Shown piece after piece: positions 1 through 64,000 of a stretch of DNA of 64,000 nt. Under the pieces are notes generated by a model. The model saw only the letters and a list, made by a program, of their open reading frames with translations. It was not told the origin of the DNA and did not search any database. Position numbers and translations under genes: made by a program. The stretch spans positions 6,528,001 to 6,592,000 of the forward strand of contig OZ242214.1 of assembly GCA_965206595.1 (NCBI GenBank), written 5' to 3'. Position 1 is the stretch's first letter. Every line of letters starts with the position of its first letter. The stretch comes from Candidatus Latescibacterota bacterium. GTDB lineage: Bacteria; Latescibacterota; UBA2968; UBA8231.

Positions 1-37
1 CTCTTCGCTTGCCGCCGTCTCCAACGAGGACTTCAAG

Positions 38-2842
38 CTATCGCTCCAGCCCGAAGCGCTCGCTGACGAAGGACCAGTATTGTTCATCGCCTTGCCCCGG
101 AGAGACCAACAAGGATAGCTCGGCCACAAGCTCGCGCGCCCTTTCCATTTCTCCGGCGTAGGCGAAACAGAGAATGCGGAAGTAGAACATGTTCGGTTTG
201 TTGCCTTCCGACTGCTGCGATTGACGGAAGTGGCCCTCGGCCTCGAGGAAGCGCCTGTCGGCCATCAGGCGAAGGCCGAGGTGGTAGTGAACCTTGCCGT
301 CAATCCGGCCGTTTTCCACCAGCTGCTCGATGGCGCCGCTTGTCTCGAGCGCGTCTCCCAGGGTCCAAAGAGCAACCGTGCGCAGGTTCGTATTTGTCAG
401 AACTCGATCCAGGGCAGGCAAGTCGAGAGGGGGTGGCTTGGGGAATTTGATCAGCGCGCGATCGACAAGTGTTTGATAAGCGAAATAAGCCTCCGCGCTT
501 TCCCGCAACTCCGGAGGCAGTCGTTCGGCGAGGTAGCCGCTGGCCCGGTAGCGCGTGATCAGGGCGTGTGGTGCCAGAAGGCTGGCAAAGTAATGGTTGT
601 CGCGTCCGACCTCCCGGCCCAGACGCTGGGGGAAATTGTCTAGCAGCGGCGGCAGATCCCGGGCGAGCTCCTCCAGTTGGTTTGCGTCGGCCACGAAGGT
701 CGTCAGGAGAAGCTCGGGGTTCTCGAAACCCAACAACCTGAGGTCGGTTGCGGTTTTTTCGTCACGCCACTGTCGAGAGAACTCGTGGCCGTTCAGCTCG
801 GTGGATGCATCCCGCGAACCCACGAGCATCAAATTCATCGCTCCTCCGTTCCACAGCGAGCAATCCTCGAATACGTTACAAAAACTCTTGACGATCGAGA
901 GTGCGTCGCCAGCGGCGAGCTGCCAGACGGGCAACCAGTATGTAACATAACCACCTTCCCGGAGACGCCGTTTTAATAAATCGAAATACTCCTGCGTATA
1001 GAGATTCACCACGCCAGCCATCATCAAGGGGGGCGGCTCCGCGGTGATGAGATCGTATTGCTCGTCCGTCGTCAGGAGATAGAAACGTCCATCCTCGATG
1101 AGAACCCGCACCCGCGGGTCGGCGATCGGCGATCGGCGTGGCGCCCCGAAGACGACCTCGCTGAATTCGACGATATCCCTCGAGATGTCCACCACGTCGA
1201 TCTGCTCGATCTCCCGGGCGCTTGTGAGCGCCTCCGCCGTGCTCCCCACGCCGAAGCTGATCAGCAGTGCTTTCTCCACCCGGGGATGAAAGGCCAGGGG
1301 CCAGTAGGCGAAAAATTTCATGTAGCGCTTCGCCAATGGGTTGATAGCGGTCATGGAGTAGCTGTTCGTCATCACCTGAAAGGCGAAGGGAACGTCCAGA
1401 TAGTTGTGCTCCACGTAGATGATGGTTTCGGTCAACCCTTCCTCCGCCGCGACGATACGCGAATCTTTCAGGAGGTAAGGGCGTGCGGTGGTGGGAATGA
1501 AATGGTTCCGCATCAAACCGAAAGGAAAGGCCACGAATGTCAGCAGGGAGAGCAAAGCGAGGACGGCCCAAGGGGGGCTGATTCGCTTGAGCGAGGGCCA
1601 GTACCAATCCCGGGGTGAGAGGAAGGCGGCTGCCGGATAGCAGAGTGCCAACAGGAAGAGGGACAGTTCAATCCCCAACCGGGGCAAGAGAACGAAGCCG
1701 CCCAGGAGCGCCCCGGCCGCGGCCCCCAGGGTATTGAACAAGGTCACCCAGCCCGAGGCACGCGTCTCCTCCGGGCAGTCTTCGAAGACTCCACGTGCCA
1801 GGAAAGTGAACGAGATTCCGGAGACCAGACAGACAGGCAGCATGAGGCGCAGCGACAAGGCGAGCATGTGGGCCAGGTCGCCCGTCCTCGCTCCGCTGTA
1901 TTGCTGCGGCACACCCTCGAAAGCAATGTAAGACCACACAGTGATCAGGCCCGCTCCCAGGGCGAGGTGGCCGTAGTAACGGTAGGCCACCGGGTGAAAG
2001 CGGAGCCATAAAGCGCTGAGCAGACCGCCTGCGCCGATACCAAGCAGCACCACCACCAACATCACGGCGAAGCCGCGAGTCGACGACACAATGAACAATT
2101 GCAGGAACCGGAACCAAACGACCTCCAGCGCCAGCAGGATCCCTCCCGACAGGGCGGCCGCCCCGACAAGTCTTCGGGAACGCCGGGACAGCGAGAGCGA
2201 GACTTGGGGTGAAGCGGGAGACCGGGGTGCTGCCGCGAGGCAGGCCACGGCGAGCGCGATGAGGGCGGCCGCGCCGTTGAGTGATGCGGCAACCAGCGCG
2301 CTTCCGTTTATGCCGAGGTGCGAGATCAGCGCTTCTTCGACCAGGATCGCGCCGCACATGGCACCCAGCGTGTTCCAGCCATAGAGCTTTCCCAGCGTCT
2401 TGGCGAAACTGCGACTCCACTCGTTCAACCCCTTCACCATGACGGGAAGGGTCATGCCCATGGCGGTGGTGGGCAGCAGAAAAAGAACAAAAGCTATCCC
2501 GAAGCGGAGTGGGTTGAGGGCGGCGGATTGACCGAGAAGCGGCCGGAAGATCGGAGCGAATGTCTCGGGAAGTCCCGGGAATTGAACGACCAGCCCGCAA
2601 CCCACGAGGCCGGCGACGACTTCCAGCAGGGCGTAGAAAACTACCGGGCGTCGAATTCGATTTCCAAAACGAATAGAGAGCGCGTTTCCGAGCGCCAGGC
2701 CCCCCATGAAGCTGGACAAGGCCAGGGAGGATGCCCAGACGCTGCTGCCAAAGGTCAGGCCGGCCATGCGGAAGAAGAGGCTCTCGAAAATCAAACCCGC
2801 GGCCCCCGACAGGAAGAACGCCAGGCAAAGCAACACCGTCAT
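38..2842 (-). CDS. Fused MFS-like membrane domain / spermidine synthase-like SAM-fold protein with C-terminal TPR-like helices
   Basis: 934 aa. N-terminal multi-TM region with FFLSGAAGLIFE, MGMTLP and LYGWNTLGAMCG motifs, then ISFGVGST, VDIS, IEDGRFYL, YDLITAEPPP, NLYTQEYF and WLP motifs typical of this fusion family. Confidence 0.85.
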   Translation of the reverse strand: MTVLLCLAFFLSGAAGLIFESLFFRMAGLTFGSSVWASSLALSSFMGGLALGNALSIRFGNRIRRPVVFYALLEVVAGLVGCGLVVQFPGLPETFAPIFRPLLGQSAALNPLRFGIAFVLFLLPTTAMGMTLPVMVKGLNEWSRSFAKTLGKLYGWNTLGAMCGAILVEEALISHLGINGSALVAASLNGAAALIALAVACLAAAPRSPASPQVSLSLSRRSRRLVGAAALSGGILLALEVVWFRFLQLFIVSSTRGFAVMLVVVLLGIGAGGLLSALWLRFHPVAYRYYGHLALGAGLITVWSYIAFEGVPQQYSGARTGDLAHMLALSLRLMLPVCLVSGISFTFLARGVFEDCPEETRASGWVTLFNTLGAAAGALLGGFVLLPRLGIELSLFLLALCYPAAAFLSPRDWYWPSLKRISPPWAVLALLSLLTFVAFPFGLMRNHFIPTTARPYLLKDSRIVAAEEGLTETIIYVEHNYLDVPFAFQVMTNSYSMTAINPLAKRYMKFFAYWPLAFHPRVEKALLISFGVGSTAEALTSAREIEQIDVVDISRDIVEFSEVVFGAPRRSPIADPRVRVLIEDGRFYLLTTDEQYDLITAEPPPLMMAGVVNLYTQEYFDLLKRRLREGGYVTYWLPVWQLAAGDALSIVKSFCNVFEDCSLWNGGAMNLMLVGSRDASTELNGHEFSRQWRDEKTATDLRLLGFENPELLLTTFVADANQLEELARDLPPLLDNFPQRLGREVGRDNHYFASLLAPHALITRYRASGYLAERLPPELRESAEAYFAYQTLVDRALIKFPKPPPLDLPALDRVLTNTNLRTVALWTLGDALETSGAIEQLVENGRIDGKVHYHLGLRLMADRRFLEAEGHFRQSQQSEGNKPNMFYFRILCFAYAGEMERARELVAELSLLVSPGQGDEQYWSFVSERFGLER

Positions 2843-3111
2843 TTTCGACTCGCAAGGAGAAGCGAACGCGCCAAGAGACTACCGAGCGGCATCCGATCGA
2901 AAAAAAGCGTGGCAAAGATGACGACGAACACGCAATTCGCCTCGTGCAGGTATCTTCGATTTTCGATCAGACAATCGATTCGACTCTCCTCTCGTAGCCC
3001 AGCGTGAGCTGCGCCGAAACCTGGGTACTCATGCTTATATTCGATGCTGTGGCTGCAGGCGAAAGCATAATCATATTCGCACCCCGTCTTTTCCCGGATA
3101 GGCAAACCCCT

Positions 3112-3597
3112 GTGACAAACCTTTTCAGAATCGCCGTTTGCGTGCTCGCCGCGGTCGCTTGCGGCGAGCCGGAGTACCTCGACGTCGGAAGAGTGCTGAA
3201 CAAGACCGAAGCGGAGTTGGAGGCGGCCTTCGGTAAGCCCGATACGTGGAACGCCAAGGATGACCGTACCAATCTCCTGCAATGGAAGAATATTGACGGA
3301 GACAGCACCCGGGTGGTTCTCGTCACCAAAGACAGTCTGTCCTGCTACGTGACCTACTCCTTCAAGGGCATGGAGCCTTTCGATCAGAAGAAGGCGCTCG
3401 CGAAGGTGGGAATTTCGTGGCCGCAGGCGGAGCCGCAACATGAGTGGGAAAACGGCTCGAAGCGCTGGATGCCGTACGGTGAGTACGAGAAGCTCGTAAT
3501 CGGCCACAGGGAAAAAGCCGTCACCGTGGCTCTCGAAACTCCCTTCTCGCTCTCCGCTCCGAGTAAAACAGCGACTGGACCCGGTGCGGACGAATGA
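3112..3597 (+). CDS. Hypothetical lipoprotein
   Basis: A GTG at 3112 gives MTNLFRIAVCVLAAVA-C-GEPE, a signal peptide II-like N-terminus with a lipobox Cys. The ORF track starts upstream at 3004. Confidence 0.6.
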   Translation: MTNLFRIAVCVLAAVACGEPEYLDVGRVLNKTEAELEAAFGKPDTWNAKDDRTNLLQWKNIDGDSTRVVLVTKDSLSCYVTYSFKGMEPFDQKKALAKVGISWPQAEPQHEWENGSKRWMPYGEYEKLVIGHREKAVTVALETPFSLSAPSKTATGPGADE

Positions 3598-3630
3598 CCA
3601 TCGCACACCATGACCGACTCCTGTCGCAGA

Positions 3631-5151
3631 CTATTTCCAGATACTACGCATCTGGTGAACGATCATTTTTTTGATGCGAGCGGCCCCTCCTTGTGCTCTC
3701 AAAGATATTCCGGTGCTGTCGGGTCGAGACGGATGAACCCTGAGGGTGACGCACTGCAATCCGTTGACGAAGACCTCGATGATGCTCCGGTCCACGAAAA
3801 TGCGGCAGTTGATAATTCGGTCCTCCTCCAGTTGCACTTCCATTGATTCGGGTATCCTCGCATTTACGTCATCCCTGAGCGAAGATCGGGATGGGTCGAC
3901 GAGCACCTTCGCGAGGTTCTCCGTTCTGCCTCCGGCGTCGATGTAGAAGCACACAGGTGTATACTCTTCTCTGGCGGGCGACTGAAGAACGTTCAGGCAC
4001 ACCATCCTGGCCGCCAGAGGATCTATCTCCGTCTCGATCTCTATAGTATTTCCACAGGCTTCATGCAACGGGACATCCTCATTTGCCGGAAGGCTTACGG
4101 TCCCTATATCCCGCGAAGCATGGCGCAAGGTCTTCGCTGCTTCTGCTGGTTGGATGCCCAACGTGTTGTCCGCCCGAAGTGTGAATTGGCGCGGCAGCGT
4201 CATGATGGATCGAATGCGACCGACATCACGCTCTCTGCACTCTTTGGCGTTGAATATCGCGTAGCATCCCCCGTCACTTGTGGGCAATATGCTCGGTGCG
4301 TGAATACTGCCGCGAAGGACCTCACCACCCGTGAAGCGCCCGTGAGTGAGCGGTGTAAAGCGTCTCAGCGTCCGGTCGTAGTCGCCGATGAAGTACCCCG
4401 ATGAGCTTTTGTGGCTGAAGTAGCAGTACAGGTATTTATCGCCGATCGGACAGAAATAGGGGCAGGATCCGTCATCGTGCGGAACTGTGTGAATCTCGTC
4501 GTCGAGGAATCTTCCAAGATAGATCCAGCGGCTCAGGTCCTGGGAGAAGAACAGACGCGCCGTCAGGTGGAACGGCTGATCGACTGATTCACGCCCCCGG
4601 CCTCCCACCAAGGCAAAGTACCCCACCCCCTCCTCTTTCCATATGCACGGGTCGCCGCCGCCTTCCCGGTAGCCCGTCTCATCCGCGTCGACCGCAGGAA
4701 TCACCGGATTGTCAGGGTGCTTCTCCCAGTTCAGCAGCAGCGGGTCTTTCGAAGTGGCGACCATGCTTCCCTGCTTCGTACCGTAATAGAGTGCAACTAC
4801 CCGGTCGCCTTCGACACAGGTAGTCCCGCTGAAACAGCAGTCTTCGATTGAGGGAGATATGGCGGGGGGCAGGTCGCTCCAGTGGATCAAGTCGTCGCTC
4901 ACCGTGTGACCCCATTGCACTCGCGACTCCCCTTCGGGCCGGAACTGATAGAAGAGGTGGTACTTGCCGTGCCAGAAACAGAGACCGTTGGGGTCGTTGA
5001 GCCACCCTTCCGGTGGAGAGAAGTGATACGCCGGCAGAAGGGGATCTTGCGCATGGAGCCTTCTCCGTGATGCCCCGAACCTTTCTATCGTGGCGTCGTC
5101 CTTCAGCCGCTCCAGTTGCTCGTCCATATCGGGATGTTGCCCTGAACCCAT
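3631..5151 (-). CDS. Glycoside hydrolase family 32-like protein
   Basis: YHFSPPEGWLNDPNG, YHLFYQ, WGHTVSDDLIHW, FSGT and a C-terminal IFVDRSIIEVFVN beta-sandwich. AGGAGG RBS upstream of the ATG. Confidence 0.85.
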   Translation of the reverse strand: MGSGQHPDMDEQLERLKDDATIERFGASRRRLHAQDPLLPAYHFSPPEGWLNDPNGLCFWHGKYHLFYQFRPEGESRVQWGHTVSDDLIHWSDLPPAISPSIEDCCFSGTTCVEGDRVVALYYGTKQGSMVATSKDPLLLNWEKHPDNPVIPAVDADETGYREGGGDPCIWKEEGVGYFALVGGRGRESVDQPFHLTARLFFSQDLSRWIYLGRFLDDEIHTVPHDDGSCPYFCPIGDKYLYCYFSHKSSSGYFIGDYDRTLRRFTPLTHGRFTGGEVLRGSIHAPSILPTSDGGCYAIFNAKECRERDVGRIRSIMTLPRQFTLRADNTLGIQPAEAAKTLRHASRDIGTVSLPANEDVPLHEACGNTIEIETEIDPLAARMVCLNVLQSPAREEYTPVCFYIDAGGRTENLAKVLVDPSRSSLRDDVNARIPESMEVQLEEDRIINCRIFVDRSIIEVFVNGLQCVTLRVHPSRPDSTGISLRAQGGAARIKKMIVHQMRSIWK

Positions 5152-5356
5152 TTTGATTCCTCCTGTTGCCTAGCGTGGTCTGAAGGGCGCTGCACCGGGG
5201 CGGGGGCCGGTACCAGCCGCCGCGCGCGCGGCAGGATCTTCGCTGCGATAAAGCTCGCCGCCGCCGCTCTGCTGCCAGCGTTCGAGCCGGGAATCGGCAG
5301 CGAAAGGCCAACCCGCACCAAAACGCTCGTGAACACAGATGGCCGATCCCATGGTC

Positions 5357-6202
5357 TTAGCCTTCCTTCCCGGCGTACTCCGCCCACAGTCTGTCGATCC
5401 GCTCGGCGGGAATCGAGCCGCTGTGCAGGATCAAGCGATATCGGTGACGCATCGCTGCCCCGGCCGGCAAGTCGATGGCCTCGGGGATGCACGGAGCCGG
5501 GTTGATACCGCGCTGCCCATCCACGCGCCACTTTACGGGGTGTCCGGGGTTACCGGGATGATCGCAAATCGTGATGCCGCCACCGATCGCGCTATTCTCC
5601 AAAGGCATGTGCAGGTCGACCCATCTGGCGGCCTGCTGCTCAGTATCGTCATCCTGCCTGCCGGCGGCGTTGAGAACGCTGGCACCACTGCCCCGCCGGA
5701 ATGGCATGCGGATGAACAGGCCACCGTAGGAGTGCTGCGCAATCTGCACGTCAGGGATCGCTTGCAGCGTCCAGTTCAAATCTAAAAACAGCAGCTCGTC
5801 AGCCTCGAGCAGGGACCAGATTTGCTGTTCTGTCAGGAGGAGGTTACCGTCTGCATGCCGCCAGATGGCTTCGATGGTCCAGCATGGCGGCTCCGTTCCA
5901 GAGACCCGCGGCGCGCTGGGCTCGATCGTACCGATCAGGTGTTCGGGGTGCTGTCCGGGATCGAGCCAGAAGTCGCAGCCGTTGACGCCGTGAAAGCCGG
6001 TCTGGATGCCATGCTGCCAGGGATGGTGCCAGGGACTGTCCTCAGTCAGGCAGGCGGTGCCGTCCCCGATGCGCAACGGGTGAATGTAGGGCCGCAGACC
6101 CGGGCGGGCGTTGTGCTGCAGCACCACCTTGCCCAGCGAAACGTCATCGACGAACAGGCAATTGTTTTCGGTGCGAAGCTTCCAGCGTGCAGTGACAGCC
6201 AT
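5357..6202 (-). CDS. DUF6807 / 'PmoA-family' carbohydrate-associated beta-sandwich protein
   Basis: RPYIHPL, HHPWQHGI, VNGCDFW, YGGLFIRM and DHPGNPGHP motifs. Soluble, with no TM segments. Confidence 0.7.
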   Translation of the reverse strand: MAVTARWKLRTENNCLFVDDVSLGKVVLQHNARPGLRPYIHPLRIGDGTACLTEDSPWHHPWQHGIQTGFHGVNGCDFWLDPGQHPEHLIGTIEPSAPRVSGTEPPCWTIEAIWRHADGNLLLTEQQIWSLLEADELLFLDLNWTLQAIPDVQIAQHSYGGLFIRMPFRRGSGASVLNAAGRQDDDTEQQAARWVDLHMPLENSAIGGGITICDHPGNPGHPVKWRVDGQRGINPAPCIPEAIDLPAGAAMRHRYRLILHSGSIPAERIDRLWAEYAGKEG

Positions 6203-6314
6203 GGGTGTTCTCTCTTATGTGTGTAACTCACACCTGCCTCTTTCCAAAGGTGATGAGCAGGGAGCCAACATCAAATAACTGCCACAGGTCACCAATTTTC
6301 GAAGGAGCGTAAGC

Positions 6315-7763
6315 TTGCGTTCACCAAACCTGATTTTCCTCATATCGGATCAGCAGCAGGCTGGCACTGTCCACCCTGGCTCAATTTGCCAAACGCCCAA
6401 TCTGGATTCGCTGGCCGCGGAGGGGGTTCGCTTTGAGCGATGCTACTCAGCCAACGTGCTCTGTTCCCCCAGCCGTGCCAGCATTCTGACCGGGCTGTTG
6501 CCTCACGACCATGGCGTCGTGGATTGTACCCACGCCGTCGAGCCGCCCAGGGCCAATCTCAAGGAAGGGCTGTCCTTCTGGACGCGCTCGCTCAAAGAGG
6601 CGGGCTATCGCCAGGGTTATTTCGGCAAGTGGCACGTCGAGCGTACCAACCTGCTGGAAAACTTCGGTTTTGATACCTACGAAGTTCGGGGAGAACCGGA
6701 GAATCAACGCAAATATCAGGAACATCGCCAAGCGCTGGGCCTGCAGGACAGGCCGGAGTTGACGGATTCACACTACGCGCATCACAAAGGCTATCGGGAC
6801 CTGTTGCTTTACGGCGTCACCGATGAGCCGGTTGAGGGCACGATGGAGTACTACCTGTGTTCGCGCGGCATTGATTTCCTCAAGGAAGCAGCCAACAAAT
6901 CGCCTCACCCCTGGGCTTTGTTTCTCAGCGTTCCGGGGCCGCACGATCCCTACATCGCGCCCAGGTCCTTCTATGAGCGCTACGATCCGGCCTCTATCCC
7001 CAAACCGGCCAGCTTTGCGGACGACCTCGCGGACAGGCCGGGGATCTACAGGCGTATCCAGAGTGTGTGGCATGATATGGACTGGCAGAGCTTCGCTCAG
7101 GCAACGGCCTGTTATTATGCCATCTGTACGATGATCGACGACCAGGTGGGGCGACTCCTGGCCGCGCTCACGGAAACGGGCGAGGAGGAAGACACCATTA
7201 TCATCTACCTGTCCGACCACGGAGATTATATGGGCGCCCACCGCTTGCTGTTGAAGGGTATTCCCCCGTTTGAAGAGGTCTACCGGGTGCCTCTGATCAT
7301 GAAAGGCCCGGGACTGCCCCAAGGTCGGATTAGCGCGGACGTCGTGAGTACCATGGACCTGGCCCCGACGCTGGTCGAGTTACTGCTGGGAAAGGACTTC
7401 CCTTGTCAGGGGCGCTCCCTGGTGCCACGCCTCAACGATGAGGCCGACTGGGAGCAGGAAGCCTTCGCCGAGTGCCACGGCGTACGCTTCAACTATACCC
7501 AGAGGATTCTGTGGCGAGACCGCTACAAGTATATCTTCAACGGGTTCGACGAAGATGAGCTGTATGACCTGGAGGCAGATCCACACGAGATTCGCAACTT
7601 GGCTAAAGATCCTTCGTCCGGGCCTCTAGCCGAGGAGATGGCCACCCGAATGTGGGAGATCATCACCGAGACCGGGGACTTCAACCTCTACCAGTCCCAC
7701 TATGGAATGTATCGGTATGCGCCGGTTGGTCCTCAGCTGGCTGCCGCGGATAAAAATCCATGA
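6315..7763 (+). CDS. Formylglycine-dependent sulfatase (arylsulfatase/choline-sulfatase-like)
   Basis: PNLIFLISDQ, CSPSRASILTG (CxPxR), GKWH, GPHDP, SDHGD and ELYDLEADPHE motifs. Confidence 0.92.
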   Translation: MRSPNLIFLISDQQQAGTVHPGSICQTPNLDSLAAEGVRFERCYSANVLCSPSRASILTGLLPHDHGVVDCTHAVEPPRANLKEGLSFWTRSLKEAGYRQGYFGKWHVERTNLLENFGFDTYEVRGEPENQRKYQEHRQALGLQDRPELTDSHYAHHKGYRDLLLYGVTDEPVEGTMEYYLCSRGIDFLKEAANKSPHPWALFLSVPGPHDPYIAPRSFYERYDPASIPKPASFADDLADRPGIYRRIQSVWHDMDWQSFAQATACYYAICTMIDDQVGRLLAALTETGEEEDTIIIYLSDHGDYMGAHRLLLKGIPPFEEVYRVPLIMKGPGLPQGRISADVVSTMDLAPTLVELLLGKDFPCQGRSLVPRLNDEADWEQEAFAECHGVRFNYTQRILWRDRYKYIFNGFDEDELYDLEADPHEIRNLAKDPSSGPLAEEMATRMWEIITETGDFNLYQSHYGMYRYAPVGPQLAAADKNP

Positions 7764-7856
7764 GGTGCCATAGCGTCCGAGCCTGCATGCATCGCAACAG
7801 CTTCGCGGCTGTCAAAAAAACGGGGTCGTTCCCGGTGACTTCGAACAAGAACCTTC

Positions 7857-10800
7857 TCACAAACCCCTCTCGTCCAGGTAGCCCAGGTTGATCCGCGCCG
7901 AGCGCAGATTCGGGTCGGCAACCAGTGCCTGCTCCCATGCGGCTCTCGCTTCGGCGTAACGCTTCTTGTGAAAGTAGATCCCTCCCATGTTGCTGTGGGC
8001 TTTGGCATGCCCGGGCGCCAGCTCTATAACCCGTTTGAAACTCACCAGTGCCTTGTCGATCCGAGCGTTCGAACCGTAGAGTTTGCCCTTACTGTCGTAC
8101 TGGCAGACTACACCGAGGTTGTAGTGCGCCTGCACGTACCCCTCCCGGAGTGAGATCGCCTTCTCGTATGCGGCGACGGCCTGATCGAGAGCAAGCCCGG
8201 GGCCGTACCGTCTGCCCTCGGCGTTGTATTCGTTGACCACGCCCAGGTGGTAGTACGCCTCCGCGTTCTCCGGTTCCAACGCCGCCGCCCGTGCGAAAGC
8301 CTTCAACGCCTCGGCGAAAGCCCCCTCAGTCAAAAAGCTGTTGCCCCGCAGGATGTAGGCCCTGGCATCCCTGGCCTCCGCGGTGGCATGCTGAACCTCC
8401 CTGCGCTCCCTGCGGGCGCGGGCGAGCCAGTAGTGCGCCCGCCTGTCCTCCGGGTGGACTTGCAGCATCTGCCGGAACAATCCCTCTCCATAGCTCAGCA
8501 GACCACTCTCTTCTGCTTGCGCCAGGCCGGCCAGGAGCAGGTCGGTCGCCTGGGAATAGCGTTGCCACGTCGCCTGCGTTTCTTCCAACTCAGGCTCGGT
8601 CATCCCCTTCAAGTGCCGGCGGACGTCTCCTCTGAGCCGGGCTACGGCGCGCAGATTGGCGGCGCGATTATTTGCCGTCTCGCGCGCCAGCCCCCGCGGC
8701 GTCCGGAACTCGATGTAGGGATGATTCCAGCTGCTCAACGGGCCGCTGCCGGCAAACTTGCGGATATCCGCCAGCGCTCCCCGGTAGCCGTTGAGCAGCG
8801 CCCACGGATGCGCCAGCCCGAAGCGGGCGAGGTCCTTGCGCACCCCGGGACGCCGCAAGCGGTTCAAGAGCCGATCCATGTCGATCTCCAGCTGCTGCCG
8901 GGTGCCGATCAACAGGGTGTGCTTGCCGGGAAAGAACCAGACGGACCCGTAGGGGAAGACCTCGGCAAAGGTCCTCAGTACCATGCGGTAGCTGTCCTGG
9001 GGCAGATGCAGCGGAATCCACTGCACCATCATGCCTTCATCCGTGAGCTGTTCCAGGCACAGGCGGTAATAATCACTCGACAAAAAGACCGCATTGCCGG
9101 TGTAGCCCGGATTGAGCTTGGCGTCCGAAGAGATCACGTCATACTTGATCTCGGAGGTCAACAAATAGTTGATGCCGTCCGCGACCACCACGTCGACCTG
9201 CGGCTGCTTCAGCGCCCGGCGGTTGTGTTCCCCGAAGTACAGCGCCCCTTCCACCACCCCCGGCACGATTTCAACGGCGTCGATGCGCTCCACTTCCTCG
9301 TAGGCGGTCATGGCGCCCACCGTGATACCGCTGCCCAGGCCGATCACCAGAACCGATTCGGGCTCGGGAGCCAGCAGCAGTGGCAAGTGAGCCAGCAAGC
9401 GTTGCTTGGCGTCCAGATCGTCCCGGGTATCGCCGATGGTGTTGCCGTCCACACTGATGAGCAGATGGCCGTCCGGCTTGCGGAAGACCTTGACGGTGCC
9501 GGCGCGGTCTTCCTGGTAGAAGAGCACCGTATCCCGTCTGTCCTCGAAGTCGCTGCGAAGCACGAAGCGGGAGGGAAGGCAGACGACGGCGAGAAGGACC
9601 GTGGCGGCCAGGGCCGGCGCCGCGAGAAAGCGCAGTCTGTTCGCCGAGGCGCGATGGGCCAACAGGACCAACAGGCCCACCGCGGCATTGATCGAGGCCA
9701 GGCAGATGATCGCTCCCTGCACCCCGAGCCACGACAGCAAAGCAAAACCGGCAACGAAGGCTCCCAGGATGGCGCCCAGGGTGTTCACCGAATAGACCGC
9801 GCCGATATCCTGTCCCACTTCCCGCACGGAACGCACGTAAGCCTTGCCGGCGAGGGGAAAGGTCGCCCCCATCAGCAAAGTCGGAACGAACATCACCGCA
9901 AACGACGCCTCGAACATCTTCCCGATGTCGCCCAACCAGCCCGAGGCAGCCTGTTCCCGCATCACCCACAGACCCTCCGACTCCAGGGTTCCTCTCAACA
10001 CCGCCATGCCCGCGAGCGCCGACAGGCCGATGAGGATCTCTACCACGGCGAACGCCCCGACCGGATCGTCATGCCGGTCCACGAGCTTGCCGGAAACGAA
10101 GCTGCCCAGGGCCAACCCCAGCAGGAAGGTGGTCAGCATGGCGCTGAAGGCGTAGGTCGAATTGCCCACGAAGAATACCAGCAGACGGGCCCAGATCACT
10201 TCGTATCCCAGCGAGACAAACCCCGAAACCCCGAAGGCGCACAGGATCAGCAGCGCCAGGCCCGAAACTCCGCAACGCCGCTCCCGTTTCGGCGCTGCTG
10301 GCTGCGCCTCCTGGCCGCTCCTGGCGACGACGGCATCGAGCAGGAGTGTTCCCGCGGCCACGAGCAGATTGATCACGGCGGCGATGTAGACCGTCTCCAC
10401 GACGCCAACGGTTCCAATCAGCACGAACCCGGCGGCAAAGCAGCCGACCACTGCTCCCAGTGTGTTCAGCGCGTAGAGCGTCCCCACATTGTTCCCCAGC
10501 ACTTCCTTGCGTTCCACCAGGAACTTGCTGAGGACCGGAAGGGTGCCGCCCATCAGGGTGGTGGGGATTGCCAGCAGCGCAAGGCACACGCCGAACCGCG
10601 CCAGCGAGAGCGCCGGCTCGAAATCGCCCAGAAGACGGGTCAATCCGATGTAGACCGGACTGAATGCCTGCAGCAGCGTCGGCATGGCCAGGCCGCAAAG
10701 CCCGATCCCTATCTCCAGGTATGCATAGATCTTGAGGGCGTCCGTGCGGCGGTCGACAACGCGGCCGAAGGAGAAGCTGCCCAGGGCCAGGCCAGCCATG

Positions 10801-10943
10801 AACGCGGTCAGGACGGTGCTCACGGCGAGCACGGTGCTGCCCAGCACGAAGCCCAGCATGCGCACCCAGACCACCTGGTAGATCAGTCCGCATCCTCCGG
10901 AGAGGAAGAACAGCAGCAACAGGGTCGGCCTGGCGGATCTCAT
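7857..10943 (-). CDS. Fused MFS-like / spermidine synthase-like protein with C-terminal TPR repeats
   Basis: 1028 aa. FFLSGGCGLIYQVVW, MGGTLP, YALNTLGAVVG, VIGLGSGIT, VEIVPGV, ADGINYL and QWIP motifs, plus several TPR repeats (NAEAYYHLG, HAKAHSNMG). Confidence 0.88.
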   Translation of the reverse strand: MRSARPTLLLLFFLSGGCGLIYQVVWVRMLGFVLGSTVLAVSTVLTAFMAGLALGSFSFGRVVDRRTDALKIYAYLEIGIGLCGLAMPTLLQAFSPVYIGLTRLLGDFEPALSLARFGVCLALLAIPTTLMGGTLPVLSKFLVERKEVLGNNVGTLYALNTLGAVVGCFAAGFVLIGTVGVVETVYIAAVINLLVAAGTLLLDAVVARSGQEAQPAAPKRERRCGVSGLALLILCAFGVSGFVSLGYEVIWARLLVFFVGNSTYAFSAMLTTFLLGLALGSFVSGKLVDRHDDPVGAFAVVEILIGLSALAGMAVLRGTLESEGLWVMREQAASGWLGDIGKMFEASFAVMFVPTLLMGATFPLAGKAYVRSVREVGQDIGAVYSVNTLGAILGAFVAGFALLSWLGVQGAIICLASINAAVGLLVLLAHRASANRLRFLAAPALAATVLLAVVCLPSRFVLRSDFEDRRDTVLFYQEDRAGTVKVFRKPDGHLLISVDGNTIGDTRDDLDAKQRLLAHLPLLLAPEPESVLVIGLGSGITVGAMTAYEEVERIDAVEIVPGVVEGALYFGEHNRRALKQPQVDVVVADGINYLLTSEIKYDVISSDAKLNPGYTGNAVFLSSDYYRLCLEQLTDEGMMVQWIPLHLPQDSYRMVLRTFAEVFPYGSVWFFPGKHTLLIGTRQQLEIDMDRLLNRLRRPGVRKDLARFGLAHPWALLNGYRGALADIRKFAGSGPLSSWNHPYIEFRTPRGLARETANNRAANLRAVARLRGDVRRHLKGMTEPELEETQATWQRYSQATDLLLAGLAQAEESGLLSYGEGLFRQMLQVHPEDRRAHYWLARARRERREVQHATAEARDARAYILRGNSFLTEGAFAEALKAFARAAALEPENAEAYYHLGVVNEYNAEGRRYGPGLALDQAVAAYEKAISLREGYVQAHYNLGVVCQYDSKGKLYGSNARIDKALVSFKRVIELAPGHAKAHSNMGGIYFHKKRYAEARAAWEQALVADPNLRSARINLGYLDERGL

Positions 10944-11047
10944 TGGGCATCAACCTTCGCAAGAAGGTTCGACTGCAATACGATCGGCACTACCCCGGAA
11001 GCATCGCGAAACATCAACCCCCTGCCCATCCAGCCCTCGGCCGGACC

Positions 11048-12112
11048 TCAGGCGAGGGCTTCCCTGAGGAAGTCGTAGGCGCGGGCGCCGCTGATCCGGT
11101 GCCGCCCCGAGAAGATATCCGCCTTCACCCCGTCCCCGGCACCTAAAACCCCGTACACACTGCGCGCCTTGGCCAGGCCGGAGCGCACCGCGGAAACCGG
11201 GAAGATCGGGTCGTGGGTGCCGGCTTCCACCAGCATCGGCCGCGGGGCGATGAGGCCGGCCAGATCGTGCATTTCGCCGAACTCCGCCAACCCCGGCACG
11301 TAGTTGCAGGGGCAGTGCGCCATGGCGAAGAGACTGTCCCGGAAGGTCGAGTAATAGCCGCTGACCACGCAGGCGCGGATGCGCTCGTCGATGCAGGTGG
11401 AAAAGAAGGTGTGCATGCCGCCCCCTGAAATACCCATGGCCCCGAGGCGGCCGGTGTCGAACTCGGAGCGGGTCTCGAGGTAGTCAACGAGGCGCAGGCC
11501 GTCGCCCACGCGGATGCCGACCACCGAGGTTCCGAGATGGAAGGCGAGCATGGCCATGTGGGCGCAGGTCGAAGGCGTCCCCTGCCCGAGGTCGAGGTGG
11601 GAGAAATCGGTCTGGCGCTCGCCGAAGCCGGAGATCTCGGGGGCGGCCACGGCAAAGCCGGCGCGGCACAGGGCGACGCCGAAATCCTTGTGGTAGCCGT
11701 CGGGGACGTCCCGCTCGCCGCCGTCCTCCCACAGGCCGACGATGTCCTTGACTCCGTACCCGTGGCCGTGGAAGGCCACCACCGAGGGCAGGGGTCCTTC
11801 AGCGCCTTTGGGTAGGAGGATGTACACCGGCATCTGCGCGTGGGGACCGGTGCGCAGGAGGATCTTCTCGCGCAGGTAATCCCCCTTGTCCACTACCTCT
11901 ATTTTGCGGGGCGCCGGTGGCGTGCCGTCCCCTTCTTCCAGGCCGAGAAGCCTGGCCAGGGCCCGGCGCGTCGTCTTCTGCCAGCGCCGCGCCGCGGCCG
12001 GGGTTTCCGCCTTGAAGGCGCGAGGCGCGGTTGCCGGGTCGTACTGTTTCCACAGCGACGTCGCCGGCTGCAGCGGTTTCACGGTGCTGCTGTCGAGAAC
12101 TCTGGAAGCCAT
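11048..12112 (-). CDS. Alpha/beta hydrolase (dienelactone hydrolase / Abhydrolase_7-like)
   Basis: FHGHG, GFGER, nucleophile elbow MGISGGG, HCPCNYVPG, DPIFP and a C-terminal catalytic His (GRH). Confidence 0.85.
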   Translation of the reverse strand: MASRVLDSSTVKPLQPATSLWKQYDPATAPRAFKAETPAAARRWQKTTRRALARLLGLEEGDGTPPAPRKIEVVDKGDYLREKILLRTGPHAQMPVYILLPKGAEGPLPSVVAFHGHGYGVKDIVGLWEDGGERDVPDGYHKDFGVALCRAGFAVAAPEISGFGERQTDFSHLDLGQGTPSTCAHMAMLAFHLGTSVVGIRVGDGLRLVDYLETRSEFDTGRLGAMGISGGGMHTFFSTCIDERIRACVVSGYYSTFRDSLFAMAHCPCNYVPGLAEFGEMHDLAGLIAPRPMLVEAGTHDPIFPVSAVRSGLAKARSVYGVLGAGDGVKADIFSGRHRISGARAYDFLREALA

Positions 12113-12358
12113 GCTGTTCCTCCTCGAGGGCGGCCGGGAGGCCGGCTATGCAAATCGGTGAAAGGCCTGTGCCACCGCTCGATGCCGCGGGGCACCTGGT
12201 TCCGCCGCCGAGGGCCGGCCAGAACCGTTAACGAAGCGAAATCCGTTTCTGTCGCGGGCGCTTGTGCCTGGGCGCGAAAGTAAGGGTACGAACGAGGGCA
12301 ACGCCGCGAGCCGGGATGCAGCGGCGACCGAATTCACGCGGAATTGCGCGCCCAGGCA

Positions 12359-12565
12359 CTACATCCGGATCCAGTCCGCCAGCTTCTCGTGCTGGAAGAT
12401 CATGGTCTCCTGGATGCTCGACACGCGCCCCGCCCCCGCTTCCCTGGCGCGTTGGTACATGGCATAGGCGATCGCCACGTCGACGTAGGCGAGGCCGACG
12501 GCGTTGAAGTAGGCCCGCTCCTCCGGCGCCTCGCGTCCGCTCTTCTCGCCGGCGATGATTTCGCC
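12359..12565 (-). pseudogene. C-terminal remnant of an ornithine cyclodeaminase / mu-crystallin family gene
   Basis: Manual translation gives GEIIAGEKSGREAPEERAYFNAVGLAYVDVAIAYAMYQRAREAGAG...LADWIRM*, matching the family C-terminus. The rest of the gene is not upstream. Confidence 0.7.
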
Positions 12566-12921
12566 TTTCTCAGCTGTCGGCCAAGCCTGGGATGGAACCC
12601 GAAATCTACCGAATCCATTCGGGTAGTTCGCCCTGCTTCATTTCCCGACGCTTGATGGCTCCGGCCTGTCTGGCGCTGGCTGCAAGTTTTTCAAAGTCAC
12701 GCTTTTTCATGCGGGATACTCCTTTTTTCGATTATAAAAAACCCACGTCTCCCCAGCTCGAAGGATCGTCGTCCAGAGACGAAAAAGCCTCGCACACCTC
12801 GAACCCCACCTCGGAAAAAAGAGAGGTCAATTCACGATATCCGGACTGGCAACCTCGTCGGTGGGAAAGGACTGCCTTTCCATTCGTCACCTCAGCGAGG
12901 CCCTTTTTTCATTGCAAGGAG

Positions 12922-14808
12922 TCAGCCCCTGAGCGCCCGGGCCAGGTGCCGGTCGTGAAAGCTCCTGAGGCTCTCCGCGGCTTCCGGAAACCGCGCCACC
13001 GCGGCATCGAGCCCGCGGCGGGCGCGTGCGTATTCCCGCAGCTCGAAGCAGAAGGAGATGTACTCCGTGAACGCCTTGATGACGGGATCGCCGGTCTCGA
13101 GGGCGCGCTCGTACGCATGCAGCGCCTCCCCGGTGCGGCCGCCGGCGCGGTAGGCGTGGGCGAGGTTGATCCAGACGCCGAAGCGATGGGGTTGGTGATC
13201 CCTGACCTTCTCGAAGGTCTCGACAGCCCTGTGGCCCTGACCGGTCATGGCGTACATGGAACCGAGGTTGATCCAGGCCTGCCAGAACTCCGGGTCGATG
13301 TCGACCGAGCGCTCGAACGACACGATCGCCCCCTCGATATCCCGCTTCTTCACCTGGGCGTTGCCGATGTTGTAATGGATGAGGGCGTCTCCGTCGAGGT
13401 CCATCGGAGCCAGGCGATGGTTGAGGGCTCCTGCCAGCAGAACGACCGCTGCCAGGGTGGCGATCGCAACAGGAGAGCGCTTCCCCCCGCCGCGGAACAG
13501 GGCGCCGAGCTGCATCACCCCGTACACGGCGAACAGCGCCAGCAGCGGGCTCAGGGGAATGCGGTAGCGGGACGTCGGAAAGAAGGCGATCACGGCGGCC
13601 GCGTACAGGCCGACGAACAGAACGGCGACGAGCCCTTCGGGGGGAACCCGCGGCAGGGTAAGAACCGGTTCCGGGGCGGGAAGCAGGCGCGGCGCCCGGA
13701 AGCGCACCAGGTAGAGGGCCATCCCCGCAAGCGCCAGCGGGGCGATCAGGCCGAACGGGAAGGCGAGGTACTCCGTCTTCCACAGTAATGCCGACAGCAG
13801 ATGCGAGTAGTTGCGCCAGAAGTAGACGGCCTGGTTGCGGCCGATCTCGTCGCCGTGCCAGAAAGCGTAGGTCTTCTCCGCCAGCAACCCTGCCCAGGCC
13901 AGCGGATCGGAGGCGATGAACTCCCGGGCCTGCCTGTAGAAATACCGCGACTTCTCGGATGGCCGCTCGATGCCGGCATGCTGCGGCATGTCGACGAGGT
14001 CGTCCCACTCCCACCCTGGCCGCGCCCCCAGGGTCTTCCCGGTGTCGCCGTTGTTGCCGGCGTAGAAGTTGATGCCGCCGTTGTGGGAGATGAGCACGGC
14101 GTCGTTGCCGACGGTGTAGTTGCGCAGGCTCACGGGGGCAATCGGAAGGGCGACGCCGAACAGAAAGAGAAGCGTCGCCGCGGTCGCACGCCGCATGTCC
14201 CGGGCCCGCCAGCCTGATACGGCGACCCAGACCGCGGCCGCGGCGCAGAACGGCAGCACCGTCGGCACGGTGACCGCGGCCAGCCCGAAGCTGATTCCCG
14301 CTGCCAGGAAGCGCCAGGGGGACTGCTGGTCCAGCGCCCGCAACAGCAACAGCAGGCCGAGGGTATCGAGGAAGGCAGCTGTCGTTGCCGGGAGCAGCTC
14401 GCCGGCGAAGAAGATCATCGGGCCGTACGCCGCGCTGACGACCCCGGCGCCGATGCCGGCGGCTCTGCCGAACAGCCGCGTTCCGAGGTAGAAGACCAGC
14501 ACGCAGGTCAGCGCGTCGAGCAGCGCCTGAAGGACGCGGGCGGCGTAGAAGAACTCCGGCCCCGGGAAGAGCAGCTTGACGGCCCCGAGGGAGTAGGGAA
14601 ACAGCGGCGGTTGCCAGAACGGACCGATGCCGCGGCTCAGCCAGTTGCCCGCGGCCAGCCTTTCGGCGTGCTGGTTGTAGGTGTCGGCATCGACGGCCGG
14701 GTATTGGAACAGGGGGGAGGCGTCGAGCTCGAAGACGTAGGCCAACCGCAGGAGCAGGGCCAGCCCCGCGATCAGGACGGGAGCCGAATACAGAGGGCGC
14801 AGGTTCAT
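12922..14808 (-). CDS. GT-C fold (GT39/ArnT-like) membrane glycosyltransferase with C-terminal TPRs
   Basis: DADTY, PFWQPPLFPY, multiple TM helices, SHNGGINFYAGNN and FFPTSRYRIP motifs, plus a TPR tail (HYNIGN, AWINLG). Confidence 0.82.
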   Translation of the reverse strand: MNLRPLYSAPVLIAGLALLLRLAYVFELDASPLFQYPAVDADTYNQHAERLAAGNWLSRGIGPFWQPPLFPYSLGAVKLLFPGPEFFYAARVLQALLDALTCVLVFYLGTRLFGRAAGIGAGVVSAAYGPMIFFAGELLPATTAAFLDTLGLLLLLRALDQQSPWRFLAAGISFGLAAVTVPTVLPFCAAAAVWVAVSGWRARDMRRATAATLLFLFGVALPIAPVSLRNYTVGNDAVLISHNGGINFYAGNNGDTGKTLGARPGWEWDDLVDMPQHAGIERPSEKSRYFYRQAREFIASDPLAWAGLLAEKTYAFWHGDEIGRNQAVYFWRNYSHLLSALLWKTEYLAFPFGLIAPLALAGMALYLVRFRAPRLLPAPEPVLTLPRVPPEGLVAVLFVGLYAAAVIAFFPTSRYRIPLSPLLALFAVYGVMQLGALFRGGGKRSPVAIATLAAVVLLAGALNHRLAPMDLDGDALIHYNIGNAQVKKRDIEGAIVSFERSVDIDPEFWQAWINLGSMYAMTGQGHRAVETFEKVRDHQPHRFGVWINLAHAYRAGGRTGEALHAYERALETGDPVIKAFTEYISFCFELREYARARRGLDAAVARFPEAAESLRSFHDRHLARALRG

Positions 14809-14939
14809 CTCAGCGATCCTCCCACGGAGGAGGACAACGCCGGCCGGGACAGGGCACTATTGTGCGGAAATGGATGGCATGATGCGGGGCTTGATGACCT
14901 GGTTTGCGCTGTAGCTCATGGCACCGAATTGGATCTCCT

Positions 14940-16046
14940 TTAATTCCGTGCGTCGTCGATAATGATAGCGAGCGCCGCCTCGATGCCGGCGATCGCTTCT
15001 CTTTCCGCCTGCAACGCCTCACCAATCAACCTGCCGGCCTCGGCGCGGTCCTCGGGCATGAACCCCTCACCCTTGCGCGCTGCTTCTAACAGATCGTGCA
15101 GCGATTTCAGTACCGCCACCTCGCGGTCGTAGTGGGCCGCGGCTTCACCGATGGGCCCGGCCGCTTCAGGAAACAGGGTTGTCAGCTCCCTCAGGTACGC
15201 GGCGGCGATCATGCGCCGGTCCCTGAGGGTCGCGGCGTGGTAGTGGGAACGGTTGGGGGAGACCTCCTCTGAGCCGAACGCCTGCCGCCAGAGCTCGTAC
15301 GCGGCGAAACCCTGGCTCCACCTGCTCTTGAATCGGGTCCCCTCCGCAAAAGCAACCGCGTTTCTGAGCGCCGTCAGGTTCAGCATCCTTTGGTCGACGG
15401 CGCGGAGCTTCTCGAAAATCCCAACGTAGAACCACTCGACCCCGTCGCTGTGTCCGATGGCGTCGTGGCGAACGGTGTAATCCTCGGACACGAACGGGTG
15501 CCGGATCGTGTAGGTCTCCTCCGCTTCGTCGTATCCGACGATCAGGCCCCAGCAGTAGGCGCCGCGGCCGGCCGCCTTCTGCTCGAGGCTCATCGGTTGC
15601 CACACGAGGGGCGGGACCCCTCTCTGCAGGCTGGCCAGGGCGGCATCCCGGGCTTCCCGCTTGAGCCCCGGCAGATCGACGCCGGTGTCTTTCTTCGTCG
15701 CTTCGAAGACGCGGAATCGCGCCATCTCCGGCAGGAAATCCAGGGCGATCCCCCAGTCGATGTTGTCGTGAAAGACTCCTCCGCCTCCTTCCACCATCTC
15801 GAAATGGAAGGCATGCCCCATGATGCCCTGCAGCCGTGTCGTCGTCCATTCCTCGCCGCCGACCCCCTGCAGCAACGCACTGGCGCAGGAAACCAGGCTC
15901 GTTCCGTAGTCCGGCTGGGACGGCGTGACGTCTGCCATGACGATCATGGGTCGATCAGCTTCCTTTCTGTCCGCCGCTTCATCCGCGCCCACCTCGGCAA
16001 CGACAGCCGCGAGCAGGATGACGAGGGACTGTATTGGAATGGTCAT
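14940..16046 (-). CDS. Secreted hypothetical protein (BtrH-N / papain-like region possible)
   Basis: 368 aa with a hydrophobic N-terminus. GIMGHAFHF, SLQRGVP, WGLIVGYD and GFAAYELW motifs. Confidence 0.5.
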   Translation of the reverse strand: MTIPIQSLVILLAAVVAEVGADEAADRKEADRPMIVMADVTPSQPDYGTSLVSCASALLQGVGGEEWTTTRLQGIMGHAFHFEMVEGGGGVFHDNIDWGIALDFLPEMARFRVFEATKKDTGVDLPGLKREARDAALASLQRGVPPLVWQPMSLEQKAAGRGAYCWGLIVGYDEAEETYTIRHPFVSEDYTVRHDAIGHSDGVEWFYVGIFEKLRAVDQRMLNLTALRNAVAFAEGTRFKSRWSQGFAAYELWRQAFGSEEVSPNRSHYHAATLRDRRMIAAAYLRELTTLFPEAAGPIGEAAAHYDREVAVLKSLHDLLEAARKGEGFMPEDRAEAGRLIGEALQAEREAIAGIEAALAIIIDDARN

Positions 16047-16251
16047 TACGCCCCTTTCTCTATGTTTTGCTCACAAGCTGTTCGGTCATGTCGGTTTTCT
16101 GCAGAAACCATTCTTCCGAAAGGATGCCGACAACCTCAACAACGGCGGTTTATAGCGGCTTCACAATACGCCACGGCCAGCACATTGTCAGTACCGGCCG
16201 CACCCATGCGCTTCAAAGGCGGCGATGCAGCCGGGTGGGATCGCAGCGGAA

Positions 16252-17511
16252 TCAGTCGCCCTGATAGCCGCGTGCCGCCCAGACCTTGCTCGCCAGCTTT
16301 TTTGCCTCGGGGTCCGGTTCGATTTCCCCCAGAATGCTGCTCGGGGGCTGCCCCTTCTTTTTGCGCCCGGGGTCGGGCGACCAGTCGTCCCTGGCGTATT
16401 TCCGGCGCACCGACTCGCGGCGGAAGTCGGGCACTTCCATCGGCGCCGAGTCGTTCAGCGCCGAACGCCAGGCCTGGATCCCGGCGATGCTCATGTCGAT
16501 GCCGCGGTACACGTCGAGCCAGGGCGGCTCGCCCGTGCGGATCGCCTCGGCAAAGTGGTAGCTGGTGAAGAAGTCCCCGCCGCCGTGTCCGCTGCGGGTG
16601 GCCTGGGCATGATGCACGGGGAAGTCGGGCCTGTACACGGTTTCGACCGGATCGCTCCTGCGCTTTTCCCACGGCTCGTACCACACGCGCAGCCGCTGCT
16701 GGTCGCCGTGGCGGCAGTTTTCCATCACCCCTTTGTTGCCGTGGATGCGGACGTAGTTGCCGTGTCCGCGCAGCCCGCCGTGCAGCGATTTCATCACCGC
16801 GTCGTTGTCCATGCGGCAGACGATCACCGCGGCCGTGTCCCCCCGGTTCATGTGCAGCGTCTGCGTGGAGTCGGCGAAATCGAAGGGAATGACGAAGCCG
16901 TTCACCTTCACCGGCCGGGTGTCGGTGATGTACATGACCGGGGCGATGGAATGGGTGCAGTAGTAGGTGGCGGGGATCCAGTTGCGCCAGTGGTCGCGCC
17001 CGCAGCTGCGCGCCAGTTTAACCTCGGGCGGGTCGGGGTGGACGTACTCGCCCTCGCCGTATTTGAACTCGCCGACGCGGCCCTTTTGGTAGAGCCGCTT
17101 CATCTCTTGGTTGAAGACCATGTAGGGGTAGTTCTCGGCGAACATGTAGATCTTGCCGCTTTTCTCGACCGCCCGCGCCAGCGCCACCCCTTCGCCCAGG
17201 GTGTGGCAGACCGCGGTCTCGCTCATCACGTGTTTGCCGGCGTTGAGCGCCTTGATGGCGAACGGCGCGTGCTGGTGGAAGTAGTTGGCCAGCACGACCG
17301 CGTCCATGTCGCAGCCGAGGAATTCGTCGTAATCGAGGTATGTCTGCACGTCGAGCGCCTGGCCTTCCGCAAGGAGGCGCTCTTCCCAGATGTCGCAGAT
17401 GGCGACCAGTTCCATGCCGGTCGCCGCGGCGGCCTGCATGAAGGACCGGCCGCGGCCGACGCCGACAACGCCGACCCGGATGGGATGTTGTCTGCCGCGT
17501 TTTCTGGCCAT
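16252..17511 (-). CDS. Gfo/Idh/MocA family oxidoreductase
   Basis: IRVGVVGVGRG, GKHVMSE, MFAENY, GEGEYVH, YCTHS and GHGGGD motifs. Confidence 0.9.
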   Translation of the reverse strand: MARKRGRQHPIRVGVVGVGRGRSFMQAAAATGMELVAICDIWEERLLAEGQALDVQTYLDYDEFLGCDMDAVVLANYFHQHAPFAIKALNAGKHVMSETAVCHTLGEGVALARAVEKSGKIYMFAENYPYMVFNQEMKRLYQKGRVGEFKYGEGEYVHPDPPEVKLARSCGRDHWRNWIPATYYCTHSIAPVMYITDTRPVKVNGFVIPFDFADSTQTLHMNRGDTAAVIVCRMDNDAVMKSLHGGLRGHGNYVRIHGNKGVMENCRHGDQQRLRVWYEPWEKRRSDPVETVYRPDFPVHHAQATRSGHGGGDFFTSYHFAEAIRTGEPPWLDVYRGIDMSIAGIQAWRSALNDSAPMEVPDFRRESVRRKYARDDWSPDPGRKKKGQPPSSILGEIEPDPEAKKLASKVWAARGYQGD

Positions 17512-17515
17512 GGGT

Positions 17516-17731
17516 TTACGTAGTGCGGCCGCCTTGTGCCGGTCCGGTTGGAAGTTTCCCCAGCTTCATGAGCAACAGCATCGGCCAACCAAGATCGAAA
17601 TCGTTCCGGAACCCGGTCCAGTACTCCTTCGCTCTCAAGGCATTGTCCTGGGTGTCGTAGGTCTCGGACCAGCGAACGTACCCTTGCCGGACAGGTACGG
17701 TCTCGGTAACAACCCTGGATTCGTCAATCAC
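17516..17731 (-). pseudogene. Probable internally deleted class I SAM methyltransferase remnant
   Basis: 71 aa. N-terminal VRQGYVRWSETYDTQDNAL resembles the GY..W...YD...N start of a methyltransferase family and is joined directly to a C-terminal-like GWPMLLLMKL. No GxGxG core. Confidence 0.4.
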
Positions 17732-17805
17732 GTTGGTTGCCTTCGGGTAACGCCGGTGGCTCCGGTCGGGTCTTCAGGTTAACTGGAGGTATCCGAACGA
17801 TTTTT

Positions 17806-17861
17806 CGGTCCGCGATTGGAGCGGTTCGTCCTGCGGTCACACGCTGGAGTGGGCGGCCTTG
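17806..17861 (+). repeat. Imperfect direct repeat, copy 1 (copy 2 at 19442-19497)
   Basis: cggtccgcgattggagcggttcgtcctgcggt vs cggaccgcgattcgagcggttcgtcctgtggt (29/32 identical). After 7 divergent nt, tggagtgggcggccttg vs tggtgtgggctgccctg. Confidence 0.75.
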
Positions 17862-17968
17862 GTCGCCCGGGGGTTTCAAACTGGATGAAGTCCGCCAATC
17901 GTGGAAAACGGCCCTTGTGTGTCGCTGCCGAAACGCCCCACGCCTCAGTGATAGCGGCGGGTACTCAT

Positions 17969-18571
17969 CTACAACTGACTGCGGATATACCCCAAACCGT
18001 TAACGAACTTTGTCAGCAATTTGCAACCGTGGGAAGTCAGTTGATCTTCGATATCCGGGTTCGCGAAATCCTTGGAATTTTTGGTAATGAAACAGCGAAA
18101 CTCCCCGGATTCTGCAGCCAGATGAGCGAGAATCGAGGCATAAACTATGGAATCCTGCGGCGATAGATCGAGACTCTTTTGGAATGTTATGGCGTCGCTG
18201 ATAATACCCAAATCGATGGGTATTATTTCAATGTTCTGTAAGATCTTCTCCAGAGCATCATCGAGCCGATGCTTCTCTTCTTCACCACTTCTGATCAATA
18301 AGTTTGTGAGTTCCCGGAACTCATCAGAGGCTTCATGGTAAGGGCCCGAACGAGAGAGTTCATGAATTGCCATACGGAGTTGTTCATGCAGATCACGTCT
18401 TTGCTTTGACCGGCGAACCCACGCTTCATACGGTTCTCCAATACTGAAGGCAGGTAACACCAATCGAATTTTTCCTGATTCCGATAGACCCAAAATCGCC
18501 GAGCAACTTTCATGTTCCTCTTGAAGAAAAGCAAGTTCAAGGACAAAATTCGATTCTACATATACAATCAT
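17969..18571 (-). CDS. PIN-domain protein (putative toxin)
   Basis: MIVYVESNFVLEL PIN-like first strand, LSPQDSIVYASIL and FITKNSKDF. Lower GC than the backbone. Confidence 0.8.
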   Translation of the reverse strand: MIVYVESNFVLELAFLQEEHESCSAILGLSESGKIRLVLPAFSIGEPYEAWVRRSKQRRDLHEQLRMAIHELSRSGPYHEASDEFRELTNLLIRSGEEEKHRLDDALEKILQNIEIIPIDLGIISDAITFQKSLDLSPQDSIVYASILAHLAAESGEFRCFITKNSKDFANPDIEDQLTSHGCKLLTKFVNGLGYIRSQL

Positions 18572-19020
18572 GTGGCAGCTTCAAGCTCGACAGAACCGTG
18601 TCTGATTGCCTCGTATAACCCCGAGTCAAGGAGCCATTTGAGATTTGGGTTAACTGAGTCTCGTTGCATATCGTTACCGATCACATCTTCCAGCCACGAA
18701 ATCGTAAGCAATTCGAGCCCATATCCGCTTAGATCGTCAAGGGATTGGTTTGATTTCAGGTATGGAGCCAGTACTTCGGTAGCCTCGATTTTATAGTCAG
18801 GTCTTGCTGTATCATCAACTGGGCTAACGTCCGTCCACAGATAGAGAAAGTCAGGGAGCACAAGTAAGAAGTAGGGGGCATGAGGCATGAACGAATGGGC
18901 CAACAAATTGCGGCGCATGCGGATCAACCACTCAGCAGATGCACCAAGCTTGTTTTTGATTTCGACTACGAGTTGGAGTTTTTGCTCCGGATCTGACACT
19001 GCAATATCGACAAATTTCAT
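18568..19020 (-). CDS. Hypothetical protein with a PD-(D/E)xK-like motif, coupled to the PIN gene
   Basis: GGAGG RBS before the ATG at 19020. D...VVEIK motif. ATGA overlap with the PIN gene. Confidence 0.6.
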   Translation of the reverse strand: MKFVDIAVSDPEQKLQLVVEIKNKLGASAEWLIRMRRNLLAHSFMPHAPYFLLVLPDFLYLWTDVSPVDDTARPDYKIEATEVLAPYLKSNQSLDDLSGYGLELLTISWLEDVIGNDMQRDSVNPNLKWLLDSGLYEAIRHGSVELEAAT

Positions 19021-19441
19021 TGTATGAACCTCCACATGGCTGGCTACCGCCCCTTGAGATGTTCGTAAACAGGTTTCCTCTATGAGCTTATGGCACGTAG
19101 GGGTTTTCTTTACAATTGTGGGTCAACATACCCTCCATGTTGAACCCTGTCAACCAACATCGAGTCACGAACAAGTAGAAGTTGGAAAAAGCGATTTTTC
19201 CGTTACGGATATGATTCTACGTGGCGGACCCGCCCTTGCCTTGGATGCCTGCTCATTCCTCGGTGAAGGCTTTGCCTTGCCTCAAACGCCCTACCCGCAT
19301 GGGACGAGCCATCCTCTGCTCTCGCTCCTGGACCTTCTGGAGAAGGAGGAGGCTCTGGCGCCCCCGCCAACGAAGTTTTGCCCCCCGCCCGAGGCCGCGA
19401 ACGCTAACGTTCCGGCGAGGCCGATTGCGGTGCTGCCAGTG

Positions 19442-19497
19442 CGGACCGCGATTCGAGCGGTTCGTCCTGTGGTTGTCGGATGGTGTGGGCTGCCCTG
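19442..19497 (+). repeat. Imperfect direct repeat, copy 2 (copy 1 at 17806-17861)
   Basis: Same alignment as copy 1. The two copies bracket the PIN pair. Confidence 0.75.
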
Positions 19498-19738
19498 CCG
19501 GCTCAGGTGTCCGCCGAACTCAGCCCCTTGCCCAAACCTGTGGCGTCCCCTCGGAAACCCAACACGCCCTCACAGATTCGGCCTCCATCCGGCCCCGTTC
19601 CGGGAGCTCCAACAAAACGCAAACGATCTTCAGGAACTCTGGCCGACCCGTGCGTGCGCAAGACGCATTGATTGAAACCCAAAAAAGGTGCCTAATTATC
19701 CGGGCACCTTCCGATTTACAACGAAAGATACGCGCTCT

Positions 19739-21690
19739 ATGCCTCAACCAAACGGTTCCCGCATTGAAGCCGTCCGTCGGGCAATCGAGCGGTGGCAGAA
19801 GGATCTCCTCGATACCTCTGGCCGCAACCGGCTCGTTCGATACCGCGACCTGAAAACCAGTACTCTCGATCTCACGCCTGGTGGAGCGTACGGGCTCGAC
19901 GCAGGCGCCTTGGACCGGCTGCTGAAGGCCAAGCCTGTCAGCCTCAGCGATCTCTTTCCTGATGCTCAAGATGGCTCCGACGACTCGACGGCCTTCAACG
20001 ACGCCCGCCGCCGCCTCGCGGCCATCCACAAGGTGGCCCTCACGAACCTCGAGGAGAAGGGCATCGAGACGCTCTTTGCCGCCATCGGGCTCGCGACCTG
20101 GAAAGTCGATTCCGGGACCCCGCCGAACGCGCCTGTGATCCTCCTGCCGCTCGAGGTCGAAGCCACAGGTGCCGCTGCGCGTGACTTCAAGATCCTAGTT
20201 TCGGGGGATGCCCATCTCAACCCAGTGCTGGCCCACATCCTTCGCGCCGAACACGACATCGAGACTGAGGACGAAGAGGCGGACGTGGCTGAAGACCCGC
20301 CCACCAGCCTCGATGGATTCCGCGTCCTGCTCAACCGGTTCGAGGAGTCGTGGAAGGCCCTTCCCGATTTGGTTATTGAGCTACGCGCGGTCTCAGCCGT
20401 CTTCTCTTACTCCACGATGCCGCTGGTCACTGATCTGGAGCAGAACGGCGGGCTGTTTGCTGCAAGCGACATCGTCGCCGCTATCGCCGGCGATGGAGAG
20501 GCCCGCGAGGTCGTTGCCTCCCGCATTTGCGAGCCCGAGCCCAACCAGCCCGACACGGATCCTCCCGCGGACGAGTTCCTCGTGCTCGATGCCGATTCCA
20601 GCCAGCACATGGCGATCAATCGCGTGCTCGGCGGGGAGTCGCTCGTTATCCAGGGTCCGCCGGGCACGGGCAAATCCCAAACAATCGCCAACCTCATCAC
20701 AGCCCTCATCGCCCGAGGCAAACGCGTCCTTTTCGTCGCCGAGAAACGCGCTGCCATCGAAGCCGTCACAAAACGGCTGGAGCAAGTGGACCTCGGCGAC
20801 CTTGTCATGGACATGCATGGCGGCGTCACCTCCCGGCGTGATTTCGCGCGCACGCTCAACGACTCCCTGGAACGCGTCGCCACTATTCCCGCGCGCGACT
20901 ACTCTGCTCTCCACAGGCGTCTCGGGGAACGTCGAGATGCCCTCATTGCAAACGATGCCGCCCTGCATGAACCGCGCCATCCCTGGAAGCTCTGTGTCTT
21001 CGACATGAGGAAACGACTCCTTGCCATCCCCAAAGCTGCTCACACCCAACTGCGCCTTTCAACCGAGGCCGCGCGCGCCCTCGATAGCGACGGGTTCGAA
21101 CAGCTTGCAGGTGGAATTGAAGAGTGGGGCAACCTCGGTGGCCATACACTGGCTGAGAACCATCCAGAGTGGTCCCGCAGCTCCATCACTACCCCCTCCG
21201 AAGCGCGCAAGGCCTACGATCTGGTCAGCGATCTTGCGCACAGGCTCCTGCCCGCTGCCCGCGACGCCCTTTTCCCAGCCCTCGATGAGGTTGCCCTCCC
21301 TCGACCTGAGAAGGTTGCCGAGTGGGTTGGGCAGGGCGGTTCCTCGTGGTGGCAAGCGGACCATGGTGGAGGCGGATAATTGCTCAGATCATCTCGAAAG
21401 AGTACCGGGCGGCGAAGCGAGCGCTGGGAAATCCTGGTGCGCTGTCACTCACACCAGACAAGCTGAGTGATTTGAAAGAGCGCGTACGTGCCCTCGCCTC
21501 AGGGTTTGCAGCCTTGGCCAAAGTGGGGGGGATCTATGGTCTGGACGGGTTGCCACACACCGATCTGTCCGTGGTGCTGAATCGGATGATAGCTAATCGC
21601 ACCGCGGCCACGAGCCTTCCCACAATCCGCGAGCTTGAAAGGCGGTTTGGCGAGGCCGGGATCGAAAACGTCATTGCGCTCGTGGCGGAG
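19739..21690 (+). pseudogene. Truncated and frameshifted DUF4011 + SF1 helicase (Hhe-like defence gene)
   Basis: WQKDLLDTSGRNRLV (DUF4011), DADSSQ, IQGPPGTGKSQTIANL and VLFVAEKRAA. Stop at 21379, with family-like sequence continuing in another frame (WWRRIIAQIISKEYRAAK) to about 21690. No DEASQ or helicase C-terminal motifs. Confidence 0.8.
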
Positions 21691-24600
21691 GACTTAAGAC
21701 CATATCAGACGATACTTCGCTCTATCGGAGTTCCCGTTCTTGACGTGGAAACTCTGTGCTCGGCACTCACGAAAAATGGACTGAACCAGCCCGTATGTCT
21801 CAATGACCTCCCCCCTTGCCTCGCTTCGGAAGCCGGTCGAGAAACACTGTGGACCGAGATTGCTATATTGCTTGGACGCCAAGGTAATAACCCTCATGCA
21901 AAGCGCGCTGACGAGGAACGCCTCCGCGCCGTTTCCCTAGCACCATCTCGCGACAAATCTCTCTGGCCTTGCGATGACGTGTATTCTGCCGATTTACCCA
22001 CGGTCCAGTTATTTTCGTCCTTAGGTTTGGATATTCCCTTCCTTGACCACACAGAGGCAGCATTTTCACGCCTAGAATATCTTTGCGGTGCGTTTGAAAC
22101 AGAAGATGCTGTCCGGGTCCTCGAAGAAACGGACCCTGCGGCCATTCAGCGGCTATGGAAAGAAGGGTGCTTCTCTCTTCCAAGGACGATTGCGTGGTTT
22201 GAGAATCGACGCAAGCAGATCGTGGACGATGAAGATATTTGTAGGAGACTGTTTTCCCTTTCTATTTATCCTAGCGCTGGCCAGTTACATAGGTTGTCTA
22301 GCCTAGTCTTGCCGGGAGAGTTTGAAGATCCACTTGGCTTAACCAGCCTTGTTGATGTGGATGCCTTGGGCGGACGAAGAGAGTTCCTGTTCGACCTTGG
22401 GGCCTCTGAACTTGATTTTCGTACCTATGTACTTGAGCATCTTTCCTATGCGATAGAAAATGAAACACTAGATCCGACGGTCAGGCAGGGGGCCGTGACT
22501 CTCTTGGCCGACCGGGTTGGCGAATTGATAGATGATGACCAAGCCCGCAAAACACTTTCCTCAGTTCGTTTTGTCATTTGTTCAGATGGGGAGTATCGCC
22601 CTCCGGGTGATTGTTACTTTGAAGGTGGTGTTGTCCAGGAGGTTCTGGCGGATGACGCCAACATAGCTGTTCTTCCTGAGGAACGCGGAGCCTCTGTTCA
22701 ACGATTATTGGACTGGCTTGGTATTGCAAGCAAGCCTCGTTTTCGTGACATCATTCAAGCAATACGCCGAATTTCCAACGAACCTTGCTCTGATACATCT
22801 GTCTTTCGTATGCAACGAATCGTTGCCCATATAGGAGGGCGGTTTGAGGAACTCAGAGAAATCCATGAACTCGAGAACCTGCGGAGTTTTGAGTGGCTGT
22901 CCGCCCGCCGGGGTGAGAACCAATGGTACAGGCCTAGCTCCTTGTATGCTCCGTATCGGTCCTACCTGTTCGAGAGCCAGGGGAAAATCCTTAATGCACC
23001 TTCCCCCAACTGTGATTTTTTGGAGTTTCTAGGAGTCCACATTGATCCCCCACCAGATCTCGTAGTCCGACATCTACTCTATTGCGCAGAATGTGGGAAC
23101 CCAGTCAACAGAGAAGTCTATCGGTTTCTCAAAGACGAATCTGACACTTCGGCCATTGAAGAGCTTAAGTCGACCAAATGTCTATGGCTTGGGCATGCAT
23201 ACCGATCTCCAGACCATGTTTTTTGGGGCGACCATCCCTTCGGTCAGTACCGCTGGCGCTTGGCTGAAGACCTTCGAGGGTACGGGAACCTGCTGGAAAA
23301 GATTGGGGTCACCGACTCCCCAGACCACGAAGATGCTCTGCATGTTCTTAATCAGATTTCTTCGGAGTACGGCGAAGCCAACAACCCACTGCATGATGAA
23401 GCATACGCAGTGGTGATGGGTTGCTGGCAGATGCTCGAAAAGGCACTTGATGAAGGGGTCGTGACCAGTGAATGGTTTGGTAGTCTCAGAAACACCAAGA
23501 GCATTCCAAACAAATCAAAGGTTCTCTATCTCCCTACATGGCTATTCTTTGAGAACCGAGTGGGGCTTTCCGCTAAGTTTGGAAAGTTCTTGGCGAACAA
23601 CGTGATTCCTCAACCGCTTGGGACTCGGCGGGCATTCCTAGCGGCCGGAGTCCCACAACTTGGCTCTGCCGTGGAAATAGATCTCATACGAGTTGAGAAT
23701 CCGGCCAATGACCCCGACTCCATTAAACGGTTGCGCCAGCGCCAGGGAGAAATCGCTCGGGTGCTTTTCGGTCGAATGGGTTCCAATGAGGTCCAAAATG
23801 CTCTAGGCAGATTGAACCACCTTGATTGCAAATCGGCCACTTCACTAGAACTCCGATATAGATTAAATGCCTTCAACATCGATCAGGCAAGCCCGCCCGA
23901 ACTTGCCCCGGCTCTCTACCATCCTGCTCAGCACTCTCTGTGGGCAACACGTTCCAACGGGCAGATACCCTTGGCACCTCTAGCTCGTGAACTAGCTATC
24001 GCCCTGTGTCCTGAGGAAGATCCTGGGCTCTTCGCCGCCGGGTTGAAGAAAGTACTAACAGCGAATACTACTGGTGAAGCAGCTAAAGTCTTGGATGAGT
24101 TGGGCTTCCCGCAGCTCGACGCAACTGTAGTTGAGCCTCCCCCCGTCCCGGAAGCCCCACCCCATTTGGGAGTCGACTCCCCCCCTGGTCCCCTAGAACC
24201 TCCACCACCCCAAATGAGAGATAGGGATCAGTCCGATACAACCCCCAGAGGCGAAACTGGATCCCCCACCGAATTAGAACCCCGCGGCCCAGAGGATGCC
24301 TCACCTCCCCTGGGACGGGAGTTCGTCTCCTACATAGCGGTCAGTCCCGACGAAAAGGAGGGACAAGATCCAGATGGCGTAACCCATCAGGAGCGCATGA
24401 ACCTCGAAGATAAGGCCATTGAGCTTATAATCAGGCGAGAGCCTGAATTAAAGCGTACACCTACGAACAACCCCGGCTTCACCTGACCCAGCTAGGACCC
24501 GACGGGCAGCCCGTAAAATGGGTCGAGGTCAAGGCGATGAAGGGTGCCCTCCTTGACCGACCTGTAGGTCTCACTCGAACTCAGTTCGAGTGGGCGCAAG

Positions 24601-24776
24601 AGCACGGAATATCATTCTGGCTCTATGTCGTAGAACGGGCGGGGGATCCGGAACAGGTTCGGGTGGTTCGTATCCAAGATCCGGCTGGCAAAGCGCGAAC
24701 CTTCACCTTCGACCACGGCTGGATTTCAATCGCCGAGGTTAGCAAGGTATCAGATCCGGAGGCCCCCGAAGAATGA
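21322..24776 (+). pseudogene. Sacsin/NOV-like protein with C-terminal DUF3883 (NOV_C) nuclease domain, N-terminally truncated and frameshifted
   Basis: The long ORF 21322-24486 ends ...PTNNPGFT*. Adding one G after 24480 restores NPGFDL...WVEVKA...LTRTQF...FWLYVVE, the DUF3883 signature, ending at 24776. Confidence 0.75.
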
Positions 24777-24784
24777 ACCCTTGC

Positions 24785-24974
24785 CATCCGGCGCCCTACC
24801 GCAACCGCCGCTTCGAGTACCTGCCCCCCCAGGCCGCAGGCATCGAGGAGCGGTCCCCGGTCCCCGTCCTCCCCCGGTCCGACTTCATTACCTAGGTGCC
24901 CCTGATTTACCATGGCGGCAGGTCGACGTCCGGGCCAACACGGTGTACCAGATCTACCACCTGCTTGCCTGGGT
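24785..24974 (+). pseudogene. Degenerate partial copy of the DUF393/DCC gene at 27060-27491
   Basis: Aligns at DNA level to about 27128-27331 (accgcaac..gccgcttcgagtacctgcc, ggcatcgaggagcggt, ccgacttca, gtcgacgtc, agatctacc, cacctgct.gcctgggt) with indels. Confidence 0.8.
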
Positions 24975-25372
24975 GTCCCCCGGGCTCTAAGGCACCGCGC
25001 TGAGACGCTTCCTTTGGTGGCCCCTGAACCCACTCGGGTTCGTGATTCTCCGCCAACTGGAAGACGAACCACATCATCTGCAGCACCCCTGCTGGCCTAG
25101 TTCCCGGCTGGTGATCTTGCGCCACGGCGGCGCGCGCATGTACCCGCAGCCTGCGGCCCTTCTTTCTGACCCAGGTCTGACCGCCGGTCGCGCCCCGGCA
25201 GGCGGACTCAGGTCTTCAGTCGACTCATCGCGGAAACCTCCTTGTCGAGGCGCTCCAACCTCTCCACGGCGCTTGTTCCCCGTGGAGACACTGGGCTATC
25301 GTTGGGCCGCGGAGATCCCGCCGGCGCCGCGGGCCGGCGGGATGACCCGAAATTCAGAAAGGGAAGCCTCAA

Positions 25373-26830
25373 ATGGCCAAGAGGAAGACAACGAAGGGAA
25401 CGACCAAGAAGCCGGCCGGCAGAGCCCAGGCGGGGGCCGCCCCGGCGGGCGTCATCGAGCTGGACGGCAGGCGCGAGTTGTTCGTCGACGACTACCTGAT
25501 CGAGCGGCTGTCCGGCGTCGAGCTGCGCCTGAACAAACCCGTGCCGCGCAACGTGGCGATCGACCACGACGTGCCGTGGGAGGGCAACACCAGCGCCTAC
25601 CACACGGTCTTCCGGGACGGCAAACTGTTCCGCGCCTACTACCGCGGCTCCCACTACGACCCGTCGGGCAACCACTACCGGCCGGTCGTGTGCTACGCCG
25701 AAAGCCGCGACGGCATCGAGTGGCACCGGCCGGAATTGGGCTTGGTCAACTACCAGGGCTCGACGCGCAACAACATCGTCTGGGACGGCATCGGCGCGCA
25801 CAACTTCGCGCCTTTCCGCGACCGCAACCCGGACTGCCGGGAGGGCGAGGAGTACAAGGCCCTGGGCAGCGCCCTCGCGCGCACGGCCGACGAGCAGGCC
25901 CTCTACGCCTTCAAGTCGCCGGACGGAGTGCATTGGAGCCTGCTGTCGGAGAAGCCGGTGATCACCGTGGGCGCCTTCGACTCGCTGAACCTGGCCTTCT
26001 ACGACCCGCTGCGCGGCTGCTACGTCGACTACCACCGCGACTCCATCCACCCCGGCGGCGTGCGCGTGCGCAACATCATGACCTGCACCTCCAAGGACTT
26101 CCGCCGGTGGACGAAGCCGCGGTGGCTCGACTTCGGCGACGCCCCCGTCGAGCACCTCTACACGAACGCGGTGACGCCCTACCACCGGGCCCCGCACATC
26201 TACATGGGCTTCCCCAAGCGTTTCGTGCCGGATCGCCGCATGCCCGGCAACACCGCCCGCGGCGTGTCGGACGCGGTGTACATGACCAGCCGCGACGGCC
26301 TGCACTTCAAGCGCTGGAGCGAGGCCCTGCTGCGGCCCGGGCTGCAGCCGGAGCGCTGGGAGAACCGCAACAACATGACGGCCTGGGGCATCCTGGAGAC
26401 GGCCAACGACCTGCCGACGGCGCCGAAGGAGCTGTCGATCTTCACCACCGAGGGCTACTACCGCGGCGAGGCCTGCCGGCTGCGGCGCTTCACGGTGCGC
26501 ATGGACGGCTTCGTGTCCGCCAACGCGCCGCTGCAGGGAGGCGAGCTGATCACGCGGCCCTTCACCTTCGCGGGCGCCGCCCTGAGCTTGAACACGGCCA
26601 CCTCCGCGGCCGGCTCGGTACGCGTCGAGATCCAGGACGGCGACGGCAAGGCACTGAAGGGACACACCCTGCGGGACTGCGACGAGATCTACGGCGACTA
26701 CCTGGAGCGCACGGTCACCTGGAAGGGCGCGGCCGACGTCAGCGCCCTGGCCGGCAAACCAGTGCGCCTGCGCTTCGCACTCAGCGACGCCGACCTCTAC
26801 AGCCTGCAGTTCACGGCGCCTCCAGAATGA
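25373..26830 (+). CDS. Hypothetical beta-propeller glycoside hydrolase-like protein
   Basis: RELFVDDYLI, PWEG, Asp-box-like YAESRDGIEW, SPDGVHW and TSRDGLHF repeats, and RMDGFVS...LYS C-terminus. Strong GC3 bias. Confidence 0.7.
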   Translation: MAKRKTTKGTTKKPAGRAQAGAAPAGVIELDGRRELFVDDYLIERLSGVELRLNKPVPRNVAIDHDVPWEGNTSAYHTVFRDGKLFRAYYRGSHYDPSGNHYRPVVCYAESRDGIEWHRPELGLVNYQGSTRNNIVWDGIGAHNFAPFRDRNPDCREGEEYKALGSALARTADEQALYAFKSPDGVHWSLLSEKPVITVGAFDSLNLAFYDPLRGCYVDYHRDSIHPGGVRVRNIMTCTSKDFRRWTKPRWLDFGDAPVEHLYTNAVTPYHRAPHIYMGFPKRFVPDRRMPGNTARGVSDAVYMTSRDGLHFKRWSEALLRPGLQPERWENRNNMTAWGILETANDLPTAPKELSIFTTEGYYRGEACRLRRFTVRMDGFVSANAPLQGGELITRPFTFAGAALSLNTATSAAGSVRVEIQDGDGKALKGHTLRDCDEIYGDYLERTVTWKGAADVSALAGKPVRLRFALSDADLYSLQFTAPPE

Positions 26831-27059
26831 AGGGGCCGCGCGGCCTGCGGCAGGCGATACGTTCAGCGCCATGGGCGATCCGGCGTCGGGCTGGTAGTGG
26901 CTCTATCACAGGGCGCAGACGCCTGCCCGGCTATCGCCTGAATGCCGCTCCAAACAATGGATCCGGGACAGCTCAACCCATTGCGGCAGTGTGAGATGGA
27001 GCGTTTCGTCAGATCGCCGTGCCGTTTGCGCGGGATTTCCGCCTCGCTATCTTGAAGGC

Positions 27060-27491
27060 ATGAGCGAATCCCGCCCCGCAATCGTGTACGACGGCGAATG
27101 CCGGTTCTGCCTGTGGAGCCTCGGCCGCATCCGCCGCTTCGACCGCAACGGCCGCTTCGAGTACCTGCCGCGCCAGACCGCCGGCATCGAGGAGCGGTTT
27201 CCCGTCCTCACCCGTTCCGACTTCAACACCGGGCTGCGCCTGATTCACGCCGGCGGGCGAGTCGACGTCGGGGCCGACGCGGTCTACGAGATCTACCGCC
27301 GGCTCCCTCCCTGGCACCTGCTCGCCTGGGTCTACCGCCTTCCGGTAATCAGGCAGCTGTTCCGCGCCGGTTACGGACTCGTCGCCCGCAACCGCCACCG
27401 GTTCGGCAGGGTCGAGTGCGCCGACGAATCCTGCGAGGTTCCCTACGGCGAGCGGCACCCGGACGCCTCCTCCACCTCCTCCTCCGGCTGA
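27060..27491 (+). CDS. DUF393 / DCC1-like thiol-disulfide oxidoreductase
   Basis: IVYDGECRFC (DxxCxxC) and GYGLVARNRHR motifs. Confidence 0.85.
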   Translation: MSESRPAIVYDGECRFCLWSLGRIRRFDRNGRFEYLPRQTAGIEERFPVLTRSDFNTGLRLIHAGGRVDVGADAVYEIYRRLPPWHLLAWVYRLPVIRQLFRAGYGLVARNRHRFGRVECADESCEVPYGERHPDASSTSSSG

Positions 27492-27503
27492 CAGCGCCGG
27501 CAG

Positions 27504-28277
27504 ATGAAGCGCGACCGCCGCCTGCGGCTGCTCGCCTGCCTGACGGTCGCCTTCTGGGCCGCGGTCTTCCTGCAGGCGCCGATCCCGCAGGATCCGGCCT
27601 ACCACCAGTTCGCCGATCAGCGCACCCTTCTCGGCATCCCGCATGGCCTCAACGTGATCTCCAACCTCCCCTTCCTGCTGGTGGGTCTGTGGGGGTTCGG
27701 TGCGGTGTTCCGCCTCGCCGCGGACCCGGGACAGCAGGCTTTCCAGCACCCGGCCGACTCGCTGGCCTACCAGGTCCTGTTCCTCTCGGTGGCGCTGGTC
27801 GGCATCGGCTCCGCCTGGTATCACCTCGCCCCCTCCAACGAAACCCTGCTGTGGGACCGCCTGCCGATGAGCATCGCCTTCATGGCCTTTCTCTCCGCGG
27901 TCCTGGCCGAGCGCCTCGACCGGCGCGCCGCCACCGTCGCCCTGCTGCCGCTGATCGCCTTCGGCATCTTCAGCGTCCTCTACTGGCACTTCACCGAACG
28001 CGCCGGAGCCGGAGACCTGCGCTACTACATCGTCGCCCAGGGTTACCCGATTCTGTTCGTCCCCATCATGGTCCGCCTGCTGCCCTCGCCGTACACGCGC
28101 GGGTCCGATCTCTACGTCGCCGCCCTGTTCTACCTGCTGGCGAAAGCCGCGGAGCTGTTGGACCAAGGGGTGTACCAGGCGGTGGGCTTCGTCAGCGGCC
28201 ATACCCTGAAGCACCTGCTCGGGGCCCTGGGGGCCTTCTGGGTGCTGCGCATGGTCCGGTTGCGCCGGCTGCGCTGA
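27504..28277 (+). CDS. Ceramidase-family (alkaline phytoceramidase-like) membrane hydrolase
   Basis: YHQFADQR, NVISNLPF, GSAWYH, WDRLPM and SGHTLKH motifs. Confidence 0.85.
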   Translation: MKRDRRLRLLACLTVAFWAAVFLQAPIPQDPAYHQFADQRTLLGIPHGLNVISNLPFLLVGLWGFGAVFRLAADPGQQAFQHPADSLAYQVLFLSVALVGIGSAWYHLAPSNETLLWDRLPMSIAFMAFLSAVLAERLDRRAATVALLPLIAFGIFSVLYWHFTERAGAGDLRYYIVAQGYPILFVPIMVRLLPSPYTRGSDLYVAALFYLLAKAAELLDQGVYQAVGFVSGHTLKHLLGALGAFWVLRMVRLRRLR

Positions 28278-28432
28278 TTTGACAACCCCCCGGGGGCTTG
28301 GCTTTGTTGGCCCCCCACCGGGAAGACTCCCCTTACAACAAATCGAGCGCAATAGCTTTGCTGTTCCTGAGTTCGTTGGGCAGTTGCCTGTTCGGCGACT
28401 CATTACACCCATTAACCTCATGAGGGTTTGTC

Positions 28433-28888
28433 ATGCGGAGTAAGCACAGTTCTATCGCGATGTTCTTCTTTTTTCTGGGGCTGCTGGCCTTGAGCGGATG
28501 TTACCGGGCGACGGTGCAGACAGGGCTGACGCCCTCGCATATTCAGCACGAAGTCTGGGCGCACAGCTGGATCGCCGACCTGGTTCCGCCGGCTGTCGTC
28601 AAAGCCCAGAGCGAGTGCGAGAACGGAGTCGCTCGAGTGGAAACCGAATTGAGTTTCGTAAATCAACTGGTAGGAGCGGCCACCTTCGGCATCTATACCC
28701 CGATGACCATCAGGGTTACCTGCGCCCAAGCGAACGCGGCCAGCCTCAGCGAATCTTCATCCGTTGTTGCGGTAGACCAATTCGCCGACTACTCGACAAC
28801 GATGTCGGCTTTCTCGGAGGCATCCGAGCTGGCTATCCAGAAGCAGTCACCCGCGTACGTTGTTTTCGAATCATCCACCAGCGAATAG
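28433..28888 (+). CDS. Bor/Iss-like lipoprotein
   Basis: Lipobox LSGC, then CENGVARVETELSFVNQLV..TFGIYTP..VTC. Confidence 0.75.
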   Translation: MRSKHSSIAMFFFFLGLLALSGCYRATVQTGLTPSHIQHEVWAHSWIADLVPPAVVKAQSECENGVARVETELSFVNQLVGAATFGIYTPMTIRVTCAQANAASLSESSSVVAVDQFADYSTTMSAFSEASELAIQKQSPAYVVFESSTSE

Positions 28889-28989
28889 GACCAGGATCGC
28901 ACGATCCGGCTCCGCTGATTTCAAGCGGGGCCGAATTTTTGTACCGGCGTGCTCAATCCTCGAAGTCGCTTTCCAATAGCCTCTGAAGC

Positions 28990-29739
28990 ATGCTGCAGCT
29001 GACCAACGTCTCGAAGTCGTTCGGCCACACCGCGGCCCTGCGCCCCACCGACCTGACCATCCAGGCCGGGGTCACCACGGTGCTGATCGGCCCGAGCGGC
29101 TGCGGCAAGTCGACGCTGCTGCGCCTGATGATCTGCCTGATCCGCCCGGACACCGGGACCGTCTCCTTCGACGGCAGGGATTTCGACGACAGCGACGTGC
29201 TCGAGCTGCGCCGCCACATGGGGTACGTGATTCAGGACGGGGGTCTGTTTCCGCACCTGAGCGCGCGCGACAACGCCGCCCTGCTGGCGCGCCACCTCGG
29301 CTGGGACGAGGGCCGCGTCGAGGCCCGCCTGCGCGAGCTGGCGGAGCTGACCCGTTTCCCCTTCGACGGGCTCGAGCGCTTTCCCGCGCAGCTTTCGGGG
29401 GGGCAGAAGCAGCGCGTCAGCCTGATGCGGGCGCTGATGCTCGACCCCGAGGTGCTGCTCCTCGACGAACCGCTGGGCGCCCTCGACCCGATCGTGCGCT
29501 CGGAGCTGCAGGGGGACCTGCGCGACATCTTCAGGGCCCTGCGCAAAACCGTCGTCGCCGTCACCCACGACATCGGCGAGGCCGGCTTCCTCGGCGACCG
29601 CCTCGTGCTCCTGCGGGAAGGGGAAATCGTGCAGCAGGGGACGTTGCAGGAGCTGGTCGACTCGCCGGCGGATCCGTTCGTGTCCCGCTTCATCAACGCG
29701 CAGCGGACGCCGCTGCAGGTCCTCGGAGCGGATTCGTGA
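28990..29739 (+). CDS. ABC transporter ATP-binding protein, OpuBA/EgtV-like
   Basis: GPSGCGKST, GYVIQDGGLFPH, LSGGQKQRV, LLLDEPLGALDP and VTHD motifs. Confidence 0.9.
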   Translation: MLQLTNVSKSFGHTAALRPTDLTIQAGVTTVLIGPSGCGKSTLLRLMICLIRPDTGTVSFDGRDFDDSDVLELRRHMGYVIQDGGLFPHLSARDNAALLARHLGWDEGRVEARLRELAELTRFPFDGLERFPAQLSGGQKQRVSLMRALMLDPEVLLLDEPLGALDPIVRSELQGDLRDIFRALRKTVVAVTHDIGEAGFLGDRLVLLREGEIVQQGTLQELVDSPADPFVSRFINAQRTPLQVLGADS

Positions 29740-31253
29740 ACCCGCTCCGCACCGCCGCCGCCGCCGCGGCAGCGGCCCTTCTTCTTACAGGGACGGCCGC
29801 GGCTGAGGCCGGAACCGACCCTCCGCAGATCCGCGTCGGCTCCAAGACGTTCACGGAGAACGTCATTCTCGGCGAGATGGTGGCCCAGCTCGCGGCGGCC
29901 TCCGGGGCCGCGGTCACTCATCAGCGCGAGCTGGGAGGCACCCGGGTCCTGTGGGAGGCCCTGCTGCGCGGCGACCTCGACGCCTACCCCGAGTACACGG
30001 GAACGATCAGCGAGGAGATCCTGGCGGGCAGCGACGTCCACGGCCTGGAGGCGATACGCGCCGCCCTCGAAGAGCACGGCCTGTCGATGAGCCGCCCGAT
30101 AGGCTTCAACAACACCTACGCGATGGGGATGCCGGAGGCGCTCGCCGACAGCCTGGGGATGCGGACCATATCCGACCTCAAGAAGCAGCCCGGCCTCCGC
30201 TTCGGCTTCAGCAACGAGTTCCTCGACCGCGGCGACGGCTGGCCCAGCCTGCGCGACCGCTACGGCCTGCCGCATCGCGACGTCCAGGGGCTGCAGCACG
30301 ACCTCGCCTATCGCGGGATCGAGTCCGGGGACATCGACGTCATCGACATGTATTCGACCGATGCCGAGATCGAGTTCTACAACTTGAGGACCCTTGCAGA
30401 CGACCTCGGCCACTTCCCGGCCTACAACGCCGTCATCCTCTACCGCTCCGACCTCGCCGGCAGGGCCCCGGAGGCGGTGCGCTCTATCCTCCGGCTCGAG
30501 GGGCTCATCGACGACAGGGTTATGTCCGGGCTCAACGGCCGCGCCAAGCTCGAACTCGTGCCCGGGGAAAGGGTCGCCGCGGATTACCTCGCCGCGGCCC
30601 TGAAGGTCGAAAGCGACATCGTCGAAATGACCCTGTGGGACCGCCTGCTGCGGCGCACGCGGGAACACCTCACCCTGACCGGGATCTCGCTGGCCGCGGC
30701 CATCGCCGTCTCCCTGCCCCTGGGGATCCTCGCGGCCAAGTGGGCGCGGCTCGGGCAGGCCATCCTCGCGCTGACCGGGGTCATACAGACGCTGCCGGCC
30801 CTCGCCCTGCTGGTGTTCATGATCCAGCCGTTCGGCATCGGGGAACCGCCGGCCATCGCCGCCCTCTTCCTCTACAGCCTGCTGCCGATCGTGCGCAACA
30901 CCTGCACCGGCCTCCGCGACATACCGGGCCCCCTGCGGGAGTCGGCCGCGGCCCTCGGCCTGCCTCCGTTGGTGCGGCTGCGGCGCATAGAGCTGCCCCT
31001 CGCTTCGCGCGCGATCCTGGCCGGCATCAAGACTTCGGCGGTCATCAACGTCGGCTTCGCCACCATCGGCGCCTTCATTGGCGCCGGCGGCTACGGGCAG
31101 CCGATCATGACCGGCCTGCGGCTCGCCGACAACCGGCTGATCATGGAAGGGGCCATCCCAGCGGCACTCCTCGCCCTGGCGGTGCAGGGGCTGTTCGAGC
31201 TTTCGGAGCGGGTGCTGGTGCCCAAGGGCCTGCGCCTCGAGCCGGTGGAATAG
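29736..31253 (+). CDS. Fused substrate-binding/permease subunit of a betaine-type ABC importer (EgtU/OpuAC-like)
   Basis: Signal peptide, then SBP motifs GSKTFTEN, YPEYTGT, GFNNTYA, EFLDRGDG, YSTD and FPAY, then TMD motifs QTLPALA, YSLLPIVRNT, IELPLA and GAGGYG. Confidence 0.88.
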   Translation: MNPLRTAAAAAAAALLLTGTAAAEAGTDPPQIRVGSKTFTENVILGEMVAQLAAASGAAVTHQRELGGTRVLWEALLRGDLDAYPEYTGTISEEILAGSDVHGLEAIRAALEEHGLSMSRPIGFNNTYAMGMPEALADSLGMRTISDLKKQPGLRFGFSNEFLDRGDGWPSLRDRYGLPHRDVQGLQHDLAYRGIESGDIDVIDMYSTDAEIEFYNLRTLADDLGHFPAYNAVILYRSDLAGRAPEAVRSILRLEGLIDDRVMSGLNGRAKLELVPGERVAADYLAAALKVESDIVEMTLWDRLLRRTREHLTLTGISLAAAIAVSLPLGILAAKWARLGQAILALTGVIQTLPALALLVFMIQPFGIGEPPAIAALFLYSLLPIVRNTCTGLRDIPGPLRESAAALGLPPLVRLRRIELPLASRAILAGIKTSAVINVGFATIGAFIGAGGYGQPIMTGLRLADNRLIMEGAIPAALLALAVQGLFELSERVLVPKGLRLEPVE

Positions 31254-31340
31254 AACCGGAGCGATCACCCCGTGTCACGTCTCTGGAACAGATTGGCGGA
31301 AGCCGGCCGCCGGGGCGCCCGCCTCGAGCCGGTGGAATAG
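31233..31340 (+). repeat. Exact 21-bp direct repeat of the permease 3' end (31233-31253 and 31320-31340)
   Basis: cgcctcgagccggtggaatag occurs twice, 87 nt apart. Confidence 0.85.
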
Positions 31341-31353
31341 CCCGGGAGCCTGA

Positions 31354-32361
31354 ACGATCGCACGCTTCGCTGTCCAGCCCGCCTCCCCCGCCGCGGTCAC
31401 CCTCCTGGCCGCGGACGGCCGCGTCCATTCCGACGATTTCGCCGGCGACGTCAGGGCCGGCCTGACCGCCTCCCCGAAACGGCTGTCCTGCCGCTACTTC
31501 TACGACGAAGCCGGCTCGAAGCTGTTCGAGGAGATCTGCGGCCTCCCCGAGTACTACCTGACCCGGGCCGAGCACGCCATCCTCGAGGAGCGCGCCGCCG
31601 CGATCGCCGCCCTGTTCGCCGGCTGCGTCACCCTCGTCGAGCTCGGCAGCGGCTCCGCGCTCAAGACGCGGCTGCTGATCGAGGCCCTGATCGAGCGCCA
31701 GGGCAACCTGCGGTTCATTCCCGTCGACATCTCGCGGTCAGCCCTGGAGGAAAGCTCGGCCGCCCTGGCCGGGGAGTTCGAGGACCTCGAGATCCTCGCC
31801 GTCGCCGGGGAGTACGGGGACGGCCTCGAGTACCTCCGGCAGCACCCCGGGGGCCGGCGGCTGATCCTGTGGCTGGGGTCGAACGTCGGCAACTTCGAGC
31901 GGGCCGAGGCCGCTGACTTCATCGCCGGAGTGCGCGCCGCCATGTCTGCGGACGACCGCTTTCTCGCCGGGATCGACCTGCGCAAGGAACGGGCCGTGCT
32001 CGAAGCGGCTTACGACGACAGCGAGGGTGTGACGGCCCGCTTCAACAAAAACATCCTGGGCCGGATCAACCGCGATCTCGGGGGGCGCTTTGCCCTCGAG
32101 CGCTTCCGCCACCGCGCCGTCTGGGACGAACGGCTCGGGCGCGTCGAGATGCACATCGAGAGCGCCGGCGCCCAGACGGTCCCCATAGAGGAGCTGGGGC
32201 TCGAGATCCGGTTCGCCGACGGCGAGACCATCCACACCGAGAACTCCTACAAATATTCCACCGCCGAGATCGAAGCCCTGGCCGCGGCCGCGGGGATGAC
32301 CCTCGAGCGCCAGTGGTTCGACCCGGGGCGCCGCTTCAGCGTCAACCTCTTTCGCCCCTGA
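31354..32361 (+). CDS. egtD: L-histidine N-alpha-trimethyltransferase EgtD (start codon non-canonical or damaged)
   Basis: The frame is open from 31354 and reads YFYDEAGSKLFEEICGLPEYYLTRAE, VELGSGS, PVDIS, LGSNVGNF, AYDD, FNKN and IHTENSYKY. No ATG/GTG/TTG before 31930. Candidate starts are ATC 31357 (after GGGAG) or CTG 31405. Confidence 0.88.
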   Translation, partial: TIARFAVQPASPAAVTLLAADGRVHSDDFAGDVRAGLTASPKRLSCRYFYDEAGSKLFEEICGLPEYYLTRAEHAILEERAAAIAALFAGCVTLVELGSGSALKTRLLIEALIERQGNLRFIPVDISRSALEESSAALAGEFEDLEILAVAGEYGDGLEYLRQHPGGRRLILWLGSNVGNFERAEAADFIAGVRAAMSADDRFLAGIDLRKERAVLEAAYDDSEGVTARFNKNILGRINRDLGGRFALERFRHRAVWDERLGRVEMHIESAGAQTVPIEELGLEIRFADGETIHTENSYKYSTAEIEALAAAAGMTLERQWFDPGRRFSVNLFRP

Positions 32362-32547
32362 CCAACCCGATGGGTCTCGTCCTCGTCACCTACAACCGCG
32401 GCCACTACCCGATGGACGACATCTCCCTGTACGAGCCCATGCCGCCGGTATGAAGCCTTCCCGCAGGCATGGCGCTCATCCCGGCCTCGACAATTCGATC
32501 CGCACTGCACGCGCTCCATTGCGAGCGACCCATCCAGGAGCTGCGCC

Positions 32548-34986
32548 ATGATCGTTTCCATCGCCTGTCTGCTGACCCTCGTATTCCTCACCTCGCCCGG
32601 CCGGGGGCAGCAGGAATTCCCCCCGCAACAAACCCTTTCCCCGTTCTTCTTCGTCGAAACCGACGATCCCGACCTCGACCAGCTTCCCCTGAAGTCGGTT
32701 GCCGCCACGGTGGCGATCGCCGGGGTCATCGCCGACGTCAGGATCCGCCAGGAGTACGCCAACGAAGGGGAACGGCCCCTCGAGGCCACCTACATATTCC
32801 CCGCCTCCACCCAGGCCGCGGTGTACGGAATGGAGATGACCATCGGCGACCGCATCATAACCGCCGAGATACGAGAACGGGAGCAGGCGCGCCAGGAGTA
32901 CGAAGAGGCGGTCGAAGAGGGCCGCACCGCCTCCCTCCTCGAGCAGCAGCGGCCCAACGTCTTCCAGATGACCGTGGGCAACATCCTGCCGGGAGACACC
33001 ATCTTCGTCGAGCTGAGCTACACCGAAACCCTCGTGCCGACCGCAGGGGAGTACGAGTTCGTGTATCCGACCGTGGTCGGACCGCGGTACTCGGAGACCC
33101 CCCTGGCGGAGGCCGATTCCAGGGATCTGTTCGTGGCGACGCCCTACACCCATGAAGGGGAGCCGGCCACCTACGGTTTCGACATCGACGTCGAGTTGAC
33201 CACCGGGGTGCCGATCCAGGCCCTGTACTCGATCTCCCACGAGGTCGACGTCTCCTATCCGGAGGCCGGCCGGGCGCGGGTCGGGCTGCTCGAGTCGGAC
33301 CAGTCCGGCGGCAACCGGGACTACATCCTGCGCTACAGCTTGGCGGGCGACCGGATCGAAGCCGGCCTGCTGCTCTACGAGGGGAAGGGCGCAAGCTTCC
33401 TGGACGAAAACTTCTTCCTGTTCATGGGCCAGCCGCCGGAGCGCGTCTCCGAGGAGGAGATACCCCCGCGGGAGTACATCTTCGTCGTCGACGTTTCCGG
33501 GTCGATGAGCGGCTATCCGCTCAATGTGTCGAAGGCGCTGCTGAGGGACCTGATCGAGCCGCTTCGTCCGACCGACCACTTCAACGTGCTGCTGTTCGCC
33601 GGGGTTTCCAACCTGATGTCGGAACAGTCTCTTCCGGCATCGACCGAGAACATAGAGCTGGCCCTCGAGTTCATCGATGCCAGCGAGGGAGGGGGCGGCA
33701 CCCGGCTCGGGACGGCCCTCGAGCGCGCCATGCAGCTGCCGAGAACGAGCGAGAAGACCTCCCGCTCGATCGTGATCGCCACCGACGGGAAAATCTCCGC
33801 GGAGGCGGCAGTATTCGACCTGATCAGGGACAATCTCGGGGAAGCGAACGTCTTCGCCTTCGGCATCGGCACGAGCGTCAACCGCTTCCTGATCGAGGGA
33901 ATCGCGCGCGTCGGATTCGGCGAGCCGTTCGTCGTCACCCGGGAGGATGAGGCCGAAGAGACGGCCGCCCGGTTCCGCGAGTACATCGGCACGCCGGTCC
34001 TCTCGGGAGCGACCTTCGCGGCCGAGGGTTTCGACATCTACGAGGTGGAGCCGGCCGTCATCCCGGACCTGCTGGCGCAGCGGCCCGTTCTGGTCTACGG
34101 GAAATGGCAGGGGGAACGGCAGGGCACCCTGTCGCTGCGGGGTCATACGGGGCAGGGGGAGTACGCCTTCGAAATCGACGTCTCGCAAGAGACCCCGGAC
34201 GAGTCCAACGCGGCGCTCCGCTATCTCTGGGCCCGCCGGCTCATCGCCACCCTGGGGGACTACGCGGGGCTGGTGAACGGTGACGAGTTTTTGCGGGTGC
34301 AAAGCCACATCATGGAGCTGGGTCTGACCTACAATCTTCTCACCGCCTATACCTCTTTCGTCGCGGTGGACCGGGTCGTGCGCACCGACGGCACCGAGCT
34401 GTCGAGGGTGGTACAGCCGCTGGTCCTGCCCCAGGGGGTCTCGGACGAAGCGGTTGGCGATGGAAGTTCCCCCTCGGCAGTCGAAGAACAGCTCGCGAGC
34501 GCCTCCTGGTTGGGCAGGCAGTTCTACTTGAGCGGCGGCGTCTGGATCGACTCCGAGTACACCTTCGGGGACCCGGTCGTCGAGTACGACACGGTGCGGT
34601 CTCCGCCGGCCGAGCTTAAGCCGTTTGCCGCCCTTCAGCAGGAAATGATCGTGGTGGCGGAAGAACGAGCCTATCGGCTGCGGGCGCCGGCGCTGCCAGT
34701 GGCTGCCGTACTGTATCAGAACGTGCCCAATCCGTTCAATGCCGGGACCACCATCCGCTTCGACGTCCTCGGCAGTCATGGGGGCCGGCCGCTGCATCTG
34801 GAGATCTTCGATCTGTCAGGGCGGAGGGTGAAGCTGCTGACCTGGGAGGGCCTCGGCCCCGGCGGGCACGCCTTCACCTGGGACGGCAGGGACGAACAGG
34901 GGCGCGAGGCGGCGAGCGGCGTCTACCTCTACCGCCTTTCCAGCGCCGGCTTCATGTCGATGCGGAAGATGCTGCTGCTGAGATAG
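32548..34986 (+). CDS. Secreted VIT + VWA domain protein with FlgD-Ig-like C-terminal domain
   Basis: Signal peptide, VIT motifs (LEATYIFP, ASLLEQQRPNVF), VWA MIDAS DVSGSM, GGGT and TDG, and a tail NVPNPFN...WDGRDEQGREAASGVYLYRL. Confidence 0.88.
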   Translation: MIVSIACLLTLVFLTSPGRGQQEFPPQQTLSPFFFVETDDPDLDQLPLKSVAATVAIAGVIADVRIRQEYANEGERPLEATYIFPASTQAAVYGMEMTIGDRIITAEIREREQARQEYEEAVEEGRTASLLEQQRPNVFQMTVGNILPGDTIFVELSYTETLVPTAGEYEFVYPTVVGPRYSETPLAEADSRDLFVATPYTHEGEPATYGFDIDVELTTGVPIQALYSISHEVDVSYPEAGRARVGLLESDQSGGNRDYILRYSLAGDRIEAGLLLYEGKGASFLDENFFLFMGQPPERVSEEEIPPREYIFVVDVSGSMSGYPLNVSKALLRDLIEPLRPTDHFNVLLFAGVSNLMSEQSLPASTENIELALEFIDASEGGGGTRLGTALERAMQLPRTSEKTSRSIVIATDGKISAEAAVFDLIRDNLGEANVFAFGIGTSVNRFLIEGIARVGFGEPFVVTREDEAEETAARFREYIGTPVLSGATFAAEGFDIYEVEPAVIPDLLAQRPVLVYGKWQGERQGTLSLRGHTGQGEYAFEIDVSQETPDESNAALRYLWARRLIATLGDYAGLVNGDEFLRVQSHIMELGLTYNLLTAYTSFVAVDRVVRTDGTELSRVVQPLVLPQGVSDEAVGDGSSPSAVEEQLASASWLGRQFYLSGGVWIDSEYTFGDPVVEYDTVRSPPAELKPFAALQQEMIVVAEERAYRLRAPALPVAAVLYQNVPNPFNAGTTIRFDVLGSHGGRPLHLEIFDLSGRRVKLLTWEGLGPGGHAFTWDGRDEQGREAASGVYLYRLSSAGFMSMRKMLLLR

Positions 34987-35184
34987 GAGAGATGCCGGGG
35001 GCTGCGCCCCTCTTGCCGCAGCTCCCGGCATCCGGGCAGGCTGCCCCTGGACTTCGGCGACCGGCAGGAGTCCTGGGCTGCAACCGGATGCAGGTCGGCG
35101 ATCCGGCAGGAACTCCTGGAGCGATGCCGCCCTTTCTGCGGGCGATCCGGATTCCTGGACCCGGTCTGCGCCCCCCGCGACCGC

Positions 35185-36684
35185 CTACCGCTGGTAGGTG
35201 AACACCGCCCCGGTGCTCACCCGCAGCCGCCTCCTGATCCGCTGCGAAATCGTGTCGATGCCGATGTTCAGCACCGCGGTTACCAGGATCAGGAACACCG
35301 CCTTGTCGAGCTTGTCGTCGGCGATGGCGCTGTCGATGAAGAACCCGAGGGTCGAGATCCCGAGAATCCCGAGGATGGCCGACTCCCGCATCATCACCTC
35401 CCAGCGGTAGAACAGGAAGGCCATGAACTGCCCGTACACCCGCGGCAGGACCTCGAACAGGTAGCGGTTCGCCCGCTTCCTGGCCGCGTCGATCTCGAGC
35501 TTCACGAGGTTGGCGTTCTGGCCGGTGAGGTGCGACAGGATGGCGCCGTTGTGCAGGGTGATGGCGAGGATCGCAGGCAGCATCGACGGGCCCCATAGCT
35601 GCAGGAAGACGTAGGCGAGGATGTACTCCGGGGTCGTCCTCATGACGATGAGGAAGTAGTTGGCCAGCCCCCGCCAAACCCTGGTCCTGACGAAATGGCG
35701 GCAGATGCCGCCGAAGAAGACGAGGGTGAACAGCCCGGTCCCCACCAGCACCACCTGCGTCAGCAGCACCGTGTTCCAGACCCCGGGCAGGGCTTCCTGC
35801 GACAGGATTTCCAGGGCCCAGTCCCAGACCCTGCCCGCGGGGAACGAGATCTCGCCACTGCCGTCGAGGAACCCCTCGCGCCGCATCGGCCAGGGCAGGA
35901 TCTCCCAGGTCGCGAAGCGGGCGATGTTCTGCCAGGAGAGGTGGATCTCGGTCGAGATCAGGGCGAACGAGGCCGCAACGCAGGCGATCGCGACCTTCGG
36001 CTTCAGCCAGTAGCGCAGCGAGGCGATAAGCAGGTAGAAGGCGTAGAGGAGGGCCGGGGCCTCGCTGTAGAGCCCTTCGCGGAAGGCGGTCTCGAGGTGG
36101 AACCCCAAAGTCGGCAGGCCGATGAACCCGAGGATGGCGCTCGAGCGCAGGGCGCACTCGAACCGGTACGAGGTGTAGTGCCTGACGTCGGCGTAGATGA
36201 CCGGCAGCACCCCGTAGAAGAACCTGCTCAGCCTCGGGGTGTGCAGCGGCAGGCCCTTCAGCGGCGTCTGGTCCGCCTCCTGCATGATCTCGGCGAACAC
36301 CTTGGCGAAGATGCCGGCGTAGGGAATGCCGATGGCCAGCACCCCGCACACCGGGTTGAGGCCGACGACCGGCAGGAACAGGAAGGCCCAGAAGATCTCG
36401 TGGATCGCCCGGATGAAGGCGCAGAACAGCCTCACCGCGGTGAACTGGAAGAAGAGGGCCAGGACGCTGCCGAGGGCGAGGCCGAGGGAAATGCCGCAGA
36501 AGGCGAAGGTGACGGTGTTGAGCAGGGCCTCGCGGAAGGTGTAGAGAACCGGCAGGTCGGGGGTGAGGAAACCCAGGCCGATCCGTTGCAGCTCCCGCCA
36601 GGGATCGAGGGTGGTGACCTCCAGGTCGGCCAGGACCAGGCAGGCCAGGGCGACGCCGACAAACTGCAGACTCGTTCGCAGCAT
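35185..36684 (-). CDS. PhnE/PtxC-like ABC permease with duplicated TMD (putative selenate transporter)
   Basis: Two halves: RAIHEIFWA...YRFECALRSSAILG and RTTPEYILA...YRWEVMMRESAILG. Confidence 0.85.
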   Translation of the reverse strand: MLRTSLQFVGVALACLVLADLEVTTLDPWRELQRIGLGFLTPDLPVLYTFREALLNTVTFAFCGISLGLALGSVLALFFQFTAVRLFCAFIRAIHEIFWAFLFLPVVGLNPVCGVLAIGIPYAGIFAKVFAEIMQEADQTPLKGLPLHTPRLSRFFYGVLPVIYADVRHYTSYRFECALRSSAILGFIGLPTLGFHLETAFREGLYSEAPALLYAFYLLIASLRYWLKPKVAIACVAASFALISTEIHLSWQNIARFATWEILPWPMRREGFLDGSGEISFPAGRVWDWALEILSQEALPGVWNTVLLTQVVLVGTGLFTLVFFGGICRHFVRTRVWRGLANYFLIVMRTTPEYILAYVFLQLWGPSMLPAILAITLHNGAILSHLTGQNANLVKLEIDAARKRANRYLFEVLPRVYGQFMAFLFYRWEVMMRESAILGILGISTLGFFIDSAIADDKLDKAVFLILVTAVLNIGIDTISQRIRRRLRVSTGAVFTYQR

Positions 36685-36696
36685 CCGGCGCCGTCT

Positions 36697-37380
36697 CTAC
36701 GAAAGTTCCGGCGGCAGAGCTGCGCTTGCCTCGCTGCGGTAGAGGTCGGCGAGGATCCCCTCGTCGACGTCGGCGGCCGCCAGGTCGAAGGCGAGGCCGC
36801 CTTCCCGCAGTCCGACGATGCGCGGGAAGTGGGCGAGCGCCAGGTTGACGTCGTGCATGGCGAGGACGACGGTGGCGGAGCTGTCGCGGATCAGTTGCAG
36901 CACGGTGCCGGCCTGCAGCGGATCGATGGCCGAAACCGGCTCGTCGCCGAGGATGACGTCGCAGCCGCGGTACACGGCGCGGCCGACTGCGACCCGCTGC
37001 TGCTGCCCTCCCGAGAGGTTGCTGACCCGCTCGAACATCTTCTCCTCCATGCCGAGGGCGGCGAAAATCGGCCGGATCTCGTCGATTTCGCCGCGCCCCG
37101 GGCGGATGAGGTTCAGCAGGTTCCTGGTGGTGGGGCGCTGGTCGAGGCGGCCGATGTAGACGTTGTGAAACGCCGACAGCTGCGGCACCAGGGCGTAGTC
37201 CTGGTGGATGAAGGCGCACTGCTGCTGGCGCAGCTCGTACAGCTTCTTCAGCAGCGTCGTCTTGCCGACGCCGCTGGGGCCGATGACGACCACCTTCTCC
37301 CCGGCGCCGATGCGCAGGGAGACGCCGGCCAGGACCGGGGTGTCCTCGTAGGCAACGCTCAGGTCTTCGAGATCGTACAC
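36697..37380 (-). CDS. PhnC-like ABC ATP-binding protein
   Basis: GPSGVGKTT, LVPQLSAFHNVYIGRL, LSGGQQQRVA and DEPVSAIDP motifs. Confidence 0.88.
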   Translation of the reverse strand: MYDLEDLSVAYEDTPVLAGVSLRIGAGEKVVVIGPSGVGKTTLLKKLYELRQQQCAFIHQDYALVPQLSAFHNVYIGRLDQRPTTRNLLNLIRPGRGEIDEIRPIFAALGMEEKMFERVSNLSGGQQQRVAVGRAVYRGCDVILGDEPVSAIDPLQAGTVLQLIRDSSATVVLAMHDVNLALAHFPRIVGLREGGLAFDLAAADVDEGILADLYRSEASAALPPELS

Positions 37381-37412
37381 GGGTCAGGGCGCCGCCGCCG
37401 GGATGGCCCGGC

Positions 37413-38273
37413 TCATTGCTCGAAGATGCCGATGGCGGTCCCGGTCTCGAGTATGGGGCCGTACATCGAGTTGTCCGCGGCGATGAAGCGGGTGCGCGGG
37501 AACTGGTCGAGGATCTCGCGGTCGTCGAGCGCCAGCAGGGCGTCCTTTACCTTGGCGATGAAGCCCTCGCCGTACTTCTCCTCGACGTCGCCGCGGATCG
37601 ACCAGTTGTAGTCCGGGTAGGCCGGGGTGCGCCAGATGACGCTCACCCTGGTCGAGTCGACGTTGCCGGCCGCCTTCTCCTTGTCGAAGACCTTGAAATT
37701 CAGGGCCCCGACCTCGTAGCTGCCGGACTGCACCAGGGCGAGGGTCTTGGAGTGGTCGCCGCTGAAGCCGACGCGCTTGAAGACCTCGTCGGGCGCCTTC
37801 CCGAAATGCTGCCTGAGGTAGAACTCCGGCATCAGGCGGCCCGACGTCGACCCCTTGGAACCGAAGGTGAAGGTGCGGCCCGCGATCGCCGCGGGGAACT
37901 CCTCTCCCGGCTCGATGCCGGTGCTGGCGTTGGCGATGAAGTAGGTGACGAACTGCAGATCCTCCTCACCCTGGGCGATCGCCTGCGACCCGGGCACGGC
38001 GCGCCGCGCCTTGACGCCGGACAGGCCCCCGAACCAGGCGAGCTGCACCTCGTCGTTCTTGAAGGCGTTCACCGAGGCCGCGTACGACTTGACCGGTATG
38101 TACTCGACGTCGATGCCCAGCTTGCCCGACAGGTATCCGGCGACGCGGTCGAAGCGCTCCTTGAGGCGGGCAGTGTTCTGATCTGGAATCGCGGTGAAGC
38201 GGAACATGTCCGCGGCCGACGCCTGGCTCGCCAGGACCATGGCCAGGACAAAGCAGATCCTACGCAGTTTCAA
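37413..38273 (-). CDS. Putative selenate ABC transporter substrate-binding protein (PhnD-like)
   Basis: TTG start at 38273 after AGGAGG, with a signal peptide. FTAIPDQ, LAWFGGLSGV, FTFGSKGSTSGRLMP, GFSGDH and YPDYNW motifs. Lies directly downstream of selD. Confidence 0.82.
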   Translation of the reverse strand: MKLRRICFVLAMVLASQASAADMFRFTAIPDQNTARLKERFDRVAGYLSGKLGIDVEYIPVKSYAASVNAFKNDEVQLAWFGGLSGVKARRAVPGSQAIAQGEEDLQFVTYFIANASTGIEPGEEFPAAIAGRTFTFGSKGSTSGRLMPEFYLRQHFGKAPDEVFKRVGFSGDHSKTLALVQSGSYEVGALNFKVFDKEKAAGNVDSTRVSVIWRTPAYPDYNWSIRGDVEEKYGEGFIAKVKDALLALDDREILDQFPRTRFIAADNSMYGPILETGTAIGIFEQ

Positions 38274-38352
38274 TCTCGTCCTCCTTTTAAACGCGGATGA
38301 TGTGGATCGGATATGGATTTTGTATGGGGAAACGGTCCGGACCAACGGTCCG

Positions 38353-39408
38353 CTACTGGAACTTCAGGTAATGCGGCGGCGACAGGCCGACGGCGCGGCC
38401 GACGATGCAGGCCGCCTCCACGCCGGCCTGCTGCAGGGCTTCGACCGCGGCCGCGGCCTGGGCCCCGGGAACCGCGGCGAACAGGCCGCCGCTGGTCTGC
38501 GGGTCGACCAGGATCTCGCCCTGCCTGTTCGGCAGCTCCTTCTCGTACAGGGCGGCTTCCCCGACCTGCGCCCGGTTCCCGGCGTTGGCCCCGGTGGTGA
38601 CGCCGCGCTCGTACATCTCCAGCGCTTCCGGCAGTACCGGCACCGAGTCGACTTCGATTTCGATGGTAACCCCGGAGCCTTTGGCCATCTCGAGGGCGTG
38701 CCCGGCGAGCCCGAAGCCGGTGATGTCGGTCGCCGCGTGCACGTCGAACCGGGCCAGGGTCTCGGCCGCGGCCCTGTTGAGATCGGTCAGCACTGCCAGG
38801 GTCCGCTCCAGGGCTTCCCGGGAAAGCAGGCCTTTCAGGTTGGCGTTGAAGATCACGCCGCTGCCGATCGGCTTGGTCAGGATCAGCGCGTCCCCGGGAC
38901 GGGCCCCGGCGTTGCGCCAGTACCTGTCAGGGTGCACGACCCCGGTGACCGAGAGCCCGAACTTCGGCTCGTCGTCGTTCGTGGTGTGGCCCCCGGCCAG
39001 CACCGCCCCCGCCTCGGTGATCTTGCTCAGAGCCCCTTCGACGATGCCGTGCAGCACCTCGGGGCCGAGGTCCTCCTCGGGAAACCCGATCAGGTTGAGG
39101 CAGGCCACCGGCCGCCCCCCCATGGCGTAGACGTCGCTCAGGGAGTTGGCGGCGCCGATCTGGCCGAAGGTGAACGGGTCGTCGACCGGCGGCGTGATGA
39201 AGTCCGCGGTGACGACGATGGCGGTGTCGTCGCCGAGGCGGTAGACGCCGGCGTCGTCGCTGGTCTCGAATCCGACCAGCAGGTTCGGGTCCGACTTGCG
39301 CGGCAGGCCGGCCAACAGTTTCTCGAGCCCGACCGGGCTCGCCTTGGCCGCTCACCCGCAGGTCTTGGCGAGACTCGTCAGGGTCTTCTCTTTTGATTGC
39401 AGCGCCAT
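38353..39408 (-). CDS. selD: Selenide, water dikinase (selenophosphate synthetase, SelD/SenC), selenocysteine-containing
   Basis: ATG at 39408 gives MALQSKEKTLTSLAKTCG-UGA(39354-39352)-AAKASP..., in frame with DDAGV, DFITP, ANSLSDVYAMGG, GGHT, TDITGFGL and DPQTSGGL. 351 aa with read-through. Confidence 0.93.
39324..39341 (-). promoter_or_regulatory. Bacterial SECIS-like hairpin of selD
   Basis: mRNA UGA-GCGGCCAAGG-CGAGCCC-GGUC-GGGCUCG: a 7-bp stem with a G-initiated loop 17 nt after the UGA. Confidence 0.75.
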
Positions 39409-39574
39409 GGGAATCCGTCGATTCGTCGATGTGGGCTCTATTCGGTGCGGGCGACAACTTATTCAGGTCCCCGCCCCGAGGCAACGCGGTTGCCCCGAGC
39501 CGGGGACTGACTACACTCAGGGAGCATCGGGAATCGCCTGACCCCGCAACAGGAACAGCAACAGGGAAGGAAAC

Positions 39575-40882
39575 ATGTCCGTCCGACAACTGGCGTCCCC
39601 CGAAGAGCTCGCCGATTGGGTAAGAGACGCCAGGGAGCGCACCTTCGAGCTCGTCGCCGATCTCAGCGACGGGCAGCTGATGGGCCCGGAGCTCTCCACC
39701 GTCAACCCCGGCCTCTGGGAGATGGGGCACCACGCCTGGTTTCAGTCGCTGTGGGCGCTCCGGCACGCCTGCGGCGAGCGCCCCGTCCGCGAGGACGAGG
39801 ACGCCCTCTACGACTCGATGGAAATCGCCCACGACACGCGCTGGGGTCTGCCGCTGCCCTCGCGCGAAGAGACCCTCGAGTACATGCGCGAGGTCCGCGA
39901 CCGCCTGTTGCGGCACCTCGCAGGCGACCCTTCGGAAGAACTGCTGTACCACGCCCTCTACAGCACCCTGCACGAGGACATGCACACCGAGGCCTTCACG
40001 TACACCCGCCAGACCCACGGCTACCCGCGGCCAGGGCTGACCGGCTTCGACGGGACCGGGACCCCGGGGGGCGGCCCCCTGCCGGGGGACGTCGAGATCC
40101 CTGGGGGCTCCTTCATGCTCGGGTCGACGCCGGAGGAGCCGTTCGTGTTCGACAACGAGAAGTGGGTGTTCGCGGTGGAGCTCGAGGCCTTCCGCATCGC
40201 CCGCGCCTGCGTCACCCAGGCGGAGTACGCCGCCTTCGTCGACGACGGCGGCTACGGAAGGCGGGAGCACTGGTGCGGCGAAGGCTGGGAGTGGCTGCAG
40301 CAAAGCAACGCCGCCGGCCACCGCTACTTTCGCCGGGCAGGCCGCGGATGGGAGCGCCGGCACTTCGATTCCTGGGTAGCGCTCGAGCCGGACAAGGCCG
40401 TCATCCACGTCAACTGGTTCGAAGCGGACGCGTACTGCCGCTGGGCCGGCAGGCGCCTGCCGGCCGAAGCGGAGTGGGAGGCCGCGGCCACTACAGAGCC
40501 CGGACCGCGCGGTCTCGGTAACGGCGCGGCCAAGCGCCGCTATCCCTGGGGCGACCGCCCGCCGGCGCCCGACCTGGCCAACCTAGACTGGCGCGGCATG
40601 GGGACCGTCGACGTCGGCGCCTACCCAGCCGGCGACAGCGCCCACGGCTGCCGCCAGATGATCGGCAACGTCTGGGAATGGACGAGCTCCGATTTCCAGC
40701 CCTTCCCCGGATTCACTCCGGATCCGTACAAGGATTACTCCGAGCCCTGGTTCGGCACCCGCAAGGTGATGCGCGGCGGCGGCTGGGCGACGCGCTCGCG
40801 GCTGATCCGCAGCAACTACCGCAACTTCCAGACCCCGGACCGCGGCGACGTCCTCACCGGGTTCCGCACGTGCGCCCTGTGA
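39575..40882 (+). CDS. senA: Selenoneine synthase SenA (EgtB-like DinB_2 + FGE-fold)
   Basis: WEMGHHAWFQ and HEDMHTE metal-binding His residues, LYDS, FVFDNEK, HVNWFEA, RLPAEAEWE, GNVWEW, YKDYSEPWF and GFRTC. Adjacent to senB and selD. Confidence 0.88.
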   Translation: MSVRQLASPEELADWVRDARERTFELVADLSDGQLMGPELSTVNPGLWEMGHHAWFQSLWALRHACGERPVREDEDALYDSMEIAHDTRWGLPLPSREETLEYMREVRDRLLRHLAGDPSEELLYHALYSTLHEDMHTEAFTYTRQTHGYPRPGLTGFDGTGTPGGGPLPGDVEIPGGSFMLGSTPEEPFVFDNEKWVFAVELEAFRIARACVTQAEYAAFVDDGGYGRREHWCGEGWEWLQQSNAAGHRYFRRAGRGWERRHFDSWVALEPDKAVIHVNWFEADAYCRWAGRRLPAEAEWEAAATTEPGPRGLGNGAAKRRYPWGDRPPAPDLANLDWRGMGTVDVGAYPAGDSAHGCRQMIGNVWEWTSSDFQPFPGFTPDPYKDYSEPWFGTRKVMRGGGWATRSRLIRSNYRNFQTPDRGDVLTGFRTCAL

Positions 40883-41042
40883 CCGCGGCCCTGCTGCCCG
40901 GGGGAGGCGCAACCGGGAGTCCGGGCAGCCAGAGCAGCGCGGAGCGGCTACCTGGGTTCCCCGGATTCGCCACTCCCGGGAAGAGCGGCGGCCGCAAGCG
41001 GCGGGTGGCCCCGGGATTCCCCGGGCGCCGGGAGCGAACCCC

Positions 41043-42008
41043 ATGAGGATCCTCATCGTCACCCCGGCCCCCCCCGGCTCGCGCAAGGGGAACCGGGTCA
41101 CGGCGATGCGCTGGCGGCGTATCCTGCGGGAGCTCGGACATACCGTCGCCGTGGCCGAGGAGTTCGGGCGCCAGCACTGCGACCTGCTGGTGGGGCTGCA
41201 CGCGCGGCGTTCGGCCGCGTCCCTGGCGCGCTTCGCCGCCGCCCACCCGGAACGGCCCATCGTCCTGGCGCTGACCGGCACCGACCTCTACCGCGACATC
41301 CAAACCGACCCCGAGGCGCGGAGATCCCTCGAGCTGGCCGACCGCTGCGTCGTGCTGCAGGAGCTGGGAGCCGCGGCCCTGCCCGAGCGGTTCCGGGGCC
41401 GGGCCCGCGTCATCTACCAGTCGATCGTTCCTCCGAGCCGCGAACCCTCCTCGCGGGCCCGCACCTTCAACCTCTCCGTGGTCGGCCACCTGCGCCCGGT
41501 CAAGGACCCGTTCCGCGCCGCCGAGGCCAGCCGCCTGCTGCCGCCCGGCTCGCGCATCCGGGTGCGCCATGCCGGCGCCGCGCTCAGCGACGACATGGCG
41601 GTCCGGGCGCTGCGGGAGCAGCGGGAAAACCGGCGCTACCGCTGGCTCGGGGAGCTGCCGCGCTGGCGCGCGATGCGCGAGATCGCCCGCAGCCGCGCCC
41701 TCGTGCTGACCTCGGAAATGGAGGGGGGCGCCCACGTCGTCTGCGAGGCCCTCGCCTGCGGGGTGCCGGTGCTTTCCACCCGCATCGACGGATCGGTGGG
41801 CATCCTCGGGGAGGAGTACCCCGGGTACTTCCCGGTCGGAGACACCCGCGCCCTCGCCGACCTGATGCTGCGCTGCGAAGAGGACGACTTGTTCCTGCGC
41901 CGGCTGCGCCGGCACTGCTCCGAACGGGCGGCGCTGGTCGATCCGGAGCGGGAGCGGCGCTGCTGGGAGGAGCTGCTCGCCGAGATGGCGGTTCCGCCAT
42001 CCCGCTGA
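41043..42008 (+). CDS. senB: Selenosugar synthase SenB (GT4-like)
   Basis: IVTPAPPGSRKGNRVTAMRW, LHARRS, LTGTDLY, GHLRPVKDP, SEMEGGAHV and GILGEEYPGYFPVGD motifs. Confidence 0.92.
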   Translation: MRILIVTPAPPGSRKGNRVTAMRWRRILRELGHTVAVAEEFGRQHCDLLVGLHARRSAASLARFAAAHPERPIVLALTGTDLYRDIQTDPEARRSLELADRCVVLQELGAAALPERFRGRARVIYQSIVPPSREPSSRARTFNLSVVGHLRPVKDPFRAAEASRLLPPGSRIRVRHAGAALSDDMAVRALREQRENRRYRWLGELPRWRAMREIARSRALVLTSEMEGGAHVVCEALACGVPVLSTRIDGSVGILGEEYPGYFPVGDTRALADLMLRCEEDDLFLRRLRRHCSERAALVDPERERRCWEELLAEMAVPPSR

Positions 42009-42045
42009 CCGCTCCCATATAACCCCAACCTACTGGATTGACAGC

Positions 42046-43101
42046 ATGCTGATCGTCGATTCCCACCTCGATATCGCCTACAACGCCCTGGAGTGGAACC
42101 GCGACCTGCTGCAGCCGATCGCGGCGATACGGGAGTCCGAAGCCGGGATGGCCGGCAAGGGGCGCGGCGCCAACGTCGTCTGCTTCGACGAGCTGCGCCG
42201 CGGCCAGATCGGCCTGTTCGTGGCCACCTGCCACAGCCGCCTGGCCTCGGTTGGAAAACGCTTCCCCGGGGTGCGCACCCAGGACATCGCCTACGCCAAG
42301 TGCCGCGGCGAGGTCGCCTACTACCGACTGATGGAGGCGAAGGGGGTTCTCAGGCAGATCCGCGACGCGGACGGTCTCGACGCCCACTTGCGGGAATGGG
42401 AACGGGACAGCGCCTCGTCGCCGCTCGGTTTCGTGCTCTCCATGGAGGGGGCCGACGGCATCGTCGGCGAGGAGCAGGTGGCGGAGTGGTGGGACGAGGG
42501 CCTGCGCATCGTCAGCCTCTGCCACTACGGCATCAGCGCCTACTCGCACGGCACCCAGGCCCCTGGCGGCCTGACCCCGAGGGGGGCGCCTATGCTGAGG
42601 GCCCTGCAGGAAGCCGGCATGATCCTCGACGTCAGCCACCTCGCCGAAAAGGCGTTCTGGGAGGCGCTCGAGGTTTTCGGAGGGCGCGTCATCGCCACCC
42701 ACAACTGCTGCCGCGCCCTGTGCGACCACGACCGCCAGCTCGACGACCGGCAGATATCAGCGCTGGTCGAGCGCGGCGGCGTCATCGGCACCGCCTTCGA
42801 CGACTGGATGCTGTCCCCCTGCTGGGACAGGGAGGTGGTCGACAACACCGGCATCACCCTGGACACGGTGGTCGACCACATCGACCACGTCTGCCAGGTG
42901 GCGGGCAATGCCGGCCACGCCGCCATCGGCACCGACCTCGACGGCGGCTACGGCAAGGAGCAGAGCCCGGCCGACATCGACACCATAGCCGATCTGCAGC
43001 GCATCCCCGCCCTGCTCGAAAAGCGGGGTTACAGCGCCGGCGACACCGCCGCAATCATGCACGGCAACTGGATCCGCCTGCTGAGGGAGGCCTGGGGTTA
43101 G
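42046..43101 (+). CDS. Membrane dipeptidase family (peptidase M19)
   Basis: DSHLD, SMEGAD, DVSHL, ATH, GGVIG, HIDH, IGTDLDG and GNWIR motifs. Confidence 0.9.
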   Translation: MLIVDSHLDIAYNALEWNRDLLQPIAAIRESEAGMAGKGRGANVVCFDELRRGQIGLFVATCHSRLASVGKRFPGVRTQDIAYAKCRGEVAYYRLMEAKGVLRQIRDADGLDAHLREWERDSASSPLGFVLSMEGADGIVGEEQVAEWWDEGLRIVSLCHYGISAYSHGTQAPGGLTPRGAPMLRALQEAGMILDVSHLAEKAFWEALEVFGGRVIATHNCCRALCDHDRQLDDRQISALVERGGVIGTAFDDWMLSPCWDREVVDNTGITLDTVVDHIDHVCQVAGNAGHAAIGTDLDGGYGKEQSPADIDTIADLQRIPALLEKRGYSAGDTAAIMHGNWIRLLREAWG

Positions 43102-43349
43102 CAGGTTTGGCGGGACTGGAGTGATCGCCTCGCCTGCAAGATCTTGCTGCACTCAAGCTTTGCCGCCGCAAGCTTTGGCGCGCTGCAAACTGTTTTTGCG
43201 CCTGGATATTCTGGCGGAAAGGACGGGAAGAGCGCTCCTGCAATCCTTGCCTACCCCTGTGCTAGCTTTACCTTGGGAGACACAAAATGGGCAGTGAAGC
43301 GTAACGGCTCGGCCCGGTGATTTCGTGACCAGGAGCGACAGGATCTGAG

Positions 43350-44549
43350 ATGCAACAAGTGCTCGAGACTCTAACCGTCAGGACATTCAAATCCCTGGAG
43401 GACATGACCGTCGAATTGGGATTGGTCAATGTCTTCATTGGCGCCAACGGAAGCGGAAAGAGCAACTTGCTCGAGGCCTTGGGGGTACTCTCTGCGGCCT
43501 CGGATGGCAAGGTCGATGATCAAAGCTTGTTGGCCCGTGGTGTTCGTCCCGGCCTTCCCGCGCTTTTCAAGTCCGCCTTCCCCGGTAGAGACGGAAAGAA
43601 AATCCCACCACATCTGTATTTCGGGGCCCGCAGCGGGGGAGCGAAATACGAAGTTTCCCTGCACAATCCGCTTAATGATCCGGCGCCGGCCTGGAAATTC
43701 AAGACAGAGCGGTGGGAAGGTGACAACATCACATATGTTGGTCGTTCACCCGCACAAGGCAAAAAAACCAATCCCGAACGGGGGCTAGCTGCACTGAAGG
43801 CCGTGGAAGTCGACAGCGGTGCAGCTCTGGATCTCTTAAAGTTGCTGCAGGGCTACGTCATTTTTTCCCCGACAACACCTGTATTGCGCGGCGTTGCACC
43901 GGAAACGCAACCAAGACAGCCCGTTGGCTTGTCTGGCGGGAACCTGCCGCAAGCAATAAAGGAGCTACTTAAACAACGTGGAGAGGATCAAAACAGTAAA
44001 CAGATTTGCAGGGATGCCCTGAGACTTGTCGATTGGGCGGTGAGCTATGGGTATACATCTTCTTCTGAATTAGCTCTCTCTCCTGCTGCAGCTGCATCGG
44101 ATTCCGTGATTCGTTTTCGCGACAAATTCATGCGAGATGGGCGAAATGGACTTTCGGGCTATGACGCTTCCGAAGGGGCCTTGTACGTTCTGTTTCTCGC
44201 GGTGATTTCCGGTCACCCGAAAAGTCCTCGATTATGTGCCGTAGACAATGCGGATCACGGATTGAACCCCAGGTTGGCCCGGTCCTTGATGGAGCACCTG
44301 TGCCGGTGGTACCTGGAAGCAGAAGAGCCACGACAGATCCTGCTGACGACGCACAATCCACTGGTTCTGGATGGGCTTCCATTACAGGATGACCGCGTGC
44401 GTCTGTTCGCCGTGTCCCGAACCAACTCGGGCCGCACTTCCGTCAGGCGCGTGGTCGTCGATGAGAGCATGAGGGAAAAAGCGGAGCAGGGCTGGACCTT
44501 GTCTCGACTGTGGGTGATGGGTCACCTGGGGGGTGTCCCGGATGTCTGA
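43350..44549 (+). CDS. ABC-type (AAA_15/AAA_21) ATPase
   Basis: FKSL, VFIGANGSGKSNLLEAL, SEG signature, variant Walker B AVDNADHGLNP, and TTHNP. Lower GC. Confidence 0.85.
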   Translation: MQQVLETLTVRTFKSLEDMTVELGLVNVFIGANGSGKSNLLEALGVLSAASDGKVDDQSLLARGVRPGLPALFKSAFPGRDGKKIPPHLYFGARSGGAKYEVSLHNPLNDPAPAWKFKTERWEGDNITYVGRSPAQGKKTNPERGLAALKAVEVDSGAALDLLKLLQGYVIFSPTTPVLRGVAPETQPRQPVGLSGGNLPQAIKELLKQRGEDQNSKQICRDALRLVDWAVSYGYTSSSELALSPAAAASDSVIRFRDKFMRDGRNGLSGYDASEGALYVLFLAVISGHPKSPRLCAVDNADHGLNPRLARSLMEHLCRWYLEAEEPRQILLTTHNPLVLDGLPLQDDRVRLFAVSRTNSGRTSVRRVVVDESMREKAEQGWTLSRLWVMGHLGGVPDV

Positions 44550-45252
44550 ACCGCTGCGTATCGCCGTTGCCGTCGAAGGACCTACTGACGCAATCGTGCT
44601 GAGGGCGATCCTGGACGCCTTGTTGCCGAGAACCGAATTCATTTTCCAGACCTTGCAGCCGGAAGAATCCAGCGCCTTTGATACGGGGACATCAGGAAAA
44701 ACAGGTGTTGGGTGGGTCGGAGTCTATCGCTGGTGCCGTCAATCCGCTTCGGAAGGAGGAGGTTCCGTGTCCGGTTCTTCGGTCCTTCTTTTTCATGACC
44801 TGTTGATCATCCAGGTAGACGCGGACGTTGCAGGAACAAATTATTGCAGTGGAAGTATTCGAGACGCACCGCGCAATGATTTGCCTTGTGAAAAACCCTG
44901 TCCACCACCAAATAGAACTACGGATGCCTTGCGACCGGTTGTGCTCAACTGGCTCGGCGAATTTAAGTGTCCTCCGAAGGTGGTATTATGCACCCCTTCC
45001 AAGAATATCGAGGCTTGGGTGGTTGCTGCCGTCTGGCCCAACAATTCCCTGGTCCAACGCAACGACTGGGAATGCCGCCCCAATCCGGAAGCTCAACTAG
45101 GGAATCTTCCCAAGGCAAAGCAGTTTGGGAAACGCCCGGACGACTATGAAGCCAAGCGGGAGGAGATGAGGAAGGCGTGGCCGTGCGTGGCCTCACGCCT
45201 GACTGAGGCGGCGCGATTTGAAAGGGAATTCCTGGCGGCTATTCCCACTTGA
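44542..45252 (+). CDS. Hypothetical TOPRIM-like partner protein (DUF4276-like)
   Basis: Overlaps the ATPase stop. VEGPTD, VDAD and IEAW motifs. Confidence 0.6.
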   Translation: MSEPLRIAVAVEGPTDAIVLRAILDALLPRTEFIFQTLQPEESSAFDTGTSGKTGVGWVGVYRWCRQSASEGGGSVSGSSVLLFHDLLIIQVDADVAGTNYCSGSIRDAPRNDLPCEKPCPPPNRTTDALRPVVLNWLGEFKCPPKVVLCTPSKNIEAWVVAAVWPNNSLVQRNDWECRPNPEAQLGNLPKAKQFGKRPDDYEAKREEMRKAWPCVASRLTEAARFEREFLAAIPT

Positions 45253-45275
45253 TCCGCAATTGAGGAAGGACCGCC

Positions 45276-45992
45276 ATGAGAAAAGTACTGTCGGGCCTTT
45301 TGGCCGGGGTGTTGCTGGTTTCCTGCTCTGACAACAGCAGCCCGGTCAAAAGCCAAAACCCACCGGCGGCAAAGCGAATCAGCAGCCCCATTACCTGGAG
45401 CCAGCCGGTAGCGAGCGTCGACAACCTGGCCGAACAGCGCACCGCGGGAAAAGCCGAACAGGCGCCGGAACCCGAAGCGCCACAGGAGGAGTTCGTTGTT
45501 TCCGGAACTATCCGGAACGAAACCGGAGCCGACTTGACCGGGACGAAAGTCGTTGCCTGGTGGGGTGTGGTGACGGGCGAGGACTACAACTATTTCTTCG
45601 GTGAAGGAACCGTCGACGTCCAGGACCTGACCTTCGAGTTGGTCTTCTCCGAAGCCCCGCCCGTCGAGGCCCTGAACCGCGACCTTGGGGTCGCCTATAT
45701 CCTGATAGCCAGATCTTCCGCTACCGGGATGGAGGAACCAGGAATCCTTCCCGAAGACTACGACTACTTCGAGAACATCCTGGGAGGGGCGACCCGGCAC
45801 TGCGTGATCTTCTCCACCGGGGAGAATGTCAATGGCATCCAATGGGTTGAGGAGTTCGAACCAGGATACGGCGTGGGGGAAGGGGTGAAGATTCCGGACT
45901 ACCACTTCGAGGGGCTCGAACCGGTGGACCCCTCCTCCGTAGAAATCGTTGTCGACGACCTGGAAAACCTGGTTTTCGTGAACTGGACCTGA
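45276..45992 (+). CDS. Hypothetical acidic lipoprotein
   Basis: MRKVLSGLLAGVLLVS-C lipobox. RBS gaggaagga upstream. Confidence 0.65.
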   Translation: MRKVLSGLLAGVLLVSCSDNSSPVKSQNPPAAKRISSPITWSQPVASVDNLAEQRTAGKAEQAPEPEAPQEEFVVSGTIRNETGADLTGTKVVAWWGVVTGEDYNYFFGEGTVDVQDLTFELVFSEAPPVEALNRDLGVAYILIARSSATGMEEPGILPEDYDYFENILGGATRHCVIFSTGENVNGIQWVEEFEPGYGVGEGVKIPDYHFEGLEPVDPSSVEIVVDDLENLVFVNWT

Positions 45993-46247
45993 TCCCCGGT
46001 CTTCATTGGGGATGGCGGGTCCCGCCACCTGAATTGGGCCGGACAAGAGTGTCGCCGGGGGGTAGCGGCTGGCCATTCGTGGGGGCGTCTTCGGACAACG
46101 AACCCTTCCCTGCCTGTGGTTCCATTTTCTGCAGTTGCCGGGCAGCATGGGCGGAGTTACTCTTGCCCCTCGCAGCCGGCCTCCCGCCGCCTGAAGCTCC
46201 CCCAGCTATGTCTCCCCCGCCAGCACCTCCGTGAGCCCGACTAACCG

Positions 46248-46679
46248 ATGAGCTGCGAAACTACCCCCCATCCTGCCCGCTGTTCCTGGATCTGCCACCC
46301 TCTCTTCGAAGAGCCTTGGCCGAAATCCGCGGCTTTGGTGGCGGCGATTTTCGCCTTCTCCGCCCTCGCCGCGGTCGCTTTCGAGGGGCTCCTGTACGGC
46401 GCCATCGCCCTCGCCGTTCTCAGCGGGTCGATGTCGCGGTTCCTCCTGCCGACCCGCTACGAGATCGGCGCCGCCGGAATCACCGTGAGCCACCTGTTCC
46501 GGCGGCGGCTGCGAGCCTGGAAGGAGATACGCCGCGTCGAGGTCCGCGATGACGGGCTTTTCCTCAGCCCGTTCGCCCGTCCCAGCCGGCTGGACAGCTA
46601 CCGCGGTTTATTTCTGCCGGCCGCCGGGGTCGGGGTGGAAAAGCTCGAGGAACTGGTCGGACGGCATGTCCCGGGTTGA
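46248..46679 (+). CDS. Small membrane protein with two TM helices and a possible PH-like domain
   Basis: Two TM helices, then FLLPTRY..., LSPF..PSRLDSYRG. First gene of the GlmL-like operon. Confidence 0.65.
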   Translation: MSCETTPHPARCSWICHPLFEEPWPKSAALVAAIFAFSALAAVAFEGLLYGAIALAVLSGSMSRFLLPTRYEIGAAGITVSHLFRRRLRAWKEIRRVEVRDDGLFLSPFARPSRLDSYRGLFLPAAGVGVEKLEELVGRHVPG

Positions 46680-47028
46680 GCGGCTGCGGGCCTGGTGGTC
46701 GCACGCCTTCGCCGTCGAAGAAGCTGCCGACCGCGACATCGACAAGCCGGAGCGGGAGCTGATCGAACGGGTCGCCGACTTTCTCGGGGGCCGCGGACTG
46801 ACGGCACCTGCCGTCATGCTGCTCGAAGTGGGGCGACCGCTCAACTTCGTCGGCAGCCAGCTGCTCCTCTTCCTGAGTCCCTTCATCTCGCTGATCTTCA
46901 ACCCCGACGAGCTGAAACGTTTCACCCGGCTGCTCGCCAAGCGCCGCTCCATCGACGCCCTTGTCGAAGCCATCTCGAGCCGAGGCGGCCGGGGCTGGAA
47001 GCGGGACTCGGACGCGGACCGGCAGTAG
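46666..47028 (+). CDS. Conserved hypothetical protein
   Basis: ATG at 46666 overlaps the upstream stop. GLTAPAVMLLE..RPLNFVGSQ...FLSPF. Confidence 0.65.
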   Translation: MSRVERLRAWWSHAFAVEEAADRDIDKPERELIERVADFLGGRGLTAPAVMLLEVGRPLNFVGSQLLLFLSPFISLIFNPDELKRFTRLLAKRRSIDALVEAISSRGGRGWKRDSDADRQ

Positions 47029-47046
47029 GGCAGGATCGAACCTGTA

Positions 47047-48879
47047 ATGGACGTCTTCATCGCCACCGACTGCGGCAGCACCACGACCAAGGCGATCCTC
47101 ATCGAGCGCCAGGCGGACGGAATCTGCCGGCAGACCTTCCGGGGCGAGGCCCCGACCACGGTCGAGGCCCCCTTCGAGGACGTCACGCGCGGCGTGCTCA
47201 ACGCCATATCCGAGGTGGAGGAGCTGTCGGGGCGGACGATCCTCGACGGGGAGCGGATCATCACCCCGGCCGCGGGCGACCGCGGCGTCGACATCTACAT
47301 CTCGACGAGCAGCGCCGGCGGCGGCCTGCAGATGATGGTCGCGGGGGTGGTCGCCTCGATGACGGGGGAAAGCGCGCAGCGCTGCGCTCTCGGAGCCGGG
47401 GCCATCGTCATGGACGTCCTCGCCGCCAACGACCGCCGGCTCCCCCATGAGAAGATCGAACGCATCCGCCGGCTGCGGCCGGACATGTTCCTGCTTTCCG
47501 GCGGCACCGACGGCGGCACCGTCTCCCACGTCGTCGAGCTCGCCGAGTTCATCGCCGCGGCCGACCCCAGACCGAGGTTCGGCAGCGGCTTCCGGCTCCC
47601 TCTCATCTACGCGGGGAATCGCGACGCCCGCCCAGAGATCGAAAAGGTGCTTGCGGAGAGAACCTCCCTGACCGTCACCGAGAACCTGCGGCCGGTGCTC
47701 GAGAGGGAGAACCTCGGACCCGCCCGGCATGTGATCCACGACCTCTTTCTCGAGCACGTGATGGCGCAGGCCCCGGGGTACCGCAAGCTGATGTCCTGGA
47801 CCGGTGCGCCGATCGTGCCGACCCCGGCCGCGGTGGGCCGAATCATCCAGACCATCGCCCGCCTCCGGGACATCGACGTCATCGGCGTCGACATAGGCGG
47901 CGCCACCACCGATGTCTTCAGCGTCTTCCGCCCCTCCGACGACGCCGGCACGGACCGGGAAGAGCCGGTCTTCAACCGCTCGGTCAGCGCCAACCTCGGC
48001 ATGTCGTACAGCATCTCCAACGTCCTCAACGAGGCCGGCCTGGAGAACGCCATGCGCTGGATACCTTTCGACATCGACGAGACCGACCTGCGCGACCGCA
48101 TCAAGAACAAGATGATCCGGCCGACCACCATACCGCAGCAGCTCGAGGAGCTGCAGCTCGAGCACGCCCTGGCGCGCGAGGCCCTGCGACTCGCCTTGGT
48201 CCAGCACCGCGCCCTCGCCGTCGGTCTCAAGGGGGTGCAGTCGGAACGCACCCTGTCCGACGTCTTCGAGCAGTCGGCGACCGGGGAATCCCTGATCGAC
48301 ATGGCGGCCCTCGACCTTCTCGTCGGCAGCGGCGGGGTGCTCTCCCACGCCCCGCGCCGGGTGCAGGCCGCGGCGATGCTGATCGACGCTTTCCAGCCTG
48401 CGGGGATCACCCGCCTCGCCGTCGACAGCATATTCATGATGCCCCACCTCGGGGCCCTGGCGGCGCTGGACGAACAGGCCGCCTCCGACGTCTTCGAGCG
48501 CGACTGCCTGATCGATCTCGGCACCTGCGCGGCACCAGCAGGCAGCGGCAGGCAGGGGGAGGCCTGCTGCGAGTTCAGCCTCACCGGCGCCGCGTCCGGG
48601 GAGGTGTCCGGCCAACTGCGGATGGGTGAACTGGTGCGGATCGAGTTCGCGGACGGCGAGGAGGCCGAGCTATCCCTCGAGCCTGCCCGGGGCTGGGACG
48701 CCGGGGCGGGCAGCGGGCGGGCGGTGCATGCGCGGGTGCGCGGAGGCGCTGCCGGCCTAGTGCTCGACGGGCGCGGGCGGCCGATCCAGTTCGCCGCGTC
48801 GGCCGCGGAGCGCCGCGAACAGGTGAAGGCCTGGAGCGAGGCCCTCGGATCCTACCCCGAGGGCGGAGAGCCGGGCTGA
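47047..48879 (+). CDS. GlmL-like (glutamate mutase L family) actin-fold ATPase
   Basis: DCGSTTTKA (phosphate 1), SSAGGGL, GGTDGG, PTP, VDIGGATTDVFS (phosphate 2) and GSGGVL. Confidence 0.85.
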   Translation: MDVFIATDCGSTTTKAILIERQADGICRQTFRGEAPTTVEAPFEDVTRGVLNAISEVEELSGRTILDGERIITPAAGDRGVDIYISTSSAGGGLQMMVAGVVASMTGESAQRCALGAGAIVMDVLAANDRRLPHEKIERIRRLRPDMFLLSGGTDGGTVSHVVELAEFIAAADPRPRFGSGFRLPLIYAGNRDARPEIEKVLAERTSLTVTENLRPVLERENLGPARHVIHDLFLEHVMAQAPGYRKLMSWTGAPIVPTPAAVGRIIQTIARLRDIDVIGVDIGGATTDVFSVFRPSDDAGTDREEPVFNRSVSANLGMSYSISNVLNEAGLENAMRWIPFDIDETDLRDRIKNKMIRPTTIPQQLEELQLEHALAREALRLALVQHRALAVGLKGVQSERTLSDVFEQSATGESLIDMAALDLLVGSGGVLSHAPRRVQAAAMLIDAFQPAGITRLAVDSIFMMPHLGALAALDEQAASDVFERDCLIDLGTCAAPAGSGRQGEACCEFSLTGAASGEVSGQLRMGELVRIEFADGEEAELSLEPARGWDAGAGSGRAVHARVRGGAAGLVLDGRGRPIQFAASAAERREQVKAWSEALGSYPEGGEPG

Positions 48880-50006
48880 TGGCGCACGCCTACACCCCGG
48901 GCCTGCGCGTCAGCGCCCACACGAAACTGCGGAAAACGCGGCGCTTGCCCCTGGCCGGCGAGCTCGCGGTGCGTCTCGGCGACCGCGTCGCCCGCGACCA
49001 GGTCGTGGCGCGCACCGAGCTGCCGGGAGACGCGGTGACCCAGAACCTCGTCAACCGGCTCGGCGTCACCGCGGCCGACCTGCCACACTACATGCTGAAA
49101 CAGGAGGGGGACCCGGTGCGGGAGGGGGAGCCGCTGGCCGAGACGCGGCCCTGGATCAAGTGGTTCAAGACCGTTGTCCCCGCCGAGACCGACGGCGTCG
49201 TCGAGAGCATCTCCTCGGTGACCGGCCAGGTGCTCTTGCGCAAGCCTCCGTCGAGCGTCGAGATTCCCGCCTTCGTCGACGGGGTGGTCGCCGAGGAGCT
49301 GCCAGGGGAAGGGGTCGTCGTCGAGACGGAAGGGGCCTACGTGCAGGGGATCTTCGGCGTCGGCGGAGAGCGCTGGGGGCCGCTTCGGGTCCTGTCGCAG
49401 ACCCACGACCAACCGCTTCAGGCAGGCCGGATCGACGAGAGCTGCCGCGGTGCCGTGCTGGTCGCCGGCGGCATCGCCGGCATCGAGGCGCTGGAGAAGG
49501 CCGCCGGGGCAGGCGCCGCCGGGGTGATCGCCGGCGGCATCCACGACCGCGATCTCAAGGAGTTGCTCGGCTACGACCTCGGCGTCGCCATCACCGGCAC
49601 CGAGGATATCGGCACCACCCTGATCGTCACCGAGGGGTTCGGAGAGATAGCCATGGCGCGCAATACCTTCGACATCCTGCGCTCGTGCGACGGCATGCAG
49701 GCCTCGATCTCCGGGGCGACGCAGATCCGCGCCGGGGTCCAGCGGCCCGAGATCCTGATCCCCTCCCCGAGCCCGGAGCGGGCCGAGGCAACCGCGGCCA
49801 AAGAGAACCCGGGAGGCATGGCCGAAGGGGACGCCCTGCGCGTCATTCGCGCCCCTCACTTCGGGAGAGTCGCCCGGGTGCGCGCCCTCGTCCCGGAGCT
49901 CCGGGAGATCGAAAGCGGCGCCCGGGTGCGGGTGCTCGAGGTCGAGTTCGAAGATGGAACCCGGGCGATCGTCCCGCGCGCCAACGTCGAGCTGATCGAG
50001 GAGTGA
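48879..50006 (+). CDS. Conserved hypothetical protein with barrel-sandwich-hybrid-like repeats and a C-terminal KOW/SH3-like domain
   Basis: AYTPGL, V..GD.V repeats, DGVVESIS, VQGIFGVGG, AITGTE, TEGFG, GATQIRAGVQRPE and VPRANVE. Translationally coupled to the GlmL-like gene. Confidence 0.7.
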   Translation: MAHAYTPGLRVSAHTKLRKTRRLPLAGELAVRLGDRVARDQVVARTELPGDAVTQNLVNRLGVTAADLPHYMLKQEGDPVREGEPLAETRPWIKWFKTVVPAETDGVVESISSVTGQVLLRKPPSSVEIPAFVDGVVAEELPGEGVVVETEGAYVQGIFGVGGERWGPLRVLSQTHDQPLQAGRIDESCRGAVLVAGGIAGIEALEKAAGAGAAGVIAGGIHDRDLKELLGYDLGVAITGTEDIGTTLIVTEGFGEIAMARNTFDILRSCDGMQASISGATQIRAGVQRPEILIPSPSPERAEATAAKENPGGMAEGDALRVIRAPHFGRVARVRALVPELREIESGARVRVLEVEFEDGTRAIVPRANVELIEE

Positions 50007-50194
50007 GGATGGTGGGATTCTCCAGGTCCGACAGCGCCCAGCCCAAGGGCAACTTCAATCCGAATACACCGGGAACGGAATCTGCTCCTCGCGCAAGGGG
50101 CGGGTCTCGAACGCACAACCGCGGAATCTGCCGGACGCGGCCGAAGCTTATGCAGCTGACTTCAGCCAGCTGCAGCGAACATGGTATTTATTGA

Positions 50195-51394
50195 ATGAAA
50201 TCCTCCGGCCTGCTGCTGCTCTTCCTGCTTCCGTCCCTGGCCTGGGGACAGGCCGCGGCGCCGCCCCCCTTCGAGGCCTTCGACACCCCGAACGACGGCG
50301 GCAAAAGCATCACCGTTACCTGGCCGCTCGATGAGGCCGCCCCCAGGGACGCCGTATACAATATTTACGTCGCCGAGCTCGCCACCGGGCCGTTCCACCT
50401 GGCCGCCTCGGTTCCCGCCGCCGGCGGCCTGCAGTCGGAAGACCGCTCGGTCTTCGGCTTCGGCCCGGAGACCTCGCGGCACCAGTTCGCTCACATCGAG
50501 AAATACGAAGTCGACGGCGAGGCCGTGGCCCTGAAAAGCGACACCCCCTACTACCTCCGCGTGGGGGTGCGAACCGCCGCCGGGGAAGGCCGCGGGCAGG
50601 TGGTCGAGGCGACCGCGACCGCACAGCTGTTGGACTGGAGCAAGCTCAACAACCTCCTCCTCGGTCTGGCGCTGTCCGCCGCCATCCTGATCTCGATCTC
50701 GATGGCCAAAAGGAAGGACCTCTTCGTGCGCCGCATCGCCGGGCTCGAGGCGCTCGACGAGGCGCTGGGCCGCGCCACCGAGATGGGCAGGTCGGTGCTC
50801 TTCATCCACGGCCTTCGCGAGATGAACGCGATCTCCACCATCGCCGCAGTCAACATCCTCGGCCGCGTCGCCCGCCGCACCGCGGAGTACGACACCCTGC
50901 TGAAGGTGACCAACGCCGACCCGGTGGTGATGTCGGTCAGCCAGGAGACGGTGAAGGAGGCGTACATCGAGGCGGGGCGGCCGGACGCCTTCAACCCGGA
51001 CAACATCTTCATCGCCGGAACCGACCAGTTCAGCTACGCCGCCGCGGTCGACGGGATCATGGTGCGCGAAAAACCGGCCGCCCACATCATGATGGGGTAT
51101 TTCTACGCCGAGTCGCTGCTGCTCGCCGAGACCGGGGCCTCCACCGGGGCGATCCAGATCGCCGGAACCGACGCCTTCACGCAGCTCCCGTTCTTCGTCA
51201 CCACCTGCGACTACACCCTCCTCGGCGAGGAGCTGTACGCCGCCAGCGCCTACCTGTCTCGCGAGCCCCGGCTGCTCGGCAGCCTGAAGGGGCAGGACAT
51301 CGGCAAGGGACTGCTGCTGTTCGTCCTGATTACCGGCTCGCTGCTGGCGACGGCCGGAATCCCCTGGCTCACGCACCTGTTCACCGCTTTGTAG
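50195..51394 (+). CDS. DUF6754-like membrane protein with N-terminal FN3-like domain
   Basis: Signal peptide, DTPNDGG..YYLRV, a TM helix, VRRIAGLEALDEALGRATEMG, FYAESL, QIAGT, QLPFF, CDYTLLGEELYAASAYL and a C-terminal TM helix. Confidence 0.75.
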   Translation: MKSSGLLLLFLLPSLAWGQAAAPPPFEAFDTPNDGGKSITVTWPLDEAAPRDAVYNIYVAELATGPFHLAASVPAAGGLQSEDRSVFGFGPETSRHQFAHIEKYEVDGEAVALKSDTPYYLRVGVRTAAGEGRGQVVEATATAQLLDWSKLNNLLLGLALSAAILISISMAKRKDLFVRRIAGLEALDEALGRATEMGRSVLFIHGLREMNAISTIAAVNILGRVARRTAEYDTLLKVTNADPVVMSVSQETVKEAYIEAGRPDAFNPDNIFIAGTDQFSYAAAVDGIMVREKPAAHIMMGYFYAESLLLAETGASTGAIQIAGTDAFTQLPFFVTTCDYTLLGEELYAASAYLSREPRLLGSLKGQDIGKGLLLFVLITGSLLATAGIPWLTHLFTAL

Positions 51395-51399
51395 GCTGG

Positions 51400-51442
51400 A
51401 GAAATGCTGTTTCCGAGCCGCACTCTTCCGGTACTGGCCGCC
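51400..51442 (+). repeat. 43-bp direct repeat, copy 1 (copy 2 at 52999-53041), equal to the 5' end of the gene at 53003
   Basis: agaaatgctgtttccgagccgcactcttccggtactggccgcc vs agaaatgctgtttctgagccgcactcttccggtactgaccgcc (41/43 identical). Confidence 0.9.
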
Positions 51443-51476
51443 GGCATACTGCTTGTACCCCAAGGAGGATAACAAT

Positions 51477-52648
51477 ATGCAAATGACATCGTCACCCGCT
51501 GCCGTCGTCCCTTCGGCATACGCCGAGAGTTATGCAAAGGCCCGCCTCCAAGACCAGGCAGCGGCCGACAACTATATCAAGCACACCACCATTGGCGACC
51601 CCGTGCTTGATCCGGTGATGGAGGAGTTGTCCTCGCTGCCTCCTGGTGATTTGCACAGGTTCATCAAGGCTGGCATAGAACAGCAGGATGAGGTTCTGCG
51701 CCGTGCACCGCAGCCGCTGCGCGATTTTTTAAAAATGTGGAAGACCCTCCCTGGTTCGACTATGAAGTCTTTCGGCCAGGGATCAATGCCTTCCACGCAA
51801 ATGTAGATCTCATGCTCGTGGCCTTCGTTACGGGGGTGCTGGTGGAAGGCTTTTCGACGCTTATCGCCAAGTCTTTCAGTATTACTGAGCGAGTGTCGTC
51901 AACCAAAAGACGCCTGCAGCAAAATAACCGCCACATGATGGACATATTTTTTCCCGGTGGCTTGCACAGAGAGAACGATGGATGGAAGCTATCCACGCGC
52001 ATTCGCTTCGTTCATACTCGAATAAGGCATCTGCCGGCGAAATCCGACGATTGGGATCACGAAGCCTGGGGCACGCCCGTAAGTGCGGCGCATCTGGGTT
52101 TTGCCATCTCCGTCTTTTCCAAGCGTCTGTTGGAATACTCGGAATTGGTGGGCGCGCGTTTCAGCGAGGAAGAAAAGAAGAGTGTTCTCGATGTTTGGCG
52201 CTACAGCGGCTATCTCATGGGAATACCTGAGACCATCCTCTATGCCGACGCCGCGGATGCGGAAGAAGTTTACAAGATCAGCTATATGTGCGAGCCGCCG
52301 ACGGACACCGCTTCGATAGCTGTTGCGAATGGGTTGATCCAGGCCATTCCTTCAGTTGCGGATGTAAAGGATCCAGTTGAAGTAGAGAAATTGACACATT
52401 TGGCCTATCGCCTTTCACGCGCACTCATTGGAAACAAACTCGCCAACTCGTTCCAGTTTCCAAAGACCAGGAATCTGGGAACACTGTTTAATTACCGGAT
52501 GAAACAACGCCTTCTGAGAGTGCTACAGAGAAAACAGGTTAGATTAAATAATTTTACTCAACTTCTCCAAATCTCGGTGTACGATGAGGATGGATTGAGT
52601 TACAGGCTGCCCGACCATGTAAAACACGCACTGTCAAACAAGTGGTGA
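51477..52648 (+). pseudogene. MpaB/Lcp-like (DUF2236) oxygenase, frameshifted at about 51725-51735
   Basis: AGGAGG RBS then ATG 51477. GDPVLD and APQPLRDF, then in the -1 frame PPWFD, RIRFVHTRIR, W...WGTPVS and WRYSGYLMGIPE. One extra T in the T6 run joins the two frames. Confidence 0.75.
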
Positions 52649-52818
52649 ACGGCGCTATGCGCTGTGATGCGGCCACCTCTATCCGGTAAATAAGCAATCA
52701 GGAAATCGGTCAGGTTGATCGAAGTTATCTACAGTTAGTGGCGTCGATAGTGCCATGCACTCGTATTGGCAAGCGAGTCGCCGCACCCCAACCCGGGATG
52801 GTCGAAGGAGTGACACTT

Positions 52819-52998
52819 TTGCAATTGGACCGTTCTTCCGCTGCCATTTTGCGCTATCGATGGTTGGTCATCGCGCTCGCAACACTGGTCATGCTGGCAC
52901 TGACGGCAGGAGTTCGCTTCATCACCGTTACAAACGATTATCGCATTCTGTTTAGCGAAGACAATCCGCAACTCCTCGCATTCGGCTTTGCAGGGTGA
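52819..52998 (+). pseudogene. N-terminal fragment of an MMPL/RND-type exporter
   Basis: AAGGAG RBS. ILRYRWLVIALATLVMLALTAGVRFITVTNDYRILFSEDNPQLLAF ends at the 43-bp repeat. Confidence 0.7.
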
Positions 52999-53041
52999 AG
53001 AAATGCTGTTTCTGAGCCGCACTCTTCCGGTACTGACCGCC
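52999..53041 (+). repeat. 43-bp direct repeat, copy 2
   Basis: Same alignment as copy 1. Contains the ATG at 53003. Confidence 0.9.
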
Positions 53042-53659
53042 TTCGCCTTCGGCGTCGTCGGGGTGGCGATCTTCTACATACCGCACCCGGCCGCGCAGGA
53101 GGTCGAGCGCGAGCTGGCCCTGTGGCTGCGCATCGCCTTCGCCTTCGCCTACTTCCTCGGGCTCTTCAGCCTGCTCAACCTGCACTGGAGCCGCATCCGG
53201 CAGCGGGTCGCCGGCTGGGGGTACAACGCCGTCGCCCTGGCGAGCTTCGGCGTCATGTTCCTCTTCGTCGTCCACAACGACGGCGCCGGACCGTTCGCCC
53301 CGCAGGCCCAGGAAGGGGCCTACCAGTGGATGTTCCAGTACGTCCACATCCCGTGCACGGCGACGATGTTCTCGATGCTCGCCTTCTTCATTGCTTCTGC
53401 GGCGTACCGCACCTTCCGCGCCCGCAGCGCCGATGCCGCCATCCTCCTCGTGGCCGCGGTCATCGTCATGGTCGGCCGCGTCCCGATCGGAGCCCTGATC
53501 TCCGACGCGCTTCCCGCCCTTTCCGACTGGCTGATGTCGGTGCCCAACCTCGCGGCCAAGCGCGGCATTCTGCTGGGGGTGAGCCTCGGCGCCATCGCCA
53601 CCTCGCTGCGCATCATCTTCGGCATCGAACGATCCTACGTCGGAGGCGGTGAGGAATGA
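53003..53659 (+). CDS. Conserved hypothetical integral membrane protein (GlmL-like operon)
   Basis: Multiple TM helices. PCTATMFSMLAFFIASAAYRTFR, GRVP and PNLAAKRGI...GIER motifs. Confidence 0.75.
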   Translation: MLFLSRTLPVLTAFAFGVVGVAIFYIPHPAAQEVERELALWLRIAFAFAYFLGLFSLLNLHWSRIRQRVAGWGYNAVALASFGVMFLFVVHNDGAGPFAPQAQEGAYQWMFQYVHIPCTATMFSMLAFFIASAAYRTFRARSADAAILLVAAVIVMVGRVPIGALISDALPALSDWLMSVPNLAAKRGILLGVSLGAIATSLRIIFGIERSYVGGGEE

Positions 53660-54492
53660 TCGACCGGCTTCTCGGCATCGACCGCCGCATCATCTTCGCC
53701 GCCGTCTTCCTCGGGGTCGCCATACCCCTGCTGACCGATCTGCAGTTCCCGGTCAAACCCAGGAAACAGGTGACGGCGGTGTTCGACGAGATCGAAAAAG
53801 TCGCGGGTAAAGAAGACCCCCTCGTCCTGCTCTCCTTTACCTACGGAGCCAGCACCGAACCGGAAATGCAGCCGATGGCCAAGGCCCTGCTGCGTCACCT
53901 CTTCAGCCGCGACGTCGCCGTCGTCGCCGTCTGCCTGTGGCCGGAAGCGCCCGGTCTCGCCCAGCTGGCCCTCGAGGAGACCGCGGCGGAGTTCGCAAAG
54001 ACCTACGGCGAGGATTACGCCTTCATGGGGTACAAGCCCGGCACCTACAGCGTCATCATCAACATGGGTCAGGATTTCGCCGACGCCTTCCCCAAGGACA
54101 ACTGGGGGACCGCCACCTCCGAGGTGCCGCTGACCGCCGGCGTCGCCGGTCTCTCCGACTTCGACCTGGTGATCGACCTGGCGGCCGGGGATTCGATCGA
54201 GTTCTGGTGGCTGCCGTTCGGGCAGGAGAGGCACAACCTCGCCTTCGCCGCGGGCTGCACCGCGGTGATGGCCCCCGATCTCTACCCGTTCCTGCAGTCG
54301 GGGCAGATGCGCGGCCTCATCGGTGGGCTCGTCGGCGCCGCCGAATACGAAAAGCTGATCGGCCATCCGGGTGGAGCGACCGCGGGAATGAGCCCCCAGT
54401 CGGTCACCCACCTGATCATCGTCTTCTTCATCCTGGTCGGGAACGCCGCCTATTTCGCGGCTAGGCACCGGCAGCGGAGGCGGCCGGAATGA
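53656..54492 (+). CDS. Conserved hypothetical membrane-anchored alpha/beta protein (GlmL-like operon)
   Basis: N- and C-terminal TM helices. E.QP, YGEDYAFMGYKPG and GCTAVMAP.LYPF.QSGQ..G..GG..GAAEYE motifs. Confidence 0.72.
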   Translation: MIDRLLGIDRRIIFAAVFLGVAIPLLTDLQFPVKPRKQVTAVFDEIEKVAGKEDPLVLLSFTYGASTEPEMQPMAKALLRHLFSRDVAVVAVCLWPEAPGLAQLALEETAAEFAKTYGEDYAFMGYKPGTYSVIINMGQDFADAFPKDNWGTATSEVPLTAGVAGLSDFDLVIDLAAGDSIEFWWLPFGQERHNLAFAAGCTAVMAPDLYPFLQSGQMRGLIGGLVGAAEYEKLIGHPGGATAGMSPQSVTHLIIVFFILVGNAAYFAARHRQRRRPE

Positions 54493-55214
54493 ATCGCGAT
54501 TCCATCCTGTTCCTCGCCGTTCTCCTGTTCTTCGCCGCGGCCAACGCCTACCTGTTCGCCGCCGGCAAGCTCAGCCCCGACTGGACCGGCTTCGGGATAA
54601 TCGTCGCCGCCGGCCTGACCCTGGCGCTCTACAGCTTCCTCTACCGCGACAACCCCTTCTTCAAGCTCGCCGAGCACGTCTTCGTCGGCGTCGCCGCGGC
54701 CTACGTGTTCGGCCAGACCTGGTACCCGACCATCTACGGCGAGGTGATCGACAAGCTCACCGGGCTGGGTGAAGCCGGCGCCTGGGAGGGAAACGCCTGG
54801 CTCGTGCTGTTCCCGACCGCGCTCGGGATCCTGATGCTGACCCGGTTCAGCACCCGCATCGGCTGGACCAGCCGCATCGCCTTCGGGTTCATCTTCGGCC
54901 TGGGGGCCGGGTTCACGATCCCGGCCTACATCTCGACGTTCATCCTGAAACAGGTGGAACCGACCCTGCAGCCGATCACCCTGTCCTGGGCCGGGCTCGA
55001 CCTGTTCATCATCCTCGTCGGCGTCGTTTCGGTGCTGGTCTACTTCTTCTTCTCCGTCGAGCACCGCGGCGCCGTCGGCATGGTCTCGAAGCTGGGGATC
55101 TGGGTGCTGATGATCTCTTTCGGCGCCTCCTTCGGGTACACGATCATGGCGCGGCTGTCGCTGCTTATCGGGCGTGTGAGGTTCCTTCTCGGCGACTGGC
55201 TGAACCTGATGTAG
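54489..55214 (+). CDS. Conserved hypothetical integral membrane protein (GlmL-like operon)
   Basis: Multiple TM helices. SFLYRDNPFFKLAEHVFVG, YFFFS and FGASFGYTIMAR motifs. Confidence 0.75.
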   Translation: MNRDSILFLAVLLFFAAANAYLFAAGKLSPDWTGFGIIVAAGLTLALYSFLYRDNPFFKLAEHVFVGVAAAYVFGQTWYPTIYGEVIDKLTGLGEAGAWEGNAWLVLFPTALGILMLTRFSTRIGWTSRIAFGFIFGLGAGFTIPAYISTFILKQVEPTLQPITLSWAGLDLFIILVGVVSVLVYFFFSVEHRGAVGMVSKLGIWVLMISFGASFGYTIMARLSLLIGRVRFLLGDWLNLM

Positions 55215-55218
55215 GAGG

Positions 55219-56127
55219 TTGATCTTGGAGTATCGACAGCTGGGAAAAAACGGTCCGCAGATTCCCGCGATCGCCCTCGGAGCCTGGCCGTTCGGCGGCG
55301 CCATGGGGGCCGTCGCAGAAGAGATGGCCGTCGCCACCGTGCGTGCCGCCATCGACCGCGGCATCACCATGGTCGACACCGCCCAGTCGTACCGCGCCAG
55401 CGAACGCATCGTCGGCCGCGCCCTCGCCGGCGGCTACCGCGAGCGCTGCTTCCTGGCGACCAAGGTGAGCGGCGACTTCTCGCCGCCGGCGATCCGCGCC
55501 GCCATGGAGAACAGCCTGCGGCAGCTCGACGTCGACTACGTCGACCTCTACCAGATCCACGGCTGGAACCCCGCCTACCCGGTGGATGCCAGCATGGAGG
55601 CGATGGAGCAGCTGCGCCTCGAGGGGAAGACCCGCTATATCGGCGTTTCCAACTACAACGCCGGGCAGATGGCCCAGGCGATGGAGACCGCCCCCTTTCA
55701 ATCGGTGCAGCCCGGTTACAACCTGCTCGCCCGCGGTATCGAGGCGGAGGACATCCCGTTCTGCGTCGAGCACGGCATCGGCATCCTGGCGTACAGCCCC
55801 CTGGGGCAGGGATTGTTGACCGGCAGGTACCGGCCGGGCCACCGCTTCGCCGCCGACGATTACCGCTCGGAGCGGGCCCAGTTCCAGGGGGAGCAGTTCG
55901 CGCGCACCGTCGCGGCGACCGACCGCCTGGCGGAGCTCGCCGCGGACAAGGGACTGTCGCTGGTGCAGCTGGCGATCGCCTGGATCCTGAGGCTGCCGGC
56001 GATCAGCACGGTCCTGGTCGGCGCCAAGAACCCCGGTCAGCTCGACGACCACCTCGGCGCCGTCGGGGTCCGTTTCAGCGACGACGAGCTCGAGGCGATC
56101 GACGCGGTCCTCGCCGACGCCGGGTAG
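55219..56127 (+). CDS. Aldo/keto reductase
   Basis: LGAW, DTAQSY, ATK, DLYQIH, IGVSNY and AYSPLGQG motifs. Confidence 0.92.
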   Translation: MILEYRQLGKNGPQIPAIALGAWPFGGAMGAVAEEMAVATVRAAIDRGITMVDTAQSYRASERIVGRALAGGYRERCFLATKVSGDFSPPAIRAAMENSLRQLDVDYVDLYQIHGWNPAYPVDASMEAMEQLRLEGKTRYIGVSNYNAGQMAQAMETAPFQSVQPGYNLLARGIEAEDIPFCVEHGIGILAYSPLGQGLLTGRYRPGHRFAADDYRSERAQFQGEQFARTVAATDRLAELAADKGLSLVQLAIAWILRLPAISTVLVGAKNPGQLDDHLGAVGVRFSDDELEAIDAVLADAG

Positions 56128-56130
56128 CCG

Positions 56131-57081
56131 GTGGCAGCGCCCGAACTCTCCCGCCCTTTCGCGAGCACATCCAGGGTCGTTGTCGGCCGCGACGCAGGCC
56201 TTCCCGTCGAGATGGCCTGCGCCGACAACGGCAACCTTTCCGCGGACTACACGCTGCTGCTGCTGCACGGCCTCTTCGACCACAAGGGTACCTGGGAGCT
56301 GATGGAGCCCTTTCTCGGCGAGCGTTTCAGAACGGTCGCCGTCGACCTCGTCGGCTTCGGGGAGAGCAGCAGGCCGCGCTTCCGGTCCCTGCCCGAGAGC
56401 GAGCGGTACTGCCTGGACCGGCTGGCTGCCTACGTCGGAGAGCTCATCCGCGCTCTCGAGCTCGACCGCCTCGTCCTCGTCGGCAACTCCCTCGGCGGGG
56501 CCATCGCCCTGCGGCTTGCCTGTGCCGATCCGCAGGAGCGTCCCTGGGCGGCCGGGCTGGACCTGCGCGGACTTGTGCTGATCTCCGCTGTCGGGTACCC
56601 GCAGCCGCTGCCGGGATTCGTGCCGCTCCTCGCTGGAAAACCGGGTGCCCTTTTGTTGAACCCCACCCTGCAGCGGCTGGCGGTGGCCAGCGGCCTTGTG
56701 CGGCGGTTCGCCGCATCGACCTATTACCGGATCTTTTACGATCCCCGCCGGATCCCTGAGCGGCTGGTCGACCGGGCGGTCGAGTACTTCGCCATGCCCG
56801 GCACCCCGTTCGCGTACCGGATGACGGTGCGCAACCTGACTCCGCCCGACATCGACACCTTTCCGGGCAAGTACGCCGAAATGTCGCTGCCCGCCCTGAT
56901 CCTCTGGGGACAGCAGGACCGCATCGTGCCCCCCCTCAACGCGCTCCGCTTCGAAACGGATCTGGCGGCGGCGAAACTGCACGTTTTCGACGACTGCGGG
57001 CACGCCCCGCACCTCGAATACCCGGAGGGAACGGCAGTCGCGATCCGCGACTGGATCCGCAACAGCGTGAATACGGACTGA
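56131..57081 (+). CDS. Alpha/beta hydrolase
   Basis: LLHG, DLVGFGES, GNSLGG, WGQQD and CGHAPHLE motifs. Confidence 0.9.
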   Translation: MAAPELSRPFASTSRVVVGRDAGLPVEMACADNGNLSADYTLLLLHGLFDHKGTWELMEPFLGERFRTVAVDLVGFGESSRPRFRSLPESERYCLDRLAAYVGELIRALELDRLVLVGNSLGGAIALRLACADPQERPWAAGLDLRGLVLISAVGYPQPLPGFVPLLAGKPGALLLNPTLQRLAVASGLVRRFAASTYYRIFYDPRRIPERLVDRAVEYFAMPGTPFAYRMTVRNLTPPDIDTFPGKYAEMSLPALILWGQQDRIVPPLNALRFETDLAAAKLHVFDDCGHAPHLEYPEGTAVAIRDWIRNSVNTD

Positions 57082-57088
57082 AGCACTC

Positions 57089-57484
57089 GTGACCAGCAGC
57101 CAAGACCTGTGCAACATCGAGGAGGACGGCAGGCGCTTCCGTCTCTTCTTCGGAATCCTGCTCTGCTGCTTCGCCCTCGGCTTCACCGCCCTGGTCACCG
57201 TGACCGACAGCCCCCTGCCGCTGCGCGCTGTCGTCTTCCTGCCGCTCTGGGTGGGCATCCTGTGCCTGCTGCAGGCCCACGGTTCGACCTGAGTGCTTCT
57301 CGCGGCGCGTGGTGCACGCGCTACCGCGGGAGGAACCGAGCCGATTCCGGACCGGGAGCTGATCGATAGGCTGCGTCGAAAAGCGGGCCGCCTCCATTTG
57401 CAGGCAATGCTGGCGGCCTTCGCGGCGACCATCCTGCTGTTGCTCGCCACCCTGTTCATTGCTTTGCGCCTGCCCGCGCTCTGA
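57089..57484 (+). CDS. Small membrane protein, candidate selenoprotein (UGA at 57290-57292)
   Basis: Two track ORFs in the same frame are separated only by TGA. The joined 131-aa product reads ...LLQAHGST-U-VLLAARG... and has 3 hydrophobic helices. A SECIS-like hairpin follows the TGA. Confidence 0.65.
57304..57322 (+). promoter_or_regulatory. Bacterial SECIS-like hairpin
   Basis: UGA-GUGCUUCUCGC-GGCGCGU-GGUGC-ACGCGCU. GCGCGU pairs with ACGCGC plus a G-U pair, and the G-rich loop begins 18 nt after the UGA. Confidence 0.6.
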
Positions 57485-57603
57485 ATCCGGACACCGATTC
57501 GGAACCCGGGGCGGGTCATCGGGGCCCGGAGCAGTAGAACCAGCCGTCGGCAAACGATCTCCGCCCCTGCTTCCAGGAACCTGCCGCCGCGAAAAGGAGA
57601 GCC

Positions 57604-58497
57604 CTACTTCAGCAGGGCGGCGAGGGTGTTGTAGATGTCGGTGTGGCGGAAGGAAAACCCGGATTCTATGAGGGCGTGGGGCCGCACCCTCGTGCTGGCG
57701 AGCAGCAACTCCCGCGCCATGTCGCCGAGCGCCAGCTCGAGCAGGACGGCGGGGACCGGGGCGAGCGCGGGGCGGCGGAGCACCCGTGCCAGGGCCGCGG
57801 TGAATTCGCGGTTCGTCACCGGTCCGGGCCCCACGAGATTGACCGGCCCGGAAAGCGAGCCGGTCTCCAGGGCGAAGCAGATCCCCCTCAGGGCATCTTC
57901 GAGGCTGATCCAGCTGATGAACTGATCGCCGCTGCCGAGGCGGCCGCCGAGGCCGAGCCTGAAGGCCGGAAGCATCTTCGCCAGGGCTCCGCCGCGGGGC
58001 GTCATCACCACTCCGAGCCGAGGGAGCACCACCCGGATCCCGCCGCTGACCGCCGCTCCGGTGGCCGCCTCCCAATCGCCGGCGACCTCGGGGAGGAAGC
58101 CGCGGCCCGGTGGGCTCTCTTCGGTGAGCTCCTCGTCCCCGCGGTCTCCGTAGTAGCCGATCGCCGACATGCTGACCAGTACCTTCGGCCGCGGGTCGAG
58201 ACGGGCAAGGGTTTGCGAGAGAAGGCGGGTGCCCTCGATGCGGCTTTCGCGAACACGCCGCTTGCGGGCGGGGGTCCACCGCCGCACGATCGGTTCTCCC
58301 GCCAGGTGGACGGCGGCGTCGATCCCATGCAGGTCTTCCCCGGCGAGCGCCCCGGCCGCAGGGTCCCACCTCACCGGCTCCTCCCCGGCTGCCGGAATCC
58401 CGCGCACCAGGCGGACGACGGTGTGGCCGCGGCGCGCCAGCAGGAGGACGAGCTGCGACCCGATCAGGCCGGTCGACCCGGAGACCAGCACCCTCAT
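57604..58497 (-). CDS. YfcH-like NAD(P)-dependent epimerase/oxidoreductase (TIGR01777-type)
   Basis: ATG at 58497: MRVLVSGSTGLIGS, HLAGE, SRIEGT, SAIGYYG, WE, GG.LGSG.Q..SWI and F.F motifs. Confidence 0.9.
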   Translation of the reverse strand: MRVLVSGSTGLIGSQLVLLLARRGHTVVRLVRGIPAAGEEPVRWDPAAGALAGEDLHGIDAAVHLAGEPIVRRWTPARKRRVRESRIEGTRLLSQTLARLDPRPKVLVSMSAIGYYGDRGDEELTEESPPGRGFLPEVAGDWEAATGAAVSGGIRVVLPRLGVVMTPRGGALAKMLPAFRLGLGGRLGSGDQFISWISLEDALRGICFALETGSLSGPVNLVGPGPVTNREFTAALARVLRRPALAPVPAVLLELALGDMARELLLASTRVRPHALIESGFSFRHTDIYNTLAALLK

Positions 58498-59609
58498 GGC
58501 CGCGTATCCTCCAGGACCTCCCGCAGGGCACGGGCAAAGGCGGCACGCTGCGGACCGGTGCCTACCGTAACGCGGATGCAGCGGCTCTGGGGGGCCGCGG
58601 ACGGCATGCGCACGAAGACCCCGCGCTGCAGCAGTTCCTCCAGCACGCGGCGGGCCTCCTCCGGGGCGCCGATGTCGAAGCAGACAAAGTTCGCCGCCGA
58701 AGGCACCGCGGCCAGCTCGAGCTCCCGCGCCAGCTGTTCGTACTCCCGGCGCCCGGCGACGACCTGGTCGACCACCCCGGCGACGAAATCGGGGTCGCGC
58801 AGCGACGCCAGGGCGCCGGCCTGGGCGACGCGGTTGACGCCGAAGTGGTTGCGCACCTTTTCCAGGACCGCGACGACGTCGCCGGCAGCGATGGCGTAAC
58901 CGACGCGCCCGCCCGCCATGCCGTGGGCCTTGGAGAAGGTCCGCATGCGCACCGCGCGGCAGTCGCCGGGGGCGCCCGGCATGGCGGTTCCGGAAGGGGC
59001 GAAGTCGTTGTAGGCCTCGTCGACGATGGCGATGCACCGCGGCGGCAGGGAATCGACGAACCCCCGGATCTGCCCGCCGGAGTGCCAGGTGCCCATCGGG
59101 TTGTCCGGGTTGGCGAGGTACACGAGGTGGGCCCCGGTCTCGACCACACGGTCATGCAACCCCTGCAGGTCGACGCGGTCGCCGGCGTAGGGCACCTGCT
59201 CGAGGCGGCCGCCGAAGCCGCGCACGTGATAGTCGAAGGTCGGGTAGGAACCGCGGGAGGTGACCACCGGGTCGCCCGCCTCGACGACGATGCGAACCAT
59301 GAGGCCGAGCAGGTCGTCGACCCCGGCGCTTATGCAGAGCTCGCCCGGGTCGATTCCGTGGTGGACGGCGAGCGCCCCGGCGAGGTCGAAGTTCTCAGGG
59401 TCGTTGTAGAGGCAGAGCTCCCCGACCGCGGCGAGCATCGCTTCGCGGGCCCGTGGAGATATGCCGAAGGCGGACTCGTTGGCCCCGACGCGAACAGCGA
59501 TCTGGCTGCCGCTTCGCCGCTCCAGCGCTTCTGGACCTACGAACGGCACCGCGGCGGGCAGGCCGCGCAGGACTTTGGTCAGCGGCAGCGACCCGATCTC
59601 TTTGGCCAT
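58494..59609 (-). CDS. PLP-dependent aminotransferase, HisC-like (class I/II)
   Basis: PFVGPE, GANES, ANPDNPMG, DEAY, RTFSKAHGMAGGRVGY and IRVTVG motifs. Start MAKEIG at 59609. Confidence 0.85.
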   Translation of the reverse strand: MAKEIGSLPLTKVLRGLPAAVPFVGPEALERRSGSQIAVRVGANESAFGISPRAREAMLAAVGELCLYNDPENFDLAGALAVHHGIDPGELCISAGVDDLLGLMVRIVVEAGDPVVTSRGSYPTFDYHVRGFGGRLEQVPYAGDRVDLQGLHDRVVETGAHLVYLANPDNPMGTWHSGGQIRGFVDSLPPRCIAIVDEAYNDFAPSGTAMPGAPGDCRAVRMRTFSKAHGMAGGRVGYAIAAGDVVAVLEKVRNHFGVNRVAQAGALASLRDPDFVAGVVDQVVAGRREYEQLARELELAAVPSAANFVCFDIGAPEEARRVLEELLQRGVFVRMPSAAPQSRCIRVTVGTGPQRAAFARALREVLEDTRP

Positions 59610-59791
59610 GGGAAGCTGGGTGATGCGATCGGCACGGTGTGGGCCCGGCTGTCTGATGTGGAGTGAGAAAAACCTGCCGGGCACAGCAGCCGGGCGGGGG
59701 CTGAAGGCCCCGCAAGGTTCGGTGGAGTATGCGGCCGGGCTTCGACGCCGCGCCTGAAACTGCGAGCCCGTCTGTCCCTGGACTTTCCGCC

Positions 59792-62290
59792 TCACCCCAC
59801 CTCGACTTGATCAGGTCCGCAGCTGATTACGGCACCCGGATGACTCAGCGCCAACCCCTTGCTCAGGTCCTGCTGCTGCCAGGGCGCCCCGTGGACCAGG
59901 GCGATCTGCTTCGGCTTGAGCATGGACGCGTACTCGAGCAGCCCGGGCCGGTCGGCATGGGCGGAAAGCCCGAACTGCTTGGCCGGCATCGCGGCCTTGA
60001 ACTTGATCTCCCCTCTCTCTCCCTGCAGGCGAACGACCCGCGGACCTCCGGAGCCGGAGATGTCGAGCAACGCCCTGCTGGGCGCGCCCTCGTCCTGGTA
60101 GCCGGTGAGGACGATGCGGTGGCGGGCATCGGGAAGCAGGTGACGGGCGTACTCGACCACCGGACCGCCGGTGAGCATCCCCGACGTCGTCACTATGATC
60201 GACGGTATCTTCTGGGCTTCGCGGGCGATTTCATCCCGGCCTGTTTCGCCATGCACCTCGAGGACGGCATCCTGCGGCAAATCGAAATCAGAATGTTCGC
60301 GATAGACAGGGTTGATGGACTTTATCATCCCGTCGACGAAAACCGGGACGTCATCCCGGAGATCTCCCTCCTCCTTCGCCCTGAGTATCAACTTCAGCAG
60401 CTCCTGGGCTCGCCCCAGCGCGAACGAGGGGAGGATCACCGACCCCTTGCGGTTCTCCGTCGTATCCCTGATGAAGTCGACGAGCTCGGCCCGGGTCGAC
60501 TCGGGCTCCTGGTGTTTGGAGTTCCCGTACGTCGATTCCAGGACAAGGAGGTCGACCTCGCCGAGATCCTCGGGCCAGCTCGCGGCCGGAACGGTCAGTT
60601 GGGGAAATGAGGAGAAATCACCCGAGAAGAAAACACGGCGCCCGGTCTCCTCCTCGATAAGGAGGCTGGCGGCGCCGAGAATATGGCCTGCGGGGAAGAA
60701 CCGGATCGAGGCGCCGGGGAACGGCAGGGCCTTCTCGCTCCCGAACTCGCAGGCGAGCGCTAGCTCGGGCACCCGGCGCACGTCATCCCCCCCGTAACTG
60801 GCGACCACCTCCTCGGCATTGGCGATATGTTGCGCCTGCTCGCTGCGGATCGCCAGCTGGCGAACGTAGCGGGAGTGACCGTCTTCCAGCATTACCGGAA
60901 GCAGCGCCTTGGTAGCGGGGGAGCAGAAGATGTCGAGCTCGCCGAAGCGGTTTACGAGGGCGGGGATCCAACCGATATGGTCGGTATGCGCGTGCGTGAC
61001 GATGAGAGCATCGATGCGTTCGAGACCGTCGATCGGAGGATTGAACCCGGAAGACCCGCCCGGCTTTATGCCGCAGTCCACGAGAATCCGGCGCTCGCCC
61101 AGCTCGACGAGGTAGCAGCTTCTGCCGATCTCCGCGGATCCGCCGAGGGCGACGAACCGCAGGGAGGTCTTGCGCCGAAGCTTTTTCGGAGCGGCGACCC
61201 GGAACTTGGGATAGGCGTCGAGAAACGCCGACTTCAGCTTGCGATGGAGTCGCCACTCTTCGTCGGCTCGCGCCTTGGGTGAACCGGAGAGAATCAGGCG
61301 GTCCCGCTTGATGCGCTCCTCCTCCTCGTGAAGGAAATGCTGAACTGCCTGATCGCCGCGAGGGAGGTCGCCGAGCCTGGATTCCAGCTCCTTCACCCGC
61401 AACTCCTTGGTGGCGAGCTGCCTGGCGAGATCGCTCCGTTCCGCGGCCAGCTCCCCCTTTTCCCGGTCCAACCGGCGGTGCTCTCGCTGAATGTCCTCCC
61501 TGATCTGCTCCGCCTTGTCGAGATCCCGCTCGATGTTGATGCGGGCGGCATCGGACTTGCGGATCTGCTCCCGGACCCGTTCGACCTCCTCGACGACTCT
61601 CCGGTGCTCCCTTATTTCCTCCCGGTACTCCGCCCTGAGCTTCTCGAGCTCCTGCTCCTTCCGCTGCAAGCTCTTCTCGGCAAGCTCGGAGTTCCGCCTG
61701 GTCTCCCTGTACTCCCTGCTGGTTTTGCGAAGCTCCCTCCTCAGCTTCTTCTCTTCGTCGACACGGGCCGCGCCCTGCCGAAATCCGAGCGAGAGATTGC
61801 CATCCGCAAGAGGTACGAGCAACCGGAAAAGCTCTTCGGCGTCCGGGCCATCGAACCTCGACGCCCAGAGAACCGCGGCCAGGCGGCGCAGGCCCTCCTT
61901 CCTGTCCTGGAGCAAGCCTGACAGCGTCTCACTTTCCAGCAGATTCCCGGTCGCAATCTGCTCGACCAGTTCCTCGTTCTCCCGGCGGATCATCGAGCGG
62001 ATGAAATCGACCAGATCGTGATTGGGATACGCCCATAACAGTCTGTTTACCTCCTGTCTGGCAGTCCGGAACCTGTCCGGACGCATCCCGCGGCGATACC
62101 CCAGGGGAGGAGGCACGTGTCCGCAGTCGAGATTCGGACACTCCTTGGCGTGCTTCACCAGCTCCTCGATGGCAATTTCGATCGGCAGGGCAAGTACGGC
62201 CGGGGGCACCGTCTCCGCTCCCAACCGACCTTCCGGTATGCGGTCGCCGTGGGTAGCCCTGAGAACGGCGAGAGCAGGCGACAGTGTCAT
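59792..62290 (-). CDS. MBL-fold beta-CASP nuclease with a long N-terminal coiled-coil extension
   Basis: LGG..EIGRSC, DCG, THAHTDH, AGHILG, SGD, ESTYG, FALGRAQE, SGML, GYQ, SAHAD and VHG motifs. An E/K/R-rich helical region precedes the nuclease. Start codon uncertain. Confidence 0.85.
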   Translation of the reverse strand: MTLSPALAVLRATHGDRIPEGRLGAETVPPAVLALPIEIAIEELVKHAKECPNLDCGHVPPPLGYRRGMRPDRFRTARQEVNRLLWAYPNHDLVDFIRSMIRRENEELVEQIATGNLLESETLSGLLQDRKEGLRRLAAVLWASRFDGPDAEELFRLLVPLADGNLSLGFRQGAARVDEEKKLRRELRKTSREYRETRRNSELAEKSLQRKEQELEKLRAEYREEIREHRRVVEEVERVREQIRKSDAARINIERDLDKAEQIREDIQREHRRLDREKGELAAERSDLARQLATKELRVKELESRLGDLPRGDQAVQHFLHEEEERIKRDRLILSGSPKARADEEWRLHRKLKSAFLDAYPKFRVAAPKKLRRKTSLRFVALGGSAEIGRSCYLVELGERRILVDCGIKPGGSSGFNPPIDGLERIDALIVTHAHTDHIGWIPALVNRFGELDIFCSPATKALLPVMLEDGHSRYVRQLAIRSEQAQHIANAEEVVASYGGDDVRRVPELALACEFGSEKALPFPGASIRFFPAGHILGAASLLIEEETGRRVFFSGDFSSFPQLTVPAASWPEDLGEVDLLVLESTYGNSKHQEPESTRAELVDFIRDTTENRKGSVILPSFALGRAQELLKLILRAKEEGDLRDDVPVFVDGMIKSINPVYREHSDFDLPQDAVLEVHGETGRDEIAREAQKIPSIIVTTSGMLTGGPVVEYARHLLPDARHRIVLTGYQDEGAPSRALLDISGSGGPRVVRLQGERGEIKFKAAMPAKQFGLSAHADRPGLLEYASMLKPKQIALVHGAPWQQQDLSKGLALSHPGAVISCGPDQVEVG

Positions 62291-62755
62291 CTGCCCCTCC
62301 GGCCGGCTCCGGTATGCTGTTTCGAGGATTCCATCCTGTCCACGCTTAAATCCATTCTCCCTTACTTCGACGCCGCACCGTCCTGGCCGGGTCCTGCCGC
62401 CCTGTCTGCGGTGGTTGAAGTCGCTGTACGGGCGCTGAAATCGAAACGCGGGAAGGCGAATCAGATAGGGTTCAGCGAGCGCAAAGCGGTTGTCGACGGC
62501 ACAGGGCAAGCCTCCCATTACGCCCTGCCTCGCCGGCAGGCAGTCAGCCCGATTGGACGGTGCATATTCGTGCGCCCAAGGGTTGTTTTTCGCGGCGGAT
62601 TATAGCCCCTGAGGCCTGTTCCGGCAAGCAGCGGAAGGGGGGATCCCGGCCTGGAATCGAGGCTTTGCGGCACCCCGCCCCCGGAGAAAACAGGCCTCGC
62701 AGGGGCGCGCCCGGTCCCCGAGGCGCTCGATCTCTTCACCCGCAGGGCGTCTCTC

Positions 62756-63796
62756 TCATCGGCTCGCCGGTTGCTCCCACAGGGCACGCCTTCGCAGCAC
62801 TTCCTGCAACAGCGGGTGGACCAGCTCCGCCAACTCGCTGTTGGCGTAGGCGACCCAGTCCACCGGGGTCCTGACGTCGAGCGGGGGGCACAGCTGCCCG
62901 CCGTCGACGTCGGTGACGACGACGGCGGCCTCGCGCGCCGCCAGTTCGGTGCACAGGTCGTACGGATGGGCGCACGGTTCGCTGTACCTGCCTCCGGACA
63001 GCCTGCGCAGGGCCGTGGGGCGCACGTCGATGACGAAGCGGTCGCGGCCGGCCATCAGCTCGTAGAGCTGTCCGCCGGAGGAGATGTACTGATCCTCGAA
63101 GCAGGAGGCGCGTCCGTCGAAGGGGGTTCCGAGAACCGCCTCGAACAGCTCTTCGTCGATCCGGCCCAGAAGCTCGCGGGCACCCGGAAAGAAACGGACC
63201 ACGGTCGCGAAGCCGTGGCGCGGCGATGCCGCCGCAGACGGCGCCAGCCGCAGCGGCGTGCGCTCTCCGGTCAGCCGGTTGCAGCGCTCCGCCCCGACGC
63301 CCCCTCCCCTGAGGGCCCAGACCGCGTCGCTGAGGTGCTGCCTGACCAAGGGGATCTCGGTCTGCACGGCGACCTCGAGGTCGGCCAGGGTGGTTGCGGA
63401 GCCGCGGTCCGGGGCTGCCCCGGTCAGGATCCAGGCGCTCCGTTTCTGATGCATCAGGCCGCGGGTCCCGTCTATGGGATCGACGATCAGGCGCCAGCGC
63501 GACTCCTGCCGAGATGCACCCGGTGGCAGGACGAGGCTCCCATCCGGCAGCCCTTCGGCGATCAGAACCAGCGGGCCCGACTCCTCCGCCAGCTTTTCCA
63601 GGCCGGCGAGCAGCTCCTCTTCGACAAGGCGGTCGATGGCGTAGATCGTGTCCTCCGCGCCCTCCCGGTGCACTTGGGCAAGTCCTTCCTTCCCCGGCTG
63701 CCCGGCCGCCTCCTCGCAGGCGGCGACGACCCGGTCGCGCAGGCGCTCGTGCAGGCGCCTGACTGGATCGATCAATTCCTGGATGTCCCTACTCAT
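62756..63796 (-). CDS. Inositol monophosphatase family protein
   Basis: DTIYAID, AEG, IVDPIDGTRGL, FEDQY and HPYD motifs. Start MSRDIQ at 63796. Confidence 0.8.
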   Translation of the reverse strand: MSRDIQELIDPVRRLHERLRDRVVAACEEAAGQPGKEGLAQVHREGAEDTIYAIDRLVEEELLAGLEKLAEESGPLVLIAEGLPDGSLVLPPGASRQESRWRLIVDPIDGTRGLMHQKRSAWILTGAAPDRGSATTLADLEVAVQTEIPLVRQHLSDAVWALRGGGVGAERCNRLTGERTPLRLAPSAAASPRHGFATVVRFFPGARELLGRIDEELFEAVLGTPFDGRASCFEDQYISSGGQLYELMAGRDRFVIDVRPTALRRLSGGRYSEPCAHPYDLCTELAAREAAVVVTDVDGGQLCPPLDVRTPVDWVAYANSELAELVHPLLQEVLRRRALWEQPASR

Positions 63797-64000
63797 GGTG
63801 GTTACCCTTACCGGCCGGTTGAAACAACCTGATGCCTGAGCGCGAAAGCAAGCGTACGATCGGGGGCGCATCCGCGGCCGGGTTGAGGCAAAATCGTACC
63901 CGGCGCAGGCGGGCGGTGGCCACCTCGCCTGCAGTGCTATCCGGTCAGCGGGCCGTTACCTCGAAGAAAGAATCCCATGTGCGGCCGTTTCACCCTTCAC

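What the first reader, a model, noticed from the sequence alone, without database searches (positions are those of the whole stretch)
28990..43101. Self-contained selenium hub: Se uptake, selenophosphate, selenosugar, selenoneine and a betaine-type importer
Seen: within about 14 kb lie egtD, senA, senB, selD, a PhnCDE-like ABC transporter downstream of selD and an EgtUV/Opu-like ABC importer upstream of egtD. selD plus its ABC genes are transcribed divergently from senA-senB across a 166-bp gap. Established: selenoneine is made from hercynine (EgtD) by SenC (a SelD), SenB and SenA, a pathway described mainly from Proteobacteria and Actinobacteria as a compact senABC cluster. Inference: this is an extended, rearranged version with two transport systems and a Sec-dependent SenC, in a lineage probably not known to make selenoneine.
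Basis: partly seen in the sequence, partly recalled or inferred. Interest (0 to 1): 0.8.

Follow-up and report, generated by a model that had tools for sequence, protein, structure and literature searches.

The report
Selenoneine gene cluster with two importers
An uncultured Latescibacterota bacterium carries the already known gene set for making the selenium antioxidant selenoneine, here joined to a probable selenium uptake pump and to a betaine-type uptake pump whose substrate is still unknown.

Summary
All named genes lie at the stated coordinates and pass curated family cut-offs: SenA, SenB, SelD with an in-frame TGA (selenocysteine), EgtD, a TIGR04553 "putative selenate" ABC system and an OpuAC-permease/ATPase pair.

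The 39575 protein is SenA, not EgtB or OvsA. It has His at the EgtB Arg87 position and the Tyr/Asn/Phe hercynine motif.

The core is the selenoneine pathway published in 2022. That paper already notes a nearby putative selenate transporter and egtD in some clusters.

The genome is a 7.05-Mb Latescibacterota assembly. SenB passes its cut-off in 30 of 168 genomes of the phylum.

selD is the genome's only selD. selA, selB and tRNA-Sec lie far away, so "self-contained hub" is overstated.

Neither transporter linkage is unique to this genome. The betaine-type importer travels with egtD in several phyla but lacks the signature residues of the ergothioneine importer EgtU. Earlier agents of this scan saw the same pump beside egt/sen genes in other genomes.

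By-product: eight other Latescibacterota SenB genes carry a conserved in-frame TGA followed by a hairpin, probably selenocysteine.

The parts
28990..29739 (+). ABC ATPase of the betaine-type importer. It is 249 aa with an ABC_tran domain only, and overlaps the next gene by 4 nt.
   Evidence: The best NCBIfam match is proV TIGR01186 at 221 bits, below cut-off, covering only positions 3-234 of the 363-position model. A terminator-like hairpin lies just upstream at 28907-28933.
29736..31253 (+). Fused substrate-binding domain (OpuAC, N-terminal) and permease (C-terminal) of the betaine-type importer.
   Evidence: PF04069 at 180 bits and PF00528 at 75 bits; the best solved relative is the S. pneumoniae EgtU binding domain (152 bits), ahead of A. 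fulgidus ProX (127 bits).
31357..32361 (+). EgtD, the histidine N-alpha-methyltransferase that makes hercynine. The start is uncertain: ATC at 31357 or CTG at 31405.
   Evidence: TIGR03438 at 359 bits against a cut-off of 290.9; no canonical start codon. A conserved ATC/ATT sits at the head of the conserved N-terminus in six relatives.
35185..36684 (-). PhnE-like double permease of the TIGR04553-type ABC system.
   Evidence: TIGR01097 at 201 bits in two stretches, below the cut-off of 216.7. It is co-linear with selD in 6 of 80 SenB loci and 8 of 14.
36697..37380 (-). PhnC-like ABC ATPase.
37413..38345 (-). Periplasmic binding protein of family TIGR04553 ('putative selenate ABC transporter substrate-binding protein'). 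It starts 7 nt after the selD stop.
   Evidence: 365.7 bits against a cut-off of 250. PF12974.
38353..39408 (-). SelD (= SenC), selenophosphate synthetase, with TGA at codon 19 (39352-39354) read as selenocysteine. It is the only selD in the genome.
   Evidence: The TGA is conserved in 11 of 11 and 7 of 7 neighbouring SelD genes. tRNA-Sec, selA and selB are present.
39324..39342 (-). Hairpin GAGCCCGG-UCGG-GCUC about 10 nt after the UGA, a SECIS-like element.
   Evidence: The fold is no better than shuffles (z = -0.89), so this is position and shape only.
39409..39574 (.). 166-bp divergent control region between selD and senA. It holds a perfect palindrome GGCAAC-GCG-GTTGCC at 39480-39494.
   Evidence: the palindrome is conserved in L003 and L004 but not in L007; 1 match against 0.01 expected. 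No sigma-70-like site was found.
39575..40882 (+). SenA, selenoneine synthase (non-heme iron selenoxide synthase).
   Evidence: NF041186 at 488.9 bits against a cut-off of 420. His86 at the EgtB Arg87 position, Tyr388/Asn417/Phe418 forming the hercynine motif, iron ligands His52/133/137, and Gln419 where other SenA have Phe or Tyr.
41043..42008 (+). SenB, selenosugar synthase (Se-glycosyltransferase).
   Evidence: TIGR04348 at 406.8 bits against a cut-off of 300; the alignment to V. paradoxus SenB keeps N20, T23, H58, R61, R155, K158 and the EGGAHV motif.
42046..43101 (+). M19-family dipeptidase, 37 nt after senB. It is probably co-transcribed. Its role in the pathway is unknown, and it is linked only in this genus.
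   Evidence: PF01244 at 170 bits. Present in 2 of 80 loci and 0 of 14.

Best explanation
The locus is a selenoneine biosynthetic (sen) cluster in an uncultured Latescibacterota bacterium.

Proposed pathway:
- SelD, a selenoprotein and the cell's only selenophosphate synthetase, activates selenide to selenophosphate.
- SenB joins selenophosphate to a UDP-sugar to give a 1-seleno-sugar.
- EgtD trimethylates histidine to hercynine.
- SenA couples the selenosugar to C2 of hercynine. After elimination of the sugar this gives selenoneine.

These four steps follow from membership in characterised families. They are inferred for this organism, not shown.

The selD operon continues into a PhnCDE-type ABC importer of family TIGR04553, which most likely brings in a selenium oxyanion. 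This is inferred from operon structure and recurrence only.

A second operon runs ATPase, binding-domain/permease fusion, egtD. It couples hercynine synthesis to a betaine-type ABC importer. I think this importer most likely takes up a histidine betaine (hercynine, selenoneine or ergothioneine) for salvage. That is inferred from repeated adjacency to egtD in several phyla, and the substrate is unproven.

selD also has to serve selenoprotein synthesis, because selA, selB and tRNA-Sec lie elsewhere in the genome.
For: Family scores over curated cut-offs for SenA, SenB, SelD, EgtD and TIGR04553.

SenA-type active-site residues. His sits at the EgtB Arg87 position. Tyr/Asn/Phe sit where OvsA has Met/Gln/Ala (alignments, paper section 5).

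SenB catalytic residues are kept.

No second EgtB-like gene passes the cut-off, so EgtD has no sulfur partner of that family in the genome.

Sec machinery is present: tRNA-Sec, selA and selB. There is one selD.

Operon spacing: 4-nt overlap between the Opu ATPase and permease genes, 7 nt between selD and the binding-protein gene, 37 nt between senB and the M19 gene.

TIGR04553-type ABC genes lie beside sen genes in 6 of 80 SenB loci from many phyla. They do so in 8 of 14 Latescibacterota loci.

Opu-type permease, forward survey. It lies beside egtD/sen genes in 5 of 80 SenB loci (Nitrospinota, Bryobacteraceae, Tectomicrobia and one unclassified). It also does so in 2 of 14 loci of the phylum and in relatives G001-G003.

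Opu-type permease, reverse survey. Of 12 metagenome homologues at 60% identity or more:
- 6 have egtD adjacent;
- 1 has an EgtB-like gene adjacent;
- 4 end at the match;
- 1 has 1.9 kb of flank without egtD.

Contigs from two other studies reproduce 29097-32970 with 5 differences and 37752-40675 with 3 differences.
Against: No chemistry or expression data exist for this organism.

SenA here, and in L004 and L007, has Gln at the EgtB Asp416 position. All 48 other SenB-linked SenA examined have Phe or Tyr there. The selenium-donor pocket is therefore not identical to that of characterised SenA.

The importer's pocket is ProX-like. It has Phe where EgtU has an invariant Gly, and G244F costs about 100-fold in ergothioneine affinity. 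It also has Tyr/Phe in place of Phe293/Tyr337, and F293Y costs about 10-fold.

The same 16-residue pocket pattern is found in family members that are not near egtD. Of 30 metagenome homologues below 60% identity, only 2 have egtD nearby.

The neighbours of unlinked members give no hint of substrate.

The backbone of the quick tree is unresolved, so the number of independent linkages is uncertain: at least 3 changes are forced, and 25 of 500 shuffles reach as few changes as observed.

TIGR04553 is a 'hypothetical equivalog'. Its substrate has never been measured, as far as I could find.
Confidence: 0.8

Rival explanations
1. The betaine-type ABC importer is an ordinary compatible-solute (glycine betaine, proline betaine or choline) uptake system. 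Its position beside egtD would reflect shared regulation or hitch-hiking, not a role in histidine-betaine metabolism.
For: The pocket has the four-tyrosine cage and the Phe at EgtU position 244 that the EgtU paper describes for glycine-betaine-binding A. fulgidus ProX. The same pocket occurs in homologues with unrelated neighbours. Only 2 of 30 metagenome homologues below 60% identity are near egtD.
Against: Adjacency to egtD recurs in several phyla and in different gene orders. The best solved relative is EgtU, not ProX. The ATPase has no domain beyond ABC_tran and matches only the first 234 of 363 positions of the proV model. From my own knowledge, not tested here, that missing part is the osmosensing CBS region.
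Confidence: 0.35
2. The 39575 protein is a sulfur enzyme (EgtB) and the locus makes ergothioneine only.
For: It belongs to the same superfamily. EgtB TIGR03440 scores 306 bits, and M. thermoresistibile EgtB is a good structural relative at 253 bits.
Against: The EgtB score is below its cut-off of 360, while the SenA score is above its cut-off. Arg87 of EgtB is His here. The gene sits beside SenB and SelD. No egtA, egtC or egtE was looked for.
Confidence: 0.03
3. The 39575 protein is an OvsA and the locus makes ovoselenol (5-selenohistidine route).
For: OvsA is the highest-scoring solved relative, at 310.7 bits for the wild type, above V. paradoxus SenA at 247 bits.
Against: The engineered OvsA-YNF variant, which behaves as a SenA, scores higher still at 320.5 bits. 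The window protein has Tyr388/Asn417/Phe418 where OvsA has Met401/Gln430/Ala431. EgtD is encoded in the locus, whereas most ovs organisms lack egtD. I did not search for an OvsM methyltransferase.
Confidence: 0.03
4. The PhnCDE-like system downstream of selD imports phosphite or phosphonate and has nothing to do with selenium.
For: It is of the PhnC/D/E family by Pfam and NCBIfam. No substrate has been measured for TIGR04553. One search found no experimental paper (search listing only).
Against: The binding protein scores 365.7 bits on TIGR04553 and only 124.7 on PhnD TIGR03431, whose cut-off is 261. It starts 7 nt after selD. The same trio follows or flanks sen genes in 6 of 80 and 8 of 14 loci. 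The founding preprint notes the same association.
Confidence: 0.12

Closest known systems
senABC selenoneine cluster of Variovorax paradoxus and Amycolatopsis palatopharyngis (Kayrouz and Seyedsayamdost 2022, bioRxiv 10.1101/2022.04.13.486033; passages read)
   Same: It has the same three enzymes plus EgtD. SenA and SenB pass the NCBIfam equivalog cut-offs. The active-site residues of SenB and the hercynine motif of SenA are kept. A putative selenate transporter and egtD near the cluster are already described for a subset of clusters.
   Different: selD is divergent from senA-senB and is a selenoprotein that also serves Sec synthesis. SenA carries about 50 residues that V. paradoxus SenA lacks and has Gln419 instead of Phe/Tyr. 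A betaine-type importer is attached to egtD. The host phylum is Latescibacterota.
EgtUV ergothioneine ABC importer of Streptococcus pneumoniae and relatives (bioRxiv 10.1101/2022.05.02.490363; sections 7 and 12 and passages read)
   Same: It is a two-gene ABC importer with a binding domain fused to the permease. EgtU is the best solved relative of the binding domain at 152 bits. The cage residues Asn339, Tyr341, Tyr419 and Tyr443 are kept, as are the carboxylate ligands Lys242, Thr296 and Arg379 and Glu375.
   Different: Gly244 is Phe, Phe293 is Tyr, Tyr337 is Phe and Pro401 is His. The binding domain is N-terminal here, whereas it spans residues 233-506 (C-terminal) in EgtU. EgtU homologues are reported nearly exclusively from Firmicutes that do not make ergothioneine. 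This importer sits in producers.
ovs (ovoselenol) cluster, OvsA/OvsM plus senB/senC (PMC11030361; sections 3-5 read)
   Same: OvsA is the closest solved sequence relative of the window's SenA. The selenosugar cassette senB/selD is shared.
   Different: The substrate motif is SenA-type (Tyr/Asn/Phe), not OvsA-type (Met/Gln/Ala). egtD is present. OvsA genes are reported almost exclusively from aquatic Gammaproteobacteria.
NCBIfam TIGR04553 / PhnCDE phosphonate-type ABC importers
   Same: It has the binding protein, ATPase and duplicated PhnE-type permease, and the binding protein scores over the family cut-off.
   Different: Nothing distinguishes it from other TIGR04553 members. The family's substrate is a prediction.

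Membership tests
SenA (selenoneine synthase, NF041186) | Score over the curated equivalog cut-off and above the EgtB model. | tested here: met
   SenA scores 488.9 bits against 420. EgtB scores 306.4 bits against 360.
SenA (selenoneine synthase, NF041186) | EgtB Arg87 replaced by His (stated for all SenA in the preprint). | tested here: met
   His86 aligns with Arg87 of M. thermoresistibile EgtB.
SenA (selenoneine synthase, NF041186) | EgtB Asp416 replaced by Phe or Tyr. | tested here: not met
   The residue is Gln419 in the window, L004 and L007. It is Phe or Tyr in 48 of 48 other SenB-linked SenA. This is a lineage-specific departure in the donor pocket. The other features still place the protein in the family.
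SenA (selenoneine synthase, NF041186) | Hercynine-binding motif Tyr/Asn/Phe (V. paradoxus Tyr366/Asn395/Phe396), as opposed to OvsA Met401/Gln430/Ala431. | tested here: met
   Tyr388, Asn417 and Phe418.
SenA (selenoneine synthase, NF041186) | Makes selenoneine from hercynine and a selenosugar. | not testable with these tools
   This needs an enzyme assay.
SenB (selenosugar synthase, TIGR04348) | Score over the cut-off, with catalytic residues N20, T23, H58, R61, R155, K158, E231 and the EGGAHV motif. | tested here: met
   406.8 bits against 300. All listed residues are identical in the alignment to chain 8jjq. The residue list comes from PMC10891094 (passages read).
SelD / SenC (TIGR00476) | Score over the cut-off, with Sec or Cys in the N-terminal glycine-rich loop. 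| tested here: met
   374 bits against 125. TGA sits at codon 19 in KTCG-U-AAK. That this is the catalytic Cys17 position of E. coli SelD is recalled, not tested.
EgtD (TIGR03438) | Score over the equivalog cut-off. | tested here: met
   359 bits against 290.9.
EgtU (ergothioneine-specific binding domain) | Invariant Gly244, which makes room for the water chain around the thione. | tested here: not met
   The residue is Phe39 here, and Phe, Tyr or Ser in every family member examined. The feature is taken from paper section 7. G244F binds about 100-fold more weakly.
EgtU (ergothioneine-specific binding domain) | Phe293 with Tyr337 (the 'F-Y switch' against ProX). | tested here: not met
   Tyr87 and Phe124, which is the ProX arrangement.
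EgtU (ergothioneine-specific binding domain) | Quaternary-amine cage and carboxylate ligands (Asn339, Tyr341, Tyr419, Tyr443, Lys242, Thr296, Arg379). | tested here: met
   All are kept. These residues are shared with other betaine-binding proteins, so they do not discriminate.
TIGR04553 putative selenate ABC binding protein | Score over the cut-off and a position beside selD. | tested here: met
   365.7 bits against 250. The gene starts 7 nt after selD.
TIGR04553 putative selenate ABC binding protein | Binds or transports a selenium oxyanion. | not testable with these tools
   No experimental paper was found (search listing only).
OvsA / ovs cluster | Met/Gln/Ala histidine motif. | tested here: not met
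   Tyr/Asn/Phe instead.
OvsA / ovs cluster | OvsM N-pi-methyltransferase co-occurring. | not tested
   I ran no search for OvsM.

The most novel reading that the evidence does not exclude
The ATPase plus binding-domain/permease pair is the founding example of a histidine-betaine importer unrelated in specificity to EgtU. Producers of selenoneine and ergothioneine in at least four phyla would use it to take back hercynine or the finished thio/seleno-betaine. This locus would then both make and recapture a selenium antioxidant that is shared in a community. Contigs from RNA libraries of two studies labelled as sponge metagenomes match parts of the cluster at 90-97% identity.
Probability: 0.4. 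Interest if true: 0.6.

Novelty: new member of a known kind. Interest (0 to 1): 0.4.

Why it matters
Selenoneine is the only selenium analogue of ergothioneine found in food webs, and its microbial sources are still poorly mapped.

This locus shows the pathway in Latescibacterota. It is present in 30 of 168 species genomes of the phylum, all within one class. Here the only selenophosphate synthetase of the cell sits in the cluster and needs selenium to be made.

The practical value lies in the accessory genes:
- a candidate selenium oxyanion importer;
- a candidate histidine-betaine importer that is not EgtU.

Both could be tested with simple binding assays. Either would fill a gap: no bacterial selenite/selenate ABC importer of this family, and no hercynine or selenoneine importer, has been characterised in the papers I could search.

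The by-product, a probable selenocysteine four residues after the sugar-contacting Gln131 of SenB in sister lineages, would be a new selenoprotein family. It would also be a handle on how SenB handles selenium.

Tried and rejected
- Rfam scan of 28000-44000 at E up to 1: two matches, both below their gathering scores and irrelevant.
- Sigma-70 promoter scan: 0 sites. The only informative terminator-like site is at 28907-28933.
- selD SECIS: a hairpin is there, but its energy is not better than shuffles, z = -0.89. I rest the Sec reading on codon conservation and the Sec machinery instead.
- Neighbours of 12 transporter homologues, most of them (11) with no egtD nearby. 54 ORFs were scanned against Pfam. 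They gave mixed, unrelated functions, with no ergothioneine or betaine catabolic genes recognised.
- Tree of 40 transporter sequences: the careful search did not finish in 300 s, so only the quick tree was used, and its backbone is unresolved.
- RNA-library contigs (runs X19 and X20, two studies). They match parts of the permease gene, the permease/egtD junction, the vWA gene, the TIGR04553 ATPase and binding-protein genes, senA and senB, mostly at 90-95% identity. They therefore come from relatives. The tool warns that DNA can be present in such libraries. I do not count this as evidence of expression.
- One search failed on a size limit (10001 bases) and was repeated as with 10000.
- M19 dipeptidase and VIT-vWA protein as pathway members: rejected as conserved parts. 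They are linked in 2 of 80 and 0 of 14 loci.
- I did not run structure prediction, fold search, complex prediction or the large protein-database searches. The family calls were already decisive, and none of these tools can name a ligand.
They include Supplementary Fig. 1 of the sen paper, which draws example clusters. I cannot exclude that a betaine-type transporter is drawn there.

Full report
**What is there**

Six-frame ORF lists and translations and scans against NCBIfam and Pfam give the following map.

- On the + strand lies an ABC ATPase (28990-29739). It overlaps by 4 nt a fusion of an OpuAC-type substrate-binding domain and a permease (29736-31253).
- About 100 nt further on is EgtD, ending at 32361 (TIGR03438, 359 bits against a cut-off of 290.9).
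- A VIT-vWA-FlgD_ig protein follows (32548-34986).
- On the - strand, read from 39408 downwards, lie four genes:
  - SelD (38353-39408; TIGR00476, 374 bits);
  - a TIGR04553 binding protein (37413-38345; 365.7 bits against 250);
  - a PhnC-like ATPase (36697-37380);
  - a duplicated PhnE-like permease (35185-36684).
- The gaps between these four genes are 7, 32 and 12 nt.
- Across a 166-bp gap (39409-39574), on the + strand, lie three more genes:
  - SenA (39575-40882; NF041186, 488.9 bits against 420);
  - SenB (41043-42008; TIGR04348, 406.8 bits against 300);
  - an M19 dipeptidase, 37 nt later (42046-43101).

**SenA versus its look-alikes**

The EgtB model scores 306 bits, below its cut-off of 360.

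The best solved relative is unexpectedly OvsA, the ovoselenol enzyme, at 310.7 bits. M. thermoresistibile EgtB scores 253 bits and V. paradoxus SenA 247 bits.

The ovoselenol paper (PMC11030361, sections 3-5 read) gives the discriminating residues. OvsA has Met401/Gln430/Ala431. SenA has Tyr/Asn/Phe, and the triple mutant OvsA-YNF behaves as a SenA. The window protein has Tyr388/Asn417/Phe418. It also scores higher against the YNF variant (320.5 bits) than against wild-type OvsA.

The sen preprint states that EgtB Arg87 and Asp416 are His and Phe/Tyr in all SenA. Here Arg87 is His86, but the Asp416 position is Gln419.

I aligned 54 sequences. Gln occurs only in the window and its Latescibacterota relatives L004 and L007. 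All 48 other SenB-linked SenA have Phe or Tyr. I read this as a lineage-specific change in the donor pocket of a true SenA.

SenB keeps every catalytic residue named in PMC10891094.

**Selenium activation**

selD has TGA at codon 19 in KTCG-U-AAK. The genome is one contig of 7,053,161 bases, with the window at 6,528,001-6,592,000.

- It holds a single selD over the cut-off.
- tRNA-Sec lies at 5.156 Mb.
- selA lies at 0.758 Mb.
- selB lies at 3.587 Mb.
- No selU was found (completeness 92.87%).

SenC here is therefore the housekeeping SelD, and the Sec machinery is scattered. The locus is self-contained for selenoneine only.

The stop codon at the Sec position is found in 11 of 11 SelD genes near SenB in other phyla. 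It is found in 7 of 7 in the phylum. A hairpin follows the UGA but is not statistically distinguishable from shuffles.

No second EgtB-like gene passes its cut-off, so EgtD has no sulfur partner of that family. I did not test the anaerobic EanB route.

**Whose genome**

The closest SenB genes, at 97%, 90% and 62% identity, are in MAGs titled Candidatus Latescibacterota. Earlier notes on the same genome name the same phylum.

TIGR04348 passes its cut-off in 30 of 168 species genomes of the phylum. All 30 are among the 132 genomes of G000's class. None is among the 36 genomes outside it.

No paper in the library holds both 'selenoneine' and 'Latescibacter'.

**Are the transporter linkages unique?**

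No.

Among the 80 best SenB loci from GTDB species genomes (of 147 found; counts by script):

| Gene near SenB | Loci of 80 |
|---|---|
| SenA | 53 |
| SelD | 11 |
| EgtD | 15 |
| TIGR04553 trio | 6 |
| Opu-type permease | 5 |
| M19 dipeptidase | 2 |
| VIT-vWA protein | 2 |

The six loci with the TIGR04553 trio are three Latescibacterota, a SAR324, a Cytophagia and a Caldithrix. The five with the Opu-type permease are two Nitrospinota, a Bryobacteraceae, a Tectomicrobia and one unclassified. The M19 and VIT-vWA genes occur only in the window's genus. Many of these loci are cut short by contig ends, so all counts are minima.

Among 14 Latescibacterota loci with about 9.5 kb on each side:

| Gene near SenB | Loci of 14 |
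|---|---|
| SenA | 14 |
| SelD | 7 |
| TIGR04553 trio | 8 |
| EgtD | 6 |
| Opu-type pair | 2 |
| Both transport systems together | 0 |

Both systems lie together only in the window and in G001 and G002, which I take to be the same-genus genomes G106 and G107. In G003 the ATPase-permease-egtD unit lies on another contig than the sen genes.

The founding preprint already mentions a putative selenate transporter near many sen clusters and egtD in a small subset. I could not see its supplementary figure.

**The betaine-type importer**

I ran a reverse survey with the permease fusion as query against metagenome contigs. It gave 42 loci.

Of the 12 loci at 60% identity or more:
- 6 have egtD next to the permease, and two of these also have senA and senB;
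- 1 has an EgtB-like gene next to it;
- 4 end within 83 bases of the match;
- 1 has 1.9 kb of flank without egtD.

Of the 30 loci below 60% identity, 2 have egtD, both with an EgtB-like gene. The rest sit among unrelated genes.

The gene order varies: the transporter lies upstream of egtD, downstream of senB, or divergent from the cluster. A quick tree places the linked members in several clades on an unresolved backbone.

The best solved relative of the binding domain is S. pneumoniae EgtU at 152 bits, ahead of ProX at 127 bits. The EgtU paper's signature residues are not met (sections 7 and 12 and passages read):
- Gly244 is Phe. G244F costs about 100-fold in affinity.
- Phe293 is Tyr. F293Y costs about 10-fold.
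- Tyr337 is Phe.
- Pro401 is His.

The amine cage and the carboxylate ligands are kept. The same 16-position pattern holds across the whole family, whether or not a member is linked to egtD.

The importer certainly binds a carboxylate-bearing quaternary amine. Whether that is a histidine betaine rests on gene neighbourhood alone.

Three earlier reports of this scan reached the same reading on other genomes. They are leads, not independent support, but my counts agree with them.

**Independent DNA**

Contigs from two other studies reproduce 29097-32970 with 5 differences and 37752-40675 with 3 differences. The permease/egtD junction and the divergent selD-senA region are therefore not assembly artefacts of one data set.

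**Things seen on the way**

1. *egtD start.* egtD has no ATG, GTG or TTG between the in-frame TGA at 31351 and codon 31930. In the window, L083, L084, L085, L098 and L099 the conserved N-terminus begins at an ATC or ATT codon. Only L084 has a distant upstream GTG. A non-canonical start, or reinitiation after the permease gene, is likely.
2. *Duplicated permease end.* The last 21 nt of the permease gene (31233-31253) are repeated exactly at 31320-31340.
3. *Probable Sec-SenB in sister lineages.* One search flagged SenB matches with one internal TGA in 9 of the 30 genomes. I fetched all nine.
   - Eight of them (L138-L142, L152-L154) have the TGA at the same column.
   - That column is residue 130 of the window's SenB, where the window has Pro. 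It is Ala135 of V. paradoxus SenB, four residues after the sugar-contacting Gln131.
   - The five proteins compared are 60-83% identical to each other.
   - A 7-bp hairpin starts 17 nt after the first base of the UGA. Compensatory changes occur at 4 of its 7 pairs.
   - In 107 SenB sequences examined, no other lineage has a stop at this column. One search examined 96 of them, and Cys occurs at the column once.
   - The five papers that hold 'SenB' together with 'selenoprotein', 'selenocysteine' and 'selenosugar' show nothing of this in the listing and abstracts I saw. I read passages of only two of them.
   - I think this is a real selenocysteine form of SenB.
   - The ninth gene (L143) has a TGA elsewhere and may be an error or a broken gene.

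**Verdict**

This is a well-supported new member of the known sen cluster kind, in a new phylum. It carries one accessory importer that is already noted in print. It carries a second importer that is unreported in the papers I could search but has been seen repeatedly by this scan.

Noticed in passing
L138:9934-9936 (+), L139:9875-9877 (+), L140:9887-9889 (+), L141:10096-10098 (-), L142:10052-10054 (-), L152:1603-1605 (+), L153:2020-2022 (-), L154:2015-2017 (-): Eight SenB genes of other Latescibacterota have an in-frame TGA at one and the same column: YQS-x-x-U-P, equal to V. paradoxus SenB Ala135 and window SenB Pro130. A hairpin with compensatory changes follows. This is probably a selenocysteine form of the selenosugar synthase. 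It was not seen in SenB from other phyla (107 sequences examined), in the listing and abstracts of the 5 papers, or in earlier scan notes.
   Followed up: partly
window 31351-31930: egtD has no ATG, GTG or TTG start in frame after the TGA at 31351. A conserved ATC/ATT codon heads the conserved N-terminus in the window and in L083, L084, L085, L098 and L099. This suggests a non-canonical start or reinitiation after the permease gene.
   Followed up: partly
window 31233-31253 and 31320-31340: There is an exact 21-nt direct repeat. The 3' end of the permease gene, including its stop codon, is duplicated 87 nt downstream, between the permease gene and egtD.
   Followed up: no
window 40829-40831 (SenA codon 419): SenA has Gln where 48 of 48 other SenB-linked SenA have Phe or Tyr (the EgtB Asp416 position). 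The change is shared with L004 and L007, so it is a Latescibacterota trait.
   Followed up: partly
window 32548-34986 (+): An 812-aa VIT + vWA + FlgD_ig protein lies between egtD and the selenium ABC operon. It resembles the 'marine proteobacterial sortase target' family at 385.8 bits, below the cut-off of 551.65. It is linked to sen genes only in this genus.
   Followed up: no
window 42046-43101 (+): An M19 dipeptidase lies 37 nt after senB. It is linked only in the window's genus: 2 of 80 and 0 of 14 loci. Whether it acts on a selenoneine-related compound is open.
   Followed up: partly
window 39480-39494: A perfect palindrome GGCAAC-GCG-GTTGCC lies in the divergent selD/senA region. It is conserved in L003 and L004 but not in L007, and is a possible operator. 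It gives 1 match against 0.01 expected.
   Followed up: partly
window 43350-45252 (+): An AAA_21/AAA_15 ATPase (399 aa) overlaps a 239-aa protein of no Pfam family. The stretch has lower G+C, 0.57 to 0.63 against about 0.67 around it. It may be an inserted defence-type or mobile module.
   Followed up: no
L005, L009, L014, L016, L018-L020, L026-L028 and 17 more loci: 27 of 80 SenB loci, many from Planctomycetota, show no SenA in the DNA fetched (up to 10 kb on each side; some contigs are short). SenB may often be encoded apart from SenA or may serve another selenosugar use.
   Followed up: no
L143 (G109), SenB at query position 165: This SenB has a single TGA at a different, non-conserved place (..ATW*LPG..). 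It may be a sequencing error, a broken gene or another read-through.
   Followed up: no
window 26991-27491 and 28433-28888 (+): A DCC1-like thiol-disulfide oxidoreductase and a Bor-like lipoprotein lie just upstream of the importer operon. No link to the cluster was tested.
   Followed up: no

Follow-up and report, generated by a model that had tools for sequence, protein, structure and literature searches.

What does a GlmL-related, actin-fold ATPase do when it is encoded beside membrane proteins and no glutamate mutase? The question arises from a gene cluster in a 64,000-nucleotide stretch of DNA from a Candidatus Latescibacterota bacterium (the window), which a preliminary description had presented as an uncharacterised system of eight co-oriented, mostly overlapping genes. 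We tentatively propose, with somewhat less than even confidence, that the cluster encodes an ATP-driven membrane machine built from two modules, and that this machine is most probably a new kind of primary active transporter with a shared ASKHA energiser. No description of the system and no assigned function was found in the openly accessible literature searched; DUF6754 gave no paper, and the family accessions gave one unrelated entry.

The gene cluster and its insertion

All eight open reading frames (g1 to g8) were called in the window on the plus strand, at the starts first reported, between 46248 and 55214 (Table 1). The cluster as first noted was partly confirmed: four of the seven junctions overlap as described, but g5 and g6 are separated by a 1608-nt gap caused by an apparent insertion that had been left out, and the conserved set is smaller by one gene. 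This gene, g1, was found in only 18 of 80 loci, mostly from Latescibacterota, and its Pfam match (bPH_6, E 5.9e-4) is below cut-off. No family in Pfam or NCBIfam was found for g2.

Table 1 Genes of the cluster and features of the insertion between g5 and g6 (window coordinates).
Feature	Position	Strand	Description
g1	46248..46679	+	143 aa; accessory membrane protein, non-core; weak bacterial PH-domain match
g2	46666..47028	+	120 aa; directly upstream of g3; core of soluble module
g3	47047..48879	+	610 aa; ASKHA (actin-fold) ATPase-like; PF13941 E 4.9e-128, residues 5-487
g4	48879..50006	+	375 aa; soluble; hybrid motifs, swivelling β/β/α at ~150-297, KOW/SH3 at 313-375
g5	50195..51394	+	399 aa; signal peptide, FN3-like ectodomain, TM1, cytoplasmic Rossmann-like DUF6754, TM2
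Left direct-repeat copy	51386..51442	+	57 nt, imperfect; g5 stop, ribosome-binding region, first g6 codons
Insertion	51443..52984	.	~1.6 kb, low GC; outside the system
Right direct-repeat copy	52985..53041	+	supplies intact g6 start
g6	53003..53659	+	218 aa; six predicted TM helices, N-terminus inside; no known family
g7	53656..54492	+	278 aa; two TM helices around a ~215-aa domain, predicted outside the cytoplasm; no known family
g8	54489..55214	+	241 aa; ~6-7 TM helices, rich in conserved Gly; no known family

The insertion has a GC content of 0.52 versus 0.68, and its flanking repeat copies are 91% identical. The closest relative (L004) does not have it; the sequence of L004 agrees with both flanks at 94-96% and contains the 57-nt repeat once. 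The g6 protein of the window is full length and 96% identical to that of L004. Two gene remnants were found within it, a frameshifted MpaB/Lcp-type oxygenase gene in two reading frames (51468-52648; MPAB_Lcp_cat, E 3.4e-18) and a short 5' gene fragment (52738-52998), the 86-aa product of which had no Pfam or plasmid match. No tRNA that could explain the insertion was observed in the window, and no relatives of g5 were found on plasmids.

A conserved core of two separable modules

To analyse gene order we used 80 GTDB loci fetched through the DUF6754 domain, 68 of which had room for order counts; the final counts were made with clean profiles and include L047, a locus with frameshifted genes. 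The order g5-g6-g7-g8 was kept in 67 of the 68 loci, far beyond chance, and the expectation of a conserved unit was thus borne out. The g3 and g4 genes adjoin this membrane module in 50 of the 68 loci; in the other 18 no g3 or g4 was found within the fetched flank. Where they occur, g3 and g4 occur together (54 loci, the sole exception being truncated by a contig end), and g2, present in 51 of 80 loci, accompanies g3 wherever the contig does not truncate g3. The core therefore consists of seven genes in two separable modules, a soluble one (g2-g4) and a membrane one (g5-g8).

Two copies of g5 were found in five of the 80 loci and two copies of g3 or g4 in none. The whole membrane module is repeated beside a single g3/g4 in two loci (L024, L079), in two further loci (L057, L072), both cut by contig ends, a single ATPase is accompanied by two copies of g5, and one locus has two membrane modules with no g3/g4 nearby (L075). 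A further g5 candidate, in L081, proved to be a subtilase and was left out of the counts. The paralogous modules share 26-57% identity, which suggests that they differ in specificity.

Carriers include Nitrospira, anammox bacteria, Methylomirabilis and many uncultured bacteria, and a g6 homologue is present in Kuenenia stuttgartiensis. In some Latescibacterota loci, peptide ABC genes are interspersed with the cluster genes or TonB-dependent receptors lie downstream. Across phyla, no common neighbour in the window or the 80 loci points to a substrate.

The ATPase forms a clade apart from GlmL

Both ATPase motifs reported earlier, DCGSTTTK and DIGGATTD, are present in g3 and, together with GSGG, are invariant in 42 of 42 g3 sequences (phosphate-1, phosphate-2 and adenosine motifs, respectively). 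Identity is 60-96% within the clade and 25-33% to GlmL and Or-4, and conservation has a median of 67% compared with 37% for GlmL. g3 also has an extra C-terminal domain of ~125 aa and scores below the NCBIfam cut-offs (NF040745, 235 vs 475; TIGR01319, 176 vs 204; NF040744, 212 vs 600). Judged from these comparisons, g3 represents a separate, highly conserved clade related to GlmL. Its Pfam matches are limited to MutL, Hydantoinase_A (weak), BcrAD_BadFG and Hydant_A_N, and a PDB sequence search gave no usable match.

As had been noted, no B12-binding mutase subunit accompanies this ATPase. GlmS, GlmE and methylaspartate ammonia-lyase gave no tblastn match in the window at E<=1e-3, and mutase genes were likewise absent from the 80 loci. 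In a positive control, the GlmS queries picked up the B12 domain of OraE in L002; nothing was picked up in the window or the 80 loci, and no OraE counterpart was found near g3 in either. A true glmL sits between glmS and glmE, and g3 sits between g2 and g4 beside membrane genes. A GlmS-like insert mimicking the B12 domain was not supported in either g3 or GlmL (E 0.07 and 0.03).

These relationships bear on the possibility that g2-g4 form a remodelling or reactivating ATPase, using ATP either to assemble g5-g8 or to free it of a spent cofactor or subunit. In that case g5-g8 would act as a membrane enzyme, one that modifies lipids or the envelope, for instance, and its individual turnovers would not be driven by ATP. 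The closest families to g3 are indeed GlmL and Or-4, a passage in PMC4682846 describes GlmL as a reactivating chaperone, and part of PMC7674605 describes a dehydratase reactivase that pairs an Hsp70-like ATPase with a swiveling domain, two domain types that are here divided between g3 and g4. One remodeller could also serve two modules. However, neither the window nor the 80 loci carry a B12-binding or mutase gene, g3 is far better conserved than GlmL, and the g5 soluble domain has no conserved His/Cys cofactor ligand beyond C208. These points make remodelling unlikely.

The soluble partner g4

The preliminary guess of a barrel-sandwich/KOW protein was confirmed by fold matches of the g4 AF2 model (pLDDT 86.5), which added a swivelling β/β/α domain. 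The model matches 2wqd (Z 9.6), 3c8o (Z 8.8), the KOW domain of NusG (Z 9.0) and the hybrid domains of NqrA/RnfC (Z 7.6-7.7), and weak matches to Biotin_lipoyl (30/37) and RnfC_N (25/37) were seen among homologues. g4 is thus modelled as nested barrel-sandwich hybrid, swivelling β/β/α and KOW domains. No dehydratase reactivase chain was among the 50 fold matches listed. A match to NuoG (E 4.6e-4) was lost in the profile search and was treated as chance.

The swivel domain is matched best by phosphohistidine domains, those of enzyme I and of rifampin phosphotransferase (Z 9.0-9.6), and seven residues clustered in its loops are invariant (D223, D233, E242, E252, R284, R289, E291). With the weak Hydantoinase_A matches in g3, this raises the idea of an ATP-dependent group-transfer enzyme or translocator, in which g3 phosphorylates a substrate or the g4 swivel and the group is relayed to the membrane module, likened to an ATP-fed PTS or a hydantoinase/oxoprolinase-type reaction. 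The invariant acidic and Arg residues would fit a catalytic site equally well, which counts against a transporter. Yet the phospho-accepting His is not conserved (of 42 sequences, 27 have H at position 222, 12 have R and 3 have D), the only g4 His conserved at >=80%, H3, lies outside the swivel domain, and RraA-type matches tie with the phosphohistidine ones. The hybrid hairpin also has no invariant Lys for biotin or lipoate (K90 24/42, K94 35/42, K97 35/42), with R, G or Q in its place in divergent members. We therefore consider group transfer quite improbable.

The membrane module

The DUF6754 assignment of g5 stood (PF20539, E 1e-114), whereas the FN3 domain named with it has no Pfam support in the window protein; the label comes from a structural match in the Atlas between a homologue and a cluster, 10% of whose members carry PF00041. 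The g5 AF2 model (pLDDT 93.2) matches several Rossmann-type folds tied at Z 9-10, including the RCK/KTN gating domains of KtrC, TrkA, MthK and YbaL (Z 9.1-9.8) level with Sir2, PGK and SDR folds, and Foldseek gave no match at E<=0.001. The ectodomain is variable: g5 homologues range from 229 to 1276 aa, 11 of 60 scanned carry beta-propellers and one a TctC solute-binding domain, and the second g5 copy of L024 (262 aa) has no ectodomain.

No Pfam family or usable PDB sequence match was found for g6 or g8, and no Pfam or PDB match at E<0.1 for g7. For g6, at least 7379 clusters were found among the 8000 candidates scored, with related Atlas clusters in Nitrospirota, Bacillota and Chloroflexota. 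g7 has DRR before TM1 and a basic tail after TM2, and its fused forms are limited to one distant Chloroflexota protein. Following the positive-inside rule, the predicted topology would place domains on both faces of the membrane. Inverted pseudo-symmetry, with g5 paralogous to g7 and g6 to g8, reached significance in no hhalign run (E 0.03-0.7, probability <2%). As a lead only, the initial beta-alpha units of g5 and g7 can be aligned in the same order.

At 80% conservation there is no Cys in g4, g6, g7 or g8 and one in g5 (C208, the only conserved His/Cys of its soluble domain), which speaks against a redox chain. Polar or charged residues are conserved at or within the TM helices (E62/R222 of g8, R187 of g6, S249/H252/N263 of g7 and D238/K241 of g5), and g8 has invariant E62, R222 and R229. 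Such residues, the likeness of the g4 hybrid domains to NqrA and RnfC, and the presence of Nitrospira, anammox bacteria and Methylomirabilis among the carriers would suit a new type of Na+/H+ pump, an ion-translocating ATPase or energy-conserving complex that could benefit energy-limited lithotrophs and anaerobes. Nevertheless, g5-g8 lack a c-ring-like subunit and any invariant carboxylate placed clearly in mid-membrane, there are no flavin or Fe-S subunits, and transcripts in Nitrospira moscoviensis reach about half of atpD or lower, with the last gene below the median. An ion pump is accordingly very improbable.

Transcription in Nitrospira moscoviensis

The N. moscoviensis counterpart (NITMOv2_3303-3297) was matched by gene order, length and neighbour. 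All seven genes are transcribed, steadily during growth on nitrite, and six are above the median. In the gene table of this organism 'glutamate mutase' appears 0 times and 'methylaspartate' once, the latter being the g3 match itself. Among the matches listed from published Kuenenia supplements there was only the repair mutL, and the N. inopinata supplements gave no match in 12 of 15 files. The N. marina proteome has a 596-aa entry named 'DNA mismatch repair protein MutL', which was left out of the evidence.

Transcripts of the g3-g5 matches (241-269 RPKM) are near that of mreB (278), which would be in keeping with an envelope scaffold or motor. In that reading g3 would position or pull a membrane complex, as MreB, FtsA or PilM do, and this complex would hold on to the wall, S-layer or outer membrane through its FN3-like or propeller ectodomain. 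Scaffolds and motors make up most of the known cases in which an actin-fold protein works with a membrane complex; the wide length range of g5 homologues and a g3 tree that groups largely by phylum also agree with such a role. On the other hand, g3 has no MreB, PilM or FtsA Pfam match, and the ectodomain is dispensable in the second g5 of L024. To our knowledge, MreB/FtsA/PilM scaffolds have neither a swivel domain nor duplicated modules that diverge from one another. We judge a scaffold unlikely.

A tentative model for ATP-driven transport

The first reading of the cluster, in which the ATPase and its soluble partner energise or modify a membrane complex, is partly supported. The three outcomes named beforehand as refuting it (no conserved unit, constant co-occurrence with glutamate mutase, a function already assigned in the literature) were not seen. 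In the transporter that we favour, a cytoplasmic energiser (the g3 ATPase, the g4 hybrid-swivel-KOW arm and g2) would dock on a membrane module of four subunits, g5, g6, g7 and g8, with a predicted ~16 TM helices. The g3 cleft would open and close as ATP is bound and hydrolysed; this movement would be relayed to a g6/g8 core by g4 together with the Rossmann-like cytoplasmic domain of g5, and the outward g7 domain and variable g5 ectodomain may capture or present the solute. By analogy with ECF and shared-ATPase ABC systems, a single energiser could serve two divergent membrane modules. We infer the physical complex, ATP hydrolysis, its coupling, and transport and its direction.

Several observations argue for transport: the g5-g8 order and g3+g4 pairing are kept across loci, duplicated and divergent membrane modules share one g3/g4, and the nucleotide motifs of g3 are invariant. 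The same holds for domains on both membrane faces with varying ectodomains, one of them a TctC type, for the peptide ABC and TonB-dependent receptor genes near some Latescibacterota loci, and for transcription of all seven N. moscoviensis genes. Against it, none of the subunits matches a transporter family already known, the proteins most closely related to g3 assist soluble B12 mutases as accessory factors and are not transport ATPases, the membrane module lacks g3/g4 in 18 of 68 loci (within the fetched flank), no shared neighbour points to a substrate, and steady expression on mineral medium is unlike substrate-induced uptake.

More tentatively still, we envisage a transporter class powered by an actin/Hsp70-fold ATPase, with swivel-arm transmission and interchangeable heterotetrameric modules carrying an alpha/beta domain on each face, possibly as inverted paralogues; it would be old, largely vertical and steadily expressed in nitrifiers. 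We know of no described primary active transporter built on an actin/Hsp70-fold ATPase, as opposed to a P-loop, P-type or rotary one, and if the cluster does encode a transporter it would represent a new way of coupling ATP to membrane transport. A conserved seven-gene machine with six core proteins outside any functional family leaves part of the physiology unexplained in nitrite oxidisers, comammox and anammox bacteria and many candidate phyla. Whatever its function, g3 accounts for the annotation 'methylaspartate mutase' where a genome lists no mutase, as in N. moscoviensis.

Comparison with known systems

The resemblance to ECF and shared-ATPase ABC systems is one of logic only, with one energiser beside more than one divergent membrane module; g1-g8 contain no ABC or P-loop family in Pfam, and the membrane subunits match no family. 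As in Rnf/Nqr, there are two ~6-TM subunits and a hybrid domain, that of g4 being similar to the RnfC/NqrA N-terminus, but here there are no flavin/Fe-S subunits and no conserved membrane Cys, and an ATPase replaces the oxidoreductase. MreBCD, FtsA and PilMNOP likewise combine an actin-fold ATPase with membrane proteins bearing outward domains; g3 differs in belonging to another ASKHA branch and in having a swivel-domain partner.

Closer relatives are found among the accessory ATPases of B12 enzymes. GlmL/MutL of glutamate (methylaspartate) mutase operons (NF040745, TIGR01319, PF13941) is homologous to g3 over ~480 residues (hhalign probability 100, E 2.9e-63) and has the same ASKHA motifs, although identity is only 25-31% and g3, with its additional C-terminal domain, stays below the family cut-offs. 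Or-4 of D-ornithine 4,5-aminomutase operons (NF040744) is a homologous ATPase at 29-33% identity, to which g3 scores 212 against 600, and its partner OraE has no counterpart near g3. Finally, the DdrAB/GdrAB reactivase (1NBW) joins an Hsp70-like ATPase to a swiveling domain, as part of PMC7674605 describes. Its two domains share a single soluble chain, whose target is likewise a soluble B12 enzyme, whereas the present cluster has such domain types in separate proteins, g3 and g4, and adds hybrid and KOW domains and a membrane module.

The gene set is conserved as a unit across phyla

Relatives of DUF6754, the domain held by g5, number at least 8000 at the 90% level and 2143 at the 50% level. 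GTDB was scanned with a profile built by aligning the query with 57 of the 150 representatives listed, and at least 632 stretches were confirmed. The best 80 of these, picked by g5 and closeness to the query and fetched with 10 kb flanks, formed our locus set, in which a g3 without g5 therefore cannot show up. Record titles of these best 80 loci name more than 10 phylum-level groups, including Latescibacterota, Nitrospirota, anammox Planctomycetota, Methylomirabilota, Poribacteria and WOR-3. Conservation of the neighbourhood, a check proposed in the preliminary description, was found with clean profiles: g6, g7 and g8 come after g5 in 67 of the 68 loci with room, g3 and g4 adjoin g5 in 50 of the 68, and the complete g3-g8 set occurs in 48/80 loci, every time on one strand. 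The small gene g2 is present in 51/80 loci and g1 in 18/80. From this gene linkage, a physical ATP-coupled machine is likely. No neighbouring gene recurs widely across phyla in the 80 loci; the commonest, a Memo-family gene, is found in 25, all Nitrospirota by record title.

A low-GC insertion separates g5 and g6

An ORF check of the window placed eight plus-strand genes at the starts originally claimed. Their description as mostly overlapping held for four of seven junctions and failed at g2-g3, g4-g5 and g5-g6, where spacers of 18, 188 and 1608 nt lie. The last, absent from the preliminary description, is an insertion (GC 0.52 vs 0.68 for the operon genes) bounded by 57-nt repeats with 91% identity between copies. 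The repeat is a duplicated g5-stop/g6-start junction, and g6 is kept intact. In L004, the closest relative (a Latescibacterota MAG), both flanks match at 94-96% around a single repeat copy without the insert; the window upstream of 46209 does not align to L004. The cargo comprises a gene for an MpaB/Lcp-type oxygenase, broken into two reading frames by a shift close to a T6-A5 run (about 51726), and an 86-codon gene fragment. We took this fragment to resemble an MMPL N-terminus; searches gave no match backing that label. The insertion contains no integrase and no tRNA, and represents an integrative element that has decayed or else an artefact of assembly. Because the right repeat copy gives an intact g6, the system was probably not damaged.

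Coordinates of features in the window and at related loci
Feature	Location	Strand	Remarks
Osmoprotectant-type ABC transporter	window 28990-31253		Further upstream of selenoneine cluster
EgtD-like methyltransferase ORF	window 31930-32361		Further upstream of selenoneine cluster
Selenoneine biosynthesis cluster	window 38353-42008	selD/senC -; senA, senB +	All above NCBIfam cut-offs; known system
AAA_21 ATPase and overlapping 239-aa partner	window 43350-45252		Partner uncharacterised; lower GC, defence-like; weak MADS3 match
Start of extra C-terminal domain of g3 (residues 487-507)	window 48505-48567	+	Three Cys conserved in 98-100% of 42 sequences
Insertion with flanking repeats	window 51386-53041		1.6 kb, low GC
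908-aa protein	window 59792-62518	-	Fusion of a beta-CASP nuclease domain to a long N-terminal part resembling coiled coil; below-cut-off matches of aCPSF1 and Cas14 type; conserved in L004
Short unit repeated in ORF translations	L004:3094-4462		Upstream of operon; the repetition suggests a CRISPR-like array
Operon broken up or flanked by other genes (Latescibacterota)	L013:4071-8400; L016:4110-8400; L008:13058-16165		Oligopeptide ABC genes, TonB-dependent receptors, lipoate-ligase-family gene
Two type II/IV secretion ATPase genes and probable pilC	L028:13084-17370		Directly after membrane module; one Nitrospirota MAG, single case
g5 locus of a Coatesbacteria MAG	L062:8645-10264		Sole locus with room where g6-g8 do not come after g5

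The g3 ATPase is distinct from glutamate mutase accessory proteins

Residues 5-487 of g3 match PF13941, with scores below the cut-offs of all three reference profiles (GlmL 235/475, Or-4 212/600, TIGR01319 176/204). In a quick tree built from seven references and 21 of the 42 g3 sequences in the alignment (midpoint root, long reference branches), a branch with support 100 sets g3 apart; identity is 60-96% among g3 sequences and 25-33% between g3 and the references. True glmL genes are placed between glmS and glmE. As had been noted for GlmS and GlmE, neither has a match in the window; nor has methylaspartate ammonia-lyase. Co-occurrence with glutamate mutase, looked for with the same queries, was found in 0/80 loci; they match control loci only, the OraE B12 domain included. 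All 42 of 42 g3 sequences keep the phosphate-1, phosphate-2 and adenosine motifs unchanged, from which we infer ATP hydrolysis. Besides the three conserved Cys at the start of the extra C-terminal domain, several His are invariant in these sequences, and a metal site is possible.

In Table_1 of PMC6606698, Nitrospira moscoviensis NITMOv2_3303-3297 (130, 615, 375, 405, 216, 279 and 247 aa) share a strand and precede a Memo gene, which is the arrangement of our Nitrospira loci; we paired them with the system on gene order, length and neighbouring gene rather than on sequence. Mean RPKM values listed there are 169, 241, 269, 253, 160, 109 and 52, respectively, compared with a median of 97.6, 278 for mreB and 595 for atpD, and levels remained steady across three time points on nitrite. 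NITMOv2_3302, labelled 'methylaspartate mutase' by RefSeq, is the sole such entry in that table.

The soluble partner g4 has a swivelling domain

The predicted g4 model (pLDDT 86.5, pTM 0.69) shows nested barrel-sandwich hybrid motifs and a KOW domain, in agreement with the initial reading, together with a swivelling beta/beta/alpha domain. The latter matches enzyme I (Z 9.6, rmsd 2.6, 106 aligned) and RraA (Z 8.8, rmsd 3.1, 127 aligned), middling and tied values that assign a fold, not a function. With no conserved His in the swivel domain and no invariant Lys in the hairpin, g4 does not qualify as a carrier of the phosphohistidine, biotin or lipoyl type; group transfer by the system is distinctly improbable. 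The invariant loops GxDLGVAITGxE, TEGFG and GATQIRAGVxRPE take in stretches around 231-240 and 281-290, modelled with less confidence, and may become ordered on a partner or ligand.

PMC4682846 describes GlmL as a reactivating chaperone, and according to PMC7674605 an ATPase and a swiveling domain occur together in dehydratase reactivase. For these reasons a remodelling ATPase serving a membrane enzyme, unlikely in itself, ranks as the strongest rival to an ATP-driven transporter.

The membrane module is separable and duplicated

The g5 core model (pLDDT 93.2) consists of a TM helix, a six-stranded Rossmann-like domain and a second TM helix. Its fold matches are tied at Z 9-10.4 (Sir2, PGK, SDR, RCK/KTN, transhydrogenase), and Foldseek gave no match at E<=0.001. 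In g5 the ectodomain varies and is not always present (229-1276 aa overall), with beta-propeller matches in 11/60 representatives scanned, mostly long ones. By the positive-inside pattern, the g5 domain is predicted inside and the g7 domain outside; six TM helices are predicted for g6 and about six to seven for g8. For g6, g7 and g8, searches gave neither a family above cut-off nor a relative of solved structure. Inverted paralogy (g5/g7, g6/g8) was tested and not supported. A distant g7-like domain ends P0271, a 1132-aa Chloroflexota MAG protein that also contains a zinc ribbon and a long linker of acidic repeats.

In 18/68 loci, Poribacteria and WOR-3 ones included, g5 occurs without g3/g4 within the fetched flanks, and g6-g8 accompany it wherever the contig has room, except in L062. 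Two g5 copies occur in five of the 80 loci, two g3 or g4 in none. In two of the five (L024, L079), a single g3/g4 is accompanied by two complete membrane modules, in L075 both modules lack a g3/g4 nearby, and in L057 and L072 the contig ends after the second g5. Paralogous subunits are 26-57% identical. Tandem g7 genes occur in L014 and L015.

Proposed mechanism and comparison with known systems

The machine would consist of an ATPase with a multi-domain arm and a membrane heterotetramer bearing a domain on each face, with divergent modules next to a single ATPase and no redox ligands. An ATP-driven transporter is tentatively the most likely single function. Against it stand the lack of any transporter-family match or substrate clue, the 18 split loci and the catalytic-looking surface on g4.

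Literature searches with DUF6754 and the family accessions, covering literature mainly outside the subscription journals, found no description, in keeping with the initial view that no function had been assigned. The system is real, widespread and uncharacterised; as a set of genes it is new, and the mechanism proposed for it is putative. In tests of the features that define membership, the g2-g8 system fails as GlmL, as Or-4 and as a phosphohistidine carrier. It equally fails as an ABC/ECF, Rnf/Nqr or MreB-type system; an envelope scaffold is improbable and an ion pump very improbable. In its working, it would come closest to ECF-style systems that share an energiser, or to a reactivase.

Follow-up and report, generated by a model that had tools for sequence, protein, structure and literature searches.

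A Membrane Protein Gene Interrupted by an In-Frame UGA

Positions 57089-57484 of the window (the whole 64,000-nt stretch of Candidatus Latescibacterota bacterium DNA analysed here, from contig OZ242214.1) very likely correspond to a single gene coding for an integral membrane selenoprotein of 131 residues; direct evidence of selenium incorporation and of expression is lacking, and the incorporation itself is inferred. The analysis showed that the gene runs in one frame, that its UGA falls in a selenocysteine (Sec)/Cys column, that the sequence after the UGA is conserved and under purifying selection, that a hairpin downstream of it covaries among Sec forms, and that the genome carries the Sec machinery. 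The features involved are collected in Table 1.

A sequence-only reading of the region had claimed one frame split only by TGA and a 131-residue product, and the ORF list and the translation upheld it. The ORFs at 57089-57292 and 57293-57484, of 67 and 63 aa respectively and each closed by a TGA, share the same frame with only the first TGA between them, and reading through the TGA at 57290-57292 gives a single 131-residue product with U at residue 68. It had also claimed that the second half has no ribosome-binding site of its own; no AGGAGG-like site was seen before 57293 in CACGGTTCGACCTGA, as judged by eye and without an RBS scan. The GTG start lies 7 nt past the stop codon of an upstream α/β-hydrolase gene and is found at the same position in both genus-mates, and with this 7-nt gap the two genes are probably co-transcribed and translationally coupled.

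Since the gene itself terminates with a TGA, the organism also uses this codon as a stop. A genome-wide reassignment of TGA was considered and ruled out, as the upstream gene and the window gene both end in TGA. The codon at 57290-57292 showed no difference in contigs of four sequencing runs from four studies, one of which may be the source of the assembly itself; the sole variant among these contigs was a synonymous A>G change at 57103.

Table 1. Coordinates of the gene with the in-frame UGA, its hairpin and related features of the window.
Feature	Position	Strand	Description and evidence
α/β-hydrolase gene, upstream neighbour	56131..57081	+	Pfam Abhydrolase_1, E 1.1e-27
Codons 1-67	57089..57289	+	GTG start; N-I-x-x-D-G-R-R-F-R motif, TM helices 1 and 2; ORF list, sequence, model
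In-frame UGA, residue 68, taken as selenocysteine	57290..57292	+	Cys/TGA column in relatives
Codons 69-131	57293..57481	+	Short helix, beta-hairpin, amphipathic helix into TM helix 3; model, conservation in Cys and Sec forms
Terminal stop TGA	57482..57484	+	Sequence, ORF list
Putative bSECIS upper stem-loop, in coding sequence	57304..57322	+	8 bp including one G-U; apical loop GUG 57312-57314 closed by G:C (G-GUG-C)
Extended hairpin, window genome	57296..57333	+	Lower stem 57296-57305 pairs with 57324-57333; MFE structures
selD (selenophosphate synthetase)	38458..39381	-	TIGR00476, 367.8 bits, over cut-off; one TGA inside, at 39352-39354

A Large Family with Cysteine at the UGA Column

The family to which this protein belongs is visible only by profile search, a word-index search with the joined protein having returned 5 matches only. 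The profile search of 1.84 billion representatives recovered 1,826 proteins with E <=0.001, of which 505 had E <=1e-10, revealing a large family composed mostly of Cys forms, one of them from Melghirimyces thermohalophilus; in the ESM Atlas its members fall in unnamed clusters from bacteria and archaea.

The gene was detected in 19 of 60 related genomes searched in six frames, one weak match (E 0.009) being left out as apparently spurious. TGA occupied the same codon in 6 of these 19 relatives as well as in the window genome, and the others carried TGC or TGT. The resulting 21-row alignment (A1), with 7 TGA rows and 14 Cys rows, had Cys or TGA at the U68 column in 21/21 rows, and its invariant columns were N9, R18, U/C68, V69 and G75. 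Over the phylum as a whole, the family was present in 28 of 168 genomes, 20 without an internal stop and 8 with one internal TGA, the latter spread over at least 5 genera.

Similarly, 143 of the 150 best representatives from the profile search had Cys at the U column, and five others (P0014, P0036, P0045, P0066 and P0094) had S, D or G in its place. Four entries in the protein databases, 67-74 aa long (P0004, P0005, P0108 and P0115), stop exactly at the TGA and are therefore gene-caller truncations. Residues conserved family-wide were N9, G11, R18, G22, R46, F50, P52, Q62, A63, T67, C/U68, V69, A72, G75, G82, D88 and T114. The N-terminal Cys pointed out in the sequence-only reading is indeed present as C8, but it is not conserved in the family: of the 150 best representatives, 24 had Cys as top residue at profile column 7 and 12 had it at column 6. 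Consequently, the Cys/Sec pair that had been proposed between this residue and U68 did not hold.

Metagenomes extended the distribution of the Sec form. A DNA pattern spelling Q-A-x3-T-TGA-V-x-L-A-A-x-G, with 21 positions fixed, matched at least 120 stretches. All 80 loci that were fetched (80/80) encode the family, each matching the family HMM at E <=1e-3, and their C-terminal half after the TGA is intact and conserved; they form 10 clusters at 50% identity, on contigs with a G+C content of 51-76%. Among the TGA-bearing genomes, the 52 codons that follow the UGA had a dN/dS of 0.19-0.53, similar to the 0.17-0.68 of the 55 codons preceding it, which indicates purifying selection at the protein level on the downstream half.

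These data bear on two explanations other than Sec decoding. The first, a pseudogene produced by a nonsense mutation or a sequencing error, has nothing in its favour beyond the stop itself and is all but excluded, given that 8 genomes and every fetched metagenome locus have TGA at this very codon, that the contigs of the 4 runs agree on it and that dN/dS after the stop is below 1. The second is that translation terminates at the UGA, so that the real product is a 67-residue two-helix protein, with the downstream ORF either translated on its own or left untranslated. Gene callers do end the gene there, as in the four truncated entries, and TGA serves as an ordinary stop codon in the genome, the window gene itself ending with it. 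Nevertheless, termination is very unlikely: Cys forms are always one ORF and the two halves never occur apart, in TGA forms the sequence beyond the stop is conserved and purifying selection acts on it, nothing resembling a start context was seen ahead of 57293, and a covarying hairpin (described below) lies at the position expected of a SECIS.

With termination set aside, the Sec form is a gene that gene callers cut in two, leaving 67-74 aa fragments in protein collections, and the selenoproteomes of Latescibacterota and of many soil and sediment organisms would thereby be under-counted.

A Covarying Hairpin inside the Coding Sequence

In the proposed mechanism, the ribosome would read the UGA as selenocysteine with a putative SelB-binding hairpin (bSECIS) lying in the coding sequence 12-13 nt past it. 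The sequence-only reading had claimed a GC-rich hairpin 12 nt past the UGA, and this was confirmed: the window hairpin starts 12-13 nt and its loop 18-19 nt past the UGA, the loop being GUG closed by a G:C pair. The published bSECIS model calls for an apical loop of 3-9 nt, an upper stem of 4-16 bp, a G in the first two loop positions, a UGA-to-loop distance of 16-37 nt and an MFE of at most -7.5 kcal/mol (PMC13188914). The window hairpin, with its 8-bp stem, GUG loop, 18-19 nt spacing and a fold energy of -17.0 kcal/mol for the 38-nt core, fits this model; the extended structure at 57290-57338 reaches -26.6. Rfam gave 0 matches at gathering thresholds over the whole window.

Taken alone, the fold of the window hairpin is not significant for such a GC-rich sequence (z = -1.33, with 22 of 200 shuffles folding as well), and its significance thus rests only on comparative data. 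These were drawn from an alignment (A4) of 76 unique segments, each consisting of the TGA plus 45 nt. RNAalifold predicted on A4 a 5-bp stem at columns 16-20/26-30, starting 12 nt after the UGA, with a loop N-G-G-N-N spaced 17 nt from it and a consensus energy of -7.48. These columns correspond to 57305-57309/57315-57319 of the window, the register of the hairpin being shifted by 2 nt in the window genus. Only the upper stem was predicted, the lower stem not being conserved across the family.

The predicted stem showed covariation. Paired cells amounted to 88.9% in A4 vs 79.9% in shuffles, its covariation score was reached by none of 500 shuffles (0/500), and all slid registers scored lower. 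Compensatory changes on both sides were found at 3 of the 6 pairs, in 27 cells. The pair 20-26, for example, was GC in 32 sequences, GU in 22, UA in 15 and CG in 4, and the pair 18-28 was GC in 67 and AU in 3. Some of these changes alter the protein: GCG to GCA, which is synonymous, accompanies CGC to TGC (Arg to Cys), and CGC to CTC (Arg to Leu) accompanies GCG to GAG (Ala to Glu), both changes being non-synonymous. The joint replacement of Arg by Leu and of Ala by Glu would represent protein sequence shaped by RNA structure.

Comparison with the Cys forms pointed in the same direction, with synonymous sites conserved in the Sec forms and unconserved in most of the Cys forms. The third base of codon +8 was G in 71 of 75 unique Sec forms, with ten different residues encoded there and a background G3 of 0.36, vs 8 of 16 Cys forms. 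Measured against synonymous recodings, the Sec forms had folds of greater stability than expected (mean z -0.99, n = 75), unlike the Cys forms (n = 16, mean z 0.02; Mann-Whitney p 0.015). Significance is overstated by the shuffle and rank tests because of the relatedness among the sequences and of their collection by a pattern that fixed 21 positions; the hairpin columns discussed, namely the covarying pairs and codon +8, lay outside the fixed positions of that pattern.

The bSECIS would be formed by the codons of the conserved peptide A-A-R-G-x-R, whose invariant Gly codon, GGN, would supply the GG of the apical loop, making this a clear case of a SECIS placed inside a conserved peptide. Part of the stem potential is owed to this peptide being encoded in GC-rich codons. 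The Cys forms of one genus (L013-L016 and L065) have the same hairpin, which may mean either that the stem partly follows from the peptide or that a recent Sec-to-Cys change took place there.

Sec Machinery of the Host and Known Systems

The window genome encodes SelA (539 bits), SelB (338 bits) and SelD (368 bits), along with tRNA-Sec. Among the 61 relatives, selA exceeded its cut-off in 7/7 TGA-bearing genomes, a co-occurrence that is nearly uninformative because 55 of the 61 have selA.

The gene resembles known systems in several respects. As in the selD of the window and in E. coli fdhF, an in-frame UGA stands where homologs have Cys and a hairpin follows directly downstream. It also shares with known genes having a SECIS within the ORF a G-G/U in a small apical loop 17-19 nt past the UGA, as well as the dependence on selA, selB, selC and selD, all of which are in the genome; its loop is akin to the E. 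coli type. The sequence-only reading had ascribed to the hairpin the same geometry as that of selD, which held roughly: in selD a GGUC loop starts 17 nt after the UGA, compared with 18-19 nt here.

A further alternative is that the UGA is read through by a near-cognate or suppressor tRNA inserting Trp, Cys, Arg or Gly instead of selenocysteine. The inserted residue is unmeasured, which leaves room for this possibility, but it is very unlikely in view of the Cys found at this column in homologs (the classic Sec/Cys pairing), the match of the hairpin to the bSECIS model together with the full Sec machinery of the genome, and the fact that ordinary genes here end in TGA.

Decoding as selenocysteine remains the preferred reading, and the interpretation of the region as a selenoprotein family, made before any of these searches, was supported by each of the proposed checks that was run. 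Homologs have Cys at the U column and not Trp, Arg or variable residues; the halves never occur independently in Cys forms; the TGA is kept in the contigs of four runs; selA, selB, tRNA-Sec and selD are all present; the stem covaries in A4; and the family is not among the 119 families of the 2026 catalogue (PMC13188914). The expectation that TGA forms occur only in Sec-positive genomes was also met (7/7), with little discrimination for the reason given above.

Novelty among Described Selenoproteins

The 2026 catalogue comprises 119 families or subfamilies of prokaryotic selenoproteins, all assigned a domain identifier and few of them membrane proteins; a thioredoxin-like fold is found in most of the characterised ones (PMC13188914). 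The window protein, by contrast, is a small polytopic membrane protein. Searches of Pfam and NCBIfam (June 2026 release) with the window protein and 10 diverse representatives, and of Pfam with the 21 rows of A1, gave no match near cut-off. No correspondence to the 119 catalogued families was found by Pfam or NCBIfam model, the cd models remaining outside this comparison. The nine new deep-Sep families have other domains or NCBIfam identifiers, and BSepDB was built from families already reported. The family was not found described in the open-access literature searched (PMC13188914, PMC12013277, PMC13326102, PMC1976440 and PMC2398784 included); GOS_A, OS_HP1, OS_HP2, BSepDB Table S2 and Haft & Tolstoy 2025 were left uncompared, and a match to the sequences of GOS_A, OS_HP1, OS_HP2 or BSepDB Table S2 remains possible.

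What is new here is the family as a selenoprotein, its membrane nature and a double-selenoprotein fusion described below; Sec decoding itself is textbook. Moreover, as the Sec/Cys pair marks a residue that is chemically active, it provides the first functional handle on an unannotated family of small membrane proteins.

Predicted Structure and Topology

The AlphaFold2 model of the joined protein, built from the 21-row alignment, had a pLDDT of 92.2 and a pTM of 0.84, and predicted helices at 12-38, 43-65 and 69-73, a beta-hairpin at 76-85 and a helix at 89-121. This layout agrees with the order of two TM helices, U motif and third TM helix that had been claimed from the sequence alone. The protein would thus comprise a basic N-terminal segment, two TM helices, the second of which has Sec at its end, a basic loop that includes the beta-hairpin, and the third TM helix.

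Topology was inferred from the charges of the sequence. The N-terminal segment carries R15, R16 and R18 and the loop 66-101 has eight Arg/Lys, while the 39-46 loop and the C-terminal tail have one each. By the positive-inside rule, this distribution would place the N-terminus, U68 and the basic hairpin loop on the cytoplasmic side.

No similar solved fold was identified: a Foldseek search of the PDB with the model gave nothing at E <=0.001, VIA-align against 48,161 chains gave a best Z of 6.9 to generic helical bundles, and a PDB sequence search with the A1 profile gave one chance match only (E 1.7). Among predicted structures, the Atlas model of the Cys homolog P0003 matched a fungal RGS/RAX1_C cluster of the ESM Atlas, corresponding to the C-terminal domain of fungal Rax1 (PF27892 RAX1_C), with a TM score of 0.82 over 122 residues. 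This likeness is a lead only, as both structures are model predictions, sequence support is absent and three-helix bundles can match by arrangement; the Pfam searches, which may not have covered PF27892, gave no match to it. Separately, a homodimer prediction from the Cys-form alignment A5 scored 0.01, which is evidence neither way.

Likeness to the YgaP-Type Membrane Domain

The family bears some likeness to the YgaP-like TM domain (DUF2892, PF11127), also a small membrane domain with an N-x-G-x-x-[DE]-R-x-x-R-x-x-x-G motif and two TM helices followed by a conserved Cys after Q-[AS]; unlike DUF2892, the family also has a beta-hairpin and one more TM helix. Rhodanese is a fusion partner of both, of DUF2892 in L031 and L033 and, together with DedA, of the family domain in a single lineage. 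Matches to the DUF2892 model of Pfam were weak and limited to 3 of the 21 members of A1 (best E 0.029), none exceeding the gathering cut-off of 25.3 bits. No DUF2892 match at E <=0.001 was found at the family loci of the 61 genomes, and the true DUF2892 genes of the related genomes lie at other loci. An hhalign comparison of 21 against 12 rows gave a probability of 0.43%, and one of 224 against 12 rows gave 22.6% (E 9e-4), with Cys aligned on Cys over 66 columns. Homology to YgaP/DUF2892 is thus not shown, and the likeness is weak.

Neighbours, Fusions and Possible Function

Clustering of neighbour ORFs across 91 loci revealed no universal partner, synteny being only lineage-specific. The lineage-specific neighbours, as judged by eye, included the α/β hydrolase and Rieske-like, CBS, YajQ-like and MsrB-like genes. 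Of 23 unique genome loci, 14, with both Sec and Cys forms among them, had a homolog of the hydrolase immediately upstream, vs 1 of 68 metagenome loci, and the hydrolase is best regarded as a lineage-specific neighbour. The same clustering detected no metal-resistance genes recurring beside the family, and the window holds no rhodanese neighbour of the gene.

In 14 of the 80 metagenome loci, all from one lineage, helix 3 is followed by a long extension, which in the members read through (e.g. L138:2878-4242) consists of a VTT/DedA domain (E 2.3e-18) and then a rhodanese with a second in-frame TGA in the motif L-Y-C-S-U. The best NCBIfam match of this rhodanese was NF041203, a rhodanese-related (seleno)protein (rhodanese_LYCAU; 'form 3, CxU' in the 2026 catalogue), at 79 bits vs a cut-off of 115. 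NF041203 is the C-terminal domain of the metagenomic fusions, a fusion partner and not a relative of the window protein, whose gene has no rhodanese domain. The only other fusion seen in the family was to a Cys/His-rich, zinc-ribbon-like N-terminal segment, present in some members.

The function of the protein is inferred. As a best guess held with low confidence, the single invariant Cys/Sec would act as a nucleophile at the membrane face and might engage in thiol or selenol chemistry with a soluble rhodanese-type partner, in a persulfide/perselenide relay or a related redox step. The DedA-rhodanese fusion and the weak YgaP likeness may point to such a membrane thiol/selenol in a sulfur or selenium relay, a possibility that has not been shown. 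Its weak points are that the fusion occurs in one lineage only, that no neighbour is conserved across lineages and that no similar fold has been solved.

The main competing view sees the Cys/Sec as a ligand for a soft metal or metalloid (Hg, Cu, As or Se) in transport or sensing, with no part in a sulfur relay. Among the membrane selenoproteins of the 2026 catalogue are a putative mercuric transport protein, an E1-E2 ATPase and a Cu/Zn efflux transporter (PMC13188914, Table 1), a second Cys nine residues after the first (C-x8-C) occurs in 28 of the 150 best representatives, and the zinc-ribbon-like segment could be read in the same way. Metal binding is nevertheless unlikely, considering that only one Cys is invariant, that metal-resistance neighbours do not recur, and that the sole fusions are DedA with rhodanese and the zinc-ribbon-like segment. 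The membrane metal- or selenium-handling function proposed in the sequence-only reading is in turn unsupported and remains speculation.

Returning to the relay, a bolder version of it, which we regard as improbable, would make the gene the Sec form of a founding member in an extensive, unnamed superfamily of small bacterial and archaeal membrane proteins (at least 1,826 clusters at 50% identity), related at a distance to YgaP/DUF2892 and built of three helices, in which Cys/Sec would be the cytoplasmic-face membrane end of a rhodanese-type persulfide/perselenide relay. If true, this would amount to an unrecognised route handing sulfur or selenium to or across the membrane, and a single chain, the double-selenoprotein fusion of the family domain, DedA and rhodanese-U, would hold the whole machine. 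It is this DedA-rhodanese fusion that makes the hypothesis on function testable.

Family domains fused to DedA and rhodanese domains

In metagenomes, the family of small membrane proteins represented by the window gene 57089-57484 was also found as part of fusion proteins of about 455 residues (L138:2878-4242; also at loci L072, L086, L094, L096, L102, L122 and L139), each containing two in-frame TGA codons. The family domain (U69) is followed in these proteins by a VTT/DedA domain and by a rhodanese domain with an L-Y-C-S-U motif (U405), an architecture for which no description was found in the literature searched. Judged by sequence only, the fusion appears to be a double selenoprotein.

Variation and structural likeness within the family

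The CGCGC-loop-GCGCG hairpin of the Sec forms was also present in TGC/TGT forms from one genus (L013-L016 and L065). It might be a relic SECIS left by a recent Sec-to-Cys change; alternatively, it could be a by-product of encoding the A-A-R-G-x-R-E peptide.

Some Cys forms (P0092, P0114, P0146, P0152 and P0154) presented a Cys/His-rich N-terminal extension of about 60 residues with the motif C-P-x-C-G ... H-x3-H ... C-x2-C, which resembles a zinc ribbon in sequence, and a Pfam search of this extension returned no family at significance. In a few representatives (P0014, P0036, P0045, P0066 and P0094), the otherwise invariant Cys was replaced by Ser, Asp or Gly. In a structure search of the ESM Atlas, the predicted fold of the Cys homolog P0003 came out close to the membrane domain at the C-terminus of fungal RGS/Rax1 proteins (PF27892; TM 0.82, 122 residues).

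Other features of the window

The selD hairpin places its GGUC apical loop 17 nt 3′ of the in-frame UGA, and searching Pfam with the 241-residue ORF at E up to 0.001 returned nothing.

Additional features of the window
Feature	Position	Strand	Remark
selD	38458-39381	-	in-frame UGA (TGA at 39352-39354)
Hydrophobic ORF, 241 residues	54489-55214	+	upstream of aldo/keto reductase gene

Window position 57103, which is A here, reads G in contigs from three sequencing runs that belong to three other studies, a synonymous change (CAA to CAG) in codon 5 of the 57089-57484 gene, indicating that a near-identical strain is present in other samples.
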